A stretch of DNA of 64,000 nucleotides. It comes from a virus. Taxonomy: Duplodnaviria > Caudoviricetes. The stretch lies in the IMG/VR virus record IMGVR_UViG_3300037722_000745, positions 224,001-288,000 of that record. One strand, given 5' to 3'. The notes beneath the pieces are model-generated. The model ran no database searches and was not told where the DNA came from. It saw nothing but the letters and a program-made list of their open reading frames with translations. The position numbers and the translations under genes are program-made. Positions within the stretch are counted from its first letter, which is position 1; the number at the start of each line of letters is the position of its first letter. Of this stretch, positions 1-64,000 are shown in pieces.

Positions 1-396
1 CCGCCCCGCCTTGCGGGAGTTGCAGGAGTAACAAGACGTCACGATGTTCTCCCACACCGTTCGACCACCCAACTTCCGCGGATTCACGTGGTCGTAGTTC
101 AGCTCCCGACGAGGAGCCCGCTTTCCGCAGTACTGGCACGTGAAATTATCTCGAGTCAGAACGTTGGTCCGAGAGAACTTTACGCCCTTCTTGTTGAAAG
201 GGATCTTCGTCGTAAGCCGGGCTACCGACGGAATCTCAAACGACACGCTTGGGGAAGTCGCCACGAACGGCTCTCCATCCCATGTCGTTTCAAGCGGCTC
301 GATGTGAGAGTCGAGCAGCTTGCAGATCGCGTCTTGCCACGGAACAATCCGGTGCGCTTGCATCCATGGAGTTAGGATCAGAGTGTGGAATTGCAT
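1..396 (-). CDS. HNH endonuclease (McrA-like), partial, runs off window edge
   Basis: Hand translation from ATG at 396: MQFHTLILTPW...RDNFTCQYCG...YDHVNPRKLGGRTVWENIVTSCYSCNSRK; no stop before base 1, so absent from the ORF track. Confidence 0.85.
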   Translation of the reverse strand, partial: MQFHTLILTPWMQAHRIVPWQDAICKLLDSHIEPLETTWDGEPFVATSPSVSFEIPSVARLTTKIPFNKKGVKFSRTNVLTRDNFTCQYCGKRAPRRELNYDHVNPRKLGGRTVWENIVTSCYSCNSRKAGR

Positions 397-455
397 TTGG
401 TTCTATCGCCTGCGTCTCTTCTTCCGCATCGGCGCCTCCAGCTAGGGTTTTTAAG

Positions 456-538
456 TGCGGGTCGAGGGAGTCGAACCCTCACGTCCTCGCGGACAGTGGA
501 TTTTAAATCCACAGCGTTTACCATTTCGCCAGACCCGC
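456..538 (-). tRNA. tRNA-Leu(TAA)
   Basis: GCGGGTC/GACCCGC acceptor, anticodon arm GTGGA-TTTAAAA-TCCAC, long variable arm, TTCGACT T-loop. Confidence 0.9.
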
Positions 539-545
539 GTTAACA

Positions 546-637
546 TGGTGCTCGGGGCAAGGATCGAACTTGCACGCCTCTCGGCAGCAAGGTCTCATTG
601 AGACCCGGCCGTGTCTCCCTGTTTCCACCACCCGAGC
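546..637 (-). tRNA. Leu-type tRNA-like RNA with abnormal, enlarged anticodon arm
   Basis: Acceptor GCTCGGG/CCCGAGC, Leu-type D and variable arms, encoded CCA; anticodon arm is 23 nt and contains GGTCTC-AAT-GAGACC. Confidence 0.6.
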
Positions 638-643
638 ATAACC

Positions 644-871
644 TCAGTTCAGCGCGGACAAGCCACGCTGTTGGACAGCTGTAACAGCTCCCTTTCGAAC
701 ATACTGTACGATTCCCTGCGGGCTAATACACAGATCCTCAATAGAAAACCTGACGGCTGCCTTACAACAACTGCGACCCCAACCCGCACTCAGTGCTCGA
801 CGACCCGCTTGATCACAAGAGCAACGACCGCAATTGAGGCACACGTAAACCTGCTCTTCAGGAACGGCCAT
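644..871 (-). CDS. hypothetical protein, Cys-rich
   Basis: ORF with upstream GGAG; CxxC motif. Confidence 0.5.
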   Translation of the reverse strand: MAVPEEQVYVCLNCGRCSCDQAGRRALSAGWGRSCCKAAVRFSIEDLCISPQGIVQYVRKGAVTAVQQRGLSALN

Positions 872-975
872 AGCATTCCCTCTCCCACACTACACCACGA
901 AGCACCCTATGAAAGAATTACATCAACGGTGTTCATCTTATCCCCGTGCCTAAAAGGACCGTGCCTAAAAGGACC

Positions 976-994
976 GTCTCGCCGCAGCGAGCAA
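976..994. repeat. short-loop hairpin repeat (family B)
   Basis: GTCTCGCCGCAGCGAGCAA, preceded by a 15-bp tandem duplication (GTGCCTAAAAGGACC x2). Confidence 0.8.
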
Positions 995-1009
995 AGCTCG
1001 GGAGCATCA

Positions 1010-1576
1010 ATGACCGAAGAACCCGCCGCCCCAAAGGCCACCAAGAAGCTCAATGCATACCGAGATCTGATCCTGGCTGCTGCGGCACTCGCAACCGCCG
1101 TTGGATCCTGGCTCAAGCCCGCTGACACCACCGCAACCGAGAACACTTACGAGTGGACCGCCGAGAAGATCGAGACTCTGTCCGAGAACGACGCGAAGCT
1201 ACACGCTGACGTGGTGGCCCTCCGCGGCTTCCTGGAAGGCTATATGGCCGGCCACGAGGTCGAAGTCGAAGACGAGGTCGAAGAGACCTCTAGACGCCCT
1301 ACCCGCACGCAGAACCGCCGCACATCTCGCCGTCCTTCATCAGACAGCTCTGGCAGCGACCCTGCACGACCTGCCGCAGCGGCGGCACCGAAGGAAACGA
1401 CGGCACCGGTGGTACCAGAGAATCCGCTAGCCGCCGACGACACCCCACCTGCACCACCACCGAAGCCCGCCCTACCTGAAATGAAAGCTCACCCAGAAGC
1501 CCTGAAGGCACCTAAGTTCTCCGACATGATGCAGCAGAGGGAAGCTCCACCTCCGCCACCTCCGACGGCAAAGTAG
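1010..1576 (+). CDS. hypothetical membrane protein with Pro-rich tail
   Basis: ATG at 1010 after GGAG; hydrophobic segment LILAAAALATAVGSWL; track ORF 611..1576 is over-extended. Confidence 0.7.
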   Translation: MTEEPAAPKATKKLNAYRDLILAAAALATAVGSWLKPADTTATENTYEWTAEKIETLSENDAKLHADVVALRGFLEGYMAGHEVEVEDEVEETSRRPTRTQNRRTSRRPSSDSSGSDPARPAAAAAPKETTAPVVPENPLAADDTPPAPPPKPALPEMKAHPEALKAPKFSDMMQQREAPPPPPPTAK

Positions 1577-1647
1577 GCCCACCCGGACTCGAACCGGGAC
1601 CTACCCGTTTATGAGACGGGGACTCTGACCAATTGAGCTATGGGCCC
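1574..1647 (-). tRNA. tRNA with CAT anticodon (probably Ile2)
   Basis: GGGCCCA/TGGGCCT acceptor, CCCGT-CTCATAA-ACGGG. Confidence 0.8.
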
Positions 1648-2211
1648 GCGTGGTGGACCTGGTCGGAATTGAACCGACGACTTCTACCGTGTCGAGGTAG
1701 CACTCTGGCCGCTGAGTTACAGGTCCAAGATGAGTTGGTGGGTTCGTAGTGTTCGTCGTTCCAACGCCTCGCGATCGTTGTCGTTCCGAATCACGTAGTC
1801 CGCTACCTTTAGCTTTTCCGACAAAGGAAGTTGACTCCAACCGCTTCTGAGCCTCGACTTCCGACAGCTTGTTGCGCTTCATCATCCGACGTATCTGCAA
1901 CGATGGCTCCGCCGCGACGACAATGAGCTTGTCCATGTGCTTGTAGGTGCCCATCTCGACGTGGAGAGCCGCATCGTAGACGACATAGGGGGCCGGGCCT
2001 TGTTGCGCTACGCCAACCCGTGGATAAGCGGGTGCACGTACTCTTCACCGAAGCATCTAACCAGCTCACGAAAGCCGAACGTCCCTGGGGCCGCTGCGTC
2101 GAGGGCCAGTTCGTCGGCGTCGATGATCACCACGCCTTGCTTGGCGAGAACACGCCCTACGGTACTCTTACCTGAGGCAATACCTCCCGTCAGTCCAACA
2201 ACCCGCTTCAC
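1601..2211 (-). pseudogene. coaE: dephospho-CoA kinase pseudogene (left boundary approximate)
   Basis: VVGLTGGIASGKST P-loop, IDAD and VHPLI motifs; internal deletion between FGEEY and VHPLI; frameshift near 2008 with VVYDAALHVE continuing in another frame. Confidence 0.8.
1651..1726 (-). tRNA. tRNA-Val(GAC)
   Basis: Full cloverleaf, loop TCGACAC, encoded CCA. Confidence 0.9.
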
Positions 2212-2468
2212 GGAGCCCCGAACGGTTCAACGTCGATCTTCACGTCGATCTCTCGGCTACAATTCATGCAGCGGTACCGACGAACACCGTCGTCTAGAGG
2301 TTCGAGGCTTGTAATGAAAGCTTCTGATCGGTCGCAGTATTCGCAGGGCGCCAGGATGATCGTGTGGTGAGCGATCTCCGACACCAAGTCCGACAACGTG
2401 GTCACGATGGACTTCAATGCCAACCACAACCGACGCTTGGGATACCCACACTCAGAAAGCTTGATCAC
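2208..2468 (-). CDS. hypothetical protein, Zn-ribbon-like
   Basis: Two CxxC pairs; 4-bp overlaps with neighbours. Confidence 0.6.
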   Translation of the reverse strand: MIKLSECGYPKRRLWLALKSIVTTLSDLVSEIAHHTIILAPCEYCDRSEAFITSLEPLDDGVRRYRCMNCSREIDVKIDVEPFGAP

Positions 2469-2704
2469 TTCACGAACTCCTCCCAGAGGCCCAGATGGGA
2501 CCTTCCGCGCTCGAACTTCGGGCAGCTTCCGTGAGCGTAGACGCTCAACTGCCGTTTACCCCCAGTATGCTTCAGGTGTTGGTAGTCGTGGATCACACAG
2601 GTCCCGAAGTTGTCGTTGTTGAAATGCCCGTGGACGCACGTGCCGCAGGTACCTCGGATCGAGTACCCGATGCGAAGCAGCTCCTCTCGTTTGTTAGCGT
2701 CCAT
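2465..2704 (-). CDS. small Cys/His-rich hypothetical protein
   Basis: ORF with RBS; paralogous to 2819..2950. Confidence 0.65.
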   Translation of the reverse strand: MDANKREELLRIGYSIRGTCGTCVHGHFNNDNFGTCVIHDYQHLKHTGGKRQLSVYAHGSCPKFERGRSHLGLWEEFVK

Positions 2705-2717
2705 GATGAACTCCTAG

Positions 2718-2766
2718 CTCGGGTGCAGGGACTCGAACCCCGATAAGCGGCACCAAAAACCGCTGT
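2718..2766 (-). pseudogene. tRNA-Gln(TTG) 3' part only
   Basis: Anticodon arm, T-arm and acceptor 3' strand present; D-arm and 5' strand absent. Confidence 0.65.
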
Positions 2767-2818
2767 ACCGCGGAGCTGGGTCTATTTGTGGAATTCCTAA
2801 CGGAGTCGGACCTGTAAC

Positions 2819-2950
2819 TCAGTACGTGTGGTACAAGCAAGTACCCCACACCCCGCTCGGGCTCGGAAAGATCGAGTGCGTGCAGAAACCACAAGCCACT
2901 GCAACCCGGTACCCAACCTCTTGCAGCTTACGTTTCTTGTTCTCATCCAT
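2819..2950 (-). pseudogene. truncated paralogue of 2465..2704
   Basis: MDENKKRKLQEVGY..CGFC..GTC aligns with MDANKREELLRIGY..CGTC..GTC but stops early. Confidence 0.6.
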
Positions 2951-2953
2951 GGG

Positions 2954-3027
2954 TGGCTCGGGGAGAGGGACTCGAACCCCCATTCGTGGGACCAAAACCC
3001 ACCGTCCTACCCTTAGACGATCCCCGA
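2954..3027 (-). tRNA. tRNA-Gln(TTG)
   Basis: TCGGGGA/TCCCCGA acceptor, loop TTTTGGT, CCA. Confidence 0.9.
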
Positions 3028-3070
3028 AAATCCTAAACTTACAACACTCCTCTTGAGGATTCCAGTTTAG

Positions 3071-3143
3071 AGCAGGTGATGGGACTCGAACCCACGACAA
3101 CCAGCTTGGGAAGCTGACACTCTACCAACTGAGTTACACCTGC
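3071..3143 (-). tRNA. tRNA-Gly(CCC)
   Basis: Cloverleaf, loop TTCCCAA, U73. Confidence 0.9.
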
Positions 3144-3343
3144 ATTTGGGCAAGAAGAAACAGGAGCGAGAAAAGCACACAGTCCCTGGGAAAGCCGAAT
3201 TGCACGCCAGCCCGTACCGGGCCTCAGGAAGCGCCTCAGATGGCCCCCTTTGGGATTGCAGGTACGTTCCAGTCAATCTCTTGACTAACTGACTAGGTCT
3301 CCTTGCCCGACGACGGAACCGAAGCCCCATCGCCCCCGACCCC

Positions 3344-3874
3344 TCACTCAACGAGCGCGGGATCCAAGCCTTCGATGTCGATCAAGGTCGCGTTCGCAAC
3401 CGCAATGGTAGCCCGAACCTTGCCGGCCTTCTTCGCGTACTCGGTCGCCCGCTCCACCGCCGCCGCCGGGGTGATGGTCGGGATCGCATGGACCTGACCC
3501 ACCTGCCTCACGTCGTCGTGGTAGCTGTACCGATCCTCCTTCGGACCGACACCTTTCCGGTACATCTTCTCGGCCCGCGCCAAACTTCCGACGAGCTTGA
3601 TCAGGAAGGCCAGCGTAGTCTCCCCGTCGGGGAACACCGAATCCTCATAGGGAACCTCAACCCTGACCGCCAAGTTGTACCGCATCTGAGCTGTCTGAAG
3701 GGTTGCGATAGCCGCCTCCGCCCTGAGGTAGGTCGCCACGACCTGTTGCGGATTCTCCTTTTCCGGTTCGTCAGGGAACCTCCTGAGGGACCCATCGTAC
3801 ATCCGAGAAGCCGTATCCCTCCGCAGCTCTTGCTGCTTGATGGCCTCCCGTAGTTGATACCCTGTCATCTTCAT
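3344..3874 (-). CDS. hypothetical protein
   Basis: Start MKMTG after GGAG; track ORF extends into tRNA. Confidence 0.7.
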   Translation of the reverse strand: MKMTGYQLREAIKQQELRRDTASRMYDGSLRRFPDEPEKENPQQVVATYLRAEAAIATLQTAQMRYNLAVRVEVPYEDSVFPDGETTLAFLIKLVGSLARAEKMYRKGVGPKEDRYSYHDDVRQVGQVHAIPTITPAAAVERATEYAKKAGKVRATIAVANATLIDIEGLDPALVE

Positions 3875-3887
3875 GTTCATCTCCATC

Positions 3888-3955
3888 TGCTGGGGAATCG
3901 AACCCCTGAGCGCCTGCATGCCATGCAGGCGCTCTCCCAACTGAGCTACAGCCCC
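3888..3955 (-). pseudogene. tRNA-Ala(GGC) with damaged 3' end
   Basis: Normal 5' half and loop ATGGCAT; T-stem/acceptor 3' strand collapsed to CCCCAGC. Confidence 0.65.
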
Positions 3956-3959
3956 TTAG

Positions 3960-4031
3960 CGCCCCCGGCAGGACTCGAACCTGCGTGACCCGCTTAGGAA
4001 ACGGGGGCCTCATCCGCTAGGCTACGGGGGC
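3960..4031 (-). tRNA. tRNA-Arg(CCT)
   Basis: Cloverleaf, loop TTCCTAA. Confidence 0.9.
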
Positions 4032-4274
4032 AGGTTTCACAAGCTCCCGGCGGCCCTCCAGGGTCTTGAATTGATCGACAAGCCGCTGTTGCTCGGCAGT
4101 GAGCGGCAGTAACGATGATCGTTTGACATCCGTCAACGTGATACTCCACTCCCGGTCCTGGCTCTTGTACCCGAGCGTTCGGGTAAAAGGGTTGTCCGCC
4201 AATTCAACAGTTTGCCGGTTTTTCTGTATGTAGCATCGCACATCATCCAACAGGTCAAACAGATTGGTGTACAT
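4017..4274 (-). CDS. hypothetical protein
   Basis: ATG at 4274 just downstream of a GGTGTA motif. Confidence 0.55.
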   Translation of the reverse strand: MYTNLFDLLDDVRCYIQKNRQTVELADNPFTRTLGYKSQDREWSITLTDVKRSSLLPLTAEQQRLVDQFKTLEGRRELVKPAPVA

Positions 4275-4396
4275 CTCGGCCCATACACCAAAAAAGACCG
4301 GGTTGTGTGTCTCATTGATTACCAAAGGTGACGGGGGCCGATCATAAGGTGGGAAAGTTTGAAGGCCGTTCGAGGTGAGAAGCTGTGAACCGGTTT

Positions 4397-4468
4397 CCCG
4401 GGCGACGGGAGTCGAACCCGCTACATCCTGTTCCGTAGACAGACGCTCTTCCAATGAGCTACGCGTGT
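4397..4468 (-). tRNA. tRNA-Arg(ACG), acceptor stem mismatched (degenerate)
   Basis: D, anticodon (CTACGGA) and T arms normal; ACACGCG/CGCCCGG has three mismatches. Confidence 0.6.
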
Positions 4469-4496
4469 AAGCTATCTCTAGCGGAACGGCCTTCAG

Positions 4497-4544
4497 TGTC
4501 AGGACGTGGGATCGAACCACGCTGGCTTCCAAACAAGTCCTGAC
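4497..4544 (-). ncRNA. mini tRNA-like RNA (acceptor stem plus T-arm)
   Basis: GTCAGGA/TCCTGAC stem, CGTGG-TTCGATC-CCACG T-arm, only 16 nt between them. Confidence 0.6.
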
Positions 4545-4563
4545 GTCTCGCCGCAGCGAGCAA
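4545..4563. repeat. short-loop hairpin repeat (family B)
   Basis: GTCTCGCCGCAGCGAGCAA abutting the 5' end of the mini tRNA. Confidence 0.8.
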
Positions 4564-4592
4564 AGCAAATAGTTGTCTGGGGTGCAGACTAG

Positions 4593-4719
4593 CGGGGCTA
4601 TTGGGAGTCGAACCCAAGCTTGTAAGGACCAACAGCGTCTCGCTTGCACGAGAGAGGGTTGAACCTGGTTTGTTTCCTCGTTATTAGCAAGGTGACGGAC
4701 CGACCGTCTGTATAGCCCC
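4593..4719 (-). ncRNA. tRNA-like RNA with giant variable region (copy 1)
   Basis: GGGGCTA/TAGCCCC acceptor, two 5' hairpins, GCAA-tetraloop hairpin, CTTACAAGC motif, canonical T-arm. Confidence 0.7.
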
Positions 4720-4773
4720 AGTTCGGCCGGCCCAGACCATTCTGGACCGACCTTGGCGAGAAGAAGAAGACTC

Positions 4774-5346
4774 TCAAGTCCTAGTTACACCACCGGGATG
4801 CAATTCGAAACCAATTTTCTCCCCCGTGGCGAGAAATTCTTGGGCGGCCCTCGCCAAAAGGGTGGAAGCAACCCCTATGAAGGGTAAATGCTCACCGCCC
4901 TCGCAGGTAGCAGCCCCCGCCACGCCCTCGGAATCGATGATGAAGTTCTCGTCCCAGACAACCCGTCCGAAGGCCCCATCAGCCGCCAGGGCCCCATGCA
5001 GACACGGAATCTTGGAGTCCCGGGCGAAGCCCTGGACGAGCTGTCGTGAGGCAGCATTGTCCAAGCAATCGATGATCAAGTCGGTGTTGATGAGCAACTC
5101 CCGAACGTTGACCTCGGTGAGCTTGTGCGGCACGACCGTCGGCTTAAGACCGAACATAAACAACAGGGTTTGCCCGAGCGCCTGAGCCTTGTTCTTACCC
5201 ACGCTCGGCTTGCCGTGGAATTGGGCCAGGGTGTTCTTCTGTTCCACCCGGTCGAAGTCGATGATCTTGAGGTCGGCCTCACCCCGGAGGAACAAGGCCA
5301 AGTGGGAGCCTAGAGCGCCGGCTCCAACGATGGTTACGTACTTCAT
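4774..5346 (-). CDS. E1/ThiF-family ubiquitin-like adenylating enzyme
   Basis: VTIVGAGALGS nucleotide-binding motif, IIDFDRVEQKN, IIDCLDN, candidate catalytic Cys in AATCEG. Confidence 0.9.
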   Translation of the reverse strand: MKYVTIVGAGALGSHLALFLRGEADLKIIDFDRVEQKNTLAQFHGKPSVGKNKAQALGQTLLFMFGLKPTVVPHKLTEVNVRELLINTDLIIDCLDNAASRQLVQGFARDSKIPCLHGALAADGAFGRVVWDENFIIDSEGVAGAATCEGGEHLPFIGVASTLLARAAQEFLATGEKIGFELHPGGVTRT

Positions 5347-5365
5347 AGCGACCTCCTTGCGCTCT

Positions 5366-5800
5366 TTATCGCTTTGGCAAAAAGCGCCTAGATTCATTCA
5401 TGGCGTTTTCGTACTGACGCCATTGCACCAGCTCTTTGAGGTACTCAGCGATGCGTTCCTTGTTCGCTGGATGGTCAAGTTGTATGCCATCCTTAGTAAT
5501 CAACTCGACTACCTCATCCAGAGAGTGGTTCTCTGCTAACTTAGACACAGAACCGAAGGGGACCTTCGGCCTCAGTTGGATCAAGTTGTACGGACGAGCC
5601 TCGTTTGCCGAGAATCGGTCCACCACGAAATCCGTCAGGTCCACCTCCTGTGCGTCGATGCCGGGGATACCGCCCCGCAAGGCTTCAGAGACCCACCCTC
5701 GTACATCCCCGTCCGTTGAATCGAACGCCACCGGGTCCGGCAGGTCACCATTCTGACCGCCGTAGGTGACGTTCACCTTGGCTTCGTGTTCTGCGATCAT
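5366..5800 (-). CDS. ubiquitin-like protein (83 aa ending PKVPFG) with 61-aa C-terminal extension
   Basis: Beta-grasp-like pattern, Gly-ending motif at codon 5552-5554, position between JAB and E1 genes. Confidence 0.7.
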   Translation of the reverse strand: MIAEHEAKVNVTYGGQNGDLPDPVAFDSTDGDVRGWVSEALRGGIPGIDAQEVDLTDFVVDRFSANEARPYNLIQLRPKVPFGSVSKLAENHSLDEVVELITKDGIQLDHPANKERIAEYLKELVQWRQYENAMNESRRFLPKR

Positions 5801-6201
5801 GTTATACCTCCTTGTGATCCAATCTTAGGCAGCCCCGACTCTCGCCGAAGCTGTTCCATCCAGGGGGGCTTGTACAGTGCAGGTCCCTTGCGGTAATCCA
5901 AGCGTCCCGGACCGACCCAACATAATTCGCAGAATCGATCCGCCGTAGTGATCCACCAGACAAGACGCTTACCCAAAGCCGCTTCAACCGCGTGGAAGGT
6001 CGTCACATCCTCATAGGACGGGCCGGGCTCTCCAAACCCCGGGTGACTGTGAGCGAAACCCAGGACGCGCTCCCGGTGCTCCCAGATGACATCCCACAGC
6101 TCGCGGCTGTCGGGAAGGCTCCCCACGGTTCGACCCGCGGGATTGTGCCAGTAGATCGGGTTGCAATCCAGATCCACCAAAACTCCAGCTTCGACGCTCA
6201 T
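5797..6201 (-). CDS. JAB/MPN+ metallopeptidase
   Basis: E...HSHP...PSYED JAMM motif; in frame with an upstream Zn-ribbon ORF to 6459. Confidence 0.85.
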   Translation of the reverse strand: MSVEAGVLVDLDCNPIYWHNPAGRTVGSLPDSRELWDVIWEHRERVLGFAHSHPGFGEPGPSYEDVTTFHAVEAALGKRLVWWITTADRFCELCWVGPGRLDYRKGPALYKPPWMEQLRRESGLPKIGSQGGIT

Positions 6202-6459
6202 GTGATTCCCCGTGTTCTCCATTGTGCGGACCACTGAATGCACTGACCCAAACGGATCCACATAGCGACCCGGGTAGTCAGGATGTGTAGGGAGTTTGCC
6301 CTCCGAACAGTCGTATTGAGGATCCTCCGACCACCCGCAGTTAGAACAACCCCAAGGGCCGTAAATGACCCCAACCCCCACGTCGACCGAATCCTGCCTA
6401 CAGGGCTCGCTGCATTCCGGACATTTTAACTCTTGATGGTCCACTCGGTCTTCTCCCAT
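6202..6459 (-). CDS. Zn-ribbon hypothetical module read in frame into the JAB gene
   Basis: CPEC...WGCSNCGW; no stop before the JAB start. Confidence 0.5.
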
Positions 6460-6608
6460 TCAGCCACGCAGTCGAGGCAGAAACTGTCTTTGCCAGCCTC
6501 CTTCGAGTAGTCTGACGCTGCGAGCCACCGATGTGCCGACGGCCACGAGTTTGGCTCACCTGCGCCGCATAGTGCCAACCCGTGCCAAAGAAGGTGGACA
6601 ACCCTCAC
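6426..6608 (-). CDS. hypothetical protein
   Basis: ORF with 4-bp overlap to upstream gene. Confidence 0.45.
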   Translation of the reverse strand: MRVVHLLWHGLALCGAGEPNSWPSAHRWLAASDYSKEAGKDSFCLDCVAEWEKTEWTIKS

Positions 6609-6910
6609 AGCGACTGGACCTTCCAGTCGTCGAGATTACAGCCCTCGGGACCGTGTTCAATGATCTGCCTCACATGTCCGGGGCCAAACGGTACCTTGTG
6701 GTTGAAGGCAGCACCGCCCTCGAACTGGTCGTACTCATCTTGATCGGTCCATCGCCGCGACGTGCAGGTGAACTGCGTCGCCGCCCCGCCGCTGAGATCT
6801 TGGATCGTCAGCTTCAGTACCTTGGGGGTCCAGCCCTTGGTTCGCGGGGTGATCGCCCAATGGTACGTCGTACCCATGAACTCTAGTTTGCGTCCCTTGT
6901 GCAGTGCCAT
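6605..6910 (-). CDS. hypothetical protein
   Basis: Start MALHKG at 6910; track ORF over-extended. Confidence 0.6.
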   Translation of the reverse strand: MALHKGRKLEFMGTTYHWAITPRTKGWTPKVLKLTIQDLSGGAATQFTCTSRRWTDQDEYDQFEGGAAFNHKVPFGPGHVRQIIEHGPEGCNLDDWKVQSL

Positions 6911-6912
6911 CG

Positions 6913-7863
6913 CTAACCCACATGCCGAAACACTACAAGACGACCTTCCCGCTCCGCCTGGCGAATGACCGGCGGCAGAGATTCTAAACTCAACCAAGCA
7001 TCCCCGCGGGTGCCGCCCGCAAAATCCGTGTCGTCGTAGTGTGCCGTCAGACAGATGCCCGCGTCGATGATCTGTAGAGTCCGAGCGTCGCATGTGCACT
7101 CGTAACGCCGCCCACCCATCCGGAACCGCACGACCATCTCGTTGCGTCGCGGGGCCTGCCGGTGATCGAGATACTCAGCCTCACCAACCGCGAGAGCCGC
7201 CCGAGCCGCGGTCCCGAAATCCTCTTGGGCCAACGCCCGCCGGCCAGCACCATCACCGAGCTGCTCCGCGATCTCCCGACGACGGGTTTCCCGCTGCCGT
7301 TCCTCTTCCTCACGCTGAAGGCGTTCCGCCAGCTCCCGCCGACGCCGCTCCGCCTCCAACCGCCGCCACCGCTCAAGCGTGAAGGCGACATCCAAAGCCG
7401 GCGACACCTCTCGGATATCAGCTAGCGTATCCTTGCCGTCCAGAAAGGCCGTCTGCACCTCGAACTCGGGCCCCAGAGGCATTTCTTGCTGGATGTAGAC
7501 CAACGGGCCGTCCTCGGACACGCGGCCCGCAGAGACCCGTACGAAGCGATCTAGGCCCGGTTCGATGAGATGGACCCGCTCCGTCTCGCTCTTAAAGGAG
7601 GCGAGCTTCCTTTGCGAAGCCGACACGAGCCGATCGCCGACCAGGTAGCCTACCTCTCGGTACTTGAGCTGCTCCGGCTCGGGATCACACACCTCCTGGA
7701 CCCGAGCCGTCCGACCGCCCACCGAGAACCGAACCCAGCCATGCTCCGCCGGCAGCCGACCCTCGATCACCCACCGACGTGGGCCCGACCGGAGGGACCT
7801 ACCCCCAATCCAAGGCGCGACAAGCGTCTCGCCTTCAGTCGCAAGTAAGTCTCTCCAACCCAT
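6913..7863 (-). CDS. conserved protein of the Ubl operon (coiled coil, Cys-containing C-terminal domain)
   Basis: Start MGWRDLL; charged coiled coil; RYECTCD...DAGICL; 5' part paralogous to 8330..8713. Confidence 0.75.
   Translation of the reverse strand: MGWRDLLATEGETLVAPWIGGRSLRSGPRRWVIEGRLPAEHGWVRFSVGGRTARVQEVCDPEPEQLKYREVGYLVGDRLVSASQRKLASFKSETERVHLIEPGLDRFVRVSAGRVSEDGPLVYIQQEMPLGPEFEVQTAFLDGKDTLADIREVSPALDVAFTLERWRRLEAERRRRELAERLQREEEERQRETRRREIAEQLGDGAGRRALAQEDFGTAARAALAVGEAEYLDHRQAPRRNEMVVRFRMGGRRYECTCDARTLQIIDAGICLTAHYDDTDFAGGTRGDAWLSLESLPPVIRQAEREGRLVVFRHVG
7583..7618. repeat. solitary CRISPR-repeat-like unit (family A) inside a CDS
   Basis: GTCTCGCTCTTAAAGGAGGCGAGCTTCCTTTGCGAA. 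Confidence 0.8.
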
Positions 7864-8084
7864 GGCCCAGCCACCTATTACACCGATTAGGCTGCCAGCA
7901 AACAACCAAAACGAAGGGATTCGCCCCATCAAAGTGGAATTACTACCACTGTCACGGCGTCCAAATTTTGGTTTGGGATGTCACATGAGGGTTAATTAAA
8001 CACCCTGATTTCAACGACGTGTTGGGTTTGGCCTACTTCCTGCAAGCCTGGCGGAGCCCTCCTGGGGCCAAAATGGAGATGAAA

Positions 8085-8300
8085 ATGAAAGACACAGAAC
8101 GCCTGCTGCCCTGGAACCAACACGGCGACATTCACCACACGTTCACGAACAAAGGGTCTGGAATTGTCTACCCGCACGACGAAGGCTTCCACTGGGAAGT
8201 TTTTGGTGGTGGAGACAGCTCCTGGCACGACCAGGCGGAATCTCTACACTCAGCTAAAGCCCACGTAGAAGGCACCTTTGTGGGTCGCGGCCTGATTTAG
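8085..8300 (+). CDS. hypothetical protein (opposite-strand insert)
   Basis: GGAG then ATG at 8085. Confidence 0.55.
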   Translation: MKDTERLLPWNQHGDIHHTFTNKGSGIVYPHDEGFHWEVFGGGDSSWHDQAESLHSAKAHVEGTFVGRGLI

Positions 8301-8329
8301 ATCGACAAGCGGGGCGTCGTCTAATTTCA

Positions 8330-8713
8330 CTACCAGACGACGCCCCCACCTCGTTTTTCAAGCCGGCCCGCAGAGACCCGTACAAAGCGATCTAGGCCCG
8401 GTTCGATGAGATGGACCCGCTCCGCAGCACGGAGAACCTCCCCGTCCGCTTGTCCAGCCTGAACCGAGGACGGTACGAGGCGATCTCCAACGAGATAGCC
8501 AACCTGCCTGTGCCACAGGCTTTCTAACTCAGGTTCGGCCAGAGCCTTGACCTGAGCCTTACGTCCCTCCAACGCAAACTCAATCCAGCCATGCTCTACA
8601 GGAAGGCTCCCCTCGATGACCCAGCGACGGGAGCCCGACCGGAGGGACCGGCCCCCAACCCAAGGTGCGACAATCGTCTCACCTTCTTTCTGAAGTAGGG
8701 TCCTCCAAGTCAT
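8330..8713 (-). pseudogene. truncated 5' duplicate of 6913..7863
   Basis: MTWRTLLQKEGETIVAPWVGGRSLRSG...ERVHLIEPGLDRFVRVSAGR then unrelated tail. Confidence 0.75.
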
Positions 8714-9642
8714 GACTCTCCAACCCTAATCTTCCAGGACTCCAAACTCTCACCACGTCTTCTACGTCGGGCCAACTTCAGTCTTGCTTCGGGGGTACTA
8801 AGAGCCTTCGTTATAGCCTCGCTATGTTTGGCTTTAACTTCGGGGATACTGAGTGTCTGGGCTATAGCCCTACCGCGTTTCTCTTTCTCCCCAGGTTGAG
8901 CCCATTGGCCTTTCATCCTACGACTCATAGCGGCCAGCCGTTCCAAAGTCATTGATGCTTGAACACCAATCTTATGGCGCTTCTTCACCTCAGGTAGGGC
9001 CAGTCTCTTAGCTGCCTCAATGCTTAGCTTCTTTCGCACCTCACTTGTATACCCGGCTTTTTGAAGCTTGATGCGTTGCCCCCTTTCCTCGGCCGAGTAC
9101 CCAGCCCAAGATGCCTTAAGACCCGCACTACGTTTCTCCTTCTCACCGGGTCTGGAGTAAACCTCCAACATCTTAGCTCTACGACGAGCTTTAGAATCAG
9201 GTTGACTGCAGGCCAAGATCAACGCTTCACGGTGCCTAGCCTTTACGTCGGGCCGTGCCATAGCTAACTTTACCCCAGCACTGTTCTTAGCTCGAACCTC
9301 CGGCCTATTCTGAGCCTCTTTCCCAGACACCGACATTTTCCGTCGAGTCTCTGCCGAAGGCTTCCCGTTTGACCCACCTGTCTTCAGATTGTACCCAAGC
9401 GGAGACAGAGAGGTGGCCACCCATTTAATTTCCAGCGCATCCAATTCCTCTTTCGAGGATGCCTCACCAACGACCTCAAACACGAATTTGTCTCGGCCAT
9501 ACTTGGCGATAGCCGCCCGCAAAGCGTGGCAATGGCTGTCAGTCCTGAAATGATGTGACCACCTCTCCGAAGGGTTGATGGTTTGACCGTGGTAACATTT
9601 TCCGCTGACCAAACAACGAATCCTGTAAACCAAACCGTACAC
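8710..9642 (-). CDS. GIY-YIG homing endonuclease with NUMOD3-like repeats
   Basis: GLVYRIRC...YHGQT...R...E..GYN; SAETRRKMS-type basic repeats. Confidence 0.9.
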   Translation of the reverse strand: MYGLVYRIRCLVSGKCYHGQTINPSERWSHHFRTDSHCHALRAAIAKYGRDKFVFEVVGEASSKEELDALEIKWVATSLSPLGYNLKTGGSNGKPSAETRRKMSVSGKEAQNRPEVRAKNSAGVKLAMARPDVKARHREALILACSQPDSKARRRAKMLEVYSRPGEKEKRSAGLKASWAGYSAEERGQRIKLQKAGYTSEVRKKLSIEAAKRLALPEVKKRHKIGVQASMTLERLAAMSRRMKGQWAQPGEKEKRGRAIAQTLSIPEVKAKHSEAITKALSTPEARLKLARRRRRGESLESWKIRVGES

Positions 9643-9652
9643 AACCGCAGTT

Positions 9653-11590
9653 TTAGCAAAAGGCTGCTGGCTTCTGCAACAGATCCGTCTTGAGAATGGT
9701 TTCCACGAGGGTTACTCGCGGAGCGGCCTTTACCACTGCCCTACCTACCGGCGTGGCAGCGATCATGGCTCGGATGGTAGGCGGGATCGCGTAGGGATCC
9801 GCGAAGATCCCCTCGTCGATCATGAAGCACGGGATGCCGAGTTGGGCTGCCGTGTCCGTGACCGCGTGGTACATGGGGGAGCTGCGGACCTTCAAGAAGC
9901 CAAATGCAATCGGGTTGAGGCCCGAAGCTTGGACCGCCTTATGGAACGGGCCAGCCTCCTCATCTCCGACGAAGATAAACAACACATCCTCGTCCGGCTG
10001 AGGCTTATGTTGATTGAGAGCCCGAACCCCCGCTCCGTAGTCAGTCCCTCCTCCTGCATGGATCCCGCGGAACGCCTGTTCGACGCCCGCTGCGGATTCA
10101 TGCTTAAGGGCAATCTCTCGCCCCGTAGTGTTGAAGACCGAGATGTGCACCTGGTCCTTGGGGAAGCCCTGTAGGAACTTCGCCAAGTAGCGCTTGGCTT
10201 CGGTGATCGCGTTCTGCATGGATCCCGAGATGTCCACCATGAAGTAGATCCGCAAACCCTTCACGACTTCCTCGACCGCCGCCTTGAGGGCGTTGTCGGC
10301 CGCCTCGTTCAGCTTCTCTTGGGTCGCCTTCGACCGCACTCGGGTCGCGATGTTCGCTGCCCGCATGTCGTCGGCTTCCTTAGTGGCACACTCCCACCGC
10401 TCTCGAATCTCCTGGACCTCAAGAAGTCCAAGCTCTTCGAGCGTTGGGGTTGCGATCAAAAGGTCCTTGTTGGAAAGAGACCCTGCCTCGATGGCTGCCG
10501 CCACAATCGCCCGCGTCAGCCCCATACCCTTCGGCAGGAGCCCCACGATGCGCTTGAAGTTAGGCTTGGTCGCAACGATAGTCTCGCAGACCTGCTCCTC
10601 CGAAAGGCCCTCCCAGGACTCCGCAGCCTTGACAGCCTGGCCGATGGCGACGGTACGGTGACCCTCGTCGGCCTGCTGCTGCCCCCACCGCAGCGTCTCG
10701 AAGAACTTTGGTGAGGTCGGCTTGTACCGGCAGGCGATGGCGAGTTCGATCACCTTCGTCCGGAAGCCCGCCTTGACGAGGCCCTCCAACATCTGAGGGT
10801 TCTCTTCACGGTACCGGAGCCACTTCTCCGCCGCCTTGGGCCAACGACCCATGAACGGCCGACGAGCGGACTTGCCAAAGCCCAGCTCCCGGTTGATCTC
10901 GGCCACCTGCGGCAGCCGTAGGATGTCGTGGATCCGCATTAGAAGCTTGGGATCGAATGTCTTGATCTCGTTCTTCTGTTGTGCCCCGTCACCTTGAGAG
11001 CGGGACCGGGTGAGCAGCAGCATGGCCTCACCGACATCCCGGTAATCCTCGTCGAAGAACAGGACCTTGCCGTTCTCAACAACCGGGTCACCCTTGCGGT
11101 ATTGCACGAGCATGAACGCCGCGAGAATGACCTTCAGGTCCCGGTGCTCCTGCCCGAATGCGTAGCTGGCCCACTTGGCGGCGAACTCGTTGTCGAGCTT
11201 CCAGACCTCGGCGACCTGCTTGTACATCCAGATCACGACCTCCGGGTAGAGGCCGGGCGGCTGGTAGCGACCAACAGCGCGGTTGCCGTCCTTAACGATG
11301 ACATCGCCCTGAAGCACTGGGGCGAGCGTCGCGGGGTTCCGACCCGTGGTCATCTTCCCGAGCTTGACCTTGGTGCCCTTCCGACGGCCCACGCCCTTGC
11401 GAAGCTCGTAGACGATCTTGTCGCCCTCTTCCTCTGCGTGGGTCACCGGCAGCCACTTCGTGCCCACCACGGAGCCAGGATCTGGAATCACTACGCCTGG
11501 TCGGTTGTGCATTGCGTGATCAGAATACGAGAGGACCGTCTGGAGGATTCTCTCAGCCGGCCCGAGTGCGTTCTGTTCGTGATTTGGCAC
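9653..11590 (-). CDS. vWA-domain protein with large helical N-terminus (possibly TROVE/Ro60-like)
   Basis: MIDAS motif FMVDISGSM, GGTDY, FVGDEE; GTG start at 11590 after GAGG. Confidence 0.8.
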   Translation of the reverse strand: MPNHEQNALGPAERILQTVLSYSDHAMHNRPGVVIPDPGSVVGTKWLPVTHAEEEGDKIVYELRKGVGRRKGTKVKLGKMTTGRNPATLAPVLQGDVIVKDGNRAVGRYQPPGLYPEVVIWMYKQVAEVWKLDNEFAAKWASYAFGQEHRDLKVILAAFMLVQYRKGDPVVENGKVLFFDEDYRDVGEAMLLLTRSRSQGDGAQQKNEIKTFDPKLLMRIHDILRLPQVAEINRELGFGKSARRPFMGRWPKAAEKWLRYREENPQMLEGLVKAGFRTKVIELAIACRYKPTSPKFFETLRWGQQQADEGHRTVAIGQAVKAAESWEGLSEEQVCETIVATKPNFKRIVGLLPKGMGLTRAIVAAAIEAGSLSNKDLLIATPTLEELGLLEVQEIRERWECATKEADDMRAANIATRVRSKATQEKLNEAADNALKAAVEEVVKGLRIYFMVDISGSMQNAITEAKRYLAKFLQGFPKDQVHISVFNTTGREIALKHESAAGVEQAFRGIHAGGGTDYGAGVRALNQHKPQPDEDVLFIFVGDEEAGPFHKAVQASGLNPIAFGFLKVRSSPMYHAVTDTAAQLGIPCFMIDEGIFADPYAIPPTIRAMIAATPVGRAVVKAAPRVTLVETILKTDLLQKPAAFC

Positions 11591-11635
11591 GATCCACCTC
11601 TCTCGCAACCCTCCGCATGGGAGGGGAATTGCCGC

Positions 11636-11654
11636 GTCTCGCCTCAGCGAGCAA
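11636..11654. repeat. short-loop hairpin repeat (family B)
   Basis: GTCTCGCCTCAGCGAGCAA in the 5' leader of the vWA gene. Confidence 0.8.
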
Positions 11655-11781
11655 ATTACCGCTAAGGAGGATGACGGCGCCCGTGGTGTCTACTACACCG
11701 AAAAGCCAGAACTCGACCGAGTTAAAGAGAGCGGGTTTTTGCTGGACCCTGGATTCCCCCGGAAGGGCAGGTCGAGTTTAG

Positions 11782-11853
11782 TCGGGGTGACAGGGATCGA
11801 ACCTGCGACCTCTCGCCCCCAAAGCGAGCGCTCTACCACTGAGCAACACCCCG
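11782..11853 (-). tRNA. tRNA-Pro(TGG)
   Basis: CGGGGTG/CACCCCG, loop TTTGGGG. Confidence 0.9.
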
Positions 11854-11905
11854 AGAAATCTGTTATACGCTGGCTAGACTACGACAACCACGTGCTCCGA
11901 GAGAT

Positions 11906-12136
11906 TTGACCGTGGATCACACCTACGACCGCCGCCCGAAGACCGCCACTGATCGCGAGTTCCAAGAGATGGCCGAGATCTACCTCAAGAAGCTCGGCTA
12001 CTCGCCTAAGCAGGTCCGCAGCTGGACTCGCAACATGGCCCAGGCCATCGAGAAGGCGTTGAAGTCCTCGCGTGAAACTCGCGAAGTTGAATACCATATC
12101 GGTCTCGAAGAGGAAGGCGAGGAACGTCTTCGCTAA
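11906..12136 (+). CDS. hypothetical protein
   Basis: ORF with plausible composition. Confidence 0.5.
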   Translation: MTVDHTYDRRPKTATDREFQEMAEIYLKKLGYSPKQVRSWTRNMAQAIEKALKSSRETREVEYHIGLEEEGEERLR

Positions 12137-12336
12137 CCATCAGACTTCACCCCGGTTCTTCGTTTTCCATACGTTCTGTATCTGTGACACAAGGCGCACA
12201 CCACGTCGCATTTGGCAGCCTCTTCCTTGGTTCGTTTGAGAGAGCCCGTCCTGCTTGCCGAGCCGAGATCGAACGCCTTAGTTCTTGGATCGCGATGATC
12301 GAAGTCCATCGCCCAATACGGATGCGAATACCACGG
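12133..12336 (-). pseudogene. HNH endonuclease C-terminal fragment
   Basis: MDFDHRDP...EAAKCDVVCALCHRYRT; N-terminus replaced by tRNA sequence. Confidence 0.75.
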
Positions 12337-12377
12337 GTGTTCCCGAAACAGGCGTCCTACCAGTGGACTACACCCCG
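12337..12377 (-). pseudogene. tRNA-Pro(CGG) 5' half
   Basis: CGGGGTG, D-arm, CCTGT-TTCGGGA-ACA then abrupt switch to HNH sequence. Confidence 0.65.
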
Positions 12378-12378
12378 G

Positions 12379-12450
12379 TACGCGCAGAAGGATTTGAACC
12401 TTCATTTCTCGCTCATCAGACGAGGGTCCTAACCGTTGGACGATGCGCGC
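12379..12450 (-). tRNA. tRNA-Ile(GAT)
   Basis: Cloverleaf, loop CTGATGA. Confidence 0.85.
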
Positions 12451-12534
12451 GTGGTCTGAAATTATGCTGCAAGCCGGCACAGGTGTTCGTACTACGACCT
12501 ACGCACGGCTCAAGCTCGGAAAGCCAGTTTGAAG

Positions 12535-12597
12535 AGTATAGCGAGTTTTACCCAAGTTTAGCGTGATCCAGATAAACTCAGGTAAACTCGCTATACT
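12535..12597. repeat. long imperfect inverted repeat
   Basis: AGTATAGCGAGTTTTACCCAAGTTTA ... TAAACTCAGGTAAACTCGCTATACT. Confidence 0.75.
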
Positions 12598-12617
12598 TCC
12601 GCCCCCAAGACGACGAT

Positions 12618-12824
12618 TCAGTCCTTGTCGTCGTCGGAGTCGTCGTTCTTCTTCTTCTTCTTGATGTTCTTCAAAAACTCGGGCGGAAGCTCACCGGCTA
12701 CCCGGATACCAAGGCCCACGAGATCCCGGGCCAGCACCTTGCGGGACGGGCTCTCGGTCTGGGAGTAGGCCAGTAGCTTGCGAAGTTCCGCTTCAAGTTC
12801 ATCGGCCGATGCGATCTTGTTCAT
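12618..12824 (-). CDS. small hypothetical (putative virion) protein
   Basis: ORF with RVA motif and Lys/Asp tail. Confidence 0.65.
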   Translation of the reverse strand: MNKIASADELEAELRKLLAYSQTESPSRKVLARDLVGLGIRVAGELPPEFLKNIKKKKKNDDSDDDKD

Positions 12825-13048
12825 GCCTTCACCGGCTCACAAAACGTTCAGCGGACTACTTCCCCTTGGGGGACCAACCTACCCGAAATAACCGATAGGG
12901 CCTCATAGGACTCGATCAATGCCTGTCTGGTAGGGATGGTATAACCTAGCCACACAGACAGGTCTCTTTGGCCCAAACCACCCACGATGCTGAGCAAGTA
13001 AATCACAGCGAGGAAATCGTTCATAGGACCTCTATCCCGCCCGAGTTG

Positions 13049-13222
13049 TCAGCCCCGCCGCTTGTTCTTGTTGCGGGGCTTCTGTGCCCCACGCTTGACC
13101 CAGCGGCCGGCATTCTCGTTCCGATGGGGCGGGCAGAACGAGCATGACAGATCGACGACCCGCTTGACGCGCTTGTATGTCCGACTGTCGTTCTCTTCCT
13201 TGAGCTGCTGTGCTGCCTTCAT
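13049..13222 (-). CDS. small basic hypothetical protein
   Basis: Start MKAAQQ; CxxCxxH motif. Confidence 0.55.
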   Translation of the reverse strand: MKAAQQLKEENDSRTYKRVKRVVDLSCSFCPPHRNENAGRWVKRGAQKPRNKNKRRG

Positions 13223-13243
13223 GTTGAGCCTCGCTAGGATGGG

Positions 13244-13326
13244 TGCAAGCGGAGGGAGTCGAACCCTCACGGGCTTTCGCCCACAACGACCTCAACGTTG
13301 CGCGTCTGCCATTCCGCCACGCTTGC
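13244..13326 (-). tRNA. tRNA-Leu(GAG)
   Basis: Cloverleaf, loop TTGAGGT, long variable arm. Confidence 0.9.
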
Positions 13327-13368
13327 AGTAGTATGTCATGGGTTTCTCCCATTCCGTTACTCGTGGCT

Positions 13369-13443
13369 TGGAAGCGGGAGGTGGAGTCGAACCACCGACC
13401 TCGAGCTTATGAGGCTCGCGAGCTGCCACTGCTCCATCCCGCT
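13369..13443 (-). tRNA. tRNA-Met(CAT)
   Basis: Loop CTCATAA, initiator-like D-arm but no GGG/CCC in anticodon stem; CCA encoded. Confidence 0.8.
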
Positions 13444-13687
13444 ACGAAAATTCTACGAACTCCGGATCCACCTCGTCGTTGGGGATCGTCGTCAAGAGGG
13501 TCGCGATCGACTTCCGTTGAAGGTCGTTGGTAATATCCTCCAATGTTGGCACCGTACCCCCATCAGCACCAATGAAGATCCTACCGCGACCCCGCTTTCC
13601 GAGTTCCAACCTCCTGCGTTCGCTCGGTTCCACCCAGAAGGTGATGCCCGCGAGGTTGGCTGTGTATGTGATGCGGACTCGTGTCAT
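13442..13687 (-). CDS. hypothetical protein
   Basis: ORF fills space between tRNAs, GGTGTA motif upstream. Confidence 0.65.
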   Translation of the reverse strand: MTRVRITYTANLAGITFWVEPSERRRLELGKRGRGRIFIGADGGTVPTLEDITNDLQRKSIATLLTTIPNDEVDPEFVEFS

Positions 13688-13706
13688 GCTGAAAAGACTA
13701 CACCAG

Positions 13707-13778
13707 CTCGGGCGCAGGGACTCGAACCCCCGATTAGATGAACCAGAATCACCCGTCCTACCATTAGACGACGCCAGA
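13707..13778 (-). tRNA. tRNA-Gln(CTG)
   Basis: Cloverleaf, loop TTCTGGT. Confidence 0.85.
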
Positions 13779-13786
13779 AAAACGTT

Positions 13787-14044
13787 TCACGCTCCTGAAG
13801 CTCTGCGCTGGACCCGTTTCGACCACGCCTTGAAGCCTCCAACCCTAGCTCCCAGAAGGCTTTTAGCAATGTCGTGGCGACTCGCGCCTACCGCCATCAC
13901 ATGGCGAGGGTAGCCCCTCTGCACCATCACGTAAAAGGGCCTGCGTAGCTGCTGGTAGAAGGCCAGCCGGATCGCTGTCCGCAGATCCTCAGACCGTTCC
14001 TTGCCGTTCGCTCGGCGGATGTACGGCTGGAACTTGCTCCGCAT
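13787..14044 (-). CDS. hypothetical protein
   Basis: ORF tightly packed with neighbours. Confidence 0.55.
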   Translation of the reverse strand: MRSKFQPYIRRANGKERSEDLRTAIRLAFYQQLRRPFYVMVQRGYPRHVMAVGASRHDIAKSLLGARVGGFKAWSKRVQRRASGA

Positions 14045-14045
14045 G

Positions 14046-14261
14046 CTAGTTCAACCGTCGCAGCAACAGCGGCACAGGAGCATCGAAGTCCCAGACATGC
14101 TGTGCGTGGCACTTACCGCAGTCGTACTGGACGAACCCCTCCGGGGTGTGCTTGAACGTGGTCGCCTCGTCAGTCACCAGCTCGTTGTTGCACTGCGGGC
14201 AATAGACCCGAGTAAACGTCTGCTGCTTGGGCTTCAACAGGTTTCGCAACCACTGGAACAC
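14046..14261 (-). CDS. Zn-ribbon hypothetical protein
   Basis: GTG start; CPQC and CGKC. Confidence 0.65.
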   Translation of the reverse strand: MFQWLRNLLKPKQQTFTRVYCPQCNNELVTDEATTFKHTPEGFVQYDCGKCHAQHVWDFDAPVPLLLRRLN

Positions 14262-14276
14262 GTCTGTTATCCTTTG

Positions 14277-14311
14277 CTCGGGCGGAGGGAGTCGAACCCC
14301 CACGGGCTCGA
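14277..14311 (-). pseudogene. tRNA 3' fragment (variable arm end, T-arm, acceptor strand)
   Basis: GGGGG-TTCGACT-CCCTC-CGCCCGA-G with no 5' half. Confidence 0.55.
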
Positions 14312-14573
14312 ACGGTGAGGTCCTAAAGGAGGACTATGCTGAGCGCCTGATGGCTCTCTGCGGGACCCCAAAGCTGTTGAGTCCCATCCTGGCTTTCCCA
14401 ATGGCCTCCACCACCTGTTGTATCATGCGCAACCCAGATCCAGCCTGCTTCTTTAAGTCAATGGCCATAGGGTGGAGCTTGAAGGCAGCCCAAGCGAAGT
14501 TGCACAGCTCCTCTTACTGTTACCGCCAAACACCAACTTCAATGTTTCCCGCATCGAAGAGCCTTTCGATCCT

Positions 14574-14609
14574 GTCCCACTCTTGATGGAGGTGGGCTTC
14601 CCTTACCAT
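14574..14609. repeat. solitary CRISPR repeat (family A)
   Basis: First 28 nt identical to the array repeat at 19755. Confidence 0.9.
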
Positions 14610-14649
14610 TTACCCTACGGATGTAGGGCCTGTATTTGTTTCGCACTAG

Positions 14650-14720
14650 CTCGGGGTGAGAGATTCGAACTCCCGTAAACAGTACCAGAAACTGCTGTCC
14701 TACCATTAGACGAACCCCGA
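14650..14720 (-). tRNA. tRNA-Gln(CTG), second copy
   Basis: Cloverleaf, loop TTCTGGT. Confidence 0.9.
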
Positions 14721-14732
14721 AAAACTACCGCC

Positions 14733-14963
14733 TCACGCGCTGCCCGTATAAGCCACGCTGAAAACCATCCCCGACATCACGAGCACTTCCTGGCCGTGAG
14801 TCAAGCTCCCGTTCATCTCGTGGTACTTCTCCCGTAGCTTGCAATGAAACACCACCGTCGGGTTGTACTCCGACTTGAGTTCCGCCAGCTCAACCACATC
14901 CTCGTAGCTCAGAACCTCTGCGTCGGTCTGGAAGTCCTGTCCATTGACTTTGAAACTGGTCAC
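14733..14963 (-). CDS. stand-alone ubiquitin-like protein (multiubiquitin-domain type), 76 aa
   Basis: GGAGG then GTG; pattern FKVNG..LSYEDVVELA..TV.F..G.L..GQ.V.V..GMVFSV..TGSA. Confidence 0.7.
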   Translation of the reverse strand: MTSFKVNGQDFQTDAEVLSYEDVVELAELKSEYNPTVVFHCKLREKYHEMNGSLTHGQEVLVMSGMVFSVAYTGSA

Positions 14964-15241
14964 GGTTCCTCCGCGATTCGGGCCAGAACATGCCCATGGC
15001 ACGGATCCGGGACACACCAGCAGCCCAGCACCTTACCACGGAGTTCCTGCTTCACTAGGCGGAGCAACGAAGGCTTACCGCGGATCCAAGTCTCGTACTT
15101 CTCGATAGCTTCCTCACGAGTCGCGACCTTGAACTGTGCCCGAGTGTTCTCTTTGTGGCTGTAAGGATTACCGTAGATCGACGGACGTCCGACGTAGACA
15201 TCGTAGCGATCTCGACGACAATGCACGACCCGAGTGCTCAT
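14960..15241 (-). CDS. DUF4326-family protein
   Basis: YVGRPSIYGNPY ... LRGKVLGCWC.P..CHGHVL. Confidence 0.9.
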   Translation of the reverse strand: MSTRVVHCRRDRYDVYVGRPSIYGNPYSHKENTRAQFKVATREEAIEKYETWIRGKPSLLRLVKQELRGKVLGCWCVPDPCHGHVLARIAEEP

Positions 15242-15327
15242 CCGGCTCCCACTTGAGATATGGACTCAATGGTCTGGGGGACCATTCGGTAGCGTCGTGT
15301 CTTAGGCATGAGATCCACTACACCACT

Positions 15328-15418
15328 TGGCGGAAGGTGAGGGGATCGAACCCTCGCACGCCTCATCAGCGCGACCTCAGATTAGCAATCTGGTGTCTTA
15401 CCACTCGACCAACCTTCC
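15328..15418 (-). tRNA. tRNA-Ser(GCT)
   Basis: Loop TTGCTAA, long variable arm, G73, CCA. Confidence 0.9.
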
Positions 15419-15422
15419 AAGG

Positions 15423-15506
15423 CGGAGGATGAGGGACTCGAACCCCCACACGCTTTCACGTACCTCCGATTTCAAATCGGGTGCCTTGCCATTCAGCCAA
15501 TCCTCC
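15423..15506 (-). tRNA. tRNA-Ser(TGA)
   Basis: Loop TTTGAAA, long variable arm, G73. Confidence 0.9.
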
Positions 15507-15512
15507 AAAGAG

Positions 15513-15595
15513 CGGAAAGAGAGGGAGTCGAACCCTTGCCGTTGCCGACAACCGGTTTTCGAAGCCGGCGGCCCACCACTGAGCCTTCACCTTCC
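15513..15595 (-). tRNA. tRNA-Ser(CGA)
   Basis: Loop TTCGAAA, variable arm, G73; some stem mismatches. Confidence 0.75.
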
Positions 15596-15712
15596 AAGTG
15601 ATGCGATAGCCGCCACGAGTCCCCGTCGGCCACTGCAAACCGGCAGCCCCTGACAGAATCCTCGTTGACGACTTACCCGGGTTTACCCTCGCTCGAATCC
15701 ACACGAGGCGGG

Positions 15713-15786
15713 TGGTGGCGACGAGGGGACTTGAACCCCAGCCGACAGCCTTATGAGAGCCGCGTCCTAACCCGTAGGGCGTCGCC
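15713..15786 (-). tRNA. tRNA-Met(CAT), degenerate D-arm
   Basis: GGCGACG/CGTCGCC, loop CTCATAA, CCA. Confidence 0.7.
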
Positions 15787-15812
15787 GTGGTGGGGCCGAA
15801 GCCCCAAGCACA

Positions 15813-16019
15813 TCACCACCTCCACTGGATGCTGTGCCGATGTGCCCGATCATCAAAGTCATCGTACCTGCCGTGCCAGATCAGTCGGAGTTCCCTGGCT
15901 CGGTGTCCCTTCCAAAAGAACCGCCGGTCATCTCGGGGGCTCCGAGCCGCCCAATTGGAACCTTGGCCTTCCCGATTGGGGCTGTGCCGTCCGTTCTTAC
16001 GTCGATGATTCCGTCGCAT
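15813..16019 (-). CDS. Arg-rich hypothetical protein
   Basis: GGAGG RBS upstream. Confidence 0.55.
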   Translation of the reverse strand: MRRNHRRKNGRHSPNREGQGSNWAARSPRDDRRFFWKGHRARELRLIWHGRYDDFDDRAHRHSIQWRW

Positions 16020-16050
16020 GTCGCCTCCAGGTTCAAAGACCTAAAGGCGG

Positions 16051-16523
16051 CTCTCCTCTCGTGATCAGCATCTTGCTGCTCCTTGTTGGTTTTGACGGTG
16101 GAACGTCGCCAAAAACTCTCTTATAGGGCACCCTGCCTAAGGAGCCCCACCCCATGGATCCCAACCGCATCATCCACAGATACCTAACAGCAGCATCCTC
16201 GGTCATGACGTGGCCAAAGTTAAAAGGCCACCTCATCAAGCTCACTAAACCCGTTTCTGTGAGCAAGGGTAAGCCAGGAAGGAAGAAGGTGAAATTCGAC
16301 AAAGGTGTTACCTTTGTGATGACTGGGGGAGTTGTGAAAGGCACCCTTTTGGAGTCCCACCTCTTTGAAGCCACCCTTGAAGGCGACCATTATTGGATCC
16401 AATCAAACATACATCCCTTTGGGATGTACCCGCATAAATTCATGACAAAAGGCGGTAAGGAACTAGGTCCTGAGTTCTTCGCTCAGTGATCCTCTCCTCT
16501 CGTGATCAGATCTTGCTGCTCCT
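16051..16523. repeat. ~33-bp direct repeats (16051-16083, 16492-16523) flanking an opposite-strand gene
   Basis: CTCTCCTCTCGTGATCAG(C)ATCTTGCTGCTCCT twice. Confidence 0.8.
16154..16489 (+). CDS. hypothetical (putative virion) protein
   Basis: AAGGAG RBS; N-terminus MDPNRIIHRYLTAA. Confidence 0.75.
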   Translation: MDPNRIIHRYLTAASSVMTWPKLKGHLIKLTKPVSVSKGKPGRKKVKFDKGVTFVMTGGVVKGTLLESHLFEATLEGDHYWIQSNIHPFGMYPHKFMTKGGKELGPEFFAQ

Positions 16524-16529
16524 ACCTAG

Positions 16530-16603
16530 CGCCTCTGGAAGGATTCGAACCTTCAAGCTTCGGTTTCGTAGACCGACGATCTGTCCAATTGATCTACAGA
16601 GGC
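16530..16603 (-). tRNA. tRNA-Arg(ACG)
   Basis: Cloverleaf, loop CTACGAA. Confidence 0.9.
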
Positions 16604-16618
16604 ATTCGTTTTTAGAGG

Positions 16619-16694
16619 CACCCCCGGGAGGACTCGAACCTCCGCATGACCCGGCTTCGGAGGCCGGCGCTCTGTCCAACTGAGCTACGAGGGC
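16619..16694 (-). tRNA. tRNA-Arg(CCG)
   Basis: Cloverleaf, loop CTCCGAA. Confidence 0.85.
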
Positions 16695-16798
16695 TTGTGG
16701 TGATTTGCCATTCGCGTGCGGGATCAACCACCAACCCGTAGACGCACTCGTAGGTCGTTCCTACGCGCAATCACCACGCTACGGTGCCGAAACACCGG

Positions 16799-16871
16799 CA
16801 CTCCCGACAGGACTCGAACCTGCATGATCCTGGTTAGAAGCCAGGCGCCTATCCAGTTAGACTACGGGAGC
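16799..16871 (-). tRNA. tRNA-Arg(TCT)
   Basis: Cloverleaf, loop CTTCTAA. Confidence 0.9.
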
Positions 16872-16875
16872 ATTG

Positions 16876-16911
16876 GTCTCACTCTAGAGGGAGGTGAGCT
16901 TCCCTCGCAAC
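16876..16911. repeat. solitary CRISPR-repeat-like unit (family A)
   Basis: GTCTCACTCTAGAGGGAGGTGAGCTTCCCTCGCAAC, 4 nt upstream of tRNA-Arg(TCT). Confidence 0.85.
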
Positions 16912-16944
16912 TACAACACACCGAAGGCACGCCGGCAGAGCCTT

Positions 16945-17022
16945 TGGAGGCGCAGGCGGGACTCGAACCCACGAAAATACCTGTTTTGCAGACAGGCCCC
17001 TTAGCCGCTTGGGTACTGCGCC
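16945..17022 (-). tRNA. tRNA-Cys(GCA)
   Basis: Loop CTGCAAA, U73, CCA. Confidence 0.9.
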
Positions 17023-17067
17023 GAAACCTTCACCTACTAGAAGACGAGAACGCCGAAGCGTTACAAG

Positions 17068-17138
17068 TGCGCGTGGAGGGGATCGAACCCTCATCTGCTG
17101 GGTGGAAGCCAGCTATCCTACCATTGAACGACACACGC
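17068..17138 (-). tRNA. tRNA-Gly(TCC)
   Basis: Loop CTTCCAC; discriminator is A rather than the usual U. Confidence 0.85.
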
Positions 17139-17214
17139 TTATGCCCCGTAGTTGGCGGCCTCCCAAGGCAAAAGTCAGAACTCACAAGGCGGCGGAAGCT
17201 GTACTTCTCTCAGC

Positions 17215-17442
17215 TTAGGAGGTCTTTGTGTGTCTTTTGTACTGACCGGAATTGGCTCCGTATTCACGTTTGATCCAATTAGCAGGTCCTATTTTCAAGG
17301 CACCCTTGACTTGGCCCGAGTTCGCACCGAACTCTTTCTTGATCCACGCCAAGGCTTTAGCGTCTTGTTCCTTCGTATGCGCTGCTGTTCGAAGAGCTAG
17401 CTCGACAAGCTTCGTAGCAATTTCGACCCTACTGGGATTCAC
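17215..17442 (-). CDS. hypothetical protein with internal repeat
   Basis: WIK(K/R)E(F/Y)GANSGQ occurs twice. Confidence 0.65.
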   Translation of the reverse strand: MNPSRVEIATKLVELALRTAAHTKEQDAKALAWIKKEFGANSGQVKGALKIGPANWIKREYGANSGQYKRHTKTS

Positions 17443-17585
17443 GCCTTGGCTGTAGGCAAGAATTTAACGAAGCTCAGACTGTAACTCTTGAGGGGTCGAA
17501 ATTTTGCGCATAACACCATAGAAAAGCCATAAATGGCTTAGCAGCTTACCTTGAAGGCTGGCACCCAGGACATCGAACTCGAAGC

Positions 17586-17864
17586 TTATGGGGAGCAACC
17601 CCACATGGAAAGAGTGTTCGGGATCCTCTGCGCATGCTCGGGCCAATCCTTGAACTTGTCGCCGTAGTTCTCTCGACACAACCGAGTGATCGCGATGTGA
17701 GAACTGAGACACACAGACATGATCTTACGCGTCTCCCTGGCACTCAATCCAGAAGCCGTAGGCCCAGACCTCCACAGAGCCGACAACTCCTCCTCACTAA
17801 GAGGAGCTTCCAGACTCCCTCCCAAATCGGACAAGGAAGCGTCAATATCCGCTGTAGAGGCCAT
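17586..17864 (-). CDS. hypothetical protein
   Basis: Start MASTAD; track ORF extends through tRNA. Confidence 0.5.
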   Translation of the reverse strand: MASTADIDASLSDLGGSLEAPLSEEELSALWRSGPTASGLSARETRKIMSVCLSSHIAITRLCRENYGDKFKDWPEHAQRIPNTLSMWGCSP

Positions 17865-17937
17865 CTCTCGGGTTTTTGATTGTGTTTCTGATGGGCGGAA
17901 TATACACCGCAGGCAGCATGCCCCCGAGCGCCCAAAG

Positions 17938-18028
17938 CGGAAGCCGGAGAACTCGAATCCCAAACGACCCCGAGAGGCCGTTCCCACCGCTTTCCAAGCG
18001 GGTCCAGTCCCTAACTGGTTCAGCTTCC
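17938..18028 (-). tRNA. tRNA-Ser(GGA)
   Basis: Loop TTGGAAA, long variable arm, G73, atypical D-arm. Confidence 0.75.
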
Positions 18029-18050
18029 AAGGGGAGCCTGTTGAGGGAAT

Positions 18051-18158
18051 CGTCTCGCCGCAGCGAGCAATGAGTGCATGACTACACCAAGCCAACAAGC
18101 GCTGATGGAAGCAGGCCAGTTGCGTGACTACGTAGTGGACCTGTCGGGAGTTGAACCC
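18051..18158. repeat. 108-bp cassette, copy 1 (family B hairpin, GGTGTA motif, tRNA-Ala 3' end)
   Basis: Matches 19438..19545 with 2 mismatches. Confidence 0.9.
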
Positions 18159-18212
18159 CGATCCCGGTTACCACCGTACCAAGGTGGTGCTCTGCCACTG
18201 AGCTATACGGGC
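18136..18212 (-). tRNA. chimeric tRNA-Thr(GGT) with tRNA-Ala-derived 3' end
   Basis: 5' GCCCGTA does not pair with 3' CAGGTCC, which is identical to the tRNA-Ala end at 19523-19545. Confidence 0.7.
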
Positions 18213-18548
18213 GTTGAACCGAAAGACAACCCTCTCTCTAGCTTGCCTCCTAGACTCCATATCGCGTAAGGCATGCCTCAGAATTTGAAGGTTGACGATC
18301 GCATCGTAAAGCTCCCGCTCCTTCGCTCCGCTGTCTATAAGCCTCTCTAGTTTATCGATCTCTCGTCGGATCCGATTCCGATCTTGCAAACGCTTAGGGA
18401 GCCGCAAGCCTGTGGTCCGATCCTGACGCTCAACCTTCCTAAGTTGCTGCTCGATATAGTCCACCTCTTTTGGGGTCAAGGATCGAGGCAGTAGTCCAGG
18501 CCGAGGGAAAGTCACCTCAAAAGGACGGTCCGGTTTGGGTACCGGCAT
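18168..18548 (-). CDS. hypothetical coiled-coil protein
   Basis: ORF adjoining upstream gene; tail reads into tRNA. Confidence 0.6.
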   Translation of the reverse strand: MPVPKPDRPFEVTFPRPGLLPRSLTPKEVDYIEQQLRKVERQDRTTGLRLPKRLQDRNRIRREIDKLERLIDSGAKERELYDAIVNLQILRHALRDMESRRQARERVVFRFNARIAQWQSTTLVRW

Positions 18549-19054
18549 CAGATCTGACCTAACACCTTTCGAACCAACCGCATGAACGTCAGTCCAGCGA
18601 GTTCAGGATCTGTGCTGAATGCGGTCTCCGTGATAGACCGTTTGAAGTCAGCTCCGCTCAAGGGTTTGTGAGGCACATACCCGAACGAAAGTAACGGAAG
18701 ACCGCCCCGGATTGACAACATCAACGTGAAGGTCTCCAAAGCGGGTCGAGTGGAGAAGTAGTAGTACAGCTTCATCCGCTGCTGGGTAGCATTCATGTAG
18801 AAACGATCGCCATGGAACTTCCGCCTGAATGCTGAAAGGGCCTTGGGTAAGAGGATCTCGATAGACAACTTGGCCGCATCAAAGACCTCTTGCGCAGACG
18901 TTGGCACCCCGACTTCAGGAGGACCCCAACGAGCTTGCCGGGCCATCCTCTCGGACCACGGAACGACCCATGACGGGATTTCCGGCTGCCAGTCCCCAAG
19001 GGCTACCTGGTAACCCCACCTGGCCGCCACGCGCTTTGCAAGAGTACCCATCAC
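18548..19054 (-). CDS. hypothetical (putative virion) protein
   Basis: N-terminus LAKRVAARW. Confidence 0.7.
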   Translation of the reverse strand: MMGTLAKRVAARWGYQVALGDWQPEIPSWVVPWSERMARQARWGPPEVGVPTSAQEVFDAAKLSIEILLPKALSAFRRKFHGDRFYMNATQQRMKLYYYFSTRPALETFTLMLSIRGGLPLLSFGYVPHKPLSGADFKRSITETAFSTDPELAGLTFMRLVRKVLGQI

Positions 19055-19084
19055 CTCGTGCAGTGTGATGGGTAGATTAGTGAG

Positions 19085-19158
19085 GCTACCTGACGGGACT
19101 CGAACCCGCTCTCACCGGACCCACAATCCGGCCGCCATCCTATCGGCGCTCAGGCAGC
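19085..19158 (-). tRNA. tRNA-His(GTG)
   Basis: Loop TTGTGGG, G-1 and C73. Confidence 0.85.
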
Positions 19159-19258
19159 AGAAGTATCACAACGGTCCCGGGCCGGGTGCGACGAGCTAGC
19201 CACACGCGCCGAGTAGCTAGCTCGGACGCGCTGCGTTCTGTGCCCCGTTGTGACACGG

Positions 19259-19341
19259 TGCGAACGAGAGGAGTCGAACCTCCACGACCTCGCGATCAGC
19301 TGGGTTTGAGCCAGCCGCGTCTGCCATTCCGCCACGTTCGC
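19259..19341 (-). tRNA. tRNA-Leu(CAA)
   Basis: Loop CTCAAAC, long variable arm. Confidence 0.9.
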
Positions 19342-19355
19342 GTGAGCACTACTCA

Positions 19356-19391
19356 GTCTCGCTCTTAGGGGAGGCGAGCTTCCTTTGATCC
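19356..19391. repeat. solitary CRISPR-repeat-like unit (family A)
   Basis: GTCTCGCTCTTAGGGGAGGCGAGCTTCC, 14 nt upstream of tRNA-Leu(CAA). Confidence 0.85.
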
Positions 19392-19437
19392 CATACAGGA
19401 AATCCTTCTTGCAAGCTACGGTGCTGGAGACAGGAGT

Positions 19438-19545
19438 CGTCTCGCCGCAGCGAGCAATGAGTGTATGACTACACCAAGCCAACAAGCGCTGATGGAAGCA
19501 GGCCAGTTGCGTGACTACGTGGTGGACCTGTCGGGAGTTGAACCC
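19438..19545. repeat. 108-bp cassette, copy 2
   Basis: See 18051..18158. Confidence 0.9.
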
Positions 19546-19591
19546 GCAAACTCTCCTTGCAAGGGAGAGCCCTGACCCGTCAGACAAGCCC
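19520..19591 (-). tRNA. tRNA-Ala(TGC), reduced D-arm
   Basis: Loop CTTGCAA, G3:U70, CCA. Confidence 0.75.
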
Positions 19592-19595
19592 ATTT

Positions 19596-19676
19596 AGGTC
19601 CGAGGCGAATTGTCGACTCCGCGTCTCCAGCTTCCGTACGCAATAGCTGGCGCTCTAACACTGAGCTACTCGAACC
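19596..19676 (-). ncRNA. tRNA-like RNA with 14-nt anticodon loop
   Basis: 8-bp GGTTCGAG/CTCGGACC stem, normal D-arm, CCAGC-TATTGCGTACGGAA-GCTGG, altered T-loop. Confidence 0.55.
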
Positions 19677-19678
19677 AG

Positions 19679-19750
19679 CGGAGCCGAGGGGACTCGAACC
19701 CCCCTCACTGGCGTGACAAGCCAGCCGCCTCACCCGATGCGTACGGCTCC
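19679..19750 (-). tRNA. tRNA-Asp(GTC)
   Basis: GGAGCCG/CGGCTCC, loop TTGTCAC region, G73. Confidence 0.85.
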
Positions 19751-19754
19751 GTAA

Positions 19755-20009
19755 GTCCCACTCTTGATGGAGGTGGGCTTCCGTTGTGACCGTGCGGATT
19801 TCGGAGATGACGCTGAAGCCGTCATCGGTCCCACTCTTGATGGAGGTGGGCTTCCGTTGTGACTTCGCTCCGATCGCAATCCCGCAGGATCGCGACCAGC
19901 CGTCCCACTCTTGATGGAGGTGGGCTTCCGTTGCTGCCAGGCAGGACGGCTCGAAGTGGCTAAGATGATGTTGGTCCCACTCTTGATGGAGGTGGGCTTC
20001 CGTTGCTGC
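19755..20009 (-). CRISPR. CRISPR mini-array, 4 x 36-nt repeats, 3 spacers (37, 38, 36 nt)
   Basis: Repeat GTCCCACTCTTGATGGAGGTGGGCTTCCGTTG(TGA/CTG)C at 19755, 19828, 19902, 19974; orientation inferred from leader position and tRNA strand. Confidence 0.95.
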
Positions 20010-20170
20010 AGTGCGCTCAAAAAGACCTAAAATTTCCAAAGAGCTGAGAGCCGGATTGCGAGAGCCTCTGCAAACTCCCGCTAAATCCGACTCCATGGAG
20101 AGTACTACACTGTTCACAGAGAGCGCAAGACCCTAAATTCATTGTCTTGCGAGCGATCCCCGGGCTCCAG
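20010..20170 (-). promoter_or_regulatory. putative CRISPR leader
   Basis: Non-coding, AT-richer, near-IHF-consensus ATTCATTGTCTTG. Confidence 0.55.
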
Positions 20171-20356
20171 GCGTCACCGAGGCTCTCGCGTTCCGATGCC
20201 GTCCAACAAGGAAACTCCACGTCCCGGCGAAGAGTTGAGAGCATGGGCAGTACCGTGCCCACAAGGGCCAGTCCTCTCGCTCAACCCCGCGAAGTCGAGC
20301 TGTTTCAGGAATGTGACACGGGTTTTGGTTGATGCTGGCCAAACATGACTACCCAG

Positions 20357-20432
20357 TGGAGCCGGCGGGGATCGAACCCGCCGCAAAGCCGCATTGCAAG
20401 TGCAGCTCGCCCCCGCCAACCGATACGGCTGA
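20357..20432 (-). tRNA. tRNA-Ala(TGC)-like, first two acceptor pairs broken
   Basis: Loop CTTGCAA, T-arm normal, TCAGCCG/CGGCTCC. Confidence 0.6.
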
Positions 20433-20440
20433 GGGGTATC

Positions 20441-20833
20441 TCACCGAAGAGATGACGGCTCATAAAGTGTCAATAGCTCCTTTGCCCAATCTACGAGGTC
20501 CGACACCCTCGCGCCGGTAGGTTGCGGACTTCGCCACAACTCCAGGTTGCACGGTCTGTTGTCGTCCCTAACCCCGTTCTTGTGGTGTACCGTCTCACCC
20601 GGCAAGAGATAGCGGCCAAGGACTTCCTCCATCACAAGGATGTGCTCAAACACGTACGGACCGCTTGTAGCCCTAGGGTGCAGCGGAACTCGCCGCATCA
20701 CGTATCGAATCGGATCGCCGCACCCAAGGCAGGGTACCTTTGGGAGAGATCGCCGCCGACACATCGGGCATTTCCGATGTCTGCTACTTGGTGTGAAAAG
20801 TCTGCAACACGAGCTACAAGTTTTGACAGCCAT
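20441..20833 (-). CDS. HNH homing-type endonuclease with N-terminal Zn fingers (apparent internal deletion)
   Basis: YVFEHILVME..LGRYL...ETVHHKNGVRDDNRPCNLELW. Confidence 0.85.
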   Translation of the reverse strand: MAVKTCSSCCRLFTPSSRHRKCPMCRRRSLPKVPCLGCGDPIRYVMRRVPLHPRATSGPYVFEHILVMEEVLGRYLLPGETVHHKNGVRDDNRPCNLELWRSPQPTGARVSDLVDWAKELLTLYEPSSLR

Positions 20834-20896
20834 TAGTCACCGAGACAGTCTCGGCGTGCAGGGTACACCACGTGCAGGTTGCCATCTTCGTACCCT

Positions 20897-21295
20897 TGGA
20901 CTCGGTGGGAATCGAACCCACGTCCTAGAAAGCTATCGAACAGCGTCTACGTGCGTAGCGTGACTTCGGACTCGGTTAAGGTCGTGCCCATGCCTCACGC
21001 CGGCTTCCACCTGGGGCGTGACTGGTTTTCCAGTCTTGCCTCCACCACCGATCTAGCGACCTAAGGTCTTGCGACCCGTTTCCCACAGCCAATCGGACTC
21101 TGTGGTGCAGCCCTGCGTTTACTTACGCCGCTCGAAATCGAAGCAGGGAATCTACCCCGAGCGACGGCTCAGGCAGCCTGAGCAAAGCCGTTATAGTTGG
21201 CTTTTCTTGTTTGGTCGGCTTGATAACCCGGCCTGCTGACCAACCGGGGCACGCTGCTGCTCGAATTACCTCCCAGTCGAAACCTTTACGAGCCC
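20897..21295 (-). ncRNA. ssrA: tmRNA
   Basis: GGGCTCG/CGAGTCC acceptor with G3:U70, GGTTTCGAC 5' motif, T-arm, tag ORF ANYNGFAQAA-stop at 21201..21169. Confidence 0.95.
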
Positions 21296-21324
21296 TAAAT
21301 CTGTCATCGCATACACCAAAAGTC

Positions 21325-21399
21325 TGGAGCCCCTTCCCGGAATCGAACCGAGTTATCTGGTTTACAAGACCAGCGCATCACCAACTATGCTTAAGGGGC
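21325..21399 (-). tRNA. tRNA-Thr(TGT)
   Basis: Cloverleaf, loop CTTGTAA, CCA. Confidence 0.9.
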
Positions 21400-21605
21400 T
21401 TAGCTACGCCAGCAGAAAACGCTAGAGTTCTCACACCGGTCCGCACTCTAGCAGCGGCCCTACATACCCCGGGCCGCCAGCCTAGCTTGGCAGCCCACCA
21501 GGGGCCTGGTGTCAGGCGGGACGCCGTCCGAATACCTCAGAGCTTTTGACCGGGCTAGAGAGCCCAAGATGAGGGTCATCGTTCAGCATCGACCGGTGGA
21601 GAAAA

Positions 21606-21644
21606 TGGTAGCGACGGAGGGAGTCGTCTCGCCTCAGCGAGCAA
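21606..21644. repeat. family B hairpin (21626-21644) fused to a tRNA T-loop-to-CCA fragment (21606-21625)
   Basis: Minus strand TTGCTCGCTGAGGCGAGA-CGACT-CCCTC-CGTCGCT-ACCA. Confidence 0.8.
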
Positions 21645-21659
21645 TCAAGTTGGCGGCCA

Positions 21660-21763
21660 CCGCCAAAAGCCCCGTAAAGTTTAGCCCGCGTTCGAGATGA
21701 GCGACCTGGTTAGCGATTGCTTGTTTTCCGAACAAGTGCGTTTGCCAGTTACGCCACAAAGGC
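21660..21763 (-). ncRNA. 5' part of a giant-variable-region tRNA-like RNA (left boundary approximate)
   Basis: GCCTTTG, Leu-type D-arm, CTTGT-TCGGAAA-ACAAG, AACCAGGT motif shared with copy 1. Confidence 0.55.
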
Positions 21764-21768
21764 CGGAC

Positions 21769-21828
21769 GGCCTTCGACGGGACTCGAACCCGCATATGCA
21801 TGTAAGATCGTTCTGGCGGAACGCGAGC
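21769..21828 (-). ncRNA. 3' part of a giant-variable-region tRNA-like RNA
   Basis: CCGCCAG..CTTACATGC motif, T-arm, CGAAGGC acceptor strand. Confidence 0.6.
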
Positions 21829-21961
21829 TGGTGGGGAGTCTTGGAGTCGAACCAAGTTTGCTTGTAAGCGCCGCTGGCGGCTCCCTTGCGGGAGCGAGAG
21901 GCAGTGCTGGAGTATCGCTTTCGATTTACCGTCGAAATAGAGGCCAACCCTCCTACTCCCC
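21829..21961 (-). ncRNA. tRNA-like RNA with giant variable region (copy 2)
   Basis: GGGGAGT/ACTCCCC acceptor, ACCA end, two 5' hairpins, GCAA hairpin, CTTACAAGC, T-arm. Confidence 0.75.
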
Positions 21962-22068
21962 AGATGCCGGTGCTCACCACACCACCGTCGTCAACGCAAG
22001 GGACCGGCGCCCCTGTGAAGCTCTCTGGCGATGATGCAGTACCCTCTCTAATACACCAAAGAAGGCGG

Positions 22069-22140
22069 AGCAGGTAGAGGGAATCGAACCCTCGCCTCCA
22101 GCTTGGCAAGCTGGCATCCTACCGACTGGACGATACCTGC
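22069..22140 (-). tRNA. tRNA-Gly(GCC)
   Basis: Cloverleaf, loop TTGCCAA. Confidence 0.9.
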
Positions 22141-22141
22141 A

Positions 22142-22216
22142 TGGTCGGGGTGGCGGGAGTCGAACCCGCGACCTTCTGTCCCCCAGACAGACGCCCTTCC
22201 ACTGAGCTACACCCCG
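22142..22216 (-). tRNA. tRNA-Pro(GGG)
   Basis: Cloverleaf, loop CTGGGGG, CCA. Confidence 0.9.
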
Positions 22217-22236
22217 TTGTTTGGTTGCGGGAGCCG

Positions 22237-22272
22237 GTCTCGCTCTTTCAGGTGGCGAGCTACCACGGTTTT
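22237..22272. repeat. CRISPR-repeat-like unit (family A variant) between duplicated tRNA-fMet 3' ends
   Basis: GTCTCGCTCTTTCAGGTGGCGAGCTACC; GTTGCGGGAGCCGG at 22224 and 22281. Confidence 0.8.
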
Positions 22273-22281
22273 TCAAACCAG

Positions 22282-22353
22282 TTGCGGGAGCCGGAATCGA
22301 ACCGACGAGGCTTGGGTTATGAGCCCGAGTTGAGGGCCAACACTCTTCCCGCG
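22282..22353 (-). tRNA. tRNA-fMet(CAT), degenerate D-arm
   Basis: C1:A72 mismatch, GGG/CCC in anticodon stem, loop CTCATAA. Confidence 0.75.
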
Positions 22354-22354
22354 G

Positions 22355-22427
22355 TGGCCAGAGAGGGAATCGAACCCCCGACGCCTTCATCTTCAGCGAA
22401 GCGCTCTACCAACTGAGCTATCTGGCC
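22355..22427 (-). tRNA. tRNA-Phe(GAA)
   Basis: Cloverleaf, loop CTGAAGA. Confidence 0.9.
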
Positions 22428-22431
22428 GTTG

Positions 22432-22472
22432 TGGTGGGTCCTCTCGGGATCGAACCGAGTTCTCCGATTTTT
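22432..22472 (-). pseudogene. tRNA 3' half (anticodon loop to CCA)
   Basis: AAAA-ATCGG-AGAA-CTCGG-TTCGATC-CCGAG-AGGACCC-ACCA directly after a family A repeat. Confidence 0.75.
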
Positions 22473-22508
22473 GTCTCACTCTTGTAGGGGGTGAGCTTCC
22501 CTTACTCC
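22473..22508. repeat. solitary CRISPR-repeat-like unit (family A)
   Basis: GTCTCACTCTTGTAGGGGGTGAGCTTCC. Confidence 0.85.
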
Positions 22509-22535
22509 CCACTGGCCTACTAGCCAACCACTCAG

Positions 22536-22607
22536 TGCTCCTACGGGGAATCGAACCCCGGCCGCCGGGGTGAAAACCCAGCATCCTGACCACTAGACGA
22601 TAGGAGC
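22536..22607 (-). tRNA. tRNA-Glu(TTC)
   Basis: Cloverleaf, loop TTTTCAC. Confidence 0.85.
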
Positions 22608-22609
22608 GT

Positions 22610-22685
22610 TGGCGTCCCTACAGAGATTTGAACTCTGGTTTCCAGATTGAGAATCTGGCGTCCTGGCCGACTAGACGATAGGGAC
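22610..22685 (-). tRNA. tRNA-Glu(CTC)
   Basis: Cloverleaf, loop TTCTCAA, CCA. Confidence 0.9.
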
Positions 22686-22686
22686 G

Positions 22687-22762
22687 TGGAGCCCGCGATC
22701 GGGATCGAACCGACTACCTCCTGCGTACGAAGCAGGCGCCCTACCTTCAGGGCCTCACGGGC
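22687..22762 (-). tRNA. tRNA-Thr(CGT)
   Basis: Cloverleaf, loop TTCGTAC, CCA. Confidence 0.85.
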
Positions 22763-22764
22763 AA

Positions 22765-22824
22765 AGCGTGGCGAGCCTTCGGGGCCTCTTACACAGATCG
22801 CCGTACAGACGATGCGACCACACT
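22765..22824 (-). ncRNA. possible D-armless tRNA-like RNA (GTA loop)
   Basis: AGTGTGG/CCACGCT stem, ATCGT-CTGTACG-GCGAT arm, non-canonical T-arm. Confidence 0.35.
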
Positions 22825-22826
22825 AG

Positions 22827-22895
22827 CAGGCCGGCAGGGAATCGAACCCTGTCCTACGGATTTGGAGTCCGTTTGGCTTCCTTAGCCCCCGACCT
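22827..22895 (-). tRNA. tRNA-Trp(CCA)
   Basis: AGGTCGG/CCGGCCT, loop CTCCAAA, short D-arm. Confidence 0.8.
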
Positions 22896-22940
22896 AGATT
22901 TATCTCGCTCTTCCGCCAGCCAAGGCATACACGCATTGCT

Positions 22941-22976
22941 GTCTCGCTCTTGAAGGAGGCGAGCTTCCTTTGCGAG
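22941..22976. repeat. solitary CRISPR-repeat-like unit (family A)
   Basis: GTCTCGCTCTTGAAGGAGGCGAGCTTCCTTTGCGAG. Confidence 0.85.
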
Positions 22977-23008
22977 AGTCCTGCCACACCGTCTGATTAA
23001 ACGCCTCT

Positions 23009-23084
23009 TGGCTCCAGGGGAGGGACTCGAACCCCCATCTTTCCGGTTAACAGCCGGACGCATTACCATTAGTGCTACCCTGGA
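23009..23084 (-). tRNA. tRNA-Asn(GTT)
   Basis: Cloverleaf, loop CTGTTAA, CCA. Confidence 0.9.
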
Positions 23085-23310
23085 ATATGACAGGTGGGGA
23101 CCCCGAAGCCTTAGGAGCCGCAAGGCCCCCACCATCGGCGAGATGATCCCCGCTACAGAGCCGCTCCCCGAAGGTCGCGGGTACCGCGTGCGAGGCTACA
23201 TTCGCCGCACCGAATTCCTATTCAGTTGTCATAGAGCTGTAGGTGCTTCCACGGGACCTGTGTCCCGAAGTGCTTTCGCCCCCTCCATTGGAGGCGCTCT
23301 TTCGCACCAG

Positions 23311-23382
23311 TGGGTGGCATGGGAATCGAACCCACCTGTGCCTGATTAAGAGTCAGGTGCATCGCCTTGATGCTAACCACCC
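23311..23382 (-). tRNA. tRNA-Lys(CTT)
   Basis: Cloverleaf, loop CTCTTAA. Confidence 0.85.
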
Positions 23383-23588
23383 GCTGTCTTCGCCTGGATG
23401 AGAGCCAACAGCTCGTCGAGCAACTCATCGTCCGCGTAGAGAAGTCGGACTAGGATCTGTTTCTGTGTCACCTTGCCTTTCGCGTCCTTCGTGTGGCGGA
23501 CCACGCAGCCGTTGTCGAAGTAGACCACCTGCTCGGTGAGTCGATCTTCATCCGCGTTGTCCAGTCGTCGTTCGTTCAGAACCCTCAT
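23373..23588 (-). CDS. hypothetical protein
   Basis: ORF between tRNA-Lys genes. Confidence 0.6.
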   Translation of the reverse strand: MRVLNERRLDNADEDRLTEQVVYFDNGCVVRHTKDAKGKVTQKQILVRLLYADDELLDELLALIQAKTAGG

Positions 23589-23595
23589 GCGTCGT

Positions 23596-23672
23596 TGGTG
23601 GGGCCGACAGGAATCGAACCTGCAACCGTCGAGTTAAAAGCTCGCTGCTCTGCCTGGTTGAGCTACGGCCCC
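23596..23672 (-). tRNA. tRNA-Lys(TTT)
   Basis: Cloverleaf, loop CTTTTAA, CCA. Confidence 0.9.
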
Positions 23673-23747
23673 AGAAGGGTCTTCGGAGTCGTAGCTACGT
23701 TTGAGTCGAGAAGTCATCGTTCGCTTACATTCATCGTTCGCTGACTT

Positions 23748-23829
23748 TGGTGGGAGTGGAGGGAATCGAACCCCCTGCGCCTTTCGACAACCGGTTTACA
23801 GCCAGTCTCCCGTCCATCGGGTCACTCCC
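23748..23829 (-). tRNA. tRNA-Tyr(GTA)
   Basis: Loop CTGTAAA, variable arm, CCA. Confidence 0.85.
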
Positions 23830-23917
23830 ATGAGTTGGTTGGAGAGTGAGCCTCGATAGCTTTCGTGGATGGGCTTTGTACGTGGGCTGATCATGTGAAA
23901 TCCTTGGTCCAGAAACG

Positions 23918-23949
23918 AAAAAAGCCACCTGGGTTTTCCCTAGGCGGCC
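23918..23949 (-). terminator. putative intrinsic terminator upstream of the tRNA array
   Basis: GCCGCCTAGGG-AAAA-CCCAGGTGGC followed by T6. Confidence 0.6.
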
Positions 23950-24331
23950 TTCGTCATGCACAGAGTGTGAGTCAACGAGAGTCCGCCTAAGTATCCGCCT
24001 CCGGGTTCTGATTGCGGCGCGTAAACGCGGAGGCTTCGACATGGGTCGTAGGCTTAATGGCGCCTGCATAACCGAGTCTCCCAAAGCCCAGTCCCAGGAC
24101 ACGCCACGACCCCGACAAGGCTTTGCCTTGCTCGAAGCGTGCTGGTGTTGAAGTCCGGGACATCATGTCGATCACTCTGGTTTGGACTGTCGTTCTTTGG
24201 GGCCGTTGTCGGTGGGTTATGAACCCAACACGAGCTGACCGTTCTACCTTCCTACGGTCTACAAGAGGAAAGTGCAACCGTCCTCGCGTCGAATTCGGAT
24301 CTTTTTCTCCGAACCTCGAGAACTCAACCAC

Positions 24332-24940
24332 TTACGGTGTGATGCCTACTTGAAGGTATGTGAGGGTACCGAGAAAATCTGGGTTGCCTTCACCAAACCC
24401 AGAGCGAAGCGTGTTGAGTCGGTCTGCCAACCACCCAAAAGTGGGATCTGCATCCCACGTGCCCGGGTAAGATACCCCCTTGAAGTCCGTGAAGCGGATG
24501 TACTCCCCGCTAGCAACCGGAGCTGTCGAGTCCCACGCCAGACGGATCTGCAAACGCGTCCCCTCCGCGATGGCATCCCCTGAGCCCGCCAACGAGTTGA
24601 CCGCCGTACTACCTCCGGTGCTGTTGAAGATAGCACACTCGGGCCGGTTGGAGTCGTCCATGTCGATCCGGATCTTGCCTCCATTGCCGACCAACTCCAT
24701 CACCGTGCTCCCCGCCCCCAACGCTGGGGCGACAACCTCAACCTCGATAATTCCTCGGATCCCAGGATGATCGATCGCAGTAGCGCCTACTCGCCTAGTT
24801 GTCACCAACAACCCCGGAAGCGACCTGAAGGTGGTCCCTGGAGGGGTGTTCAGGCTGTTAGACCCAGAACTAACGAGTGCTGGATCCATCACTAGGCCCG
24901 TCGGGTAGAGAATGTGGGAGTGGTCGGGGATGTTTGGCAT
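24332..24940 (-). CDS. hypothetical beta-rich (structural-like) protein
   Basis: Start MPNIPD; Gly/Ser/Thr-rich composition. Confidence 0.65.
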   Translation of the reverse strand: MPNIPDHSHILYPTGLVMDPALVSSGSNSLNTPPGTTFRSLPGLLVTTRRVGATAIDHPGIRGIIEVEVVAPALGAGSTVMELVGNGGKIRIDMDDSNRPECAIFNSTGGSTAVNSLAGSGDAIAEGTRLQIRLAWDSTAPVASGEYIRFTDFKGVSYPGTWDADPTFGWLADRLNTLRSGFGEGNPDFLGTLTYLQVGITP

Positions 24941-25018
24941 AATCGGCTGAGCCTCGTAATTAGGAGCAAGACGGTATACCAAGCCATCCTCAAAAGTTCT
25001 TTTGCTATCGCGTAGGCA

Positions 25019-25636
25019 ATGGGACCAATATCCGCCGACGTGCAACGGATGCTGCGCCAAGCCTCCGAGAAGACCGCCACGCAGCCTTTCGTCTGCGAAG
25101 TTTTCGAAGATCCTCAGTGGAATAGCTTCGTCGAGCTGTGGGCACCTAGGATCTACACCTTCATCCGTGAAGCCCTAGGCAGTTATGCCACCGAGCCTCG
25201 TCCAACCATCATCCCCCTAGACGCCGGATTTCACATAGCCGGAGCCAACGCGAGCTTCAACATCGTGACCGGCCAGATCCAGCTCACCCCCGCCATGGCC
25301 GGCAACCCCGGAGTCATTCTAGAGAAACTCACCCACGAGATGGTTCATGGGTCGCTAGCGGCATTCCCAGAAGGTGACCCCTTCTATGAAGAGGGTATGG
25401 CTGCGGACTACGGCACCTGGATCTTAGCTCACGCTCCCGTCTGGGAGCCATACCGTGACATGATGATCAAAGCCGCCGCCGACAACATCCGCAACCGTCG
25501 AGATCGAGCCATGGCGACGGACTCCGACTACGATCGTAAAAGGTGGGCCGGAGGCGTCTACGCAATGACAGCGTTCGGGCCCCACCTCATCACCCGGCTG
25601 AGACAGAAGAAAGAGTGTGGTGATCTGACATGGTGA
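25019..25636 (+). CDS. zincin-like metallopeptidase
   Basis: LTHEMVH plus downstream EEG (HEXXH...E). Confidence 0.7.
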   Translation: MGPISADVQRMLRQASEKTATQPFVCEVFEDPQWNSFVELWAPRIYTFIREALGSYATEPRPTIIPLDAGFHIAGANASFNIVTGQIQLTPAMAGNPGVILEKLTHEMVHGSLAAFPEGDPFYEEGMAADYGTWILAHAPVWEPYRDMMIKAAADNIRNRRDRAMATDSDYDRKRWAGGVYAMTAFGPHLITRLRQKKECGDLTW

Positions 25637-25640
25637 TCTG

Positions 25641-25838
25641 TCACTTGCGGCCTCTATTAGCCTTGAGGCGCTCGAGCTTCGCAATCGACCGACGTAGCCA
25701 TCGCGGTGGAGTGTTCCCACTCTTGGCAATAGCTTTGAGGGTCTCCTCATACTCTCTCCGACTGTTGCAGCCGTAGGAACGATCCCGATTGTCCATGTGT
25801 AGGCCGTTAAATTTCGATAAGATACCCTTGCTCATCAC
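25641..25838 (-). CDS. hypothetical protein
   Basis: ORF with 4-bp overlap to upstream gene. Confidence 0.45.
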   Translation of the reverse strand: MMSKGILSKFNGLHMDNRDRSYGCNSRREYEETLKAIAKSGNTPPRWLRRSIAKLERLKANRGRK

Positions 25839-26188
25839 AACACCTTCCCGATCCAGGATTGCTTGTACGCCCAGTAGTCACACAAGGCTCTGTAGCCGTC
25901 CTCCGTGCAAGGATCGGACAGCGATCCAACCTCCTCCTTGTCGATAAACCGCAACACCCAGTACATCATCGCAGCCACCGGATCACCACGTTCTTCGTAC
26001 GCTCGGGTCCGTTCAACACAGAACTGATACCACCAGCGTGGGTTCGGTGACGGGACAAACGGCTCACGAGGCTCAACCTCTGGCTCAGATTTGGTTGTAC
26101 GCCATCGATCCTCGTCCCGAGAGCGACGCCTCTTGCGCTTCCTCTTCGCGACCTTGCGCTGCTGCCAGCGCTCTGCCCAAGTGCTCAT
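25835..26188 (-). CDS. hypothetical protein
   Basis: ORF with 4-bp overlaps. Confidence 0.6.
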   Translation of the reverse strand: MSTWAERWQQRKVAKRKRKRRRSRDEDRWRTTKSEPEVEPREPFVPSPNPRWWYQFCVERTRAYEERGDPVAAMMYWVLRFIDKEEVGSLSDPCTEDGYRALCDYWAYKQSWIGKVL

Positions 26189-26715
26189 TCGCCCTCCAAC
26201 ATCGCCGCCAACTCCAAACTGTCCCGAAACACGGGCTCACCTCCATCTGGAAGCTCCTCCAGAGTCGACAACAAAGCCCTCCACTGGCCTTTGGGTGGTT
26301 CGAAGGCTAAAAGCCCCTTCTCAACCACCCACCCTCGAATCTCGGGTAACGTAACCTTTGCCAAAAGATACGCAAGCTTCCTAAGATCGACAACATGCCC
26401 GAGCAAAACACCCTGATGTTCATAGTCAACATCACCAAGAGGAATCAACTTCGATGGTGCTTCCCCAGCCCACTCTTTCAAATCCTCAACCACGAACACC
26501 TTTGGCTCAGAAGGTGGACCCGTCAACAAGTCCTCCAGGCGCGATTTTGGGTACCCTTTCCCCTGCTTAGGACCCGCCGCCTTCACCCCAAACAGGATAT
26601 AGCTGTCTGTCGCCACTGACCACGTAATCCGTTCAATCTTAATAGAGAACGGGGCCGCGTGCCAAGGTTTGGACCCGGACGCAAATCGCATGAGCTGTGA
26701 GAGCAAAACACTCAT
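26185..26715 (-). CDS. hypothetical protein
   Basis: 176-aa ORF. Confidence 0.65.
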   Translation of the reverse strand: MSVLLSQLMRFASGSKPWHAAPFSIKIERITWSVATDSYILFGVKAAGPKQGKGYPKSRLEDLLTGPPSEPKVFVVEDLKEWAGEAPSKLIPLGDVDYEHQGVLLGHVVDLRKLAYLLAKVTLPEIRGWVVEKGLLAFEPPKGQWRALLSTLEELPDGGEPVFRDSLELAAMLEGE

Positions 26716-26953
26716 CTGGTTTCTGTACCTGATCCAGAATTCCTCTGGGAAGATCTACACCGGCATCTCACCAGACCCTGAAAAGAGGGTGCAAGTCCAC
26801 AACACCGGGAAAGGTGCCAAAGCAACTCGTGCCGGTCGACCATGGAGGTTGGTCTATACAGAGTGCTGCGGCTCCAAAGGTCAAGCGTTGCGACGAGAAC
26901 TAGCCGTCAAGAGGTTGTCTCGAGATCAGAAACTAGAACTGATCGAGACCTAA
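26690..26953 (+). CDS. GIY-YIG nuclease (UPF0213/SLX1-like)
   Basis: FLYLI...YTGIS.DPEKRVQVHNTGKGAK.T...RPWRLVY.E...ALRRE. Confidence 0.9.
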   Translation: MSCESKTLIWFLYLIQNSSGKIYTGISPDPEKRVQVHNTGKGAKATRAGRPWRLVYTECCGSKGQALRRELAVKRLSRDQKLELIET

Positions 26954-27624
26954 TCTGCCTGAGGAAGCTTCCCCACAAGCTCGCGAATACGCTCGGCCTC
27001 CTCAGCTTCCCGTAGCTTCGCCTTCAATTTAGTTGAACGCGCCAAGTGCGATGGCATTGGCTTGTCGGCTTCCATGCCCCATGCATCCCAACCAGGTGGA
27101 CACCCTCTAGCAAACAACTCAATGCGTGAGGTATCCCCAAAAAGCTCCTCAATACGCTCCCGAACCTCTGGCGGCTTGCTAGAGTGCCCCGGTGGTCGTG
27201 GGGCGAACACATACTGGCTCTGGCTCTCGGTCCTCAATGGCAGCGTGCGACCCCGCTTCTGTGTTGAGCCTATGAGCACGATCTCGCCTAGCTGTTTCAC
27301 AAAACTCGGCCGCACCCCCTGACCTTCGATGACCTTGCCGTCCTTCGTCGTCTTGATCCAGAAATAGGCGATACCGCGGTAGTAGAAGCCCCACTGCCGG
27401 ATGAGGTCGATCGCCTCTGCGAGCTTCGGCCCGGTCGCCCACATGAACAAGACTCCCTTACCATCGATGAGCTGGCGGACTGGCAAAGCTTCAAGTTCCT
27501 CGAAGGACATCATGTTGTAATGTTTGCCAGCCGCCTGGTCCTTATCCGGGTCGCCATAGTATTCCCATGGCACGTCAATGTGTATAACCCGATAGACCGA
27601 CGGGAGAGTATCTAAGGGCCTCAT
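26950..27624 (-). CDS. MT-A70-family adenine methyltransferase
   Basis: IHIDVPWEY, LFMWAT, WGF.Y, HSSKP.E, IELFAR..GWDAWG. Confidence 0.9.
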   Translation of the reverse strand: MRPLDTLPSVYRVIHIDVPWEYYGDPDKDQAAGKHYNMMSFEELEALPVRQLIDGKGVLFMWATGPKLAEAIDLIRQWGFYYRGIAYFWIKTTKDGKVIEGQGVRPSFVKQLGEIVLIGSTQKRGRTLPLRTESQSQYVFAPRPPGHSSKPPEVRERIEELFGDTSRIELFARGCPPGWDAWGMEADKPMPSHLARSTKLKAKLREAEEAERIRELVGKLPQAD

Positions 27625-27773
27625 CGGAACACCCGGTAACCTCGACCCTCAAGAAAACCTACAGCGAATTCTTCAAAGTCGGCGTCGGTTAAATCACCTA
27701 AAGCTATGTTGATTCGATTACACACCACACGAACGTTGTCCTGCGTGTAACCTAGAGTCGAGTCAATACCCAC
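27621..27773 (-). pseudogene. HNH-like endonuclease C-terminal remnant
   Basis: IDSTLGYTQDNVRVVCNRINIAL; under the ORF-track size limit. Confidence 0.6.
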
Positions 27774-27777
27774 GTAA

Positions 27778-27905
27778 CTACGACCTGCATGCAGGGCTGC
27801 GACGCAGGGTCGTCCCCGATCCGCAGTAGGGATCGAGCGTCACCCCACCGCGGGGCGTGACGAGTTTGACGAGCCGCTCCATCAGCGCCAACGGCTTCAT
27901 GGTCG
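27778..27905 (-). pseudogene. partial duplicate of the methyltransferase C-terminus
   Basis: PTMKPLALMERLVKLVTPRGGVTLDPYCGSGTT versus PTMKSLSLMEWLVKLVTPRGGTTLDPYCGTGTT. Confidence 0.8.
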
Positions 27906-27973
27906 GGACTCCCAACAAGGGCCCGCAGAAACGACCTTGTAGCGGCCCGCCAGCGTCACAAGGGAGGGCGGGT

Positions 27974-30900
27974 TCATTCCTCCGGGACCAGTTCTTCGAG
28001 ACGAGATGAGATGTCCGCGAGGTCGTCATCAAATGCTTTGTCTCCCGACTTCGTGCGGAGTGCCTTCAGGCGAGCTTCGGCCAGGGCATGGAAGTCTGGA
28101 TCCTTCTCGATTCCGACGTACTGACAGCCCGCCTGAATAGCCGCTACACAGGTTGTCCCTGTTCCGCAGTACGGATCGAGCGTTGTCCCACCTCGGGGCG
28201 TAACGAGCTTGACCAACCATTCCATGAGGGAGAGAGATTTCATCGTGGGGTGAGGGTTCTTCGCTCCCTTCATCCAACCTTCACGCTCTTGCTTGCTGAC
28301 CTTCGCTGTGTAGAAGAATGGAGCCTCAGGCTCGAACTGACCGAAGTAGCGTGAAGCCCCTCCTCCCTCACCCACTACCGATGATGGTTTTGACCCATCA
28401 GCAGTTGTGACTGCCCCGTGGTAGCCCATACCCTTTTGACATTCACCGGAGAACCATCCCGGGGCTCTAAAACCGCTCTGCTTGTCCAACGCCTTGACCG
28501 GACACCCCTCGACACACTCGTAGACGGGGATCTCCTCCATCCCATCAGCATCACCTTGCGGCTCTGACGTGTAAGAGTGTCCGGCCCCATCACCGAACGG
28601 CTTCATCCCGTCATCGAAGCGGTTGATGACGGGGGCCTTGACCCGCTTCGAACCTACGACCTCACACTCGGTCGAATGAATCATCAGAGTGTTAGCTGGC
28701 CAACGCCCATGATTGTGGACCTCCGTCTCCACACCCCCGACCATCCCCTTCACCATCGTGTTGCGAGCTTTGCCCGGCGAACTGCTGTTGGTCCGCGTCG
28801 TGTGGCCGATCCGCGTCGCATCGATATTCAGCCCGCCCGTACCGTGCTTCAGAACGTTCTGAGCAACAGTAGCCTCCGAAAGAGGCTTACGGAACACTAA
28901 TATCGGTTCCCACGAGGGTTTAAGAGCCGTGCCAAGGCCATCAAATTGTGAAGCGGCTTCGGAGTCCACCCCTGCCTTCAACACCGCTTTCTTCACATTT
29001 AAACTCTTGGGAAAACCAGAGTTACCTGTGATGAACACCCTACCATTGCGTCGAGCTACGAACGCCCCAGTCTCCACGCGAACACACCACACCTCCCCGT
29101 CATAGTCTTTCAGATGGGTCGCATGGAGATGTCTGGACTGTAATTCCGTAGTCCGATTGTCGTGCAACGAAACACAACGCTTCTTCGCGTTGTCCCGACC
29201 TTGCCACCCGATCATGTGGGCCAGGACCTGAAACCACTCACGGTCAACACCGTCTTTTTGGTAGAATTGCTTCTGGCCTACAGATCCATCCCCGTCCATA
29301 GCTGCGGATAGAAACGCCCTCTTCTCATCAAGGGTCATCCGCCACAACAGGTCGTAAGTTGGATGTTTGCCGGGCAAGATCTCTCGAACACTCAGAGCCG
29401 GTTCGCCCGAGAAGAACCACGTGTATTCTGTGTACTCCCGGCCCTTGTATGTGCGTACCCTCTCGTACTTTTTGAAGTCGGGAGCGAACTTCTGAGTCAA
29501 CCGATCAATCTCAACCACATGGTCGGGATTGACACTGCTCTGGTAAATGCGAACACCCGTCCAGGAGTTATCGAATCCGCCCTCAGTCCAGATCCACGCC
29601 AAGAAAGCAGCGTAGTCTTCCCCGCCAATCCCCGCCCCATCGTGGTACCCAGCCAATGGTAGCTTGATTGCTTGCCACCGATTGATCTCAGCAGCCTCCA
29701 TCGGAACCCACTCTTCCTCGAACCACTTGCGACGGGTTTTTGCTACCTGTCTACGGATAGCGTGTCGCTTGAATACGCGATGGTTAGGGGTCAGTAGCTG
29801 ATCGGTGTTGTCGTTACGAAAGCACACCATCGACCCCTGGTAAGGGGCTCGGAACACTTCTAAGACAGGACGTAATCCAATCCCCTCTGTGGCCGGGTCC
29901 CACGTGGCTACCGACAAACCTTCTTTGAGTTGGTCCGGTCCCACCCACCCGTGCTCAGTGAGAATCTCACTATCCTCACTGAGACACCCGTAAACCCACT
30001 GGAACACCTGGACGCTGAACTGCGCTGCTACGGTATCTCGACACTCAAAACCCGCGAATCGCAGTCCCATCGAGATTAAGTCGAACGTGCGGGTGGAGCC
30101 AAAGCTCAAGAGGTGCCCGCCGGGCTTGAGGGCGCGGTAGCATTCCCTCCATACGGCAACGGGCGGGATTTCCCAGGTATGACCCATAAAATCTTTATGT
30201 GTCTTGTGTGGTGAATGGAAACGATCCAACAGAACCCTTGGCACCGCAACGTTCAACGTAATTGCCCCGCCTGCGGGCAACCCTACCTTGCAAGTCAGAA
30301 AGCGCTTGAGAAGCGTCGTCAGACTACCTGCTCCAGACGCTGTTCCTATACACTCCGAGGAAGTCAGAAGAAGTCGAGCGTCGGCTTGGTCTGCGGGGTC
30401 TGCAAAAACGAGTTCACCAGAAACCCGAGCCACATCAAGGGTAAGCACGGCGCAAACTTCTGTAGCCCTATCTGTCACTATAAAGGGCGCTCCCTCGGGC
30501 TCTCCAAACGGATTGTGTACAAGCCGTACAACCATACGAAACAAGGCCGGGCCAACCGAAGTAAAGCAGCCGCACACCTCTACGCATCCGGTAAAGGTTT
30601 GGCTTTCCCGAAGACAGAACTGGCGGTCCTTGAGCGCCTCAAAACCCAAGGAATCAACGTTGTCCACCAGAAGGTTGTCGAACTTCCCGACAGGGCCTAT
30701 GCGGTTGACTTCTTTTTCCCCACTAGAGCCGACGGGGGTTTGATCATCGAATTGGATAACCCCGGACGACATGATCGGGGGTTGATGCACGCTGACTTTG
30801 AACGAGACAAGATCTTGAGCGAATTGGGGTTCGAGGTCGTCCGCTTGTGGGACAACGGACGACCGGAGAATGCTATTCGCGCAGTGCTGGACACCCTTCT

Positions 30901-31081
30901 TCAATGGCCCGAGAGACGGAGCGCCTCCAAGGTACCGGATGATGTCCTCTGCGGTAGGTTCTCTAGAAGATAGACCATACGGGGGGTCAGTGACGATCGA
31001 GTCAACGCTGGAGTCAGGGAGCGTCTTCAGGACTTCGAGGCAGTCGCCCAGGTGGACCTGGTTAGGTTTCAGAGCTGGCAT
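27974..31081 (-). CDS. N6A/N4C DNA methyltransferase carrying an intein and a second in-frame insertion
   Basis: DPPY at N-terminus, LDPYCGTGTT at C-terminus, LKPGG and YG-SGFPKS motifs. Confidence 0.9.
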   Translation of the reverse strand: MPALKPNQVHLGDCLEVLKTLPDSSVDSIVTDPPYGLSSREPTAEDIIRYLGGAPSLGPLKKGVQHCANSILRSSVVPQADDLEPQFAQDLVSFKVSVHQPPIMSSGVIQFDDQTPVGSSGEKEVNRIGPVGKFDNLLVDNVDSLGFEALKDRQFCLRESQTFTGCVEVCGCFTSVGPALFRMVVRLVHNPFGEPEGAPFIVTDRATEVCAVLTLDVARVSGELVFADPADQADARLLLTSSECIGTASGAGSLTTLLKRFLTCKVGLPAGGAITLNVAVPRVLLDRFHSPHKTHKDFMGHTWEIPPVAVWRECYRALKPGGHLLSFGSTRTFDLISMGLRFAGFECRDTVAAQFSVQVFQWVYGCLSEDSEILTEHGWVGPDQLKEGLSVATWDPATEGIGLRPVLEVFRAPYQGSMVCFRNDNTDQLLTPNHRVFKRHAIRRQVAKTRRKWFEEEWVPMEAAEINRWQAIKLPLAGYHDGAGIGGEDYAAFLAWIWTEGGFDNSWTGVRIYQSSVNPDHVVEIDRLTQKFAPDFKKYERVRTYKGREYTEYTWFFSGEPALSVREILPGKHPTYDLLWRMTLDEKRAFLSAAMDGDGSVGQKQFYQKDGVDREWFQVLAHMIGWQGRDNAKKRCVSLHDNRTTELQSRHLHATHLKDYDGEVWCVRVETGAFVARRNGRVFITGNSGFPKSLNVKKAVLKAGVDSEAASQFDGLGTALKPSWEPILVFRKPLSEATVAQNVLKHGTGGLNIDATRIGHTTRTNSSSPGKARNTMVKGMVGGVETEVHNHGRWPANTLMIHSTECEVVGSKRVKAPVINRFDDGMKPFGDGAGHSYTSEPQGDADGMEEIPVYECVEGCPVKALDKQSGFRAPGWFSGECQKGMGYHGAVTTADGSKPSSVVGEGGGASRYFGQFEPEAPFFYTAKVSKQEREGWMKGAKNPHPTMKSLSLMEWLVKLVTPRGGTTLDPYCGTGTTCVAAIQAGCQYVGIEKDPDFHALAEARLKALRTKSGDKAFDDDLADISSRLEELVPEE
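29021..29986 (-). mobile_element. intein (322 aa) with LAGLIDADG-type endonuclease
   Basis: YG|CLSEDSEILTEHGW ... VWCVRVETGAFVARRNGRVFITGN|S; internal AMDGDGS. Confidence 0.92.
30215..30973 (+). CDS. Zn-finger plus DUF559/Vsr-like endonuclease nested antisense inside the methyltransferase
   Basis: CPAC/CSRRC/CGVC/CSPIC fingers; YAVDFF..LIIELD...H...DFERDKILSELGFEVVRLW. Confidence 0.85.
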   Translation: METIQQNPWHRNVQRNCPACGQPYLASQKALEKRRQTTCSRRCSYTLRGSQKKSSVGLVCGVCKNEFTRNPSHIKGKHGANFCSPICHYKGRSLGLSKRIVYKPYNHTKQGRANRSKAAAHLYASGKGLAFPKTELAVLERLKTQGINVVHQKVVELPDRAYAVDFFFPTRADGGLIIELDNPGRHDRGLMHADFERDKILSELGFEVVRLWDNGRPENAIRAVLDTLLQWPERRSASKVPDDVLCGRFSRR

Positions 31082-31108
31082 AGATCCTCCGGTAAGGCTC
31101 TATGCCAT

Positions 31109-31876
31109 TTAGACGCCTACCTGAAGGTAATCAAAGTTGTTCTGGAGTACCTTGAGGATCTTTGCCTTGTACCCGACGTGCCATAGAGAGGGTGTTAACG
31201 GTTTGCCGGTCGAGCTGTAAGGATGCTTCAACAAGGACTCCACCCCATTGGCCACATCTCCAACGATTTCCTTGTCAGAGTACCCGTCGATCAATGAGAG
31301 CTTCACATAGAGTGGCGCATCAGGATGGATAGCTCTCAACTTGCTCTGCAGCTTAGGGAGTTGTCGTTTGAGTTGCTGCTCTACAGTGTCCTCGTCGAAC
31401 ACCGAAAGCTCGTGACGACCCTCTTCCCCATCACTGAAGAAGATGTCACTGACCTCCCGCTTCTTCTTTAGGGCATTCAGCCCCTGTCGCCGGAGACCCG
31501 TATAGACATACTGCTCGGCATCACGCAAAGAAGACCCTTCACGTATCCCTTGAGATCCAGAACTGAGGAATCGAACCATGAAGTCCATCATCACCTCCTC
31601 GACAAAGTCCGGATGGCGAAATCGGCTCATCATCGAACGATAGGAGATCTTACCGAACTTCCTCGCGCGGTTCTTGTAGTCGTCAGGGATCCCCTGCACC
31701 CCTCTCTTGAGGAACTCGGCGTACATCGCTTCCCCAAAAGCATCCGTGGTTGTCACCGCCAGACGAGTGAAGAAATCCCCGAGGCGGACCTGTAAGGGTA
31801 AAGAAGCCCAAAGCTGCCGTCGGAGATCACCAGAGGCTTGGACTAGCTTCGCTATGCGATCCATCACCAGAGCCAC
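31109..31876 (-). CDS. sigma-factor-like protein
   Basis: Region-2-like EEVMMDFMVRFL..YVYTGLRRQGLNAL and region-4-like LIDGYSDKEI. Confidence 0.5.
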   Translation of the reverse strand: MALVMDRIAKLVQASGDLRRQLWASLPLQVRLGDFFTRLAVTTTDAFGEAMYAEFLKRGVQGIPDDYKNRARKFGKISYRSMMSRFRHPDFVEEVMMDFMVRFLSSGSQGIREGSSLRDAEQYVYTGLRRQGLNALKKKREVSDIFFSDGEEGRHELSVFDEDTVEQQLKRQLPKLQSKLRAIHPDAPLYVKLSLIDGYSDKEIVGDVANGVESLLKHPYSSTGKPLTPSLWHVGYKAKILKVLQNNFDYLQVGV

Positions 31877-31886
31877 GACACAAAAA

Positions 31887-32843
31887 CTAACTGAAATTCG
31901 GAGCCTCCGCCTTCAGAACGTCCACCACAGTACGGCGTACTCTAGGAGGTAACTCAGAGTCCCGAAGGGCTTGCATGAGCTTTGCACCCCCACCTAGGAA
32001 GGCAAGGACCTCACTCCTGTGGGTCTCCAACGGCTTGCACAGCTCTTCGTCTTCTGAGCACTCCGTAAGGGTGCTCAGAAGAATCTCTTTGGCCTCCGCC
32101 AGAGAGATCATGGTGTCACAATCCGGGGTGTTCACATCCGCTATCGTCGACTCCCAGACCACAGCATCACCATCCTCGTACGTCGGTAAGAGGTAGGGAC
32201 GCTCTTTGTGCCGTCGCTCCTGCGTGCGGCAGAAATTCGCGAAGTGGTTTAAGACAGAGAAGGCCAAGTAGTTCTTGAACTGAGCGCGGGTAGCTTTGAC
32301 TGAAGGCCACTTAAGGCGCTCACCTCTCACACGCTCATAGAGAACCCCGCCCCGCACGTCCTGACCGAGACGAAGTGCTGTGGGGATCGTCGTCAAATAG
32401 TGAATGTCCTCAATGGAAAAGAGAGCCTGACGCTTCAGGTAACCACTCTCCGGACTACCCTCAAACTCAGCAAGGTTGATCGGGGTAGGCATCCAGTTCC
32501 CCACGACGTAGATCGCCGGAACCCCGTTGATCAGAAGCCGCGGAGTCCCTCTGTGGTACGCGGCCATTGCAGCCTGCCACTGCAACCAGGAAACCCCAAG
32601 CACGTCGCAGACCTCAATCGCAGTGAGAACCTTGGGGCGTTGCTTCTCGATCTTGGCTTTGAAGCGATCCAACAGCTTCGCTTCTAGGATCTTCATCCAA
32701 ACATAGCTGTGAAGGTCCTCAAAGTTCCTCTCCACCTTGTTGTACTTCTTGAGCAGTCGGAGGATCAACGCTCCATACTGACTGTGAAGCTCGTTGTAGT
32801 CTCGAGGTACAACAGATCCACTAGACGACGAATTCGGCGTCAT
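31887..32843 (-). CDS. sigma-factor-like protein
   Basis: EDLHSYVWMKIL ... FKNYLAFSVLNHFANFCR resembles sigma-70 region 2 with a large insert. Confidence 0.55.
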   Translation of the reverse strand: MTPNSSSSGSVVPRDYNELHSQYGALILRLLKKYNKVERNFEDLHSYVWMKILEAKLLDRFKAKIEKQRPKVLTAIEVCDVLGVSWLQWQAAMAAYHRGTPRLLINGVPAIYVVGNWMPTPINLAEFEGSPESGYLKRQALFSIEDIHYLTTIPTALRLGQDVRGGVLYERVRGERLKWPSVKATRAQFKNYLAFSVLNHFANFCRTQERRHKERPYLLPTYEDGDAVVWESTIADVNTPDCDTMISLAEAKEILLSTLTECSEDEELCKPLETHRSEVLAFLGGGAKLMQALRDSELPPRVRRTVVDVLKAEAPNFS

Positions 32844-33031
32844 TAGAGAGTCTCCCTGAGTCGGATAGACCCCTGGTCAGAGGGGAGAGCGAGAGGCTGA
32901 TCTGAGTACCTGCCGGAGCAGGAGGCGTCAACCAAATAATGAGGACCAAGCTCGATTTGTTTGAACGAGATCCACGAACTCAGAACTCACCGCTAAGAAG
33001 CTATTCCACAAAGACATTACCGTGGGTTAAC

Positions 33032-33040
33032 TGTGGATAA
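33032..33040 (-). promoter_or_regulatory. perfect DnaA-box sequence in a ~750-bp intergenic region
   Basis: TGTGGATAA (reverse of TTATCCACA); near-match TATTCCACA at 33002. Confidence 0.35.
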
Positions 33041-33613
33041 GTTGTAGGTTAAGGTGAGAGCGTAACCTAGATTCACACCAGGACGAATTAGCTAGTTTGG
33101 GCCTATACTGAGTGAAGGTGGATTACGATGACCTGCACTGAGAGGACGAGCTGTGCTTACTGTAGCGAGAACTGTTGTTGCGGTATCTGCGTTTAGGGGA
33201 TGAGAACTGAGATGATCTGAAGAACTGGTTTTGATAGGAGTATGATTTCTGTCTCTAGTTTCGGTTAACTCAGAAGAGAGGACTCACTCTTCTGGGAGGA
33301 TCAGATCGGCTCTAACCCTCTCGCACCTACTTAGCCAAGCACGCTGTCTCCGGGAGAACTCACTTGCAGCGAGAACCGATTCCCTGCGCACTCTCTCCTG
33401 ATCTCCAACTCGAAGCTCCGAGCAAATGAGATCGTCAGCATCCAGTCTCCTGGCTAGAGCAGTTGGCCTTTTCACTGGGCTCCCGGGGAGCTTCCCGGGC
33501 CATGTGTCCTGCCCGCTTCGCGGGCGAGGCACGGGGCCTGAGGACCGAACCCTGTTTCCAGGGCTGTTCAGGGGGTACACCAGACCTCCACCGTTTTGGT
33601 GTACATCCTCCTC

Positions 33614-33934
33614 ATGACGGCCACTTTTTTGGAGATGGAGGATCTTCCCGGCACGACTCGCGTCAGGGTCGATGTTCCCACCTTGAGACTAGGTGATCCT
33701 CTAAAGCTTCGATTTCGTTTGGAACGGATTCATTTGGGTAGGCGGGAGCAGCTCGAGGTGAGCGGGGGTTTCCGGGTCACCTCGATCTCGCACGAAATTG
33801 ATCCCTACGGGTACCGGCAGATCGCAAAGATCGCCGCGGTGGGAGTGCCGCCGTCCTGGAAGGCAGTCAAATTGAGCCCCACCGACCGCCGTCAGTTGCC
33901 CCCCGCAAAGTCACCTCCGACGTTGGTCGAGTGA
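33614..33934 (+). CDS. hypothetical protein
   Basis: ATG at 33614 after a GGTGTA motif. Confidence 0.65.
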   Translation: MTATFLEMEDLPGTTRVRVDVPTLRLGDPLKLRFRLERIHLGRREQLEVSGGFRVTSISHEIDPYGYRQIAKIAAVGVPPSWKAVKLSPTDRRQLPPAKSPPTLVE

Positions 33935-33945
33935 GGTTGCTCGAC

Positions 33946-34368
33946 TCAATGGGACCGCCGACTCACTAAACCTTCGGCCACCAACACATCACAGACGAAC
34001 GAAACCTGGGCAATTCCAGGATCATCACTGAACCACTCAACGTGAAGCCGTTGGTCTGAGATCACCTCATTGTCCCTTAGGCGTTTGCAACGATCACGGC
34101 AGAAAGACCTCTGGAGCCCGGTCACCTTGGAGAGCTTGTCGGGGTTGGTTGTCCCACTGTGCGGAATCGCCAACAACAAGAGAGCAGAGCTTCTCTGTGT
34201 GCCTTCCAGCTCCATCTCGTCAAACAAGAGAGCAGAGCTTCTCTGTGTGCCTTCCAGCTCCATCTCGTCAAACGCCTGGTTGATGAATTTCAAAGCCTCG
34301 TCGGTCAGCGGGTGGTAAACCTTTCGGCTACGGCGCTTGCGGCCTGGAATCGCTTTTCCGTCCGCCAC
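33946..34368 (-). CDS. putative winged-helix DNA-binding protein with 16-aa tandem duplication (start uncertain)
   Basis: NPDKLSKVTGLQRSFCRDRCKRL HTH-like segment. Confidence 0.5.
   Translation of the reverse strand: MADGKAIPGRKRRSRKVYHPLTDEALKFINQAFDEMELEGTQRSSALLFDEMELEGTQRSSALLLLAIPHSGTTNPDKLSKVTGLQRSFCRDRCKRLRDNEVISDQRLHVEWFSDDPGIAQVSFVCDVLVAEGLVSRRSH
34175..34270. repeat. perfect 48-bp tandem duplication
   Basis: Encodes FDEMELEGTQRSSALL twice. Confidence 0.95.
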
Positions 34369-34703
34369 TTCCGAAAGGGGCTCGGTTCCGGCACCTTCGT
34401 CCGCTTCAGGGGTGGTACCGGTTTGAGCTTTGCTGGAGCTTGCAGGGGTTCTGGGGGCTGTGGCGGACGGACAGGGGCTGGCGGCGGGTCTCTCGGGATC
34501 CTGGGTTTGTGGGGCTTCCTGGGGCGCTGGGGTGGCCTCGGCCGCTGCTGCGGGTCTTCGTTCGGATCCGGCTTCTCGAACCGCTCCGGATGATCCTTGA
34601 GAGTCTCGGGTAGAACCCAGACGATCCGCCCGGTCTCGCGGTTTTCCGCTGGGACCTCGTTGTCGGCCGCCCAGCGGGCCAGGACTCGGATTGGACTCAC
34701 CAC
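34305..34703 (-). CDS. Pro-rich hypothetical (putative virion) protein
   Basis: N-terminus IRVLARWAA. Confidence 0.65.
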   Translation of the reverse strand: MVSPIRVLARWAADNEVPAENRETGRIVWVLPETLKDHPERFEKPDPNEDPQQRPRPPQRPRKPHKPRIPRDPPPAPVRPPQPPEPLQAPAKLKPVPPLKRTKVPEPSPFRKWRTEKRFQAASAVAERFTTR

Positions 34704-34870
34704 ACACAGACTAACTCACAGAATGATCAGGGACCGGTGTAGCACAACATGAGTGTAGAGTCAGGATCGCTTGCGGGAGCGTCTTCGATCACACCGTCGT
34801 TCGGCTTTGACCGAGAATATAGTTTGAACTTGTCTTAGCGGTCAACTGCTAGGCGCCCATCCATTCTCGG

Positions 34871-35155
34871 TCAACTTGAGGGCTCGGGCCATTTGTACCC
34901 TGGCCGCCGCCTGCGGGCCTCTTCTTCGGTCATCTGCTCCAGACCGCCCTCCGCGTACCAAGCGTGCCGACAATCCCTACACTTGTAATGTGTGGGTATG
35001 GAATACCCGACAGCCACGGAGGTGCTGCCGCACGAAGGGCACGAGGGGGTGTCAGTCAATGAAGCAACCTGCCCTTTCGATGCTCGGTCAAACGCTGGTC
35101 TACCAGCCGGTTCAGCACACTCTAAACAGGTTTCGGCCACCGGTTCAATCCCCAA
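34871..35155 (-). CDS. Zn-ribbon hypothetical protein
   Basis: CLEC, CPSC, CRDC. Confidence 0.55.
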   Translation of the reverse strand: MGIEPVAETCLECAEPAGRPAFDRASKGQVASLTDTPSCPSCGSTSVAVGYSIPTHYKCRDCRHAWYAEGGLEQMTEEEARRRRPGYKWPEPSS

Positions 35156-35168
35156 GGTGGAGCTACCC

Positions 35169-36626
35169 TTACGCCTCGAACTGTTTGAAGAACTCGGGGT
35201 TGGTCAACGCGGTGTGGGCGAGCTTGGCTCCAAGGCGGGTGAGTGCCTTGTGGTATTTTTCATCCAGGTGATTCATGGCGTAGTGGTGGCCAAATTCATG
35301 AATGATCAAATCGGTCACACCTTCAAAGTTCTTTTGCAGGTCAAACCAGCGTTTACCAAGCTTCGGAACATTGAACGTCAAATGGCCGGGGCCGTAATTG
35401 GCACTGTAACCTTGCGTGGGCTCGTTCTCCATGGTCACAGCAATATTCACGTCCATCAGCCTTAACGCGAGCCCTCTGGCGTAATCCGCCACGGCCTGCA
35501 TCCCGTTGGTCCACTGGTGCTCTGGGATGATCCGAACAGGGTCACCCTCGGGGTCGTAGGGCTTCGGGGTTGGGAACAGTTGCCCAGACGGTTGGGCGGC
35601 TCCTGTCCGCCGGATGTTCGCCCACGCTGGCTTGGAGAAAGTACCCCCAGGAATGACTGTGTGGCCGTGGGCAAAAGCTTTGGAGTTTGCCTCAGGATCA
35701 GATGGGTCGTAGATCGTCCTAGCCTCACCGAACCGGTGAGTGAGTACCGCCTTGACGGCAGCATCACTCACGTCGGGGTGTTCGAGGGCCTCTTGGAGCA
35801 GAACGTTACTCGCATCCTCAGTCTTCAATTGATTGTGCATCTCATTGAGGACAGCCACTGAAAGGGCCTTGCGGTAAGCATTAGTCACGTTGTCCCGGTC
35901 CGCATTGAGCGGGACCTTTTGCTGGATGTTCACACTCCAGGGAAGGTCGAGTTCCACGACGGGGATCCCCATCTCGTAAAGGAAAGCCGGTCTGCCTTCA
36001 CCGAGTTTGTATAGCTCAACCTCGGTCTTGCGGGTCGTGCGCTTGAGGTTCCCCTCGTCATCAGAGATTTCAGTCGCAAGCGCTGCTTCGAAGCGCTTGA
36101 AAGGCTCTCGGAAGGGGATCTCGACCCCATTAATAGTCGTCTGGATCGGAGGGAGTAGAAGCTGCGCAGCCTCAATCACCTCCGCCTGTTCCGCTCGAGT
36201 CATGCGGATGACAGCCTCGAACAGTGACCCGACTTCACGCTTGGTCTGTTTAACCGTTCGAGTAAATTTGCCGCTTCGCTGCTCGAACAGAATCGTCCCG
36301 GTTGTAGTCGAGATCGTGGCACTCTCACAAGCCGCTAGCACAAGCTTCTCCCCCAAATTGAAGCGACCTCGCTTTCGGGAATCGGCCTTCTTTTCGCTTG
36401 AGGCGTACAGCGTGTATGCATGGGAGAGATCACGAAACCCGTCGGGATCATCATCGTAGACGGAGAAATTCACGGCCGGTCGGTTGGGGATCGGGGTGAG
36501 GGTTACGACCGCTTTGGTGGCCGAGGTGTCCCAGGCATTTTGAACCAACTCGTAGAGGACAAAGGCTAGCCCACGACGTCGGACAAGCTGGGCTAGACCC
36601 TTCTTATCTACTTCGAACCAACCCAT
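35169..36626 (-). CDS. GHKL (HSP90-like) ATPase with C-terminal HEXXH motif
   Basis: YELVQNAWD, DDDPDG, RGRFNLGEK; IIHEFGHH. Confidence 0.85.
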   Translation of the reverse strand: MGWFEVDKKGLAQLVRRRGLAFVLYELVQNAWDTSATKAVVTLTPIPNRPAVNFSVYDDDPDGFRDLSHAYTLYASSEKKADSRKRGRFNLGEKLVLAACESATISTTTGTILFEQRSGKFTRTVKQTKREVGSLFEAVIRMTRAEQAEVIEAAQLLLPPIQTTINGVEIPFREPFKRFEAALATEISDDEGNLKRTTRKTEVELYKLGEGRPAFLYEMGIPVVELDLPWSVNIQQKVPLNADRDNVTNAYRKALSVAVLNEMHNQLKTEDASNVLLQEALEHPDVSDAAVKAVLTHRFGEARTIYDPSDPEANSKAFAHGHTVIPGGTFSKPAWANIRRTGAAQPSGQLFPTPKPYDPEGDPVRIIPEHQWTNGMQAVADYARGLALRLMDVNIAVTMENEPTQGYSANYGPGHLTFNVPKLGKRWFDLQKNFEGVTDLIIHEFGHHYAMNHLDEKYHKALTRLGAKLAHTALTNPEFFKQFEA

Positions 36627-36748
36627 ACCTACCTCCTAGCCAGTTTTTGACGGTCTTCGGGTATTACAATCAAGAGCACCAGAAATTAAAATCAGATCCA
36701 GCTCACCAGGTCTCCATTTCCCACTCATGTGATCCCTAGGGTGAAGTC

Positions 36749-37258
36749 ATGCGAGATTATGAGGGCAGAAACAGCTTCTACCCAGCAGCGAAGAAAGTGT
36801 TCGCCAACCCAATTGTCAAATGGGTTGGCGGTGCCGCCCTTGCTGCGATCACCGCTGCGGTCACTACAGGGATCTGGCCCTTTTTCAAGGGCTGGGTGAT
36901 CACCAGAGCCTCGACGGAAGTAGTCACCCAATTGGACACCCGTCTAGGTAAATTGGAATCCGCCCGCGTAGTGTCCATAGGCAACCTCAATACGGATGAT
37001 ACCAGTGCGTTGACTGAAGGTGAACGCCTTCAGTGGGTAATCATCCGACTGAAGCGTTTAGAAATGAGATCGGTGCAAGAGATGCGCAAGAGGATTGGGT
37101 TGGAGGCCCGTCTTCGTATGCCCCGACCCAATTCAAAAGCCGCGGAAGGTGTGGCTGCAACGGTCAAATCTAAATTCGACGACTTGGTGTTTCGGGGGGA
37201 AGATCCCCAAGTAGCTGCGCAGAAGGCTCTAGAGTCAGTGTATGGGCAGGATGAATGA
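36749..37258 (+). CDS. hypothetical membrane protein
   Basis: One hydrophobic helix followed by a coiled coil. Confidence 0.7.
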   Translation: MRDYEGRNSFYPAAKKVFANPIVKWVGGAALAAITAAVTTGIWPFFKGWVITRASTEVVTQLDTRLGKLESARVVSIGNLNTDDTSALTEGERLQWVIIRLKRLEMRSVQEMRKRIGLEARLRMPRPNSKAAEGVAATVKSKFDDLVFRGEDPQVAAQKALESVYGQDE

Positions 37259-37716
37259 TCTATACAGAAACCAACGAGATTAACGCTTCCTGTTTACATG
37301 AGCATTTGTGGCAGGGAGGGCTCCCTCCTATAGGCCCCTGCGTCAAGAATGCAGGATTCGATTTCCTGGTTCTTTGCGCTCATGAGTATCAACCCCCTGC
37401 TCGTAAATTTCCCGGGGTGCGGGTTTGGCATGCACCCGCTGTAGATGACTTCGACTCACCCCCGACGAAACCAATGCTCGAAGTTGCGATAGCGGCAGCA
37501 AACAAAGTTGTCGAGGCCATTGGGCGAGGCGAGACTGTACTTGTCACCTGCATGGCAGGGGTTAATCGATCCAGCCTTGTGAGCGGTCTTGCTCTACACA
37601 AACTCCTCGGTCTATCAGGGAAGGATGTTTGTGCGATGATCCAACTTCAGAGACCTGGCACTCTGACGAACCCTCATTTCACACAATGCCTCTCCAACCT
37701 CCCCCAACGATTTTAA
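37255..37716 (+). CDS. dual-specificity/tyrosine phosphatase-family protein
   Basis: VTCMAGVNRS (CX5R). Confidence 0.85.
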   Translation: MIYTETNEINASCLHEHLWQGGLPPIGPCVKNAGFDFLVLCAHEYQPPARKFPGVRVWHAPAVDDFDSPPTKPMLEVAIAAANKVVEAIGRGETVLVTCMAGVNRSSLVSGLALHKLLGLSGKDVCAMIQLQRPGTLTNPHFTQCLSNLPQRF

Positions 37717-37865
37717 TTTGGTTTCTGGCGCGGTCAGTTGTAATACCCTACTGACTCTCCTTACAAGGTCACTGATCACGTCCTAGCTCAGAGCAGACGG
37801 TAACGAGGTCTACGAACTCGTACTTGGAGCGTCCAAGTACGAGTTCGACAAGAGGAGCAAAGAGA

Positions 37866-38219
37866 ATGGGAACTAGGCCCTATACGCAACTGTGGTTAGG
37901 CACTAAGGCAGGTTATCTGGAGGACTTGTTGTTGTACCCCGGCGCAGATAGGGAGTATGAAGATCCGTACGATTGGAATGAGGAGAACAAAGGGAAGATG
38001 GGTGTGGAAGTCGTTGATGTCCTCGGCGGCATTGGCGGGCTTAAGTACGCCCTGGCGCTTGAGTGCTACAGCACCGGTTGGACTGACGGCCTGGAGCTTA
38101 ACTTGCGCTCGTCGAAGATAACTGCGGAAGAAACGGAGCGCATGCAAGCTGCGGCCAAGATGTTGAGCTGGAAGCTGGAGGGGCCAATCACGTGGTGGCT
38201 TGCCGCCGCATTCGCGTAG
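37866..38219 (+). CDS. hypothetical protein
   Basis: Start MGTRPY after GGAG. Confidence 0.65.
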   Translation: MGTRPYTQLWLGTKAGYLEDLLLYPGADREYEDPYDWNEENKGKMGVEVVDVLGGIGGLKYALALECYSTGWTDGLELNLRSSKITAEETERMQAAAKMLSWKLEGPITWWLAAAFA

Positions 38220-38273
38220 TGAAAAGGGTGATCAAGCAACAAGCGCCGGTGGCACGGATGAAGCTCAGAGGGA

Positions 38274-39083
38274 ATGCGTAGAATAATCATCGGTGACGTT
38301 CACGGTTGCTTGGAAGAGTGGCGTGAATTGTTGAAGGTACTGTCCTTCCGAAAAGGTGAGGATTTCCTGCTGCAAGTGGGTGACCTTCTGGACCGAGGGC
38401 CCGATCCGGTGGGTTGCGTCCGCTACGCTCGCGAGTTGGGGGCCATCGTTCTCATGGGCAACCACGAGGAAAAGCACCTCCGCTGGAGGCGGCACGAGGA
38501 CCGGCGGGCGGCAGTGCTCCGCGAGGGGCGGACCCCCAAGAAGAACCCCATGAAGGCATTCAGTGAGACCAAGGCCGCTCAGAATGCGGCGCTCTCGGAT
38601 GACGACATCGCCTGGATAGCCAGCCTACCGCTTTCCTACGATCTCGGCGGCGGTCTGCATGCGGTCCACGCGGGCTGTGAGCCTCGCTACTCCATCGCGG
38701 ATCAGAGTCGAGATGTGTTGACCCGCTTGCGGTACGTCGGGACCGAAGAAGGCCATAAGCGGTTCGATCGCATGGTCGGCTACGCTGCGGGCTCGCTCGA
38801 TCAACCGGAGAACACGATCTACTGGTCGGAGCGGTGGCAGGGCCCAGAGAGCATCGTCTACGGACACGCTGTGCACTCGCTCACGGAACCTAAGATTGAC
38901 GCCTTCCCGGGCGGTCGGTGTTACGGGATCGACACTGGGTGTTGTTTCGGGGGTCGGTTGACCGCGATGGTACTCGAAGATGGCCGAGAACCGGAGTTCG
39001 TGCAGGTCCAGGCCCGCGAGGCGTACTCTGAGCTGTACCAGAAACGTCCCGATGGTTCGTGTGGGGAGCCTGGGCCCGCATGA
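38274..39083 (+). CDS. metallophosphoesterase (ApaH/PrpA-like)
   Basis: GDVHG, GDLLDRG, GNHE, VHAG, GH, IDTG motifs. Confidence 0.92.
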   Translation: MRRIIIGDVHGCLEEWRELLKVLSFRKGEDFLLQVGDLLDRGPDPVGCVRYARELGAIVLMGNHEEKHLRWRRHEDRRAAVLREGRTPKKNPMKAFSETKAAQNAALSDDDIAWIASLPLSYDLGGGLHAVHAGCEPRYSIADQSRDVLTRLRYVGTEEGHKRFDRMVGYAAGSLDQPENTIYWSERWQGPESIVYGHAVHSLTEPKIDAFPGGRCYGIDTGCCFGGRLTAMVLEDGREPEFVQVQAREAYSELYQKRPDGSCGEPGPA

Positions 39084-39895
39084 GAAACATGGTCATCGCC
39101 CCCAAGCCCGGCAAGAAGGGCCGCTCGTTTACCGCCGTGTTGTTGGCGTCGGTCGAAGCGGATCTTCTCTGGTCTGGGGGGATGACCGACACCGATAACC
39201 AGCGTCCCGTATGGGCCATGTTTGGTGGTTCCGAAAACGAATTGCGAGCCTTCATGGCCAACCTGATGTCAGGTCGAATCGCGGTGTTCCCAAAGTCCAA
39301 CGGGTACAGCCGATCTCGAGACGAGTGTGTTGAAATCCTACGGTCGGCCGGTTACCGCATCGTTTGGCAACGCGAAGCCGAAGGCGCTTTGGCGACGATC
39401 TACCTCCCCGACTTGTTTCAGATTGACCCTGGACTGGTTGACCCAGAGGGGATTAAATTCATCTTGTTGCCAACTCAAGCGTGGGTGGATGAGCAACGGA
39501 TTGACCCCTACCCACTGATCTCCCACGCGCAGCGAAGTTACGATCTCCCAGACGAGCAGCTCGCCTCGTGGGTGTCAATCGCGCACCTCTTCATTGCGTA
39601 CTTGGACCGGCGGACCCGTTGCCCCCTGGTAGCGGATGGTCGGTTTTTTCTACAACTGATGCTGGCGTGCCTGAGAGATGGGCTCGCAAGCTTTACTACG
39701 GACGACACTCATTACTACTACCGCAATGAGAAAATAGGGTTCGGGATCCACCCACAAGCACGGTACTATGAGAAGAACACATCCAAAGTTGGGCTCTCTC
39801 CGGGCCTGGTGTTTTCTGCATCCCACGAGAGATTTGAGAAGCTGTTAGCGGAAGAGGTTTCTCTCTACTTCCAGCACGCCCAAGGGGTCTCCTGA
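39080..39895 (+). CDS. hypothetical protein, translationally coupled to the helicase gene
   Basis: 4-bp and 1-bp overlaps with neighbours. Confidence 0.75.
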   Translation: MRNMVIAPKPGKKGRSFTAVLLASVEADLLWSGGMTDTDNQRPVWAMFGGSENELRAFMANLMSGRIAVFPKSNGYSRSRDECVEILRSAGYRIVWQREAEGALATIYLPDLFQIDPGLVDPEGIKFILLPTQAWVDEQRIDPYPLISHAQRSYDLPDEQLASWVSIAHLFIAYLDRRTRCPLVADGRFFLQLMLACLRDGLASFTTDDTHYYYRNEKIGFGIHPQARYYEKNTSKVGLSPGLVFSASHERFEKLLAEEVSLYFQHAQGVS

Positions 39896-42800
39896 TGGCT
39901 CGTATTGAATCGGTTGCCGTTGGGGGCTATTACAAGACACCAACGCATCTTCTCCCGCGGATCACTCCGCTATTGGCTCCCTACCACGGAGACGAGACAG
40001 TCTCGTTTATGGATCCTTGCGCGGGTGAAGGGGAGGCCATTCTACATCTGGCCCAGGCGTGGATTAAAAACCAGAAGATCCAACTCTACACTTGCGAAAT
40101 GGAGGCCACGCGAGCGGGCACCCTCCAAAAGATCTGCAAAGACAACCACTGGGGCTGGGTTAGGACTTCAATCCACGGTGATGCTTTCTGTGTGACCTTC
40201 AACGGAGAGGGAGTGTCAGTCCTGTTTCTGAACCCTCCGTATGACACAGATAGGGTTCACGGGCGACTTGAGCACAAGTTCCTGTCTCGGTTCACCTCGG
40301 GTTTGAAGCCCGGGGGTGGGGTCTTGTTGTTTGTGGTTCCTCACTACGCTCTCGCCGCGTCTGCAGAGTTTCTGGCAACCGAGTACGACGATCCACACTG
40401 TTTCAAATTCCCGGAGGAGGATTTTGCATCCTTCAAACAGGTCGTACTGTTCGCTCGCCGTTTGAGCGAACCAAGATTGGTTCCAGAGCCTACCCTCAAG
40501 GAGAGGATTAAGGGTTGGGCTACCGATCCAAGTAACCTCCCAGAGTTGCCCAACCTAGTCTCGAAGCCTCTGGGTGAGGTCTTACCTTCATCGAGTTATC
40601 GTGGCTCTCTAAGCGAATGGAGGCTGCAACCTACAGACATGATCGGGCTCATCGGCAAAGCCCGACCGTGGACTTTCAGTTCTCGGGGCGGTCATCAAGT
40701 CCCGGTTCTTGGGGTCTTGCCCGACGTCCCGATTGAGAGCTTATTGCTCCGGAAGTACCCTGTTGCAACCCCACCCCGGCCGGCCCACATTGCAGCCGGT
40801 ATCGCGGCTGGGATCTTCAACGGATCCCGAGTGGAGCCGACAGATTCGAGCACGAGGCTTCCACCGCTCCTGGTCAAGGGTGTGTTCGATCAGGAGTGGA
40901 GGACGGTTGAAGAGAAGACCAACAAGAAGGGCGAAGTCACGTCAGTTGTTCAAGTGCAGCAGCCCAAACTCGTAGCCACGGTGTTGGACCTCACCACGTA
41001 CCAGTACCACACACTCCAGGAGAATGACTCAGAGAGCCCTGACGTCGGGACTCTTTCTGTCGCTGGTCTGCTCAAACACTACGGCGACAGTTTGATGGAG
41101 GTCATGGAAAAGCAGTGCCCTATCCTGTATGACCCCCGCAAGGACGGGGACAGCATCCCCCTGGCCCCCACGGCCCGCACGCTGTACATCGCCCAACAAC
41201 ACGCTACCAAGGCCCTGGTGAAGCTTCTAGGCGGTCCTGGGCTGCCTCTGAAGGCGCGGCGGGGTAAGGGTGCGATCCTCCTCGGAGAGATCGGATCAGG
41301 GAAAACCTCGGTTTCGATCTCTCTCGTCAACACCATTGGATCCAAGCGCCCATTGGTGTTGTGCCCGCCCCACCTGTTGGACTCGTGGAGAGACGAGGCA
41401 GCACAAGTCTTACCCGATGTCGAAGTCCGCGTGCTTCGCTCTGTGGGGGACATCGAAGCTCTCGCAGCGGATACTCAAAAAGAGATGATCTTGTCCGTGG
41501 TTTCACGTGAAACCGCGAAGCTTTCTCATGGCTGGGAAGGTGTAGGCCCCCTGTGCCCGAGATGTGGATCGCCAACGCCTAAGGTCGACTTAGCTCGCAA
41601 GAGAATGCGTTGTAAAGCAAGGCATCTCGTACCTACAGGGAAGCTCGAGACCCGGAAGCTCAATGGCCCACTGGCTAGGCTGGTGCTTAAACTCGCCAAC
41701 CAGCTCATTCCGTACGATCCAACTGACCCTACTGTGGAATACCTTCTGCAAGGTCGTTGGGATCGCAAGCGGATTGCATTCTATAAAGGTAAGTACAACG
41801 AAGACACCCCACCGGTGTTCCCAGGGTTCACGCCGAACTATTTTGACGATGTTCTAGACGCGCTACTTCCTCGGTTCAGTGAGGGTGACCGGGTTGCCAA
41901 AGCCATCGTGTGGATCTTGCTGTGCTTGGGAAGTGTAGAGCGTGTGGCCCAAGTAGCGGAGCACTTCTTAAGTCAACCAAGGGTTGACTACCGGCTAAGG
42001 GACTTTGGGCGTCATCTATTGTTCCTACTACCGCCGAACGGTCAACGTCAACTGGAGTTGATCCACCGTTACGGGGACAACAACCATGACGTGTGGAACC
42101 CCTGGGGCCAGCTTTTGAATCAGGTCTCGGAAGAGCAACAAGGGCTCCACTCCCACGTGGCAGGTCTACCTCTTCTTTGGGAAGGTGGGCGCCTTACGGT
42201 TGAAAAGGCTGAGGCTAGAAGCTTAGGGGCGGCTAAAGCGGCTCTGACGATTCTTAGCCGCTTGTCGGGGCTCCAATGGTCCAAACCATGCGGCGAGATT
42301 TTGTTCCAAGCAGTCCCCGAACCTCGTCGAGTCGCTTTGGCGGATCACATTTACCACCGTTACCCCGCACTGTTCGACGCTTTAATCTTGGACGAGTGTC
42401 ACGAGTACTCTACGGCCGGTTCCGCTCAACAACAGGCGGGCCACCGATTGACAGGGCTTGGTCTTCCCACCTTATTGATGACCGGCAGCGTCATGAACGG
42501 TTATGCGGAGAGCCTCTTCATGAACATGTGGGCGATCTCGCCACCGTTCCGCGAAGAGTTTGTCCGCAGTGACAAGAGCAAGTTCAACGATCGCTACGGC
42601 TACCGTAAACGTCTGCTCCAGGATCGCGATGAGGAAGGCTCGGTTGTGGAATTCGGCTCGATGTCGGATCGAGTCACACGATCCAACCGAGTCATCGGCA
42701 ATGCTCCTGGTGTCCTTCCGCTGTTCTTGCTGCGACATCTCCTGCCGATCTCGGTCACGTTACACAAGGCCGATCTTGCATTGGAGCTGCCTCCGTGCAC

Positions 42801-43692
42801 TCAGGAGAGGGAGTTGATCGATCCAGACCCAGAGCTGCTTAAGCGCTATCGGGTTCTCCAGACCAAGCTCATCGCGCAGATCCGCAAAGACCAATTCAAC
42901 CCGGAATTGGCAGGAAAGCTTTTCGGGCAACTTGCCGAACTGCCGAGTTACCTTGATCGTGCGACGGCCGACACTGGAAACACGGAGGAGGGGGACTACA
43001 CGATTCGTTACCCTGAGTCAGTTGGAAACGAGGTTGTTGCCACACAACCACCGCTGCCGGCCTCTGAAGTCTTACCCAAGGAAGAGTGGCTCCTAAGAAA
43101 AGTTCAACAGGAACTGTCCGAGGGGCGTAACGTCCTCGTGTTCTCGTGGCACACGTCCCTTCTCCAGCGGTACGCCCGCCTCATCTCGGATCACATCGAT
43201 CAAAAGGTTCCGATTCTTTACGCTAACAAAGTTGGTACAGCAAAGCGCCAGGAGTGGATCACGAAACAGGTCGTCAAGAAGGGGGTGCGAGTTCTCGTGA
43301 CCAATCCGATTGTGATCCAAACAGGGCTCAACAACTTGGTGCACTTTGCGACAGAATTGTGGATGGAGAACCCCGCGTGTAACCCAATTATCTACCGCCA
43401 AGCCGTGGGGCGAGTCGATCGTATCGGGCAGCGGATCCCCACCCGAATATTCTCTCCCATCTACGCCGGAACGCTTCAGCAGCAGCTCTATGACCTGCTG
43501 CTCCAAAAGGTGGCTGTCAGTGTCTCGACGGACGGGCTCGACCCTGAGTCCGCTCTCCTGGCCGCGGGAATCGGTACAGACGCCTTCATGACGGGACTCA
43601 GTATTGGTAAGCAGCTTTGGGCTATGCTGTCTGAGGGTTTCACGGTCAACCCGAAGGAACAGGAGGAGAACCGGGCGTATGGACAGGTCTAA
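39895..43692 (+). CDS. SAM-methyltransferase (DUF6094-like) plus SF2/SNF2-like helicase fusion
   Basis: GYYKTP, DPCAGEG, LFLNPPYD; GEIGSGKT, DECHE, QTGLNNL, QAVGRVDRIGQ. Confidence 0.85.
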   Translation: MARIESVAVGGYYKTPTHLLPRITPLLAPYHGDETVSFMDPCAGEGEAILHLAQAWIKNQKIQLYTCEMEATRAGTLQKICKDNHWGWVRTSIHGDAFCVTFNGEGVSVLFLNPPYDTDRVHGRLEHKFLSRFTSGLKPGGGVLLFVVPHYALAASAEFLATEYDDPHCFKFPEEDFASFKQVVLFARRLSEPRLVPEPTLKERIKGWATDPSNLPELPNLVSKPLGEVLPSSSYRGSLSEWRLQPTDMIGLIGKARPWTFSSRGGHQVPVLGVLPDVPIESLLLRKYPVATPPRPAHIAAGIAAGIFNGSRVEPTDSSTRLPPLLVKGVFDQEWRTVEEKTNKKGEVTSVVQVQQPKLVATVLDLTTYQYHTLQENDSESPDVGTLSVAGLLKHYGDSLMEVMEKQCPILYDPRKDGDSIPLAPTARTLYIAQQHATKALVKLLGGPGLPLKARRGKGAILLGEIGSGKTSVSISLVNTIGSKRPLVLCPPHLLDSWRDEAAQVLPDVEVRVLRSVGDIEALAADTQKEMILSVVSRETAKLSHGWEGVGPLCPRCGSPTPKVDLARKRMRCKARHLVPTGKLETRKLNGPLARLVLKLANQLIPYDPTDPTVEYLLQGRWDRKRIAFYKGKYNEDTPPVFPGFTPNYFDDVLDALLPRFSEGDRVAKAIVWILLCLGSVERVAQVAEHFLSQPRVDYRLRDFGRHLLFLLPPNGQRQLELIHRYGDNNHDVWNPWGQLLNQVSEEQQGLHSHVAGLPLLWEGGRLTVEKAEARSLGAAKAALTILSRLSGLQWSKPCGEILFQAVPEPRRVALADHIYHRYPALFDALILDECHEYSTAGSAQQQAGHRLTGLGLPTLLMTGSVMNGYAESLFMNMWAISPPFREEFVRSDKSKFNDRYGYRKRLLQDRDEEGSVVEFGSMSDRVTRSNRVIGNAPGVLPLFLLRHLLPISVTLHKADLALELPPCTQERELIDPDPELLKRYRVLQTKLIAQIRKDQFNPELAGKLFGQLAELPSYLDRATADTGNTEEGDYTIRYPESVGNEVVATQPPLPASEVLPKEEWLLRKVQQELSEGRNVLVFSWHTSLLQRYARLISDHIDQKVPILYANKVGTAKRQEWITKQVVKKGVRVLVTNPIVIQTGLNNLVHFATELWMENPACNPIIYRQAVGRVDRIGQRIPTRIFSPIYAGTLQQQLYDLLLQKVAVSVSTDGLDPESALLAAGIGTDAFMTGLSIGKQLWAMLSEGFTVNPKEQEENRAYGQV

Positions 43693-44227
43693 AATATCGG
43701 AACTCAAAGCAGAGATCTTGAGCCTCGTCCAAGAACGGACGCCCCTAATCTGTCGCTACACAGAGAGCCACCAAGACTTGAACTCCAGCTATTTCAGATT
43801 CACTCTGGCAGTCGGTTTGGAAGTTGTCACCCTCAATCTAAGAATAGGCCGAGACTCCAGACATGTACTTCGTGTGAAGACTCCACACTCCATGGTTTCG
43901 ATCCATCGTGAGACATCACAGGGGTTCTTCAACGTCGAGCTGATCGTTGCGAAGATTTTAGAGTCCTTGCAGCGCGAGGCCAGTGTGCGAGATCAGCAAC
44001 ACCAAATCGAGCTTAGATTGAGAACTATCGTTGGAGCTGTGGCTAGACTCCGAGAGAGATCTCCGGAGAATGTCACGTTGACCCCTACGAGAGATGGCAT
44101 CGACCTTCAGATCCACGGTCTGTCGGAGGAGGATGCAGACCGTATTTTCTTGATTCTGAAGACTTCCTCTCAGACTCACAGTCATAGAAGTAGATGGGAC
44201 CATCTTCTGGAAGGCCCGGAAGACTAG
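43679..44227 (+). CDS. hypothetical protein
   Basis: Start MDRSKI after GGAG. Confidence 0.65.
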   Translation: MDRSKISELKAEILSLVQERTPLICRYTESHQDLNSSYFRFTLAVGLEVVTLNLRIGRDSRHVLRVKTPHSMVSIHRETSQGFFNVELIVAKILESLQREASVRDQQHQIELRLRTIVGAVARLRERSPENVTLTPTRDGIDLQIHGLSEEDADRIFLILKTSSQTHSHRSRWDHLLEGPED

Positions 44228-44228
44228 C

Positions 44229-44932
44229 CTAGCCATAGCCAGCTGGGAACAACCCCACACTCCGCGTAAGCTCTTGAATTTGAGCAGGCGTGAGTTCCGT
44301 ATCGTAGATAGCTACCGATTGAAGGGACTCGTCAAAAGCCGACGTGCCAGAGGGGAACTCCATCATGAATAGAACGGAAGACGATCCCCCATCTGCCGCA
44401 GTCAGGGTCCCATTTCCGACATTTAGCCCATTCACGTAGAGATTGATGTCAGTCCCAGCGACATCACGAGTGCCGGCCACGACGTTCCACGCGTGAGGTA
44501 GCACGCTAATTGCAGAATCGAAGATGTCATCAGTTCCACTACCATGCTCGTGGTGCCAACGAATGCAGCGTGGAGGCGTCTCCAGCTGGGCTACCTACGG
44601 TGATGTCCGAAGCAACTCCCAAGCCAACAACCCCGGTAGTTGGCTAAAGTGCCGGCGACAGCAACTGAAGCAGCGAAAGCGAACTCGGTGTTGGGTATGG
44701 CCTTCATCCGGCCTGAGTACCGGTAGCTGTTGCCAGCACTGTGGCTCATCGTATGGGATATACCGAGCCCAGGACCAAGGTAAGAGGAAGAGGCCAAAGA
44801 CCCTGGATCAAACAGAATCCAGTTGGACAGCGTGTCGGTCTCGAAGTAGTCCGATACTGCATCAAGACCAGACGCTGGACGGGCATGGACATCAAGCACA
44901 GAGACTTGATTCGGTCTCCTAAGGTATGTCAC
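44229..44932 (-). pseudogene. frameshifted chimeric LamG/concanavalin-like structural gene
   Basis: 3' part (RWHHEHGSGTDDIFDS...ELTRSVGLFP) is a paralogue of 45039..45743; frame changes near 44591. Confidence 0.65.
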
Positions 44933-45038
44933 ACCTACCGCCTCCAGAAAACACGAACCCAGTTAAGAGGACCTCTGCCTCTAACCAAGTGCCTTTCTTA
45001 GCCAACCTGCCAAACGAGTCCGACTTGCCTGCCATGCC

Positions 45039-45743
45039 TCACCCTAGACCCTGCGGAAGAATCCCTGTACGTCGAGCAAGCTCTCGTACTTGAAGAGGTG
45101 TCAACTCCGCGTCGAAGACAGCAACTGACTGTATAGCCTCATCGAACGGAGACGTGCCACCCGGAAACTCCATGAGAAAAAACGTCCCGGAGGTACCGCC
45201 ACTAGGTGCCGTTACCGTCCCGCTCCCGACGTTTTCTCCATTGATGTACAGGTTGATACCAGTTCCTAGGGCATCTCTGGTAGCACAAATGTGCTGCCAG
45301 ACCATCGGTTGAGCACTGATTGTGGAATCAAAAATGTCGTCAGTGCCGCTGCCATGTTCGTGGTACCAGCGGAGCTTATTTCCGATGAAGCTCAAGTTCC
45401 AAATCGTATTGGTAGCTAAGGATTCTCCTGACCCGCCATACCCCACAATACCCTGCCACCCTGAAAAGCTGACAACCCGCACCAAGGCAGCTACAGATAC
45501 CGCAGCCGTTATCTGAAACGCTACATCGGCACTCTCCATCCGCCCAGAGTTTATGCAAAGCAGGTCGTGACGATACCCAACTATCTCTTCAGTAGACACG
45601 GCCTCCGTTAGCGACCTGCCATTCCCAGAAGAATCTACTAGCTTGTTGGCCCCATCGAGCTGGTACAACGCGATTGGGGCCAACAAAGTGTCGTGTAAGC
45701 GCCGTCTAGCTATTCCTGATATGTACGTCACACCAATCGCCAC
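45039..45743 (-). CDS. LamG/concanavalin-A-like structural protein
   Basis: WQHICATRD...LYING..VG ... VAVFDAELT pattern. Confidence 0.75.
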   Translation of the reverse strand: MAIGVTYISGIARRRLHDTLLAPIALYQLDGANKLVDSSGNGRSLTEAVSTEEIVGYRHDLLCINSGRMESADVAFQITAAVSVAALVRVVSFSGWQGIVGYGGSGESLATNTIWNLSFIGNKLRWYHEHGSGTDDIFDSTISAQPMVWQHICATRDALGTGINLYINGENVGSGTVTAPSGGTSGTFFLMEFPGGTSPFDEAIQSVAVFDAELTPLQVRELARRTGILPQGLG

Positions 45744-46720
45744 CCTGCCCCGGTATAAAGGTAGTGCAGCGATATTCCAGCCCCTCCGAAGTCAAAGCTA
45801 GATACCAACGCTTCGGTCACGGGATCCCAGATGGTCTCTCCGTTTCCTGAGATCGTGATGTCGGTGCCATCATCGGCATCCTCTAGGATTCCAAACTCAT
45901 CACCGGGATTTGGTGATGTGGGCGCTGAAAGAGTAAAGGTGCCGCCGGAAGCGTCATATGCCTGGCGCTCTCCAACGGAGATCGTGGTGTTCGCTGCAAC
46001 TGCCGCAACGAACGTAAGACCACCACTCCCACCACTTCCGGCACCGGAGACCGTAGATTGGAATCGAACGATAGCGCCGATAAAGTCAATCGCAGCCACA
46101 CCTGTGACGTTGGTCAGGTGCCACTCAAGAGATAGCACTGTAGCAGCAGCCAACGGATTCGTCGCATCGCCCGCGTCCAAGGTGAACCCAGCTCGATAAA
46201 GATCACCTGCGGCCAGCCCGTTGCCAGTTGTAACCGTAACTGAATCTGTAAGCTGAGTAGAGGTCTTGGCTGGCCCTGTGCCTGTCGACAACTCCTGTGA
46301 CGCCGTGTAGTCGAGTGTGAAGTCTGCGGTTGTCGAGTCAGTCTCTGTTGTGGTCAGAGCAAATACGAGATCCAAAAACACATCCCCATGATCCCACTCC
46401 GGTGGCATTACCAGGGATAGCGCAACCGTCTCATCTACAGCATCGAAGCGGAGAGCCGGGACAGTCGGGGTGGTACCGACCGTAGATGTCGTGGGGGGCG
46501 TGCTTCCAAGGGTCCAACTCTCAATCCCGATGGGACAACCAACAAGCCCGCCTGGATTCACCCATGCAGCGGATGTAGCCCCACTAGCTCTAAGAAGCTG
46601 TCCAGCTACTGGCGGTGCAGCCGCACCTACTACAACCGGGGATCCTGTCGTAGCTAGCTCCGTAGCTCCCTGTTGCCCAGGAGCCGGCTCAGTTTCTGTT
46701 TTCGTGAGATATGCTTTCAT
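45728..46720 (-). CDS. putative tail/structural protein
   Basis: Thr/Ala/Gly-rich, in structural module. Confidence 0.7.
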   Translation of the reverse strand: MKAYLTKTETEPAPGQQGATELATTGSPVVVGAAAPPVAGQLLRASGATSAAWVNPGGLVGCPIGIESWTLGSTPPTTSTVGTTPTVPALRFDAVDETVALSLVMPPEWDHGDVFLDLVFALTTTETDSTTADFTLDYTASQELSTGTGPAKTSTQLTDSVTVTTGNGLAAGDLYRAGFTLDAGDATNPLAAATVLSLEWHLTNVTGVAAIDFIGAIVRFQSTVSGAGSGGSGGLTFVAAVAANTTISVGERQAYDASGGTFTLSAPTSPNPGDEFGILEDADDGTDITISGNGETIWDPVTEALVSSFDFGGAGISLHYLYTGAGWRLV

Positions 46721-46725
46721 ACCGG

Positions 46726-48210
46726 TTACCGCCTAGTGGCTAACGAACCGTGTGCCCCTAATACAGACGATGGAGCAGAAGCAAACGTGGTCTTGCCGTC
46801 AAAGGCCGCACCTCCATCTTGCTGCCAGTCATTCGTTCCACCCCCTTCGCCCACGTCAGGAGCAGATGACATATGGATCCGACTAGCACCTGACTGCTGT
46901 ACGACTAACTGCCCAGGAGTCTGGGCTTTGATCTTCACGCCGCCTGTCATATACACGGCCATGTCATCCAAGATCCTGACCACGGGAGAAGCGCTTTGGA
47001 TGTCCACATTCGTTAACTGTAAAGAGCCTGGCCTCCCTGTCAGATTGAATGCGCTGATGCCAGAATTTCTGATCAGAACAGGCGTGGCAGATCGACCTTG
47101 GATAACCAACAGAAAGTTCCGAGCAGTGGCTGCTGTCACGCCAACGTCTCCGCCAAAGCACCACACTTGGCCTTGGTTAACCCCGGACAACCCGGTGCCC
47201 AAGGTATCAACGCACCAATGGCCCCACAATACTGCTTGTTGACCCACCACAGCGAACGCGTGACATGCGACGAAGACACAACCTGAGCCAAAAAAATTCT
47301 CGAATCCTGGGATCCCTAACCCGGATGCAAATCCAGCATACGCTGCCTCCCTGGACAACCCTCGGCCAAGACCGACCACGCCAGTCGTGCGGTACACGTC
47401 GAAGAAGCTCGACTCAGTATCTGCAAGGATTACTCCATACATGTACACAGGCGCTCGGCCAAAGGAGAGGCTGTCGTATGATGGTGAGTTCTGGAACCGA
47501 AGCCATTCGAACGAGAAGAACCCCTCGACGTCCAAGTGTGAGGCACTCGAAGCACCTGTATCGGCAAACGTGTGCGTCATAGACAACGGCGACGGGGTAT
47601 CACCGACTACAGGGTAGGTCGCTAACACTCGACCTCCTGGATCCGGAGGAACCAGGATAGCAGTTGGTTCGATTACCCGATAACTATCACCGTCCGCCGG
47701 AGTGGCAGCAAGCTCGTCAGTTACTGGGATCAAGTCGTCTCCGCTTACATTACGGATTTGAACTCTGATCCCTGCCGCAGCACCGTCCAACCACTCGATC
47801 CACCTGTGTGCCAACCCACCTGGTAACCCTCCACTCGTGACAAATACGCTCTTGGATGTCCCTGCTTGAGCGGTGCCGGTATGAAGAGTGGTGAATACAG
47901 AGGGATCCCATACTTCATCAGCATAAACCCGGATCCAACCACCTCCAGTGAACGAAAGACCCACAAAAAACCCGTTGTCTTCCGGCATCACATAGGTTTC
48001 GTTCCTAATGTGAATGTTGACTTTGTGTCCGACCTCCGAGGGGAAACGTTGAAGAGCTTCTGCCAGACTTTGAAGTGGTTCGGCCTGAGTTCCAGCATTA
48101 TCGTCGTCTCCTAAACTAGGAGACACATACAGGTCAACAGTAACCGAGGATGGAACGGAATCGGTCGATCTAGTGAATAAGGTCCCAAACCCATCATTGT
48201 TGATCGCCAT
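46726..48210 (-). CDS. putative tail spike/fibre protein
   Basis: LYVSPSLGDDDNAGT..PLQSLAEAL motif typical of beta-helix protein N-termini. Confidence 0.7.
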   Translation of the reverse strand: MAINNDGFGTLFTRSTDSVPSSVTVDLYVSPSLGDDDNAGTQAEPLQSLAEALQRFPSEVGHKVNIHIRNETYVMPEDNGFFVGLSFTGGGWIRVYADEVWDPSVFTTLHTGTAQAGTSKSVFVTSGGLPGGLAHRWIEWLDGAAAGIRVQIRNVSGDDLIPVTDELAATPADGDSYRVIEPTAILVPPDPGGRVLATYPVVGDTPSPLSMTHTFADTGASSASHLDVEGFFSFEWLRFQNSPSYDSLSFGRAPVYMYGVILADTESSFFDVYRTTGVVGLGRGLSREAAYAGFASGLGIPGFENFFGSGCVFVACHAFAVVGQQAVLWGHWCVDTLGTGLSGVNQGQVWCFGGDVGVTAATARNFLLVIQGRSATPVLIRNSGISAFNLTGRPGSLQLTNVDIQSASPVVRILDDMAVYMTGGVKIKAQTPGQLVVQQSGASRIHMSSAPDVGEGGGTNDWQQDGGAAFDGKTTFASAPSSVLGAHGSLATRR

Positions 48211-48211
48211 A

Positions 48212-48634
48212 TCAAAGTAACCGGATGTAGAATGTCATGGGGAAGGCTGTAACGTTAGTGATCGTCGTGGTTGTAAAACCACTGTTATGGATGATGTCAA
48301 CGGTCCCTGTGGCATCAACCCAATCGGCGACAACTTGCTTGAGGACATAGACAACGGGAGCAAACCCAAAGTTGTGTGTCAGAACGGTTGTGTCCGCTCC
48401 CCCACTTGCCTCCAAATCGACTTGATCTTCAAGCGTTATAGCACCGGCCTGAGAGAACCCTTTTAAATCTCCTGCCACCGCGCTGCGTAACACTTCCGAA
48501 GTGTTTTGAAGGTACGCCGCTGCTCCAGGCCCTAGATAGCGGTCTTCGCTGCGACGTGCTTCCGTTTGAGAAGCATGAACTACCTTCAAGTCACTCAGGT
48601 AGATCCGATTGTTCGAGATGTTAGTGACTTTCAT
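48212..48634 (-). CDS. putative structural protein
   Basis: ORF in structural module. Confidence 0.7.
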   Translation of the reverse strand: MKVTNISNNRIYLSDLKVVHASQTEARRSEDRYLGPGAAAYLQNTSEVLRSAVAGDLKGFSQAGAITLEDQVDLEASGGADTTVLTHNFGFAPVVYVLKQVVADWVDATGTVDIIHNSGFTTTTITNVTAFPMTFYIRLL

Positions 48635-48677
48635 TTAGCTTGCTCTAGCCACCTAGGCGGGCCAATCAAAAGACTAC

Positions 48678-51600
48678 TCAGGCCCCGTGCTCAAATACCT
48701 TCCCTAGCACTCTCCACTCAATTGTGTGAGCTGCTTCTCCAGTGACCCGGATCAAGACGTCTTGAGAGGATACGGCCAAGGTCACATCCCATGCAGAAGC
48801 CCCGGCTGATTCGTACGACGTGACCACTTCATCTAAGGAGGTCACAGCGCTGGCGCCGTCCCGGTTGAACGTGGCTAGGAACTTCTGGCGAATTGTATCG
48901 TCCGTAGCTTCTCGCCCAACGACCGTGAACTCTAGCTCGATCACTCGCTCATCCGCTAAGGTCGAATACGTCGCTATGGTGGTGACTGTCGCGTCGGTTG
49001 TTTGCACTGTGGCATCAAGGAACGTCTGGCCTGGGAACAGCACCGAGAGTGCATCAGCCGCTGTAAGGCCACCTAAAGCTCCAGCAGCAGTACGACCGAC
49101 GATCCTTGATGCAGCAACGGCCAGGCCCCCCACGTTGCCGCCTGCGGGGCGAGCAACCAACTCATCCTCACCGACCGCCAATGCCGAAATCGATCCACTA
49201 GTCTGACGGCCCAAGACCGTCTCTTCTGCAACCGTCAGAGCTACTGGGGTGTCATCACTGTCAGCCTTGAGGATCGTGTTGGCATCAAAGATAGATGCCT
49301 CCACCCCTCGAAGCATGGCCACAACTGCCCACCGGGCTCCTTGCAGATCATACTGAATGAAGACTGACTCACCGTGAGCCAGTCTGTAGTCCACAGACCC
49401 AGGACAGTTAAACCTATCCACTGCTGCTGCACCAACATCTTCATGGGCCAGCACCACATCCGTGAGTCGGAAGTTGGTCAGCTTTTTGATCAGAACATCG
49501 GTAGTAAAGGTTACGTCCAACCCTTGAAGCGTCAAAGCACCAGGGCCACCCGCAAAGAGGACAGAGATTGCTCCTGACCAACCAGTGGGTGCGTAGGCAG
49601 CAACCGACCCCGCAGACGTAGTGTCCACCAAGTAATCGGTAGCCTGTCTTTGCAATAAGCTGAGGACTTGGCTCGAATCGAGAGCAGCAATCACCCCACC
49701 GGTCTGCCTGCCCAAGACCGTCTCTTCCGAGACTGTCAGAGCTACTGGGGTGTCATCACTGTCAGCCTTCAGAATCGTGTTAGCGTCGAACAGTGACGCC
49801 TGGACACCAGAAGAGATCGTATCCAGGAGGATCCATCGAGATGTCGAGAAGTTGTACTGGAAGACGATCGACTCGGTTGGCGCTAGCGTGAAATCAACTG
49901 CACCAGGACAGGCTATTCTCTCAGTGGCCACCGCGGACCCGCTCTCATGCGCGAAGACAACGTTCGCAGTGCCACCGTTAGTGAACCTCTTCCACGGAAC
50001 CGTCGAGTCAGCGAAGCGATCCATGCCCTGGATGGTAAGCAGGCTAGCTCCCGTCCAATGCACAGCGTACGCCCCATCGAATCCACCCGGAGCGTAGGCC
50101 GCTTCAGTCCCAGTCGTGCTATCAGTAACCTGACCGGCGATTCCAGCCAACAGGATGTGAAGCGCCTGGTAATCTTCGAGAGGGCCTAGGTCTCCGGTCA
50201 GACTTCGGCCAAGCAGTCGTAGTGCTCCAACGGAGATAGCAGTGATGTCTGCCCCTTGCCTACCAAGGACCGCGTTGGTTCCAACCGTCAGGGCTACTGG
50301 GGTGTCATCACTGTCAGCCTTGAGGATCGTGTTGGCGTCAAAGAGAGTGGCGCTAATACCACCGCTACCAGCCGGCGGAAGAGGGATGATCCACCGCGTT
50401 GCCGTCGTGTCGTAGAACAGCTGGACGTACTCGTCAGGCCCAACTGTGTAGTCAACATCCCCAGGCAAATCGAAGCGGTTGGTGGGGCCAGATCCAGTGT
50501 CCTCATGCGCAAGGACGAGATCTGTTGTCCCATAGTTCCTGATGACCCTCCACAAGTACTGATCATTGTCAGACGCAGTTGGGGCATCCAAACCAGTGAC
50601 TGTGATTACGTCTGTGTTCGGGGCGACCTTGTAATACCGGGCCCCTGTGTTACCCCACAAATTATTCAGCGTTTGTGGCCCTGCAAGGGCTCCTTCGTCG
50701 AAGATCGTGTTGTCGACCAAGTACCCCAGCTCTGCCTTGGACAGAGATTTCAGGTCGTTCCCCTCACTGCGGCCTAGAACGCCATCTGTACCCAAGGAGA
50801 CTGCGCCCGTTATCCCTGTCCCAACTCGAGCGACAGCTGAGTTCTCTCCAGGATTTATGGCATCTAGTGCGCCGAACTCGTCGACCGAAACCAAACCGTT
50901 GGCTCCGTTGCCAACTTTAGGGTGTAACCACCCATTGGTGACTCTCCACCCATCACGATCGGCATCAAACTGACACTCTACGTAGGAGTGGACCCCTACG
51001 AACTGAATGGATCCGACACCATCTCTGCCAACGGTCAGGTCTATGACCTTGCCGTTACCGCTTACGGTCAACTTGTTGGTCCCATTAGCGTTGGGACCAT
51101 CCTCATAGAAGCCCACCCTATCATCCGCACTAGGAGAACTTGGGAGTGAAGCTGTGATTCCGGATACCTCACTGTCCCACCGCATGATTTTCCCAGCAAC
51201 CGCGTTGAAAGACAAAGCTTGGACAGCCGTGTCGAACGCCAAGCCACTACTAGTACCTGCCGCGCCTGCGGCGACAACAAACCAACGAAGTTGCCCAGAA
51301 GCGTCATAGACCACAGAGACTGCTTCACCAGGAGCCACTGTGTAGTCGGTTGCTCCTGGCAGTCTGAAACGGTTGCTCGCTACACTACCGGCGTTTTCGT
51401 GGCTGAGAACTAGATTTGTGGTGCCATCGTTCCAGAGAACTCGCCAATAGTAGAAACTGTTGTCCGACGCGTTTGGAGCATCGATTCCAGTGAGTGTGAC
51501 GATGTCTGTATTGGGGGCAATACGTACTTGCCGTGAGCTACTGGAAAAAGCGTTGTGGATCGTGGCTGGCCCCGCGGTGGCCCCAGCATTGAAAATGGTC

Positions 51601-51890
51601 TTGTCTACAATATATCCGAGCTGACCGGCCGATAACGCCTGCAAGTCACCTCCCTCGGTTCGGCCAGGCACCGAGAAGTCAGGGATAGCTAGGCTTCCTT
51701 GCGGATTCGAACCTGCCTTTGCGAGTATCGAGTCGTCTGTCAACTGCTCTTGAGCAATGGTGGTGACGGCCCCTACATCATCCTTGGTTTTGACCAAGTC
51801 GTCTGCGGGATCGACGAACACCCGGATCCGGTTACTGCTTGTTGCAGCCGCGACAGAACCTGGGCTTTCCTTTTCAAACTCGATGCTCAT
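48678..51890 (-). CDS. large tail-fibre-like protein with internal repeats
   Basis: FDANTILKADSDDTPVALTV x3; VL(A/S)HE...RF..PG..D(Y/F) x4. Confidence 0.8.
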   Translation of the reverse strand: MSIEFEKESPGSVAAATSSNRIRVFVDPADDLVKTKDDVGAVTTIAQEQLTDDSILAKAGSNPQGSLAIPDFSVPGRTEGGDLQALSAGQLGYIVDKTIFNAGATAGPATIHNAFSSSSRQVRIAPNTDIVTLTGIDAPNASDNSFYYWRVLWNDGTTNLVLSHENAGSVASNRFRLPGATDYTVAPGEAVSVVYDASGQLRWFVVAAGAAGTSSGLAFDTAVQALSFNAVAGKIMRWDSEVSGITASLPSSPSADDRVGFYEDGPNANGTNKLTVSGNGKVIDLTVGRDGVGSIQFVGVHSYVECQFDADRDGWRVTNGWLHPKVGNGANGLVSVDEFGALDAINPGENSAVARVGTGITGAVSLGTDGVLGRSEGNDLKSLSKAELGYLVDNTIFDEGALAGPQTLNNLWGNTGARYYKVAPNTDVITVTGLDAPTASDNDQYLWRVIRNYGTTDLVLAHEDTGSGPTNRFDLPGDVDYTVGPDEYVQLFYDTTATRWIIPLPPAGSGGISATLFDANTILKADSDDTPVALTVGTNAVLGRQGADITAISVGALRLLGRSLTGDLGPLEDYQALHILLAGIAGQVTDSTTGTEAAYAPGGFDGAYAVHWTGASLLTIQGMDRFADSTVPWKRFTNGGTANVVFAHESGSAVATERIACPGAVDFTLAPTESIVFQYNFSTSRWILLDTISSGVQASLFDANTILKADSDDTPVALTVSEETVLGRQTGGVIAALDSSQVLSLLQRQATDYLVDTTSAGSVAAYAPTGWSGAISVLFAGGPGALTLQGLDVTFTTDVLIKKLTNFRLTDVVLAHEDVGAAAVDRFNCPGSVDYRLAHGESVFIQYDLQGARWAVVAMLRGVEASIFDANTILKADSDDTPVALTVAEETVLGRQTSGSISALAVGEDELVARPAGGNVGGLAVAASRIVGRTAAGALGGLTAADALSVLFPGQTFLDATVQTTDATVTTIATYSTLADERVIELEFTVVGREATDDTIRQKFLATFNRDGASAVTSLDEVVTSYESAGASAWDVTLAVSSQDVLIRVTGEAAHTIEWRVLGKVFEHGA

Positions 51891-52462
51891 AGCAGCACAA
51901 CTTCTCCAATCATGATGAGAGTTCCGTACACGTTGATCCCACCATGCACGATCATTTGTTGATGTTGAGGCACAGTGACTGTTTCCCCTACGGGGATCGT
52001 CTTGTAGCTAAAATTGATAGAGGAGGAACCTCCAGAACGGATCAAGGGGTTGACTTTGGTGGCCCACCCAAAGTCCACACTACCCTCCCTAGTCTCCGTG
52101 ACGAAGCCCACCCTCGTCCCGAAGGTTGTTAGGGTATAGAGACCAAAGGTGGTCTCTAACGGGCCTCCCACCCCAGTCACCATGCTGCGGAAACCTACGG
52201 CCCTACCGTCGCCGTTTGGGAACGGGAAAGTTACGACGGTGGAAGGAGACAGGACTAGATGGGAGACAGGATTGACGTCTGTCAACGTTGGAGTAGTGCT
52301 GAGTTCATCCGTACCGAGGACCTCTAAGTACCACTCTGTTGCGCTTGCTGAGTCCAGCAAACGAACCCCAATGGTGTTGCTCGCTGTGACGTTTACGCCT
52401 CCTGTCGTTGCGACAAAGGGACCCGCTCCATCTTGGACTTGGCAGACCGGAGAAAGAGGCAT
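51887..52462 (-). CDS. putative structural protein
   Basis: ORF with 4-bp overlap to the fibre gene. Confidence 0.7.
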   Translation of the reverse strand: MPLSPVCQVQDGAGPFVATTGGVNVTASNTIGVRLLDSASATEWYLEVLGTDELSTTPTLTDVNPVSHLVLSPSTVVTFPFPNGDGRAVGFRSMVTGVGGPLETTFGLYTLTTFGTRVGFVTETREGSVDFGWATKVNPLIRSGGSSSINFSYKTIPVGETVTVPQHQQMIVHGGINVYGTLIMIGEVVLL

Positions 52463-52587
52463 GGATCACACCGTGTGGAATGAAACGAGCATTTTGCGAT
52501 GTCGCACCTAGGCGAGGGGTTTCCACAAAGGGACACCATAAGGAAAATGTGACCGGCGGTTTTTCTTCTTTTGGGTGGAACTTGTTC

Positions 52588-53211
52588 ATGACAACCACCG
52601 AACGTGTCTACGTCCGATATCTGCTAGCGAAGACCGCTCGTCTCAACCCTGGTGACTCTGTAGAGAAGGGGTCCCTGCGCCTGCACCGCTTCATGGATTC
52701 ACTGGTTCTGTGGGATCTCACGAATGCTGGCAAACGAGGTAAGCGCGTCGAGAAGACCGTTGTCATCCCGAAGTACACGCTGGGAAGCGACATCGATCGT
52801 CGTGGGCTGCTTGATCGATTGGGACAGACGCTCGAACACTACAGCAGCTACGCTAGGGCCCGAGGTTACATTTCCGACTATCTCAAGGACTACCCAAACG
52901 ACCTCGAAATCCACGAGTACCAAGAGCGTGGGGTCGACGTAACACCCGCGGGCTTCAAGCCTCTCGTCATCAGAACCGACAAGATCCTCATAGAAGCGGA
53001 CTACGACGGCTTCCGGATCGTGAACCGCAGTGATCAGTACAACGAACCCACATGCATCCCGGCGGCCACGGGTGGCAAGAAGAGCATCCCGGTCTTCTAC
53101 CGCTGGGTGCAGGACAACGAATCACGGATCAAGCGCATGACCTTCTACGAGGTCCAAAACGAAATGCAGCGTCTCGGGATCAAGTACCACTACTACTGCG
53201 CCATAGACTAA
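52588..53211 (+). CDS. hypothetical (putative virion) protein
   Basis: Start MTTTERVYVRYLLAKTA. Confidence 0.7.
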   Translation: MTTTERVYVRYLLAKTARLNPGDSVEKGSLRLHRFMDSLVLWDLTNAGKRGKRVEKTVVIPKYTLGSDIDRRGLLDRLGQTLEHYSSYARARGYISDYLKDYPNDLEIHEYQERGVDVTPAGFKPLVIRTDKILIEADYDGFRIVNRSDQYNEPTCIPAATGGKKSIPVFYRWVQDNESRIKRMTFYEVQNEMQRLGIKYHYYCAID

Positions 53212-53248
53212 GGGAGACTGCGCCCTCTGATTCGGTGTATCCATCGAG

Positions 53249-53851
53249 GTGCACGACGGCATCCTCAGTAACCTAGCCATCCATCAGGCGGTTGAAGCGG
53301 GCGATATCCAGATCGATCCTTTCGACCCCGAACAGATCAACATCACCAGCTATGACTTAACGCTGGGGAGTGAAGTCCGCATCTATCGGGATCCTAGCTA
53401 CCCGATTCTCGACCCTGACATTTATCCTGACCTGGTCCCGCCTCGCGTCGAGCTAGATGCTCGCAAGGAGCCGACCTCGATGTCCTGGAAGTTCGACTCT
53501 GAAACCGGGGTGTTGCTACATCCAGGTGTCGGCTATCTGATGCATACAAGGGAACGGATCTGCACCACGAAGTACAACCCCATCCTCGACGGCAAGTCGA
53601 GTATTGGTCGCCTCTTCATTCAGGTCCACGCCACTGCAGGCTATGGTGATCCAGGCTTCGATGGGCAGTACACACTCGAAGTGATTGTCCAGTACCCCGT
53701 ACGGGTTTACGCCGGCATGCGCTTCTGCCAGATTCGGTTCCACACGATTGCCGGGGAGCTGTCGCGAACCTATGATCGCGTCGGACACTACACACAGGAA
53801 CAAGCCCAAGGGGCAGTTGCTTCACAAGCCTGGCGGCAGTTCAAGTCGTGA
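53249..53851 (+). CDS. dcd: dCTP deaminase
   Basis: SYDLTLG, GKSSIGRLFI.VH.TAG.GDPGF.G..TLEV, GMRFCQI. Confidence 0.92.
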   Translation: MHDGILSNLAIHQAVEAGDIQIDPFDPEQINITSYDLTLGSEVRIYRDPSYPILDPDIYPDLVPPRVELDARKEPTSMSWKFDSETGVLLHPGVGYLMHTRERICTTKYNPILDGKSSIGRLFIQVHATAGYGDPGFDGQYTLEVIVQYPVRVYAGMRFCQIRFHTIAGELSRTYDRVGHYTQEQAQGAVASQAWRQFKS

Positions 53852-54065
53852 CCTGTCACGGCGCTGACCGTCGTTGAGTATCCCCTGCCACAACGCCTCG
53901 TGGAGCGTCGCCTGACGTCGGGGACGACGACGCACCCAGATCCAGACAAGGATAACGCTTAACGCGATCGCGGTCTCAAACCACATGTTCCTCTAATACA
54001 CCACCAACCGGTGTATTATAAGGTGTTCCTAAGTACTCTGATCTCACGATGGTGTAGAAGCACCC

Positions 54066-54488
54066 ATGACCACACCTACTCCAGAGCAACTCACCCTTCT
54101 CAACGACCTTCGTGACGCTGTTGCTGACAACGTGAAGAATAGAGGCTTCCGGGCGCAGATGGTTGAGGGTTTGACCCCAGACCAATGGGAAGGGCCTGTA
54201 GGGGAACGCCTGAGGGCTGCGATCTTCACGGCTAACCAACACGGGGAAGCCTCCGAGTTCTGGGAAGCCTTCCGCAACGGGCTCCTACACGAGCCGTGCA
54301 ACAAGGCTGCAAAGATGGAGGCCCTGGGACTTCCCGGGCTCACTTACGCAGAAGAAGAGATCGCGGACGAGATCATCCGAGCCCTCGATAAGGCGGAAGC
54401 TTTCGGAGTGGATGTGGCCAAAGCCATAGCGGTCAAGATGGCTTACAACACTAGCCGACCTTTGCTGCACGGCGGTAAGAAAGCCTAA
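54066..54488 (+). CDS. MazG-like NTP pyrophosphohydrolase
   Basis: EASE..EA ... EEEIADEIIRALD ... KMAYN..RP..HGGK. Confidence 0.85.
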   Translation: MTTPTPEQLTLLNDLRDAVADNVKNRGFRAQMVEGLTPDQWEGPVGERLRAAIFTANQHGEASEFWEAFRNGLLHEPCNKAAKMEALGLPGLTYAEEEIADEIIRALDKAEAFGVDVAKAIAVKMAYNTSRPLLHGGKKA

Positions 54489-54679
54489 CGTTCCAACAAC
54501 TTGTAGTGGCGGGCAACATGTTGCCCGTGCTTCGTGAGGACCCAACGGCCTCGAAACTCTACAAGGTGGTAGCGCCGAAGTGGCCGCTGAAGCTCCGGAC
54601 GAAAGCCCTTCAGCACGAAGTCTTCGAGGGCTCGGAGCCCTTCCTCAGGAAGCAACTCCAGGCGTACAATCTCCACCAT
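54485..54679 (-). CDS. hypothetical protein
   Basis: Convergent small ORF. Confidence 0.45.
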   Translation of the reverse strand: MVEIVRLELLPEEGLRALEDFVLKGFRPELQRPLRRYHLVEFRGRWVLTKHGQHVARHYKLLER

Positions 54680-54756
54680 CAGAGCAGTAGAGCCAACTCG
54701 TGTTGAGAAGTCAAAAAGACTTTTAGATCTTCCCTGTGTGATGTGTAATACCTACT

Positions 54757-55134
54757 ATGGACGATCTATTCGAACTCGAGGTAGAGGCTCGTACCGCTGC
54801 TGACGCTAGCGTGACCCCCTCCCAAGAAGCCCTGAAACCCGGAGACTACTGTCTCCGGGAAGCCCACGGGTTGGCCATCTACAGTGAGATCCTGGACGCT
54901 GCCGAGGTTATCTTGGGGGGCCGGGATTTCAAGGACTTGGACCCCGAAGATCAAGAGGAAGTCACTGACACGCGAAAGTCCTACGCCCAACCCCACATGA
55001 GATACTACCGTTTCACACGGTCCTACAGCCGGGCTTGTCCAAACGGTGAATTGGGAGACATCCACGTCTCTACGGTAAAGAAAGTGCTCACAGCCGTTCA
55101 ATTCCAGGCCGCGCGTGAAGCGGGATGGCCCTAG
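54757..55134 (+). CDS. hypothetical protein
   Basis: ORF after a TGTAATAC promoter-like motif. Confidence 0.7.
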   Translation: MDDLFELEVEARTAADASVTPSQEALKPGDYCLREAHGLAIYSEILDAAEVILGGRDFKDLDPEDQEEVTDTRKSYAQPHMRYYRFTRSYSRACPNGELGDIHVSTVKKVLTAVQFQAAREAGWP

Positions 55135-55168
55135 TAACAACAAGGCGCACTTTTACACTCGCACAGTC

Positions 55169-55507
55169 ATGACACTCGCACTTTCAAGCTACCCGTCTAC
55201 CAAAAAGGGTGCTGAAGAAATTCTCGAGGTCGCACGAGACAGAATCGTTCGGTTGTGGAAGCGACGTCGAGTGACCAAAAGGACAGACGACCTGGTGGCA
55301 ATTATAGATGGGGTCAAAAACTGCGTCCATATGAAGACGCGGGTCTCGGCTTACAATCAGGTGGCATCCCAATCCGAGAAACATGACCTGTTGCCCCGGC
55401 TGAGGCAGCCAGCTCCAAGCCATCCAGGCGGGGTTGTAATCTGGGCTCTCATTGGGTTCGCCGACGGTCGGGTGTGTATCCTACCGTTTACGGTTGCGAG
55501 ATCATAA
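55169..55507 (+). CDS. hypothetical protein
   Basis: Start MTLALS. Confidence 0.55.
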   Translation: MTLALSSYPSTKKGAEEILEVARDRIVRLWKRRRVTKRTDDLVAIIDGVKNCVHMKTRVSAYNQVASQSEKHDLLPRLRQPAPSHPGGVVIWALIGFADGRVCILPFTVARS

Positions 55508-55548
55508 AAAACCTTTTAAGTTTTGCCTTTCTCCGGTGTAATAGAGAT

Positions 55549-56169
55549 ATGGCACGCAAAACAAAGAAGACTCCCAACGTTGACGTCAATTCCCTACTGA
55601 CATCCCTCGCGAAGCGAGACCCAAAAAAGGGCAAGAAGGGAAGTGTCCCCGAGCTGACAAGTGCGGCAGCTCTGGCGGACAAGGCATTTTCCGCCTACGT
55701 CGAGATGAAAGACGCTACCGCCGCTTTCAAGGCGGTTGAAGGTGACGTTCTCGCTCTCACCGATGCAGAGTACGAGAAACGGGCGAAGTCTGGCGATTTC
55801 ACCAAGAGTTTCAACCTGGTAGGTGAAGACACTGAAGGTGTTCAGGTCGTCTACTCTGATCGGTTCTCGGAACTCCCCATCGGGGCGGAAGAGGAACTTC
55901 GAGTGCACCTGGGAGACAACTTCAATCTCTACTTCGAGCAGAAGCGGGAGATCACTCTCAACAAGACCGATGACGCCACGGTCCGCCTGCTCATCAAGAA
56001 GCTCGGGGAGGACGTGGTCGCGGAGCTGTTCGACATCAAGCTCTCCATCGCTGCCAAAGAGGGCATGGATCGCAACCAGTTCGAGCTGCCCGAGGGTGTC
56101 GCCCTGCTGGCCGGTCTCAAGCAGAACAAGGCAGGCGTCCGGCCTATCAAGTCTGCCAAGAAGAAGTAA
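55549..56169 (+). CDS. hypothetical protein
   Basis: Start MARKTKK after GGTGTAAT; strong codon bias. Confidence 0.8.
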   Translation: MARKTKKTPNVDVNSLLTSLAKRDPKKGKKGSVPELTSAAALADKAFSAYVEMKDATAAFKAVEGDVLALTDAEYEKRAKSGDFTKSFNLVGEDTEGVQVVYSDRFSELPIGAEEELRVHLGDNFNLYFEQKREITLNKTDDATVRLLIKKLGEDVVAELFDIKLSIAAKEGMDRNQFELPEGVALLAGLKQNKAGVRPIKSAKKK

Positions 56170-56278
56170 CCCCTCCCCGCACTGTGTGCAGCGTACGGGA
56201 AGGGGGGACACGGGGCCTGCCGTTGGGCTCCGGCCACTGCACGGCGAACTAAAAACAGCGGCTCCAAGCGGATAGCGT

Positions 56279-56575
56279 ATGTCAGATTTACCACGCCAGT
56301 GTTACTGGATTCCCGTTGACAGTTTCGTGGAGGGGCAGGGCTTTAGAGCTTCGATTGTGATTGAAGGGGAACCTGGCCACTACCCCACCGGAGACTGGCC
56401 CTACGACGGTTCTCCTGGCCAGCGGCAACCCTACTTCTGGGGTCAGACCTACGACGAGGCCAAGACCATCGCGGACGAACAGAACGAGAAGCTGGGGATC
56501 TCGAAACGGGACGCCCTAGAGATCGTAGCCTCGACCATGGGGCTGGGGAAAAGGCGAGGGAGGCACCGCCAGTGA
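56279..56575 (+). CDS. hypothetical protein
   Basis: ORF in operon. Confidence 0.7.
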   Translation: MSDLPRQCYWIPVDSFVEGQGFRASIVIEGEPGHYPTGDWPYDGSPGQRQPYFWGQTYDEAKTIADEQNEKLGISKRDALEIVASTMGLGKRRGRHRQ

Positions 56576-56871
56576 GCCAAGTCAAATTCAAAACCCCGTT
56601 CATTGGGAAACGAATCGAGATCATGGCCGGCTGGGATCGGCCGCTCCAGCACTACTTCCTGACCATCTTCAACCTGGACGAAGACGAAGATGAAGTCTAC
56701 TGGAGTACCCTGGACTTCCCGTCCGACGAGGACAACCACGGGACCGAGCGGCTACGCCGCCAGCTCGACAGCATGGGCATCCCGGCCCCTGAGGGCTTCT
56801 GGGAGCGCGTCGAACGCCAGGAAGGCAACGTCAACCACGACTTCAAGGACGGCGCCTGGGAAAGCTACTGA
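56572..56871 (+). CDS. hypothetical protein
   Basis: 4-bp overlap. Confidence 0.7.
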   Translation: MSQVKFKTPFIGKRIEIMAGWDRPLQHYFLTIFNLDEDEDEVYWSTLDFPSDEDNHGTERLRRQLDSMGIPAPEGFWERVERQEGNVNHDFKDGAWESY

Positions 56872-56971
56872 TGGGTTGGGTTTCCAAAATGATGCCGCCG
56901 CAGGCACTGATCATCCGAACACACCGTCTGGAAGCGACGATTCGGAACCACGCTCATGGTCGGCTAGCATC

Positions 56972-57520
56972 GTGAGGTTCTTCTACCCCAACAAACCGAC
57001 CCGAGTCTACACGCCCGACCGAGTCATCCCGCGATTAACAAACCCCGCACAATGGGTTGTACAGCCCAAGTGGGACGGGAAGCGGGCCGAGATCTCGTGC
57101 GAGGCCGGGAAGGTCATGCTGCGCAGCCGGGAAGGCCGAGAGTGGCCGGACCAGCGTTGGGGCTGGCTTGCGAGGTTGCCGCTACCCCAACCGTGGTTTC
57201 TCGACGGCGAGCTGACCAGGGACAACTATCTCCATGTGTGGGATTACGCTGTCCTAGGGGGCGAGTTGAAGTTCCGGGAACCCTACCAAGACCGCCTTGA
57301 ACGGCTTCAAGAGCTTCTACCGAAGCTGCTGGTCCAGGAGAACCAGACCCTTGTGCCTATCGAGACGAGGCCGGCAACGGAGTACGAAGAGGTCCTAAAG
57401 CGGGAAGGCGATCCCCATCTCGAGGGCGTAGTTTGGAAGAATCTCCAAGGCACCGATTTTTGGGGCCCCTGGTCGACGAACACGATCTCGAGCCAGCTCA
57501 AATTCAGGTTCAACCCGTGA
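56972..57520 (+). CDS. ATP-dependent ligase adenylation domain (no OB-fold domain)
   Basis: QPKWDGKR, RSREG, FLDGEL, HVWDY, EGVVWK motifs; ends soon after motif IV. Confidence 0.8.
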   Translation: MRFFYPNKPTRVYTPDRVIPRLTNPAQWVVQPKWDGKRAEISCEAGKVMLRSREGREWPDQRWGWLARLPLPQPWFLDGELTRDNYLHVWDYAVLGGELKFREPYQDRLERLQELLPKLLVQENQTLVPIETRPATEYEEVLKREGDPHLEGVVWKNLQGTDFWGPWSTNTISSQLKFRFNP

Positions 57521-58044
57521 GGGTGGAAGTCGGCACACGGTTCCGAGCCCCCTACGAGGCTACCAAAGTCACCTGGGAGATCTACCGTAAGACGGCTGAC
57601 GGCCGCTGGCTCGCACGCATCGAGGATGATGAGATTGCGGGTGACATCGGAACCTTCACGACACGGCAGATCGAACAGCACTTGGGTTATGAGCAGGAGT
57701 TACGCCGAGCCCAGATCGATCATGAGAAGTTCTACCGCAGTCTGCCGATTGGGAAGATCGTCCACTACCACGACGGTCATAACCGATTCGTTCGTTGTGA
57801 GGTGACTTCCGATCGCAAACTCAAGGCCATCGCATTGGTCGGCAATTGGCGCCCTGACGAATTGCCTCACAATCGCACAGACGGATCTAGGATTGTACCC
57901 TTCCACTCCCAGAGGGTTCTCCGCGGAGACGTCTTTGAACCTAGAGCACACACCGTGTACGAAGCGCTCTACGAAGCATATGAACACGATGATCCAGCAC
58001 TCATGGACCCACGAGGGCTGCCAGATCTAAAACTCCAAATCTAA
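57517..58044 (+). CDS. hypothetical protein
   Basis: GTG start overlapping the ligase stop. Confidence 0.65.
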   Translation: MRVEVGTRFRAPYEATKVTWEIYRKTADGRWLARIEDDEIAGDIGTFTTRQIEQHLGYEQELRRAQIDHEKFYRSLPIGKIVHYHDGHNRFVRCEVTSDRKLKAIALVGNWRPDELPHNRTDGSRIVPFHSQRVLRGDVFEPRAHTVYEALYEAYEHDDPALMDPRGLPDLKLQI

Positions 58045-58083
58045 ATTTTTTAAGATCCCGTCGTGGTCAGTTGTATAAACAGT

Positions 58084-58989
58084 ATGACCACGAAAAACCC
58101 AAACAGTCGTCTTCGGACGGCTATCGCAGCCCCCCGAGGCAAATCCCTTTTCAACGTCGATCCCGCGTCTCTGCTGATCATCGGCTTCGACACGGTGCCA
58201 GGTATGGACCGGCCCCACAAGCGTGGCGAACACGTGCTGTGGCAGGCCCGTGCCCTGGAGCCGGTGGACCCCGACCTGGTCAACAGCATGATCGAGGACG
58301 GCTTCACGTCGGTCATCAACGTCCGCAAAGACGGGCCGAACCTCGAAGTCGTGGTCGGCCGGCGTCGAGTCAAGGCGGCTCGTCGTGCCAACGAGATCCT
58401 GGAAGAGCGTGGGCTCCCCCTGATCAAGGTCCAGTGCGAGGTTGTCAAGGGCAACGCCATCAGCCTATTCGGCCGCGTGATCTCGGAGAACGCCCTACGC
58501 AAGGACGTGCATCCGATCGACATGGCCGACGACCTTCAGCGGTTCCTCGACTTCGGAGCGACCGAAGAGGAGGCCGGTCGGCGTTGCGGCAAGACCATCC
58601 AGCAGTTGCGGATCACCCTCAAGCTGCTCGATCTCGATGAGGTCGTCCAGAAGGCCATTCGCGATGGCGTCTTGTCGGTCACGGCCGGCATCAAGCTGGC
58701 AGACCTGACTCGCGCCGATCAGAAGACCCAGCTCGCTAAGGTCATCACCGGCCAGGCAGGGCGGACGGTTGCCGCGGTGGCGTCGGTCGTCAAGGCCAAC
58801 CAGAACGGAGGGGATGCCGTCCAGGCTCCAGGGAAGCGTCTTCTGAAGAAGCTGCTGGCCTCCGACGAGGCTGTTACCGTCTTCGGTGAGGACGGCATCA
58901 AGGCCCTTCGGTTCGCCATGGGCGACTTGCCGGTCACGAGCTTCGCCGGCCTGACCGCACTGATCCGCGAGGTCAAGTCCGCGAAGTAG
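58084..58989 (+). CDS. ParB/Srx-family protein
   Basis: VVVGRRRVKAA box, ENALRKD, HTH region. Confidence 0.8.
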   Translation: MTTKNPNSRLRTAIAAPRGKSLFNVDPASLLIIGFDTVPGMDRPHKRGEHVLWQARALEPVDPDLVNSMIEDGFTSVINVRKDGPNLEVVVGRRRVKAARRANEILEERGLPLIKVQCEVVKGNAISLFGRVISENALRKDVHPIDMADDLQRFLDFGATEEEAGRRCGKTIQQLRITLKLLDLDEVVQKAIRDGVLSVTAGIKLADLTRADQKTQLAKVITGQAGRTVAAVASVVKANQNGGDAVQAPGKRLLKKLLASDEAVTVFGEDGIKALRFAMGDLPVTSFAGLTALIREVKSAK

Positions 58990-59102
58990 GGGTGGGGTCC
59001 TAGGGGCCACACCCACCCTACTCCCAAAATCCAACCTACTTATACTTTTACATGGAACTAGTCTGGCTTCCCGCGTAAAATATACCGAGCAGGCAACCCA
59101 AC

Positions 59103-59429
59103 ATGGCACACAACACCATACCACCTGAGTCTCCTCTTCATCCCAGGTTGAAGCTGAAATTGGTCCAAGCCCTGGACAACACTGAGTACATCTACGAAGT
59201 CGCCAAGCAACTCGTAGGTGCATTTCACGAGCTGGATCGGGGGACTGTCCAGCTGGTCGGACAAGAGGATCCAACCACTCTCAAAGCTGAGATCGACGCT
59301 AGCCTTCAGGCGGCCGAAGAGGCCCAGAACAACGTGAAGGCATTGTACGCGCTGCTGGAACTTCATAAGAGCATCCTGCTAGAGGCTAAAGAGCAGCCCG
59401 TTCTGAGACCCCAGGACCAGGTACACTAG
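59103..59429 (+). CDS. hypothetical protein
   Basis: 108-aa helical ORF. Confidence 0.6.
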   Translation: MAHNTIPPESPLHPRLKLKLVQALDNTEYIYEVAKQLVGAFHELDRGTVQLVGQEDPTTLKAEIDASLQAAEEAQNNVKALYALLELHKSILLEAKEQPVLRPQDQVH

Positions 59430-59598
59430 TGGCCCACACTCGAGACCTGAGAGAGTTGGATCGCTACTTGATCGAGATCCGCAAGGAGCGTCCCTTCCAA
59501 CTACCGGCCGGCATGATTCCTGCCCCCGCTCGTTTTGAGGAAGAGAATCCCCATCCTTTGGATCTAGCCACGGACCGGCCGACTGTACTTGAGATGGC

Positions 59599-60225
59599 TT
59601 AGCGAGGCTGCACGGGGGGTTCGACACCCCAACGGGAACTCGGGTCCAGCTGGATCAAGTCAAAGTAGTCTTGCCTCTCGCAGCACGGAATGATCCAGGG
59701 CGTCAGGTCAACCAGCAGGGCATGGTTGACCAATAGAACCCGACCAACTTGGCCGGTGCGCAACTCGTAGGGGTGGATGTTTTCGAACTCTGCGTGTAAA
59801 CGCCACACCTCGCTCACAATGTGATCCAGATCTACACTGTCACCGTCTAAACGCAGGCGATCAATCGTTTGATGCACTGAGCAGTTCCACAGCCAGAACA
59901 ACCGACGGATGTACTTTGGTTCGACCGCCGGGTTAGGGTTGCTTCCGACCTTGACGGAGTGCGTTCGTAGCTTCTTGACAAGGGGATGGTCTCGCAACAG
60001 TAACCGGTGGATGGCGTGAGGTAACGCATACCGGTCCTCTGCCGCCATCTGCAGGGCATAGAGAACCGCTTCGTAGTGCCCGTCATAGAGCACCCCACCT
60101 GGCTCTGAGCTACCCGGCTGGGGATCCATCTTGTTTGACTCCGTGACAAACTCGTGCGCCCAATCCGAAGGCACTCCCGCCTGACGAAACAACTCCTCGA
60201 TTGTATGCGCAGTGGCGATCTTCAT
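59599..60225 (-). CDS. Fic-domain protein with degenerate motif
   Basis: HAEFENIHPYELRTGQVGRVL versus canonical HPFxDGNGRxxR. Confidence 0.75.
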   Translation of the reverse strand: MKIATAHTIEELFRQAGVPSDWAHEFVTESNKMDPQPGSSEPGGVLYDGHYEAVLYALQMAAEDRYALPHAIHRLLLRDHPLVKKLRTHSVKVGSNPNPAVEPKYIRRLFWLWNCSVHQTIDRLRLDGDSVDLDHIVSEVWRLHAEFENIHPYELRTGQVGRVLLVNHALLVDLTPWIIPCCERQDYFDLIQLDPSSRWGVEPPVQPR

Positions 60226-60458
60226 GGTTTCTGCCTGAGCCGCCGACTGGCTGCTCGAAGAGGTGTGGCCGACCGTCGGGTCACTTCGACCGAAGTCCCC
60301 CTATCAATCCCCAATGCCTCACGTAACAGCGCCTTCAGCACCGTCTGCCATTTCCCCCTTCGGCTCAAGGCTTCTTCCCGGATGGCTAATTCTAGGTCAG
60401 CTGGGAGTCTAATCGACACCGGGCGGCTCACCTTGGCTGTGTTTTTACGTGGTGGCAC
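60222..60458 (-). CDS. RHH/BrnA-like antitoxin-type protein
   Basis: VSIRLPADL...WQTVLKALLREAL. Confidence 0.7.
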   Translation of the reverse strand: MPPRKNTAKVSRPVSIRLPADLELAIREEALSRRGKWQTVLKALLREALGIDRGTSVEVTRRSATPLRAASRRLRQKP

Positions 60459-60460
60459 CT

Positions 60461-60712
60461 CTAGTCCTTACGCTTCCGAGAAGCATTGCGAAGCAAACGT
60501 TTGATCGCGATCCGTTGAGCCTGTGTTGGGTTCCGGTGTATTGGACCCGGAGGCTTTCTCCAGCCGTAGTAGGTGGCTTCGTTCGTCAGACCCACTTCGA
60601 TCAACCACTGGAGGTACGTCTGATAGGGGATCTTATGATACGCAGCACCTTGCCTTGCCAACTCCAGCACGTCAGCTTTGATCTTCATTGTGATCGACTT
60701 CTTAGTCGCCAT
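60461..60712 (-). CDS. RHH/BrnA-like antitoxin-type protein
   Basis: ITMKIKADVLELARQGA...IPYQTYLQWLI. Confidence 0.7.
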   Translation of the reverse strand: MATKKSITMKIKADVLELARQGAAYHKIPYQTYLQWLIEVGLTNEATYYGWRKPPGPIHRNPTQAQRIAIKRLLRNASRKRKD

Positions 60713-61259
60713 GGATGACCCTACACCGGATATAGACACAGTGGCGCCTCTACTGGAGGCACTCACGAAACAACTCATCCAAAAGCTCTCGAAGATCTTC
60801 GAGGTAGAGACAATGCAGGATTTCCTATTTGGATCCACACGCCAAATAGAAGTTCCCGTTGCCCTCCAAGGGGTCCCTGTCGAGATCAAATTCGAGATTG
60901 GACCCCGAACCAAACTCTCAATCCGTATTGACTATGGTCGACCTCGCCGTTGGTTGTGTTCGGAGCGAATTCGCATGGCTCGGGTACTACGCCATATTGT
61001 ACAAGAGGTTCACCTAGCCCTCGAGAGGCACAAACAAGAGGCTGACCTTCGACGTAGAGCTGAACAGGCCCAAGAAGCCTTTGATCGTCTGACCACCGAA
61101 CTTGGGTTCACTTCTGATGGCGGTCAAGTGAAGAAAGGACGGCTCCTACTGGAGTGCCTTCCGAACACCCCTACACAAGTACGCTTGACAATTCTCCTAC
61201 CCCACACGCAAGCTTTGGAGGCGGTCCAGAAGTACTATAGAAAACACAAGGGGGATTGA
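60711..61259 (+). CDS. hypothetical protein
   Basis: Candidate ATG overlaps the divergent start within CCATGG. Confidence 0.55.
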   Translation: MDDPTPDIDTVAPLLEALTKQLIQKLSKIFEVETMQDFLFGSTRQIEVPVALQGVPVEIKFEIGPRTKLSIRIDYGRPRRWLCSERIRMARVLRHIVQEVHLALERHKQEADLRRRAEQAQEAFDRLTTELGFTSDGGQVKKGRLLLECLPNTPTQVRLTILLPHTQALEAVQKYYRKHKGD

Positions 61260-61269
61260 AAAGACGACC

Positions 61270-61968
61270 ATGCAAATACTGGTCATCGATGACGACACCA
61301 ACCCTAACTGCACTGAATGTGTGATGCCGAAACGTAAAGACGAGCAATGGTTTCTGTTCGATTTGGATAGCTCCCTTGCGGACTTCGAAACGGTGATGAT
61401 CGAGGAACTCGTTGCGATGCAGCAACCGGAGGAACCCCCACTTTCCACTGAGCATTGGTACCCAAACCGATTGCCAGATTGGCTTGTAGCCCGTAAGGAC
61501 GCAATCAAAAAGGCCCACGGCTTTTGGCTCGGCCTGCCCCCAATCAAATTCGGGATCGAACTCTACCACGCAGCCGGTCAGTGGGGCTACGAACGGATGA
61601 TCCTAACCAAAGGACCGAGACGGGTTGTGAACGCCTGGACTGAGAAGGTTCAGTGGTGTCAAAAGTATGTCCCCGAAGCAGGGATCACCATCACCCACGA
61701 CAAAGGTCTCGTCTATGGTAAGGTGCTTTACGACGACTTCCCGCCGTATATCCTTCGCTGGTTGGAGTGGAGGCCCCGCGGAAAGGTTCTCATGCTAGAC
61801 GCTCCGCACAATCAGGGCTTCAAACATCCCAATGTTCTGCGTTGTTTCCGAAGTCCTTTGGCAGAGCAGGCGGACGCGATCAGGGGCTTCTTAGGGATCA
61901 GCGACCCTCCAGAGAAGCACTCCACAGCCGCGCCGGTGACGCCGGCTGTGGAGGACCATGAACCATAA
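61270..61968 (+). CDS. HAD-family 5'(3')-deoxyribonucleotidase-like protein
   Basis: FDLDSSLADF, ILTKGP, EK..W, DK..V.G.VLYDD. Confidence 0.8.
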   Translation: MQILVIDDDTNPNCTECVMPKRKDEQWFLFDLDSSLADFETVMIEELVAMQQPEEPPLSTEHWYPNRLPDWLVARKDAIKKAHGFWLGLPPIKFGIELYHAAGQWGYERMILTKGPRRVVNAWTEKVQWCQKYVPEAGITITHDKGLVYGKVLYDDFPPYILRWLEWRPRGKVLMLDAPHNQGFKHPNVLRCFRSPLAEQADAIRGFLGISDPPEKHSTAAPVTPAVEDHEP

Positions 61969-61970
61969 AA

Positions 61971-62167
61971 TTTCAATTACGAGGGAGGCTTTCACCTCCC
62001 TCAGGCTCGATGAGCCTACGAGCTTTTCGAGAGCCTCAGTGGTGTGTTACCCTCGGGAGTCTCTCGCAACCCTGAGAGTTCCTTGAAAATTCAATAGGTT
62101 AGATGGATCCGGATCCCGCCGCTCTCGCAGCCTGAGGGAGGCTTTCACCTCCCTCGTAATTGAAAAC
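61971..62167. CRISPR. inverted pair of 36-nt CRISPR-like repeats flanking a leader-like segment (no spacer)
   Basis: GCCTGAGGGAGG(loop)CCTCCCTCGTAATTGAAA at 62130..62165 and inverted at 61971..62006; CTCTCGCA x2 around near-IHF ATTCAATAGGTTA. Confidence 0.55.
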
Positions 62168-62327
62168 CATTAGCGTCCCGGTGATCAACAGCCAACGTTG
62201 CCCCACATGAGCAGTTGCGAAGCTCGATCTGTCCGCCCAGACCATCGAGCTGAAAACCAATGAATTTCAGCTCTTCCTTGGTTTTGTAGGAAACCCCACA
62301 ACAGGTGCAAGTAACGATCGTTCGCAT
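62145..62327 (-). CDS. small Zn-binding hypothetical protein
   Basis: CTCC and CSC motifs; stop lies within the repeat. Confidence 0.55.
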   Translation of the reverse strand: MRTIVTCTCCGVSYKTKEELKFIGFQLDGLGGQIELRNCSCGATLAVDHRDANGFQLRGR

Positions 62328-62415
62328 GGCTTTGGATCGTATTACAACCTAACGGAGCCAAAATTTAAAGAACCGGTGTAGTGTTGTCTGGCCGATGCCG
62401 CAGCGAAAGGGGCCC

Positions 62416-62451
62416 CCGCAAGGGAAGCTCACCTCCCTAAAGAGTGAGACT
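62416..62451. repeat. solitary CRISPR-repeat-like unit (family A), opposite orientation
   Basis: CCCGCAAGGGAAGCTCACCTCCCTAAAGAGTGAGAC between a GGTGTAGT motif (62375) and the protease gene. Confidence 0.85.
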
Positions 62452-62524
62452 AGTCAAACTGGAGATCTGGCAGGATCATAGCGCGTGTGCGACGCCGAAT
62501 AACCGTTTGTGGGAGAACTTCAAC

Positions 62525-63154
62525 ATGAGCATTTTCACAGGCAACAAAAAATGGTGGTATATCGGGTTCTTCATCTTCTTGACTGTCACCGTAGGGTTGA
62601 TCGTCTTTGGAGAGCTTACCCACGAGGAGCCTGGGTTGGAGCGGCCTGAAGTGTCCTGGCCCAAGGATGACTTCCCACTCTCAGTCCAAGCCACCTCACA
62701 CGTGCCTGCACGGACCAAAGAAGATCGCAACGCGGTCAAAGCGGCGATCAAGACAACAAACGATCGTTTAGGGTTTACAGCCTTTAAGTATGACGACGAC
62801 ACTGATACTGCTCATGTCCAAGTGACAGTTGGAGTGCCCCAAGACTCTAGTCTGAAAACTCATGCTGACTTCGATGGGCAGACACTCAAGGATGCCGGTG
62901 GTGCTTTCCTGCTGAAGGCATATCCTGGGGATAAGCGGTGGAAGGAATGTATAGTGCAGACTTCCAATACAGGTACGATCGGCCTTCTGCACGCCGTTCT
63001 ACAGCACGAGCTAGGCCACTGTTTAGGTTTGGCTCACGACGACTTTGAATCCTCCATCATGCACAACCCGCAGAAAGAGTGGTCGGGACAAGGATGGCCG
63101 GCTAGTCTCACGGATTTCGATCGGAACGAACTCCGAAAACGCTACGCCCCGTGA
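62525..63154 (+). CDS. matrixin-like (metzincin) metalloprotease with N-terminal membrane anchor
   Basis: HELGHCLGLAH plus Met-turn SIM; N-terminal hydrophobic helix. Confidence 0.9.
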   Translation: MSIFTGNKKWWYIGFFIFLTVTVGLIVFGELTHEEPGLERPEVSWPKDDFPLSVQATSHVPARTKEDRNAVKAAIKTTNDRLGFTAFKYDDDTDTAHVQVTVGVPQDSSLKTHADFDGQTLKDAGGAFLLKAYPGDKRWKECIVQTSNTGTIGLLHAVLQHELGHCLGLAHDDFESSIMHNPQKEWSGQGWPASLTDFDRNELRKRYAP

Positions 63155-63321
63155 GAGACCCTGACTTATCTCCTAAGTCCCGGCTCTACATCGCCGACTT
63201 GCTCCGAGCGGAAGCTGAGAGGTTGAAGACCAGGGCTCGTTCCGTTGAATACTTTAACCCCGAACTGTGGGGACGGTCCAAGGATTTAGAACGGTTGGCT
63301 GTTGAGTTGGAAGAGATGTGA
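63151..63321 (+). CDS. small hypothetical protein
   Basis: GTG overlapping previous stop; 56 aa. Confidence 0.45.
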   Translation: MRDPDLSPKSRLYIADLLRAEAERLKTRARSVEYFNPELWGRSKDLERLAVELEEM

Positions 63322-63379
63322 GAGCGGGGTCTTCCGTAGGAGGGCTTCGTGTATTAAAAAACAAGGACTAGTGCCCTAG

Positions 63380-64000
63380 ATGTCAGGAATTACCCGTTTT
63401 CAGTTCTCGACCTTTGTTGCGGGACTTGCGTTGTTGGGGGCTTGCACGAGTGACGACCCCGCCACGATGAGCACCGAGCCGAGCGAACCCTCCGGGGCTG
63501 CGGGTCAGCCCGCGGTGCCGACCGATCAGAGTTCCGGGGAACCGGCGCAGGGAATCGGCCCGGGGGAAGGAACCGAGCCCGGTGAGTCCACGGAGCCCTC
63601 TAACTACAGAGCGCACGTCTACATCTTCAGCGACGTGGAGGATCAAGCGCCCTCAGAGTTCGAGATCTCAGCCGGGGACGCATCCATCACGTGCTCGGCA
63701 CGCCTACCGGGTAGCACTCCAATGACAAACGAAGGCTCCGGGCCGGTCTCTTGTGCTGGCTTCAACGAGAACCTCGTCGTTGAAGCGCACTACCCTGACG
63801 AGGCACTACCACCCCGGACACCTGAGTCCTCGGTGGTTCCACCAGAGCAACCCTCCCGCGAAGGCGAAGCGAGTTGTGACGAGTCAGCGTGCTCCCACAC
63901 ACCTAGTGGGGGACGCTACGATCCAGCGCCTGAGTTCCCGTACCTGGAGCTCTATCTGGCATCGAGGACCTTTGACGAAGTCACGCTCAGCATTGAAGGG
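63380..64000 (+). CDS. putative lipoprotein, partial
   Basis: MSGITRFQFSTFVAGLALLGAC lipobox; frame open to window end. Confidence 0.75.
   Translation, partial: MSGITRFQFSTFVAGLALLGACTSDDPATMSTEPSEPSGAAGQPAVPTDQSSGEPAQGIGPGEGTEPGESTEPSNYRAHVYIFSDVEDQAPSEFEISAGDASITCSARLPGSTPMTNEGSGPVSCAGFNENLVVEAHYPDEALPPRTPESSVVPPEQPSREGEASCDESACSHTPSGGRYDPAPEFPYLELYLASRTFDEVTLSIEG

Follow-up and report, generated by a model that had tools for sequence, protein, structure and literature searches.

Solitary CasΦ crRNA handles, some joined to tRNA 3' ends, in the tRNA island of a huge phage

The short-loop hairpins that recur among the tRNA genes of a huge phage are shown, by comparison with its CRISPR repeats, to be solitary crRNA handles of the phage's own CasΦ system. 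Three of them run directly into tRNA 3' ends. Our best reading of these sequences, to which we give about an even chance, is that the units are orphan crRNAs, transcribed with the tRNA operon, that would guide CasΦ to foreign tRNA genes. The units lie in a 64-kb window (the whole stretch of DNA that was analysed), which is contained in a 323-kb huge-phage contig from soil and sediment.

The same contig contains a CasΦ/Cas12j (type V-J) gene. Its 718-aa ORF matches CasΦ-2 (7lys) over residues 9-703 with an E-value of 2.3e-159, is roughly 40-50% identical to CasΦ-2 across the aligned stretch, and keeps the acids of the IDLG, EDL and NADxD motifs, which align with the RuvC motifs of CasΦ-2. Directly downstream of cas12j, and outside the window by about 6 kb on its low-coordinate side, is a seven-repeat array (genome positions 217705-218160) of the 36+37-nt type, in which the repeat measures 36 nt. 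A search for protospacers matching the array spacers found none. The tRNA island lies no more than 30 kb from the cas12j locus, and cas12j, 42 tRNA genes, a tmRNA gene and the solitary handles are all on one strand. CasΦ is known from huge 'Biggiephage' phages (Al-Shayeb 2020, PMC7162821), and structures of CasΦ-2 and CasΦ-3 are available. Like those systems, the present one has an effector of about 720 aa, whose gene is immediately followed by a compact array with 36-nt repeats; the repeat ends in a 5-bp stem, a 4-nt loop and AC, and a search of the contig for Cas1 found none. The contig also holds type I-C-like arrays, whose repeats end ATTGAAAC; such arrays alongside CasΦ have likewise been described for two phages (PMC7162821).

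All six short-loop hairpins listed in a first-pass annotation of the window were recovered by exact matching of the pattern TTGCTCGCTG[C/A]GGCGAGAC (Table 1), every one on the minus strand, with zero expected in 100 shuffles. The 19-nt hairpin corresponds to positions -19 to -1 of the 36-nt CRISPR repeat, and identity extends over 19-21 nt. Genome-wide, the handle core occurs in 16 exact copies (16/16 on the minus strand), seven of them within the cas12j-adjacent array. Seven exact handles in the contig are solitary, and the clustering of six of these in the 24-kb tRNA island indicates that their distribution is not due to chance. Solitary copies conserve exactly positions -19 to -1, while the sequence upstream diverges; the full repeat is not kept, and the handles are thus 5'-truncated to 19-21 nt, compared with the 25-nt repeat part carried by synthetic CasΦ-2 guides. 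They nevertheless fit the CasΦ plan of a G, a 5-bp stem, a 4-nt loop, the second stem strand and a 3' AC, including U-18 and G-17. In the CasΦ-3 structure, the protein contacts C-1 and U-18, and G-17 pairs with A-2. The repeats of four loci with CasΦ homologues (36-49% identical) similarly end in GAT[TG]G, a 5-bp stem, a 4-nt loop, the stem and AC. Two of these four loci have solitary handles as well, which match the repeat of their own locus and not that of this phage.

Table 1. Handles, long-loop units, tails and associated features in the window
Position	Strand	Feature	Details
976..994	-	Solitary CasΦ handle	Pattern match; followed by a tandem 15-nt duplication
4497..4544	-	Mini tRNA	8-bp acceptor stem and T arm; no D or anticodon arm
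4545..4563	-	Solitary CasΦ handle	Pattern match; mini tRNA directly after
4637..4652	-	Degenerate short-loop handle	CTCGT-GCAA-GCGAG-AC; one G-U pair
7583..7614	-	Solitary long-loop (B) unit	
11636..11654	-	Solitary CasΦ handle	Pattern match; a 645-aa VWA-domain ORF starts 45 nt downstream
14574..14605	-	Solitary B unit	
16876..16907	-	Solitary B unit	Ends 4 nt before tRNA-Arg(tct)
18029..18051	-	Guide position	23 nt; tRNA-Ser(gga) begins directly after it, at 18028
First 19 nt of 18029..18051	-	Tail T1	tRNA-Gly-like 3' end from position 57; discriminator U
18046..18158	-	Duplicated cassette, copy 1	113 nt; tRNA-Ala from T-loop to 3' end, about 60 nt, then handle
18052..18070	-	Solitary CasΦ handle	Identical to last 19 nt of array repeat; joined to T1
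19356..19387	-	Solitary B unit	Lies 51 nt past the 19439 handle; tRNA-Leu(caa) follows after 14 nt
19420..19438	-	Tail T2	tRNA 3' end from position 57; acceptor strand CTCCAGC, discriminator A, CC
19433..19545	-	Duplicated cassette, copy 2	113 nt; 97% identical; native to tRNA-Ala(tgc)
19439..19457	-	Solitary CasΦ handle	Pattern match; joined to T2
19755..20005	-	B repeat array	Four units, period 72-74, unique 41-nt spacers
21606..21625	-	Tail T3	Elongator tRNA-Met 3' end, position 57 through CCA
21626..21644	-	Solitary CasΦ handle	TGAG loop variant; 21 nt equal to the repeat; joined to T3
22217..22236	-	Stretch between the 22237 B unit and tRNA-Pro	20 nt
22237..22268	-	Solitary B unit	
22428..22472	-	Half tRNA, anticodon to CCA	After the 22473 B unit; extends to where tRNA-Phe starts
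22473..22504	-	Solitary B unit	
22941..22972	-	Solitary B unit	
62419..62450	+	Solitary B unit	Outside the tRNA island

The three tRNA tails reported earlier on short-loop copies are present as quoted, and all begin at T-loop position 57. The fusions read GAGAC+GATTCCCTCAACAGGCTCC, GAGAC+GACTCCTGTCTCCAGCACC and GAGAC+GACTCCCTCCGTCGCTACCA. T1 is identical to the phage's own tRNA-Gly(gcc) at 16 of 19 positions, and T2 matches tRNA-Thr(cgt)/Leu 3' ends on metagenome contigs at 22 of 24. T3 with a TTC prefix is an exact 22-mer in the bacterial elongator tRNA-Met(cat) genes of 13 species genomes; as these come from animal gut and not from soil hosts, they support the tRNA type only. For T1 and T2, searches for donor or target genes found none, and the longest uninterrupted match of any tail to the phage's own set of 42 tRNAs does not exceed 11 nt. 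Elsewhere, solitary handles run into non-tRNA sequence or have a start codon closely downstream, and the copy at 4545 indeed precedes an acceptor-stem and T-arm mini tRNA, as had been noticed (fold energy -28.8 kcal/mol, z -2.4). Assembly chimerism had been raised as a possible source of the junctions, but Logan contigs of separate studies on soil (2025) and sediment (2020) carry them with zero differences.

In a complete tRNA gene, the T-loop TTC would precede each tail, whereas GAC stands there at the phage locus. TTC fits the published CasΦ PAM (TTN/TBN), although this was measured on CasΦ-2 and CasΦ-3 and may not be that of the present enzyme: TTN was published for CasΦ-3, in assays that used TTC, and TBN for CasΦ-2. 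For T3, one of the three tails, the comparison of spacer plus PAM was made directly, and the match in those tRNA-Met genes is preceded by TTC.

The orphan-crRNA reading would work as follows. A solitary handle and the roughly 20 nt after it would be transcribed inside the tRNA precursor, and CasΦ would bind the handle, so that the unit would serve as an orphan crRNA. The best CasΦ editing has been obtained from one repeat and a 20-nt spacer within a longer transcript. The putative guides of three units would be foreign tRNA 3' ends (Gly-like, Thr/Leu-like and elongator Met) that start just past the T-loop TTC, and wherever an intact tRNA gene has such a 3' end, this universally conserved TTC would be the CasΦ PAM. 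Such a PAM would explain the fixed junction at position 57. CasΦ would then be directed to conserved tRNA genes in the host or in rival phages, which it would cut or bind; considering the GAC at the phage locus and the mismatches in its own tRNA genes, it would spare the phage's own set. Two guides might be trimmed by RNase P cleavage at the next tRNA, which lies 23 nt beyond the T1 unit and 20 nt beyond the 22237 unit. More tentatively, and with a probability well short of even, the guide units would be hidden in the tRNA operon, freed by tRNA processing and aimed via the TTC PAM, and the phage's own tRNAs would take over translation. The first-pass annotation had already suggested crRNA-like units of repeat and tRNA. 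This holds in kind, as the hairpin is the handle of a real CRISPR repeat and an effector gene lies in the same genome, but the partner it named, host Cascade or Cas6, gives way to what is probably the phage's own CasΦ/Cas12j.

Long-loop copies with tRNA tails were also present as claimed: the one at 22237 is followed by CGGCTCCCGCAACCA and the one at 22473 by a half tRNA. With an 11-nt loop and an A in place of U-18, the long-loop (B) hairpin misfits the CasΦ handle plan. This family is a related hairpin that shows stem covariation; it has its own four-unit array, the last unit of which ends 4 nt before tRNA-Asp, and is without a known effector. Several B copies leave just 4-15 nt before a mature tRNA. 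The stretch after the 22237 unit opens with 13 nt that are also found at the 3' end of the neighbouring tRNA-fMet, there with TTC in front of them; the stretch includes a CCA, whereas the tRNA-fMet copy has none. The tail of this unit begins at position 62 of tRNA-fMet, also right after TTC.

It is also conceivable, though in our view unlikely, that the hairpins are regulatory or processing elements, namely binding sites for CasΦ or another phage RNA-binding protein, and that the tRNA tails are incidental. They could mark transcript 5' ends, process the tRNA precursor, or direct non-cutting binding to sites of partial match in the phage genome, much as crRNA-like RNAs regulate cas genes. Handle-like hairpins do precede start codons by 16-47 nt, at genome positions 126178, 143959 and 49890 and at 11636 in the window, and likewise before a start codon in another huge phage (L014:494). 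B copies that end 4-15 nt before full tRNAs also fit this explanation, since RNase P would leave no guide there, as does the 22237 unit, with its 13-nt seed match and TTC to the tRNA-fMet gene 44 nt upstream. However, once matches due to tRNA conservation are set aside, the phage genome shows no more than a background level of seed matches with a T-rich PAM. No site with seed and PAM was found near cas12j, and the only matches are the 13-nt match between 22237 and tRNA-fMet and 11-nt matches of T3 to T arms. A regulatory role also leaves unexplained why three different foreign tRNA tails begin exactly after TTC.

Equally improbable is that the units are inert debris, in which fragments of CRISPR array and tRNAs were mixed by illegitimate recombination in a repeat-rich island and have no function. 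Ten or more additional tRNA fragments or pseudo-tRNAs do occur in the island, the repeats that stand alone are truncated, and the cas12j locus is close by. The units at 18052 and 19439 both lie within a 113-nt duplication that was not part of the earlier reading. Copy 1 of this cassette renders tRNA-Thr(ggt) chimeric, with a tRNA-Thr score of only 33 bits; at copy 2, the acceptor stem of tRNA-Ala(tgc) is paired at 7/7 positions, G3-U70 included. Considering the tRNA fragments and the duplication, some handle-tail junctions may be by-products of rearrangement. Against debris as a general explanation, all 19 handle positions are kept in every copy except for one loop base, which varies between the mini-array repeats too, while the flanks differ. 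Moreover, every copy is oriented along transcription, and the genomes of other CasΦ phages also contain lone handles of their respective types. With a single base in common between handle end and T-loop, the junction cannot have been set by homology.

Far less probable is a very small mobile element with a hairpin that inserts at tRNA T-loops, which had been the other proposal of the first-pass annotation. Thirteen nucleotides of the tRNA-fMet 3' end flank the 22237 unit as a direct repeat, the cassette at 18046-18158 lies within the T-loop of tRNA-Thr(ggt), and T1 pairs at 9/12 positions with the 5' strands of that tRNA. Yet flanking direct repeats occur at this long-loop copy only, there are no terminal inverted repeats other than the hairpin, and four runs yielded zero empty-site alleles. 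T2 and T3 complete no upstream tRNA, Thr(ggt) being perhaps the one exception among tails, and the hairpin is wholly accounted for as a CRISPR repeat. Just as improbable are Racr-type RNA decoys, guide-less handles that absorb a competing phage's CasΦ or temper that of the phage itself: lone repeat units of viruses can function as RNA anti-CRISPRs (PMC10651486), and RNase P cleavage at the mini tRNA would free a guide-less handle at 4545, but the handles match the repeat of a phage that itself carries the effector, and the PAM-adjacent tRNA junctions would be left without a reason.

That the arrangement had not been described before was partly right. Solitary repeat units and mini-arrays are known from viruses (Medvedeva 2019, PMC6858448; Racr, PMC10651486; crRNA-like regulators, PMC10120712), as is CasΦ from huge phages; the papers that we searched report neither dispersed handle-only copies in a tRNA island nor guides made of tRNA 3' ends. 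Like the viral units, those described here consist of single repeats or of a repeat with its spacer, lie away from a canonical array and are virus-borne, and the seven solitary exact copies are, as in Racr, single repeats without a partner. However, the known units, Racr and crRNA-like regulators mimic or use host CRISPR or regulate cas promoters, and Racr mimics host repeats in viruses without cognate cas genes, whereas this phage encodes the effector, a cognate CasΦ, and its array. The present units also differ in being 5'-truncated to the handle, in lying among tRNA genes and in that three have putative tRNA-derived guides.

Two further systems invite comparison. Delocalised tRNA-homing crRNAs were reportedly described by Saito et al. 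in 2021 for type V-K CRISPR-associated transposons and had been cited as a parallel; here too a type V guide would lie away from its array with a spacer matching a conserved tRNA gene. In contrast to those, the effector keeps its nuclease motifs, and the purpose would be cutting or binding rather than transposon homing. Transposon genes lend the parallel no support: the scanned island ORFs have no Tn7-like domains, and a tniQ search gave a single sub-cut-off hit of 16 bits about 100 kb away. Engineered polycistronic tRNA-gRNA arrays, reportedly described by Xie et al. in 2015, similarly place guide units between tRNAs, where RNase P and RNase Z could set the ends. The two closely spaced units would be their natural counterpart, assuming the putative processing; unlike in the engineered arrays, most units lack tight tRNA flanks.

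Should the units prove active, a CRISPR nuclease carried by a phage could take guides encoded outside arrays, 19-nt CasΦ handles may suffice for guide function, and tRNA processing would already be used in nature for guide RNA release. Transfer RNA genes would be a universal PAM-plus-target module for such guides, and large tRNA sets would be tied to compact CRISPR systems, two hallmarks of huge phages discussed separately until now. Targeting of tRNA genes, if true, would be a broad and escape-proof means to cut host or rival-phage DNA.

The degenerate handle at 4637-4652 is an addition to the earlier reading of the window and is followed by two-thirds of a tRNA, from the anticodon arm to the 3' end.

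The arrangement of hairpins and tRNA pieces is a real feature of this phage. The 19-nt short-loop motif occurs in the window six times (at 976, 4545, 11636, 18052, 19439 and 21626), on the minus strand only, and none is expected by chance. The first-pass annotation had reported these copies, and its reading of their surroundings was also borne out: the copies at 18052, 19439 and 21626 run directly into three tRNA 3'-end tails (T1, T2 and T3, respectively) with the sequences it quoted, two copies of a related long-loop hairpin are joined to tRNA pieces, and a mini tRNA follows another short-loop copy. We found an additional short-loop copy at 4637-4652, which is degenerate and precedes two-thirds of a tRNA. 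Independently assembled contigs from soil (2025) and sediment (2020) span the junctions with zero differences, so the junctions are not chimeras.

The window spans bases 224001-288000 of a 323-kb contig, an IMG/VR virus with an estimated completeness of 68%, and soil and sediment metagenomes of many studies contain this phage sequence. The first 24 kb of the window form a tRNA island in which 42 tRNA genes together serve all 20 amino acids; these genes and a tmRNA gene all lie on the minus strand. Neither the island nor the CasΦ array described below had a match among GenBank phages.

A genome-wide search returned 16 exact copies of the short-loop hairpin, all on the minus strand. Seven of these make up a CRISPR array at genome 217705-218160 with a spacing of 72-74 nt, where the hairpin forms the 3' end of a 36-nt repeat. 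Directly upstream of the array, on the same strand, lies a 718-aa ORF that keeps its zinc-ribbon cysteines and the acidic residues of the IDLG, EDL and NADxD motifs, which we take to belong to the RuvC active site. This ORF matches CasΦ-2 (PDB 7lys) over nearly its full length (E 2.3e-159). It is therefore nearly certain that the hairpin is the handle of a CasΦ (Cas12j) repeat. No Rfam CRISPR-repeat family matched window positions 1-25000. Window 17800-22700 has no sigma-70-like promoters.

Seven copies are solitary, six of them inside the tRNA island. They retain only positions -19 to -1 of the repeat (one reaches -21), and the sequence upstream diverges. In the published CasΦ-3 structure, the protein contacts C-1 and U-18, and G-17 pairs with A-2; the retained part is thus the structured handle. 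The same repeat plan of GAT[TG]G, a 5-bp stem, a 4-nt loop, the stem and AC is found with four CasΦ homologues (36-49% identical), and at two of these four loci the handle of the local repeat also occurs in solitary copies truncated at the 5' end. That solitary handles follow the local repeat argues for use with the cognate CasΦ and against a general phage motif. In IMG/VR, the short handle had a single match, upstream of a gene in another huge phage, and CasΦ was not found in the 44%-complete fragment of that phage. Searches of IMG/VR with peptide patterns returned no CasΦ relatives. A second effector behind the 11636 handle was considered and rejected, as the 645-aa ORF there is a VWA protein. 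Directly after the 976 handle, positions 945-975 are a perfect tandem duplication of GGTCCTTTTAGGCAC. The solitary handles at genome 11450, window 18052 and window 19439 share an extra 26-nt upstream block, GTTGGCTTGGTGTAGTCAYRCACTCA, which could act as a promoter or mark a subfamily.

Coordinates of array, RNA and protein features (window positions unless marked genome)
Feature	Coordinates	Strand	Remarks
Type I-C-like array	genome 1-260	plus	outside the window
Type I-C-like array	genome 61334-61810	plus	outside the window
Type I-C-like array	genome 64596-65520	plus	outside the window
Type I-C-like array	genome 120213-121200	plus	outside the window
Mini-array of the CasΦ repeat	genome 194554-194640		two repeats
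GIY-YIG homing endonuclease ORF	8710-9642		inside the tRNA island
Phage tmRNA	20897-21295		inside the tRNA island; tag ANYNGFAQAA; Rfam 101 bits
1035-aa ORF	27974-31081		DNA methyltransferase domains at both ends

T1, T2 and T3 all start at tRNA position 57, which in a complete gene comes immediately after T54-T55-C56. Published PAMs of CasΦ are TTN (TTC was used in CasΦ-3 assays) and TBN, so every gene that has a 3' end of this kind would offer a PAM and a protospacer. At the phage's own tail loci, the GAC of the repeat stands where TTC would be. After the long-loop unit at 22237 come 13 nt of a tRNA-fMet 3' end; they start at position 62, which in that tRNA likewise lies behind a TTC (GATTC). 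Four post-TTC junctions, spread over two different tRNA positions, are unlikely to arise by chance, and homology fails to explain them because the handle end and the T-loop have only one base in common.

Matches to the tails differed. With TTC placed in front, T3 gives a 22-mer that occurs exactly in elongator tRNA-Met genes of 13 species genomes; since these are gut organisms, the match gives the tRNA type but does not identify the host. T1 agrees with tRNA-Gly(gcc) of the phage itself at 16 of 19 positions, with a U discriminator in both, and T2 agrees at 22 of 24 positions with metagenome tRNA-Thr/Leu ends among the matches listed. The longest contiguous match of any tail to the phage's own tRNAs is at most 11 nt. 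None of the three tails was found in IMG/VR, and among the 120 DNA stretches listed from metagenomes for a joint pattern of T1 and T2, none was an exact match. T1 was absent from 401 genomes of one phylum at up to 2 mismatches and from three genomes carrying T3 at up to 3 mismatches.

The tRNA-tailed units may be orphan crRNAs whose targets would be conserved tRNA genes, either the host's or those of competing phages, with mismatches that would shield the phage's own tRNAs. As the units are oriented like the tRNA genes, the tRNA precursor would include them. In plants, a single CasΦ-2 repeat plus spacer within a long transcript performed best, with 20-nt spacers, so a downstream repeat is not required. 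The 18052 unit ends 23 nt from tRNA-Ser and the 22237 unit 20 nt from tRNA-Pro, where RNase P cleavage could give guide-length 3' ends. The orphan-crRNA reading draws on both points, namely that single-repeat guides suffice and that RNase P could set the 3' ends. Phage spacers against host translation genes have already been reported (Al-Shayeb et al., PMC7162821).

Judged from the sequence, a guide function has roughly an even chance. It is weakened by the solitary units keeping only 19-21 nt of the repeat, by the presence of at least ten other tRNA fragments in the island, and by the donor searches for T1 and T2 that gave no match. It is also weakened by a duplication of 113 nt that extends from the T-loop of tRNA-Ala through the handle; both the 18052 and 19439 units belong to it, and tRNA-Thr(ggt) is chimeric because of it. 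A further point against guide function is that other handle-like hairpins lie 16-47 nt upstream of start codons, which fits regulatory or processing elements. Self-matches of the array spacers in the phage genome were at shuffle level, and one array spacer had no match in IMG/VR.

The long-loop family has a conserved unit of 32 nt and shares with the short-loop family the frame of G, stem and AC, the stem being identical in four long-loop copies. It differs in its 11-nt loop and in having GGAAG where the short-loop family has GATTG. The stem is paired in all 11 aligned copies, with compensatory changes at two of its five pairs, and the presence of one G-U pair is consistent with an RNA read from the minus strand. 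The family forms an array of four units, whose spacers are unique, and also occurs as at least ten solitary copies. Three copies of the family end 4-15 nt before full tRNAs and so leave no space for a guide. The long-loop repeat was absent from other IMG/VR phages, and no effector was found for it.

Descriptions exist of huge phages with CasΦ, of compact arrays in phages, of viral solitary repeats and of co-occurring type I-C-like arrays, the last being present here at four sites. Our literature search found no account of CasΦ units reduced to the handle and scattered through a tRNA island, with 3' ends of tRNAs in the guide position. The type I-C-like arrays have a repeat of about 36 nt in type I-C/I-B style with the 3' end GTAATTGAAAC, and their adjoining ORFs resemble virion genes. 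Searches of the contig gave neither the type I-C proteins Cas5d, Cas7 and Csd1 nor Cas1. Beside one such array, an ORF of about 200 aa (genome 121287-121694, minus strand) had a weak TniQ-like match of 16 bits, below the cut-off.

Within the tRNA island, tRNA-like pieces at 4575-4640 and 21777-21900 combine a CTTACAA/CTTACAT anticodon-type loop (TAC) with a T arm and received no ARAGORN call; these could be tRNA-Val genes that are unusual or have decayed. Near the GIY-YIG ORF lies a pair of 261-nt repeats (7615-7875 and 8465-8725) that are 70% identical. ORFs with ThiF-like, JAB-like and VWA domains cluster among the tRNAs at 4774-6459 and 9653-11590 and might form a module for ubiquitin-like modification or for counter-defence.

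What the first reader, a model, noticed from the sequence alone, without database searches (positions are those of the whole stretch)
7583..62451. Solitary CRISPR-repeat derivatives dispersed through the genome, with compensatory stem changes
Seen: eight lone relatives of the 36-nt array repeat at 7583, 14574, 16876, 19356, 22237, 22473, 22941 and 62416. The array stem CCCAC/GTGGG becomes CTCAC/GTGAG or CTCGC/GCGAG, so both sides change together while the loop drifts. Seven share the orientation of the array and the minus-strand tRNA transcripts. The copy at 62416 is flipped and lies between a plus-strand promoter-like motif and a plus-strand gene. No cas genes are visible. Known: solitary repeat units can act as RNA anti-CRISPRs (Racrs), and Cas6 cuts repeat hairpins. 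Inference: these act as RNA, either as host-Cas decoys or as Cas6 sites that process phage tRNA/mRNA precursors; the copies 4 nt upstream of tRNA-Arg(TCT) and tRNA-Asp fit the second idea.
Basis: partly seen in the sequence, partly recalled or inferred. Interest (0 to 1): 0.9.

Follow-up and report, generated by a model that had tools for sequence, protein, structure and literature searches.

The report
Lone Cas12m-type repeats in huge phage
A huge phage that carries its own small CRISPR enzyme (Cas12j) has also scattered about a dozen single copies of a different CRISPR repeat, the RNA handle of the DNA-binding enzyme Cas12m, through its tRNA gene cluster and a few messenger RNAs; it has no Cas12m gene in the 323 kb assembled, so the copies most likely act as RNA decoys or handles for such an enzyme.

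Summary
All eight lone units and the 4-repeat array lie at the stated places, against 0.01 expected by chance. The 323-kb phage record holds one more intact unit and three or four diverged ones. Two helices covary, not one: the stem and a 3-bp pseudoknot helix.

The interpretation needs correcting. The repeat is not a Cas6 substrate. It is a type V-M (Cas12m) repeat: it aligns with published Cas12m crRNA scaffolds, and in two independent metagenomic phage-like contigs the same repeat family sits beside a Cas12m-like gene. The phage encodes Cas12j 3.5 kb outside the window. No Cas12m, Cas6 or Cas1 is found in the 323 kb, which CheckV rates about 68% complete.

Among the nine intact units, the eight constrained unpaired positions never vary (0/72), while free positions differ at 47%. 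All nine are sense to local transcription. Six lie between tRNAs, and one lies in frame inside a conserved gene. Syntenic relatives lack them.

Best reading (about 0.4): scaffold RNAs that occupy a Cas12m-type effector, as Racr-like decoys. The main rival is handles for the phage's own effector in the unassembled part.

The scan has noted dispersed Cas12m repeats in other phages before. I rate this a new variant of a known kind.

The parts
19755..20009 (-). Mini-array of the family-2 (type V-M-like) repeat: 4 repeats of 36 nt and 3 spacers of 36-38 nt. The last repeat ends 4 nt before tRNA-Asp.
20010..20150 (-). Leader of the array. It carries CTCGCAATCCGGCT ... TTGGAA. This motif occurs in only one other place in the genome, the Cas12j array leader, at the same distance from repeat 1.
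7583..7618 (-). Solitary unit (stem CTCGC/GCGAG) lying in frame inside a conserved ~320-aa gene (6913-7932, minus). It replaces a variable loop just before the motif ERVHLIEPGLDRF.
14574..14609 (-). Solitary unit (stem CCCAC/GTGGG), 39 nt after tRNA-Gln. A terminator-like hairpin follows 14 nt downstream.
16876..16911 (-). Solitary unit (stem CTCAC/GTGAG), 33 nt after tRNA-Cys and 4 nt before tRNA-Arg(TCT). It is absent from the same spacer in syntenic relatives.
19356..19391 (-). Solitary unit (stem CTCGC/GCGAG), 14 nt before tRNA-Leu(CAA) and 47 nt after a solitary Cas12j-repeat half.
22237..22272 (-). Solitary unit with the pseudoknot variant GGU/ACC, 8 nt after tRNA-Met and 20 nt before tRNA-Pro. 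It is flanked by a 13-nt direct repeat that copies the tRNA-Met 3' end.
22473..22508 (-). Solitary unit (stem CTCAC/GTGAG, one A.C mismatch in the pseudoknot helix), 26 nt after tRNA-Glu. A 45-nt tRNA 3' fragment follows, then tRNA-Phe.
22941..22976 (-). Solitary unit (stem CTCGC/GCGAG), 32 nt after tRNA-Asn and 45 nt before tRNA-Trp.
62415..62450 (+). Solitary unit (stem CTCAC/GTGAG) on the plus strand, in the 5' leader of a plus-strand M10-like metallopeptidase gene. It is therefore also sense to local transcription.
18052..18071 (-). Context: solitary 3' half of the phage's Cas12j repeat (hairpin CTCGC-TGCG-GCGAG-AC), between tRNA-Thr and tRNA-Ser.
   Evidence: (family D15)
19439..19458 (-). 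Context: solitary Cas12j-repeat half, between tRNA-Ala and the family-2 unit at 19356.
21626..21645 (-). Context: solitary Cas12j-repeat half, followed by a tRNA 3'-end-like 24-mer.
11636..11655 (-). Context: solitary Cas12j-repeat half, 27 nt before the 651-aa VWA-like gene.
4545..4564 (-). Context: solitary Cas12j-repeat half, 77 nt before tRNA-Arg(ACG).
976..995 (-). Context: solitary Cas12j-repeat half, followed by a 15-nt tandem repeat.

Best explanation
The units are solitary copies of a type V-M (Cas12m-family) CRISPR repeat. Each keeps the whole crRNA scaffold: an A-rich 5' part, a 3-bp pseudoknot helix, a 5-bp stem and the terminal AC.

Shown: membership of this repeat family, the two covarying helices, purifying selection on the scaffold, sense orientation, enrichment in the tRNA cluster, and the absence of Cas12m from the 323 kb at hand.

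Inferred:
1. The units are transcribed as part of the tRNA precursor or of mRNAs.
2. Those between tRNAs are cut out by RNase P and RNase Z as short scaffold RNAs with little or no guide.
3. These RNAs load into a Cas12m-type effector brought by a rival phage or mobile element, or by the host.
4. This crowds out the effector's real guides, as a Racr-like RNA anti-CRISPR would. The 3-spacer array may meanwhile redirect the same effector.

I put about 0.85 on 'effector-binding scaffold RNA under selection' and about 0.4 on the decoy outcome specifically.
For: Repeat family:
- The units align with published Cas12m crRNA repeats, with the same length, the same two helices and the same terminal AC. 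PMC10442227 describes a 36-nt scaffold with pseudoknot, stem and a G.A pair.
- In contig L014 the same repeat family forms an array next to a 794-aa protein. That protein hits Cas12m in the PDB (4e-24) and PADLOC Cas12u1 (1e-44).
- A second, 45%-identical effector in L031 has an array of the same family.

Selection:
- Both helices covary.
- Among the 9 intact solitary units, 0 of 72 cells differ at constrained unpaired columns, against 51 of 108 at free columns.

Expression context:
- All 9 intact units and the array are sense to local genes.
- 6 of 11 intergenic units fall in the tRNA region, which holds about 20% of the non-coding DNA (p about 0.01).

Decoy reading:
- No Cas12m was found by tblastn, the PADLOC model or a custom HMM of 90 homologues.
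- Gaps of 4, 14 and 20 nt before tRNAs leave little or no guide after RNase P.
- Repeats with almost no spacer also occur in L023 and L014.
- The solitary units come in three stem classes and two pseudoknot classes. These mirror variants of other metagenomic arrays (L014, L017, L019, L022). The Cas12j solitary units all keep the one cognate hairpin.
- Racrs against a type V system (V-A) are proven (PMC10651486).
Against: - The record is only about 68% complete and both ends stop in repeats, so a cas12m gene may lie in the missing part.
- The phage keeps a true array whose leader shares a motif with the Cas12j leader. This looks like use of an effector, not inhibition of one.
- Solitary halves of the phage's own Cas12j repeat lie in the same places, and these cannot be decoys against a foreign enzyme.
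- One unit is inside a coding sequence, and two sit 2-14 nt before start codons. That fits handles acting on the transcript that carries them.
- No host or rival with a matching repeat is linked to this phage, and no spacer target was found.
- There are no RNA data.
Confidence: 0.4

Rival explanations
1. Handles for the phage's own Cas12m-like effector, encoded in the unassembled third of the genome. The effector binds the scaffold in the phage's own tRNA precursor and mRNAs. It then cuts upstream of the scaffold, shields or blocks the downstream RNA, or uses the native downstream sequence as a fixed guide against homologous DNA of rival phages. The repeat end takes the place of the PAM at home, so the phage's own DNA is spared.
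For: - The record is incomplete.
- A true array shares a leader motif with the Cas12j array.
- Cas12j solitary units are placed in parallel with these units.
- Some units lie 2 and 14 nt before start codons, and one lies in frame just before the most conserved stretch of a widely shared gene.
- The 36 nt after that in-frame unit recur perfectly in the paralogue.
- Earlier notes of this scan describe phages with Cas12m and about 20 such units. I did not check those notes.
Against: - No Cas12m or T5orf172 partner gene is found in 323 kb.
- In the two loci where the effector is known, the array is adjacent to it. Here the array sits among tRNAs.
- The units are heterogeneous, and only 2-3 solitary units carry the array's own stem.
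- Units 4 and 14 nt before tRNAs cannot give guides.
Confidence: 0.27
2. Cross-use by the phage's Cas12j. The units with stem CTCGC/GCGAG plus AC present the same stem and 3' end as the Cas12j repeat, with a larger loop, and are bound or processed by Cas12j.
For: - Four or five solitary units have exactly the Cas12j stem and terminal AC. This stem class was not seen in the other loci.
- The two arrays share a leader motif.
- A Cas12j unit and a family-2 unit lie 47 nt apart.
Against: - One stem class in four would match by chance.
- The array itself and five units have other stems.
- The conserved pseudoknot and A-rich part are Cas12m features that the Cas12j repeat lacks.
- Binding could not be tested.
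Confidence: 0.08
3. Relics or selfish copies without function: repeats spread by recombination or by a mobile palindrome of the REP or MITE kind, and tolerated in non-coding DNA.
For: - The units are lineage-specific and absent from syntenic relatives.
- One unit is flanked by a 13-nt duplication. One is followed by a tRNA fragment. One replaced part of a coding sequence.
- Two decayed copies exist.
Against: - Constrained positions show 0/72 changes, while free positions have diverged by about half.
- The changes in both helices are compensatory.
- All nine intact units are in sense orientation.
- No Y1/RAYT transposase is present.
- The homology to functional crRNA scaffolds is clear.
- Caveat: the units were found with a pattern that demands the core, which inflates apparent conservation.
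Confidence: 0.12
4. One reading: Cas6 cleavage sites that process phage tRNA and mRNA precursors.
For: The units lie just upstream of tRNAs, at 4, 4, 14 and 20 nt.
Against: - This is a class 2 type V-M repeat with only 2 nt after the stem, not the 8-nt handle of Cas6 substrates.
- No Cas6 is present in the record.
- Relatives mature the same tRNAs without the units.
- RNase P already defines tRNA 5' ends (established knowledge).
Confidence: 0.02

Closest known systems
Type V-M (Cas12m, formerly V-U1) CRISPR repeats and crRNA scaffold (Wu 2022; Omura 2023, PMC10442227; Bigelyte 2024, PMC11013384)
   Same: The repeat is 36 nt. It has an A-rich 5' part, a short helix plus a 5-bp stem that form a pseudoknot, a G before the stem and AC after it. 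It aligns directly with the Ms, Tf, Ap and Un Cas12m repeats. Cas12m-like genes lie next to arrays of this family in L014 and L031.
   Different: Here most copies are solitary and dispersed. The array sits inside a tRNA operon, and no Cas12m gene is in the record. The linked effectors are 700-800 aa, larger than the characterised ones of about 600 aa, and are paired with a T5orf172 gene on phage-like contigs.
Viral solitary repeat units and RNA anti-CRISPRs (Racr; Faure 2019; Camara-Wilpert 2023, PMC10651486)
   Same: Single CRISPR repeats sit on a phage and keep the repeat's fold. Decoy action is proven for types I-C, I-E, I-F and V-A.
   Different: - There are nine to twelve copies rather than one.
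- The subtype is V-M.
- Several sequence variants occur in one genome.
- The units are embedded between tRNAs and in one coding sequence, not beside acr genes.
- The target effector is unknown.
- Inhibition has not been tested.
crRNA-like regulatory RNAs and mini-arrays (CreR/CreA, crlRNA; Shmakov 2023, PMC10120712)
   Same: A standalone repeat followed by a fixed sequence could guide a Cas protein without cleavage. Cas12m binds DNA without cutting, which would suit regulation.
   Different: The units are not in a cas locus. No partial match to a cas promoter was found. Only two downstream sequences have a second match in the genome: the paralogue (36 nt) and the tRNA-Met end (13 nt).
Engineered polycistronic tRNA-guide RNA arrays (Xie 2015; from my own knowledge)
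   Same: Guide-RNA scaffolds are flanked by tRNAs, so RNase P and RNase Z can release them.
   Different: This arrangement is natural, the scaffolds mostly lack a guide, and processing has not been shown.
Cas12j (CasPhi) system of Biggiephages (Al-Shayeb 2020, PMC7162821; Pausch 2020)
   Same: The same genome carries a CasPhi-2-like Cas12j (2e-159 to 7lys), its 7-spacer array and I-C-like arrays, as described for Biggiephages. Its repeat also ends in a 5-bp stem plus AC.
   Different: The family-2 repeat has an 11-nt loop with a pseudoknot and a different 5' part. It is not the Cas12j repeat.

Membership tests
Type V-M (Cas12m) CRISPR repeat | A 36-37-nt repeat that aligns with characterised Cas12m repeats and ends in a 5-bp stem plus AC | tested here: met
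   Alignment with the Ms, Tf, Ap and Un repeats from PMC11013384 Table S5
Type V-M (Cas12m) CRISPR repeat | Two helices that form a pseudoknot scaffold | tested here: met
   Both helices covary. 98% of cells are paired, and 0/500 shuffles reach the observed score. The structure is described in PMC10442227.
Type V-M (Cas12m) CRISPR repeat | Arrays of the repeat lie next to a Cas12m effector gene | tested here: met
   Met in other contigs: L014 and L031
Type V-M (Cas12m) CRISPR-Cas system in this phage | A Cas12m effector encoded in the same genome | tested here: not met
   No hit by tblastn, PADLOC Cas12u1 or a custom HMM in 323 kb. The record is about 68% complete, so absence from the whole phage is not shown.
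RNA anti-CRISPR (Racr) | A solitary repeat unit on a virus that keeps the fold of a CRISPR repeat | tested here: met
RNA anti-CRISPR (Racr) | The unit matches the repeat of a CRISPR-Cas system in the host or in a rival element | tested here: inconclusive
   The family occurs on other phage-like contigs. It is absent from 185,579 species genomes apart from one chance-like hit. The host is unknown.
RNA anti-CRISPR (Racr) | Expressed as a small RNA that binds Cas proteins and lowers interference | not testable with these tools
   No RNA runs hold this sequence
RNA anti-CRISPR (Racr) | Located beside acr genes | not tested
   The neighbours are tRNAs and genes of unknown function. No Acr search was run.
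Cas6 substrate (class 1 repeat) | A hairpin followed by an 8-nt handle, with a Cas6 gene available | tested here: not met
   Only 2 nt follow the stem. No Cas6 is in the record.
REP/BIME or MITE-like mobile palindrome | Copies in both orientations, a cognate Y1/RAYT transposase, and target-site duplications | tested here: not met
   All nine intact units are sense. No Y1 transposase was found. A flanking duplication occurs at one unit only.
Cas12j (CasPhi) repeat | Sequence identity with the repeat of the array beside cas12j | tested here: not met
   The loop and the 5' part differ. Only the stem of one unit class and the terminal AC are shared.
Regulatory crRNA-like RNA (CreR/crlRNA) | A downstream pseudo-spacer that partly matches a promoter, with a PAM | tested here: inconclusive
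   Only two second matches exist: 36 nt in the paralogue after TGC, and 13 nt in tRNA-Met after TTC. Neither is a known promoter.

The most novel reading that the evidence does not exclude
The phage runs a natural tRNA-guide RNA system. Scaffolds of two type V effectors (Cas12m-type and Cas12j) are built into its tRNA operon and released by RNase P and RNase Z. The native sequence behind each scaffold serves as a fixed guide. These guides include tRNA 3'-end fragments that, in intact tRNA genes, follow the T-loop TTC, which is a type V PAM. The phage could thus bind or cut the homologous DNA of rival phages or host tRNA genes. Its own copies would be spared because the repeat end replaces the PAM.
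Probability: 0.12. Interest if true: 0.85.

Novelty: new variant of a known kind. Interest (0 to 1): 0.6.

Why it matters
Solitary CRISPR repeats on phages are known, and some are proven RNA anti-CRISPRs. None has been described for type V-M, and phage-borne Cas12m itself was first reported only in a 2026 preprint (10.64898/2026.09.14.751636).

Several features here suggest that scaffold RNAs are a regular working part of phage biology, not rare leftovers:
- A Cas12j huge phage keeps about a dozen selected copies of a Cas12m scaffold.
- The copies come in several variants.
- They are woven into the tRNA operon, and one is written in frame into a gene.
- Lone copies of the phage's own Cas12j handle are placed in the same way.

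If the units are decoys, they point to warfare between phages that carry CRISPR enzymes. If they are handles for the phage's own enzyme, they point to a CRISPR protein that acts on the phage's own transcripts. Either way the units give ready-made test RNAs for Cas12m binding, and a natural example of guide-scaffold release by tRNA processing.

Tried and rejected
- IMG/VR scan for the repeat pattern: no other record.
- Close relatives of the Cas12j gene in IMG/VR: none.
- Exact 22-mers of the three array spacers in IMG/VR: no target.
- Repeat pattern in 185,579 species genomes: one chance-like hit in a Rhodococcus coding region. No host array was found.
- RNA evidence: no RNA run holds the region. 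Contigs from four other samples were identical, so they gave no variants and no presence/absence polymorphism.
- Word-based homologue search with the L014 effector returned only the query itself. The exhaustive search was needed.
- The second RuvC/zinc-ribbon hit in the genome is a TnpB of about 300 aa beside an IS607-type serine recombinase. It is not a Cas12m.
- Thermodynamic folding of single units is unremarkable (z -0.4 to -2.2). The support for structure comes from covariation and the published cryo-EM work, not from folding energy.
- The sigma-70 promoter and terminator scan of the tRNA region gave nothing usable, apart from a terminator-like hairpin after the 14574 unit.
- Searching the rest of the 152-kb L031 record for dispersed units was not possible, because that record is not held.
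- 10-11-nt seed matches of the downstream sequences elsewhere in the genome are at chance level.
- The tRNA 3' fragment after the 22473 unit has no exact match in the species genomes.

Full report
**What the window is.** The window is bases 224001-288000 of a 323,174-bp IMG/VR virus record that CheckV rates about 68% complete. Its first 24 kb hold 42 tRNA genes and a tmRNA, all on the minus strand. The record encodes a CasPhi-2-like Cas12j at genome 218308-220464, which matches PDB 7lys at E 2e-159. A 7-spacer array lies beside that gene. The record also holds several arrays of a class-1-like repeat ending in ATTGAAAC. This repertoire matches the Biggiephages described by Al-Shayeb et al. (PMC7162821). 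The same sequence is assembled, letter for letter, from several other sediment and soil runs.

**The observation.** A degenerate core pattern finds exactly 12 sites in the window, against 0.01 expected by chance. Seven units are minus-sense and one (62415-62450) is plus-sense.

The whole record adds one more intact unit at genome 195664. A covariance model adds diverged copies:
- genome 202553, 2 nt before a start codon;
- genome 49877, 14 nt before a start codon, with a ribosome-binding site in between;
- genome 73399, degenerate and antisense;
- genome 297913, decayed.

In addition, three loop bases pair with three bases upstream of the stem, and this pair of segments covaries (A-U, U-A, C-G). 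On 21 sequences from this genome and from metagenomes, 98% of cells are paired. There are 13 double-change cells, and no shuffle reaches the observed covariation.

**What the repeat is.** On the transcribed strand the 36-nt repeat ends in a 5-bp stem followed by AC. It aligns with the crRNA repeats that Bigelyte et al. used for four Cas12m enzymes (PMC11013384, Table S5). Shared features are the A-rich 5' part, a short helix, the stem and the terminal AC. Omura et al. describe the Cas12m2 scaffold as 36 nt, with a pseudoknot, a stem, a G.A pair flanking the helix and a disordered 5' end (PMC10442227). All of these fit the units.

A metagenome scan with the pattern found the family on other contigs. 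In L014 a 7-repeat array is followed by a T5orf172-domain gene and a 794-aa protein. That protein hits Cas12m structures (E 4e-24) and the PADLOC Cas12u1 model (E 1e-44). The contig carries phage-type genes.

An exhaustive search found 132 relatives of this protein at E below 1e-30. Three of them that I looked up have the same T5orf172 neighbour. One, on the 152-kb contig L031, is followed by an array of the same repeat family. So the cognate effector of this repeat family is a Cas12m-like protein, not Cas6.

**What the phage lacks.** Four searches find no Cas12m in the 323 kb: tblastn with the L014 protein, the genome search tool, the PADLOC model and a custom HMM of 90 family members. They return only weak C-terminal matches in Cas12j and in a TnpB of about 300 aa that sits beside an IS607-type recombinase. 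There is also no T5orf172 partner, Cas6, Cas1 or Y1 transposase. Both ends of the record stop in repeats, so a gene in the missing part cannot be excluded.

**Where the units sit.** All nine intact solitary units and the array are sense to the local genes.
- Six units lie between tRNAs, 8-39 nt after one tRNA (or 47 nt after a solitary Cas12j half-repeat, for the 19356 unit) and 4, 14, 20, 45 or 45 nt before the next. The sixth, at 14574, is followed by a terminator-like hairpin instead of a tRNA.
- The array's last repeat ends 4 nt before tRNA-Asp.
- After allowing for the amount of non-coding DNA, the excess in the tRNA region is modest but real (p about 0.01). It is stronger for the solitary Cas12j half-repeats (6 of 8, p about 0.001). 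Block duplications make these events less than independent.
- The unit at 7583 lies in frame inside a gene with more than a thousand homologues on huge-phage contigs. It replaces a variable loop just before the most conserved motif.
- The 61 nt after that unit are 60/61 identical to a truncated paralogue, while the sequence before it is about 75% identical.

Two syntenic relatives have the same VWA-like gene, the same conserved gene and the same Gly-Cys-Arg-Arg-Arg tRNA order, but no unit. They keep the same CAAT before tRNA-Arg(TCT). The units are therefore recent, lineage-specific additions and are not needed for tRNA maturation.

**Selection.** Among the nine intact solitary units, the eight unpaired columns that are invariant across the wider family show 0 differences in 72 cells. 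The 12 free columns show 51 in 108, and changes in paired columns are almost all compensatory. The units were found with a pattern that requires the core, which biases this count. However, the covariance model found only three or four weaker copies, so intact units greatly outnumber decaying ones.

**How it most likely works.** The conserved part is the protein-binding scaffold, so the units most likely act as RNA bound by a Cas12m-type effector.

I favour a decoy (Racr-like) outcome, at about 0.4, for these reasons:
- No cognate effector is present in the record.
- Several units would keep only 4-20 nt after RNase P cleavage.
- Repeats with almost no spacer also occur in L023 and L014.
- The units come in several variants that mirror repeats of other metagenomic arrays, as expected for mimics of more than one foreign system. 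The Cas12j solitary units all keep the one cognate hairpin.

Three observations count against this reading:
- The phage keeps a true array whose leader shares a motif with the Cas12j leader. That motif occurs nowhere else in the genome.
- Units of the phage's own Cas12j are placed in parallel.
- Some units sit at start codons or inside a gene.

These three observations fit the main rival (about 0.27): handles for the phage's own Cas12m, encoded in the unassembled part of the genome. Cross-use by Cas12j (0.08), functionless relics (0.12) and Cas6 sites (0.02) follow.

**Comparison with what is known.** Solitary repeat units and Racrs are established, including against type V-A (PMC10651486). 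Repeat-like regulatory RNAs are widespread (PMC10120712). I found no paper that describes V-M solitary units. A 2026 preprint presents itself as the first report of a phage Cas12m. Earlier notes of this scan describe dispersed Cas12m repeats in other phages that do carry Cas12m. I did not test those notes. They show that the pattern is not unique to this genome. I rate the finding a new variant of a known kind.

Noticed in passing
window 18052-18028, 19439-19415, 21626-21602 (minus strand): Three solitary Cas12j-repeat halves are each followed at once by about 24 nt that read like a tRNA 3' end, from the T-loop GA to an NCCA-like end. With TTC in front, the one at 21626 matches real bacterial tRNA genes exactly over 23 nt. 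In an intact tRNA gene that stretch follows TTC, a T-rich type V PAM.
   Followed up: partly
window 20051-20062 and genome 218219-218230 (L009:8219-8230), minus strand: CTCGCAATNCGG occurs only twice in 323 kb. Both occurrences are in array leaders (Cas12j and family-2), 37-39 nt before the first repeat, and each is followed by TTGGAA. This may be a shared promoter or regulator site.
   Followed up: partly
window 7520-7582 and 8360-8423 (minus strand): A 61-nt block right after the in-gene unit is 60/61 identical to the truncated paralogue (8330-8713), while the upstream part is about 75% identical. This suggests either gene conversion or selection at the nucleotide level. In the paralogue the block follows TGC.
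   Followed up: partly
window 22217-22236 and 22281-22293 (minus strand): The 13 nt after the 22237 unit repeat the 3' end of the tRNA-Met gene 44 nt upstream. This may be a target-site duplication or a spacer-like capture next to a TTC.
   Followed up: partly
genome 292.4-294.6 kb (L011:1384-3185), outside the window: An IS607-type pair: a 203-aa serine recombinase with a MerR-like N-terminus, and a TnpB open for about 314 aa.
   Followed up: partly
genome 1-258, 61334-61883, 64596-65586, 120213-121203 (plus strand), outside the window: Four arrays of a 36-nt class-1-like repeat with an 8-bp stem and an 11-nt tail ending in ATTGAAAC (I-C-like). The first array is cut by the contig end.
   Followed up: no
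genome 194554-194659 (L010:4554-4659, minus), outside the window: A two-repeat Cas12j mini-array in the gap between two minus-strand genes, 23 kb from cas12j.
   Followed up: no
L014:9746-10264, L030:9354-9932, L031:8978-9529, L032:489-932: A T5orf172/MUG113-domain gene lies just upstream of the Cas12m-like effector in all four loci examined. It may be a conserved accessory gene of this V-M-like subgroup.
   Followed up: partly
L014:7321-7454 and L023:3485-3552: In other contigs, family-2 repeats stand almost back to back, with 'spacers' of -4 (the two L023 repeats overlap by 4 nt), 7 and 18 nt. That is too short for guides.
   Followed up: no
window 20897-21295 (minus strand): A phage-borne tmRNA (tag ANYNGFAQAA) inside the tRNA cluster.
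   Followed up: no
window 34175-34273 and 49183-50360: A perfect 48-nt tandem repeat (2.1 copies), and three copies of a 125-nt direct repeat spaced about 500-550 nt apart. Neither was examined.
   Followed up: no

Follow-up and report, generated by a model that had tools for sequence, protein, structure and literature searches.

The 76-residue open reading frame at positions 14733-14963 of the window, by which we mean the whole 64,000-nucleotide stretch of viral DNA analysed here, is, as judged from its homologues and from a predicted structure, a real gene for a beta-grasp protein of the Multi_ubiq class, and it belongs to a sister family of Type II BubA, the ubiquitin-like protein (Ubl) of bacterial Bub operons. 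The leading explanation for its presence in phages is molecular mimicry of BubA, in which the phage protein would occupy BubBD and/or BubE or act as a substitute tag; we give this reading a probability of roughly 0.38. What the analysis adds is a tail signature, T-G-[N/S]-A where cellular relatives have T-D-K-S, the occurrence of enzyme fusions, the usual lack of an E1 or a JAB peptidase in the carriers, and the rejection of a general link to the E1/JAB cassette of the phage itself. The window comes from a 323-kb IMG/VR viral record with an estimated completeness of 68%, and the orphan Ubl is the only Multi_ubiq match in that record. The gene and its immediate surroundings are as follows.

14733-14963, minus strand: orphan Ubl gene, 76 aa, single beta-grasp (ORF list and sequence, Pfam Multi_ubiq, homologues, AF2, Foldseek); stop codon TGA at 14733-14735, GTG start at 14961-14963
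14968-14972, minus strand: Shine-Dalgarno sequence GGAGG, with a 4-nt spacer to the GTG start of the Ubl gene (read from the sequence)
14960-15241, minus strand: DUF4326 gene, 93 aa, upstream of the Ubl gene (Pfam DUF4326, 84.4 bits; phrog_464)
14649-14720, minus strand: tRNA-Gln(CTG), 12 nt downstream of the Ubl stop codon (ARAGORN), context only
15328-15418, minus strand: tRNA-Ser(GCT), upstream of the DUF4326-Ubl pair (ARAGORN), context only

The GTG start of the Ubl gene overlaps the TGA stop of the DUF4326 gene as GTGA, and from this layout of stop and start codons the Ubl gene is predicted to be translationally coupled to its upstream neighbour. Both flanking tRNA genes are part of a same-strand array of 43 tRNAs and a tmRNA. 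A longer, 94-aa frame beginning at an upstream GTG was considered and found to be unsupported, as the nearest homologue is exactly 76 aa long and aligns end to end.

The membership of the protein in the Multi_ubiq class was established with several kinds of comparison. The Pfam profile Multi_ubiq (PF14452) matched with 24.7 bits (E 2.7e-5) over profile positions 3-68 of 69, a score that lies only 0.2 bits above the curated gathering threshold of 24.5 bits and is marginal when taken alone; relatives of the protein scored 23-34 bits. A phmmer search against PDB sequences returned a single chain, 9cd2, the multi-ubiquitin protein of E. coli ZDHYS365, at E 0.0018, with the match falling on its third, C-terminal beta-grasp. 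The 9cd2 protein is the Ubl of a Type II Bub operon (Gong et al., PMC11601603). When 1.84 billion representatives were scanned in full with HMMER, 34 homologues were obtained at E <= 1e-3, the best of them 62% identical over 76 aa, and the alignment of homologues, A1, contained invariant and near-invariant columns. With this alignment, comprising 21 of the HMMER homologues, as input, AF2 predicted a strand-strand-helix-strands fold with a pLDDT of 93.1 and a pTM of 0.80, in which a five-residue tail is less ordered; the alignment-based model was used in place of the single-sequence one, which was poor (pLDDT 69). Foldseek against the PDB placed 9cd2 at the top (E 1.7e-4, TM 0.69), followed by 9ea8_B, the Citrobacter BubA complexed with BubCD, and then by the multi-ubiquitin structures 8u38 and 9d5a. 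In addition, a language-model atlas placed the orphan Ubl among Multi_ubiq clusters. There were no matches to it in PHROGs, PADLOC or NCBIfam.

These results bear directly on whether the frame is a gene at all. It could be a chance frame or a decaying, non-functional remnant between tRNA genes, and both the narrow Pfam margin over the cut-off and a word-index protein search that returned only the orphan Ubl itself would fit such a reading. However, a full-length homologue at 62% identity with 33 further matches, the conserved alignment columns, the confident AF2 model, and the strong ribosome-binding site together with the stop/start coupling all speak against it, and we consider its probability negligible; conservation effectively refutes it. 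A first-pass annotation made from the letters of the window had described the frame as a 76-aa ORF with a strong ribosome-binding site among tRNAs, and had noted a match to the multiubiquitin-domain pattern. The GGAGG sequence, the flanking tRNA-Ser and tRNA-Gln genes, the profile search and the AF2 model confirm both descriptions, and the accompanying statement that Bil and Bub operons use this class of Ubl agrees with the literature for Type II Bil and Type II Bub (PMC11601603).

Several other features of the surrounding DNA were recorded. A 127-aa ORF at 8330-8713 (-) and a 339-aa ORF at 6913-7932 (-) resemble each other closely over some 110 residues at their N-termini; immediately upstream of the 127-aa ORF is a gene for a GIY-YIG endonuclease (8710-9642), and a gene for a VWA-domain protein adjoins at 9653-11608. 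Either a duplication or the disruption of a gene by a homing endonuclease may account for the two ORFs. A further ORF of 115 aa at 12133-12480 (-) overlaps the tRNA-Ile gene at 12377-12450 and resembles a 228-aa HNH-type endonuclease (L003:3257-3943, -) that divides the DUF4326 gene from the Ubl gene in another carrier, G002, which suggests that mobile endonucleases move around this region.

The most informative part of the orphan Ubl is its C-terminus. The tails of 9cd2 (...GMIFYVTQTDKS), of the Myxococcota BubA (...GMIFNVTRTDKS) and of the orphan Ubl (...GMVFSVAYTGSA) align in the same register and have the same length. Among 120 cellular-type relatives, which were gathered around a single query, the Myxococcota protein, 111 end in T-D-K-S, 119 have Ser as the last residue and 119 have Thr at position -4. 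In the phage-type family (n=38), Thr at -4 is found in all 38 members, while position -3 is occupied by Gly (30 members), Ser (4), Asp (3) or Asn (1). At position -2 there is Asn in 22 members and Ser in 8, and the chain ends with Ala in 34 members and with Ser in the other 4. The tail that follows position -3 consists of two residues in 38/39 phage-type members. The exception is a 295-aa member (L008:1304-2191, +) that ends in ...VYTG followed by the stop codon, without [N/S]-A. In every phage-type member the beta-grasp stands at the extreme C-terminus, and extra domains are always N-terminal.

By this comparison of aligned tails, the phage family retains the length of the BubA tail and its anchoring Thr, and D-K-S has been systematically swapped for G-[N/S]-A. 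The first-pass annotation had instead explained the TGSA end as a buried or blocked terminal Gly that could jam the enzymes of the host. That explanation does not hold. On the alignment, TGSA is a rewritten copy of the native BubA end and not a blocked glycine, because the nearest cellular relatives end in T-D-K-S in the same register and have no terminal Gly themselves; moreover, Gly occupies position -3 in just 30/38 phage-type members, and the tail matches the BubA end residue for residue. By analogy with other Ubls, a conserved, free tail of fixed length is what would be expected of a protein whose end enters an enzyme active site.

Such a tail raises the question of whether the phage Ubl could itself be a tag that is conjugated through its terminal Ala by Bub-type or other E1 enzymes of the host, with the N-terminal domains as cargo. 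The retention of a conserved free tail in the BubA register is compatible with this, as is the placement of the cargo, which is N-terminal throughout; diverse N-terminal domains are likewise found on the Ubl1 proteins of Bil and Bub (PMC11601603), and the member that ends right after Gly indicates that the end can vary. Nevertheless, none of the three terminal residues matches the near-invariant D-K-S of the cellular proteins, so that a simple equivalence as substrates is hard to maintain, and there is no candidate target. We regard conjugation of the phage protein as improbable.

The distribution of the tail is restricted. All the members of the T-G-[N/S]-A family that were found lie in viral or metagenome DNA, in 22 viral records and about 30 metagenome representatives. 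Eighteen of the viral records came from IMG/VR by means of a hand-made DNA pattern (G-M-x-F-x4-T-G-[N/S]-A-stop), and all 18 of the stretches it matched were true members by hmmsearch (E 1e-16 to 1e-24); the remaining four are the present record (G000), LR756511, G311 and G317. Carriers span 5 to 600 kb and 39 to 61% G+C; three are classed as proviruses by IMG/VR, and several have terminal repeats. Among 50,697 phage records searched with tblastn, the only carrier was LR756511.1, an uncultured phage of 595 kb. No NCBI or UniRef source or accession was found for any of the 10 representatives that were looked up, their sources being Logan, JGI or ENA assemblies. When one genome from each of 185,579 prokaryote species was scanned with a pattern, no members were returned; this is weak evidence of absence because the method is insensitive: peptide-pattern scans of IMG/VR missed most of the viral members that the DNA pattern recovered. 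Most members of the family are bare proteins of 70-80 aa. In a quick maximum-likelihood tree, for which the alignment included the tail columns and the TDKS-type sample was gathered around a single query, one branch (SH-aLRT 98) separated the 42 TDKS-type sequences from the 51 of phage type, and none of 500 shuffles of the labels gave a value as low. The phage-type branches of this tree are several times longer than the TDKS-type ones.

We also asked what accompanies the Ubl in its carriers. ThiF was present in 1/17 Ubl-ascertained viral records, a 363-kb phage, and in the six Ubl-ascertained viral genomes that are at least 90% complete neither ThiF nor Prok-JAB was found (0/6 each). The Bub E2 domain DUF6791 was absent from the five Ubl-bearing viral records examined for it, the present one included, and the BubE domain DUF6527 had no match in the present record. 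An all-against-all BLAST of the neighbours at 20 loci revealed no conserved neighbouring gene. Because most carriers lack a phage-encoded E1, E2 or JAB and because no neighbour is conserved, the family is best described, at the level of gene content, as a stand-alone accessory gene whose partner is not encoded alongside it. The orphan status assigned to the gene in the first-pass annotation is thus upheld across the family.

Specific associations were examined and set aside. Linkage to tRNA genes was rejected, as no tRNAs lie beside the homologues examined, and so was a TGS-like role in tRNA binding, for which the fold match to the TGS domain of a phage ThrRS was weak (E 0.05). Obligatory pairing with DUF4326 was rejected as well: the pair is seen only in the present record and in G002, and the DUF4326 loci L004 and L005 have no adjoining Ubl. 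A 188-aa huge-phage protein in G311 (L053:1498-2064, -) has a sub-threshold likeness to DUF6527, and hence to BubE, of 19 bits, and contains a PSI...YHGW motif resembling the Ser-His dyad region. The idea that this protein tracks the Ubl was also dropped, since it occurs in G311, G312 (L055) and G318 (L056), of which only G311 has the Ubl, and is absent from the Ubl carriers G000, LR756511 and G317, so that there is no correlation. A weak DUF6527-like match was also seen in G328 (L077).

The present record does contain an E1-like and a JAB-like gene, which lie together in a cassette with a Ubl of their own.

4774-5397, minus strand: ThiF-like E1 (Pfam ThiF, 77.6 bits)
5366-5800, minus strand: Ubl-containing ORF, unrelated to the orphan Ubl
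5797-6459, minus strand: JAB-like peptidase (Prok-JAB, 22.3 bits)

This cassette (4774-6459, -) is 9.3 kb from the orphan Ubl and holds the sole ThiF and JAB genes of the record. Homologues of the phage E1 were found in Myxococcota MAGs at 51-60% identity. In the collection of 50,697 phage records, the only close E1 homologue other than that of the Ubl carrier is in KX853510.1 (Virus Rctr197k, 176768-177394; 58% identity), where no Ubl of the orphan family was detected.

By analogy, the cassette is a possible user of the orphan Ubl, which would then be the second tag of an E2-less system of the phage's own, processed or activated by the same ThiF-like E1 and JAB peptidase. Five carriers (G000, LR756511, G311, G317 and G327) have both the Ubl and an E1/JAB cassette, the sole Ubl-positive entry among the 50,697 phage records is one of only two that are E1-positive, and a single archaeal E1, UbaA, serves SAMP1-3. 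Yet the co-occurrence fails in both directions, for neither ThiF nor JAB is found in the six near-complete Ubl carriers, and the Ubl is missing from 6/8 complete E1-bearing phages and present in only 2/18 E1-bearing IMG/VR phages; five Myxococcota genomes with the cassette are all without it. The orphan Ubl and the cassette are never adjacent, being 9 to more than 200 kb apart. The two Ubls of the phage also have different tails and are unrelated (BLASTP E 1.0; hhalign probability 0.4%), as the first-pass annotation had supposed. The 0/6 count led us to reject dependence on the phage's own cassette as a general rule, and even for this phage we consider such a use of the orphan Ubl quite improbable.

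A different picture emerges from the domains to which the Ubl is joined. One member is a fusion with a complete ThyX (L063:1771-2691, -; Thy1 152 bits), in which the Ubl forms the C-terminus, and another is a fusion with a MazG-like domain (L050:1006-1719, +, in G317), whose gene adjoins one for a YfbR-like HD 5'-deoxynucleotidase. The ThyX-fused and MazG-fused Ubl domains group together in the tree. The N-terminal parts of other members are zinc-ribbon-like, coiled-coil-like or without assignment. In G002 the gene order is DUF4326, the HNH endonuclease inserted on the other strand, Ubl, and then an overlapping glycosyltransferase gene. DUF4326 proteins have been predicted to process intermediates derived from ADP-ribose or arising in DNA modification (PMC9503650, PMC7824862). 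A link of the Ubl family to nucleotide metabolism thus appears recurrent in these gene contexts and is far from universal.

These fusions raise the alternative that the beta-grasp and its tail form a non-covalent docking module, tethering DUF4326, MazG-like and ThyX proteins to a common partner or to each other, with no involvement of conjugation or of Bub. The two fusions and their clustering in the tree are what such a module would produce, as are the translational coupling to DUF4326 in the window, the recurrence of the DUF4326-Ubl order in G002 and the many other variable N-terminal extensions. On the other hand, most members are bare and have no conserved neighbour, DUF4326 homologues occur elsewhere in phages without an adjoining Ubl, and the Ubl domain is never N-terminal or internal; its free tail of strictly fixed length is typical of Ubls that insert their C-terminus into an active site. 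Taken together, a docking role independent of Bub is possible and, in our view, rather unlikely.

Mimicry of BubA remains the reading that we prefer. The partner would be a host protein, because no partner is encoded with the gene, and mimicry is judged likeliest because the Bub and Bil E1-E2 enzymes and the BubE peptidase are the sole partners known for this class of beta-grasp. In the proposed mechanism, the phage Ubl would dock in a Bub-type E2-E1 of the host (BubBD), and possibly in BubE, in place of the host BubA. Once docked, it would either block activation or serve as a harmless substitute tag, and the fused members would deliver their N-terminal cargo by the same docking. A homologue of a host-system component is found in 22 viral records, in variable contexts and without its cognate enzymes, as is characteristic of a counter-defence mimic. 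These family-wide data make a host-directed role more plausible, on sequence grounds, than a reader of the window by itself could have known.

We looked for possible targets in Myxococcota, the candidate host phylum. Multi_ubiq was found in 6/301 genomes, or about 2%. One of the loci (L051; G135, C1:1075500-1085500) encodes an HTH protein, a Peptidase_M78 protein, a Multi_ubiq protein ending in TDKS, and a protein with DUF6791 and ThiF. Immediately downstream, at the position expected for BubE, is an IS21-type IstB gene, and this Type II Bub-like operon may have been interrupted. Type II Bub operons in Myxococcota are plausible targets, as far as their gene content indicates.

The published biochemistry of these systems provides a background for such an activity. 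When Type II BilA carries one additional Ala, ATP is kept from binding in its E1 (PMC10557695), and the Bub mechanism consists of adenylation followed by transfer via Tyr and Ser oxyester intermediates (PMC11601596). In its more specific form, the proposal is that phages ranging from 50-kb temperate ones to 600-kb giants carry BubA mimics whose T-G-N-A tail occupies the Bub E2-E1 without productive transfer; we put this version forward tentatively, as a possibility and less than a probability. Several considerations weigh against mimicry in general. Multi_ubiq is rare in the candidate host phylum, and Bub operons have so far not been shown to protect against phage (PMC11601596); in addition, the ThyX and MazG-like fusions and the coupling to DUF4326 fit a docking module at least as well.

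None of the papers found in our literature search describes a mimic or inhibitor of Bil or Bub that is encoded by a phage. If the more specific form of BubA mimicry proves correct, the family would be the first phage counter-defence against a bacterial ubiquitin-like conjugation system, and it would constitute indirect genetic evidence that Bub operons act against phages. Bub is a recently described ubiquitination-like pathway with an unusual oxyester chemistry and no demonstrated biological role. The viral family points to features of the BubA tail that are read by the enzymes, and it offers a way to ask whether selection favours phages that interfere with Bub; if it does, an antiviral role of Bub would follow. 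It also supplies natural tail-swap variants, together with the ThyX and MazG-like fusions, for the published in vitro assays.

Viruses that carry a tag without the enzymes that attach it are known from eukaryotes. Eukaryotic-virus homologues of ubiquitin, such as the baculovirus v-ubi, are copies of a host tag without conjugating enzymes, and the v-ubi type has kept the host-type Gly-Gly end and remains highly identical to the ubiquitin of the host. The phage family shares with v-ubi the possession of a tag without enzymes, whereas its end has been rewritten and its sequence is highly diverged. In E2-less systems, such as the archaeal SAMP1-3/UbaA/HvJAMM1 and the Thermus TtuB/TtuC, the nearest parallel is that this phage, too, combines an E2-less ThiF/JAB cassette with two small Ubls that are unrelated to each other. 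The orphan family differs from those systems in that, family-wide, it does not co-occur with ThiF or JAB and has no Gly-Gly end.

Among the bacterial systems, Type II BilA of the BilABCD antiphage system (Chambers et al., PMC10557695; Hor et al., 10.1101/2023.09.04.556158) has the same multi-ubiquitin-class beta-grasp. The reactive Gly of BilA can be followed by additional residues, which keep the E1 blocked until BilC removes them (PMC10557695). A universal Gly followed by a non-conserved tail of up to 9 residues characterizes BilA (PMC10557695), in contrast to the phage family, in which only two residues follow the -3 position, the end is conserved and the Gly is present in 30/38 members. 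Furthermore, the orphan Ubl has no bilB, bilC or bilD, and the ThiF and JAB genes of its record belong to the separate cassette with its own Ubl.

The closest relative is BubA of the Type II Bub system (BubA-BubBD-BubE, formerly 6E.2; PDB 9cd2; Ye et al., PMC11601596; Gong et al., PMC11601603), which belongs to the same Pfam family and has the same fold. The orphan Ubl probably descends from BubA but lacks what marks a working Bub or Bil tag, having no operon, the wrong tail, and neither the Gly nor the variable tail of the BilA type. The phage family differs from BubA in its T-G-[N/S]-A tail as opposed to T-D-K-S, in having no BubBD or BubE gene nearby or, in most carriers, genome-wide, and in occurring only in viral and metagenome DNA with sequences far more divergent than the cellular ones. 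That the phage protein works like BubA is an argument by analogy, and the likeness on which it draws is considerable: 9cd2 is the best match in both sequence and structure, a free tail of equal length follows the invariant Thr in both families, and both include single-domain proteins as well as proteins with N-terminal extensions.
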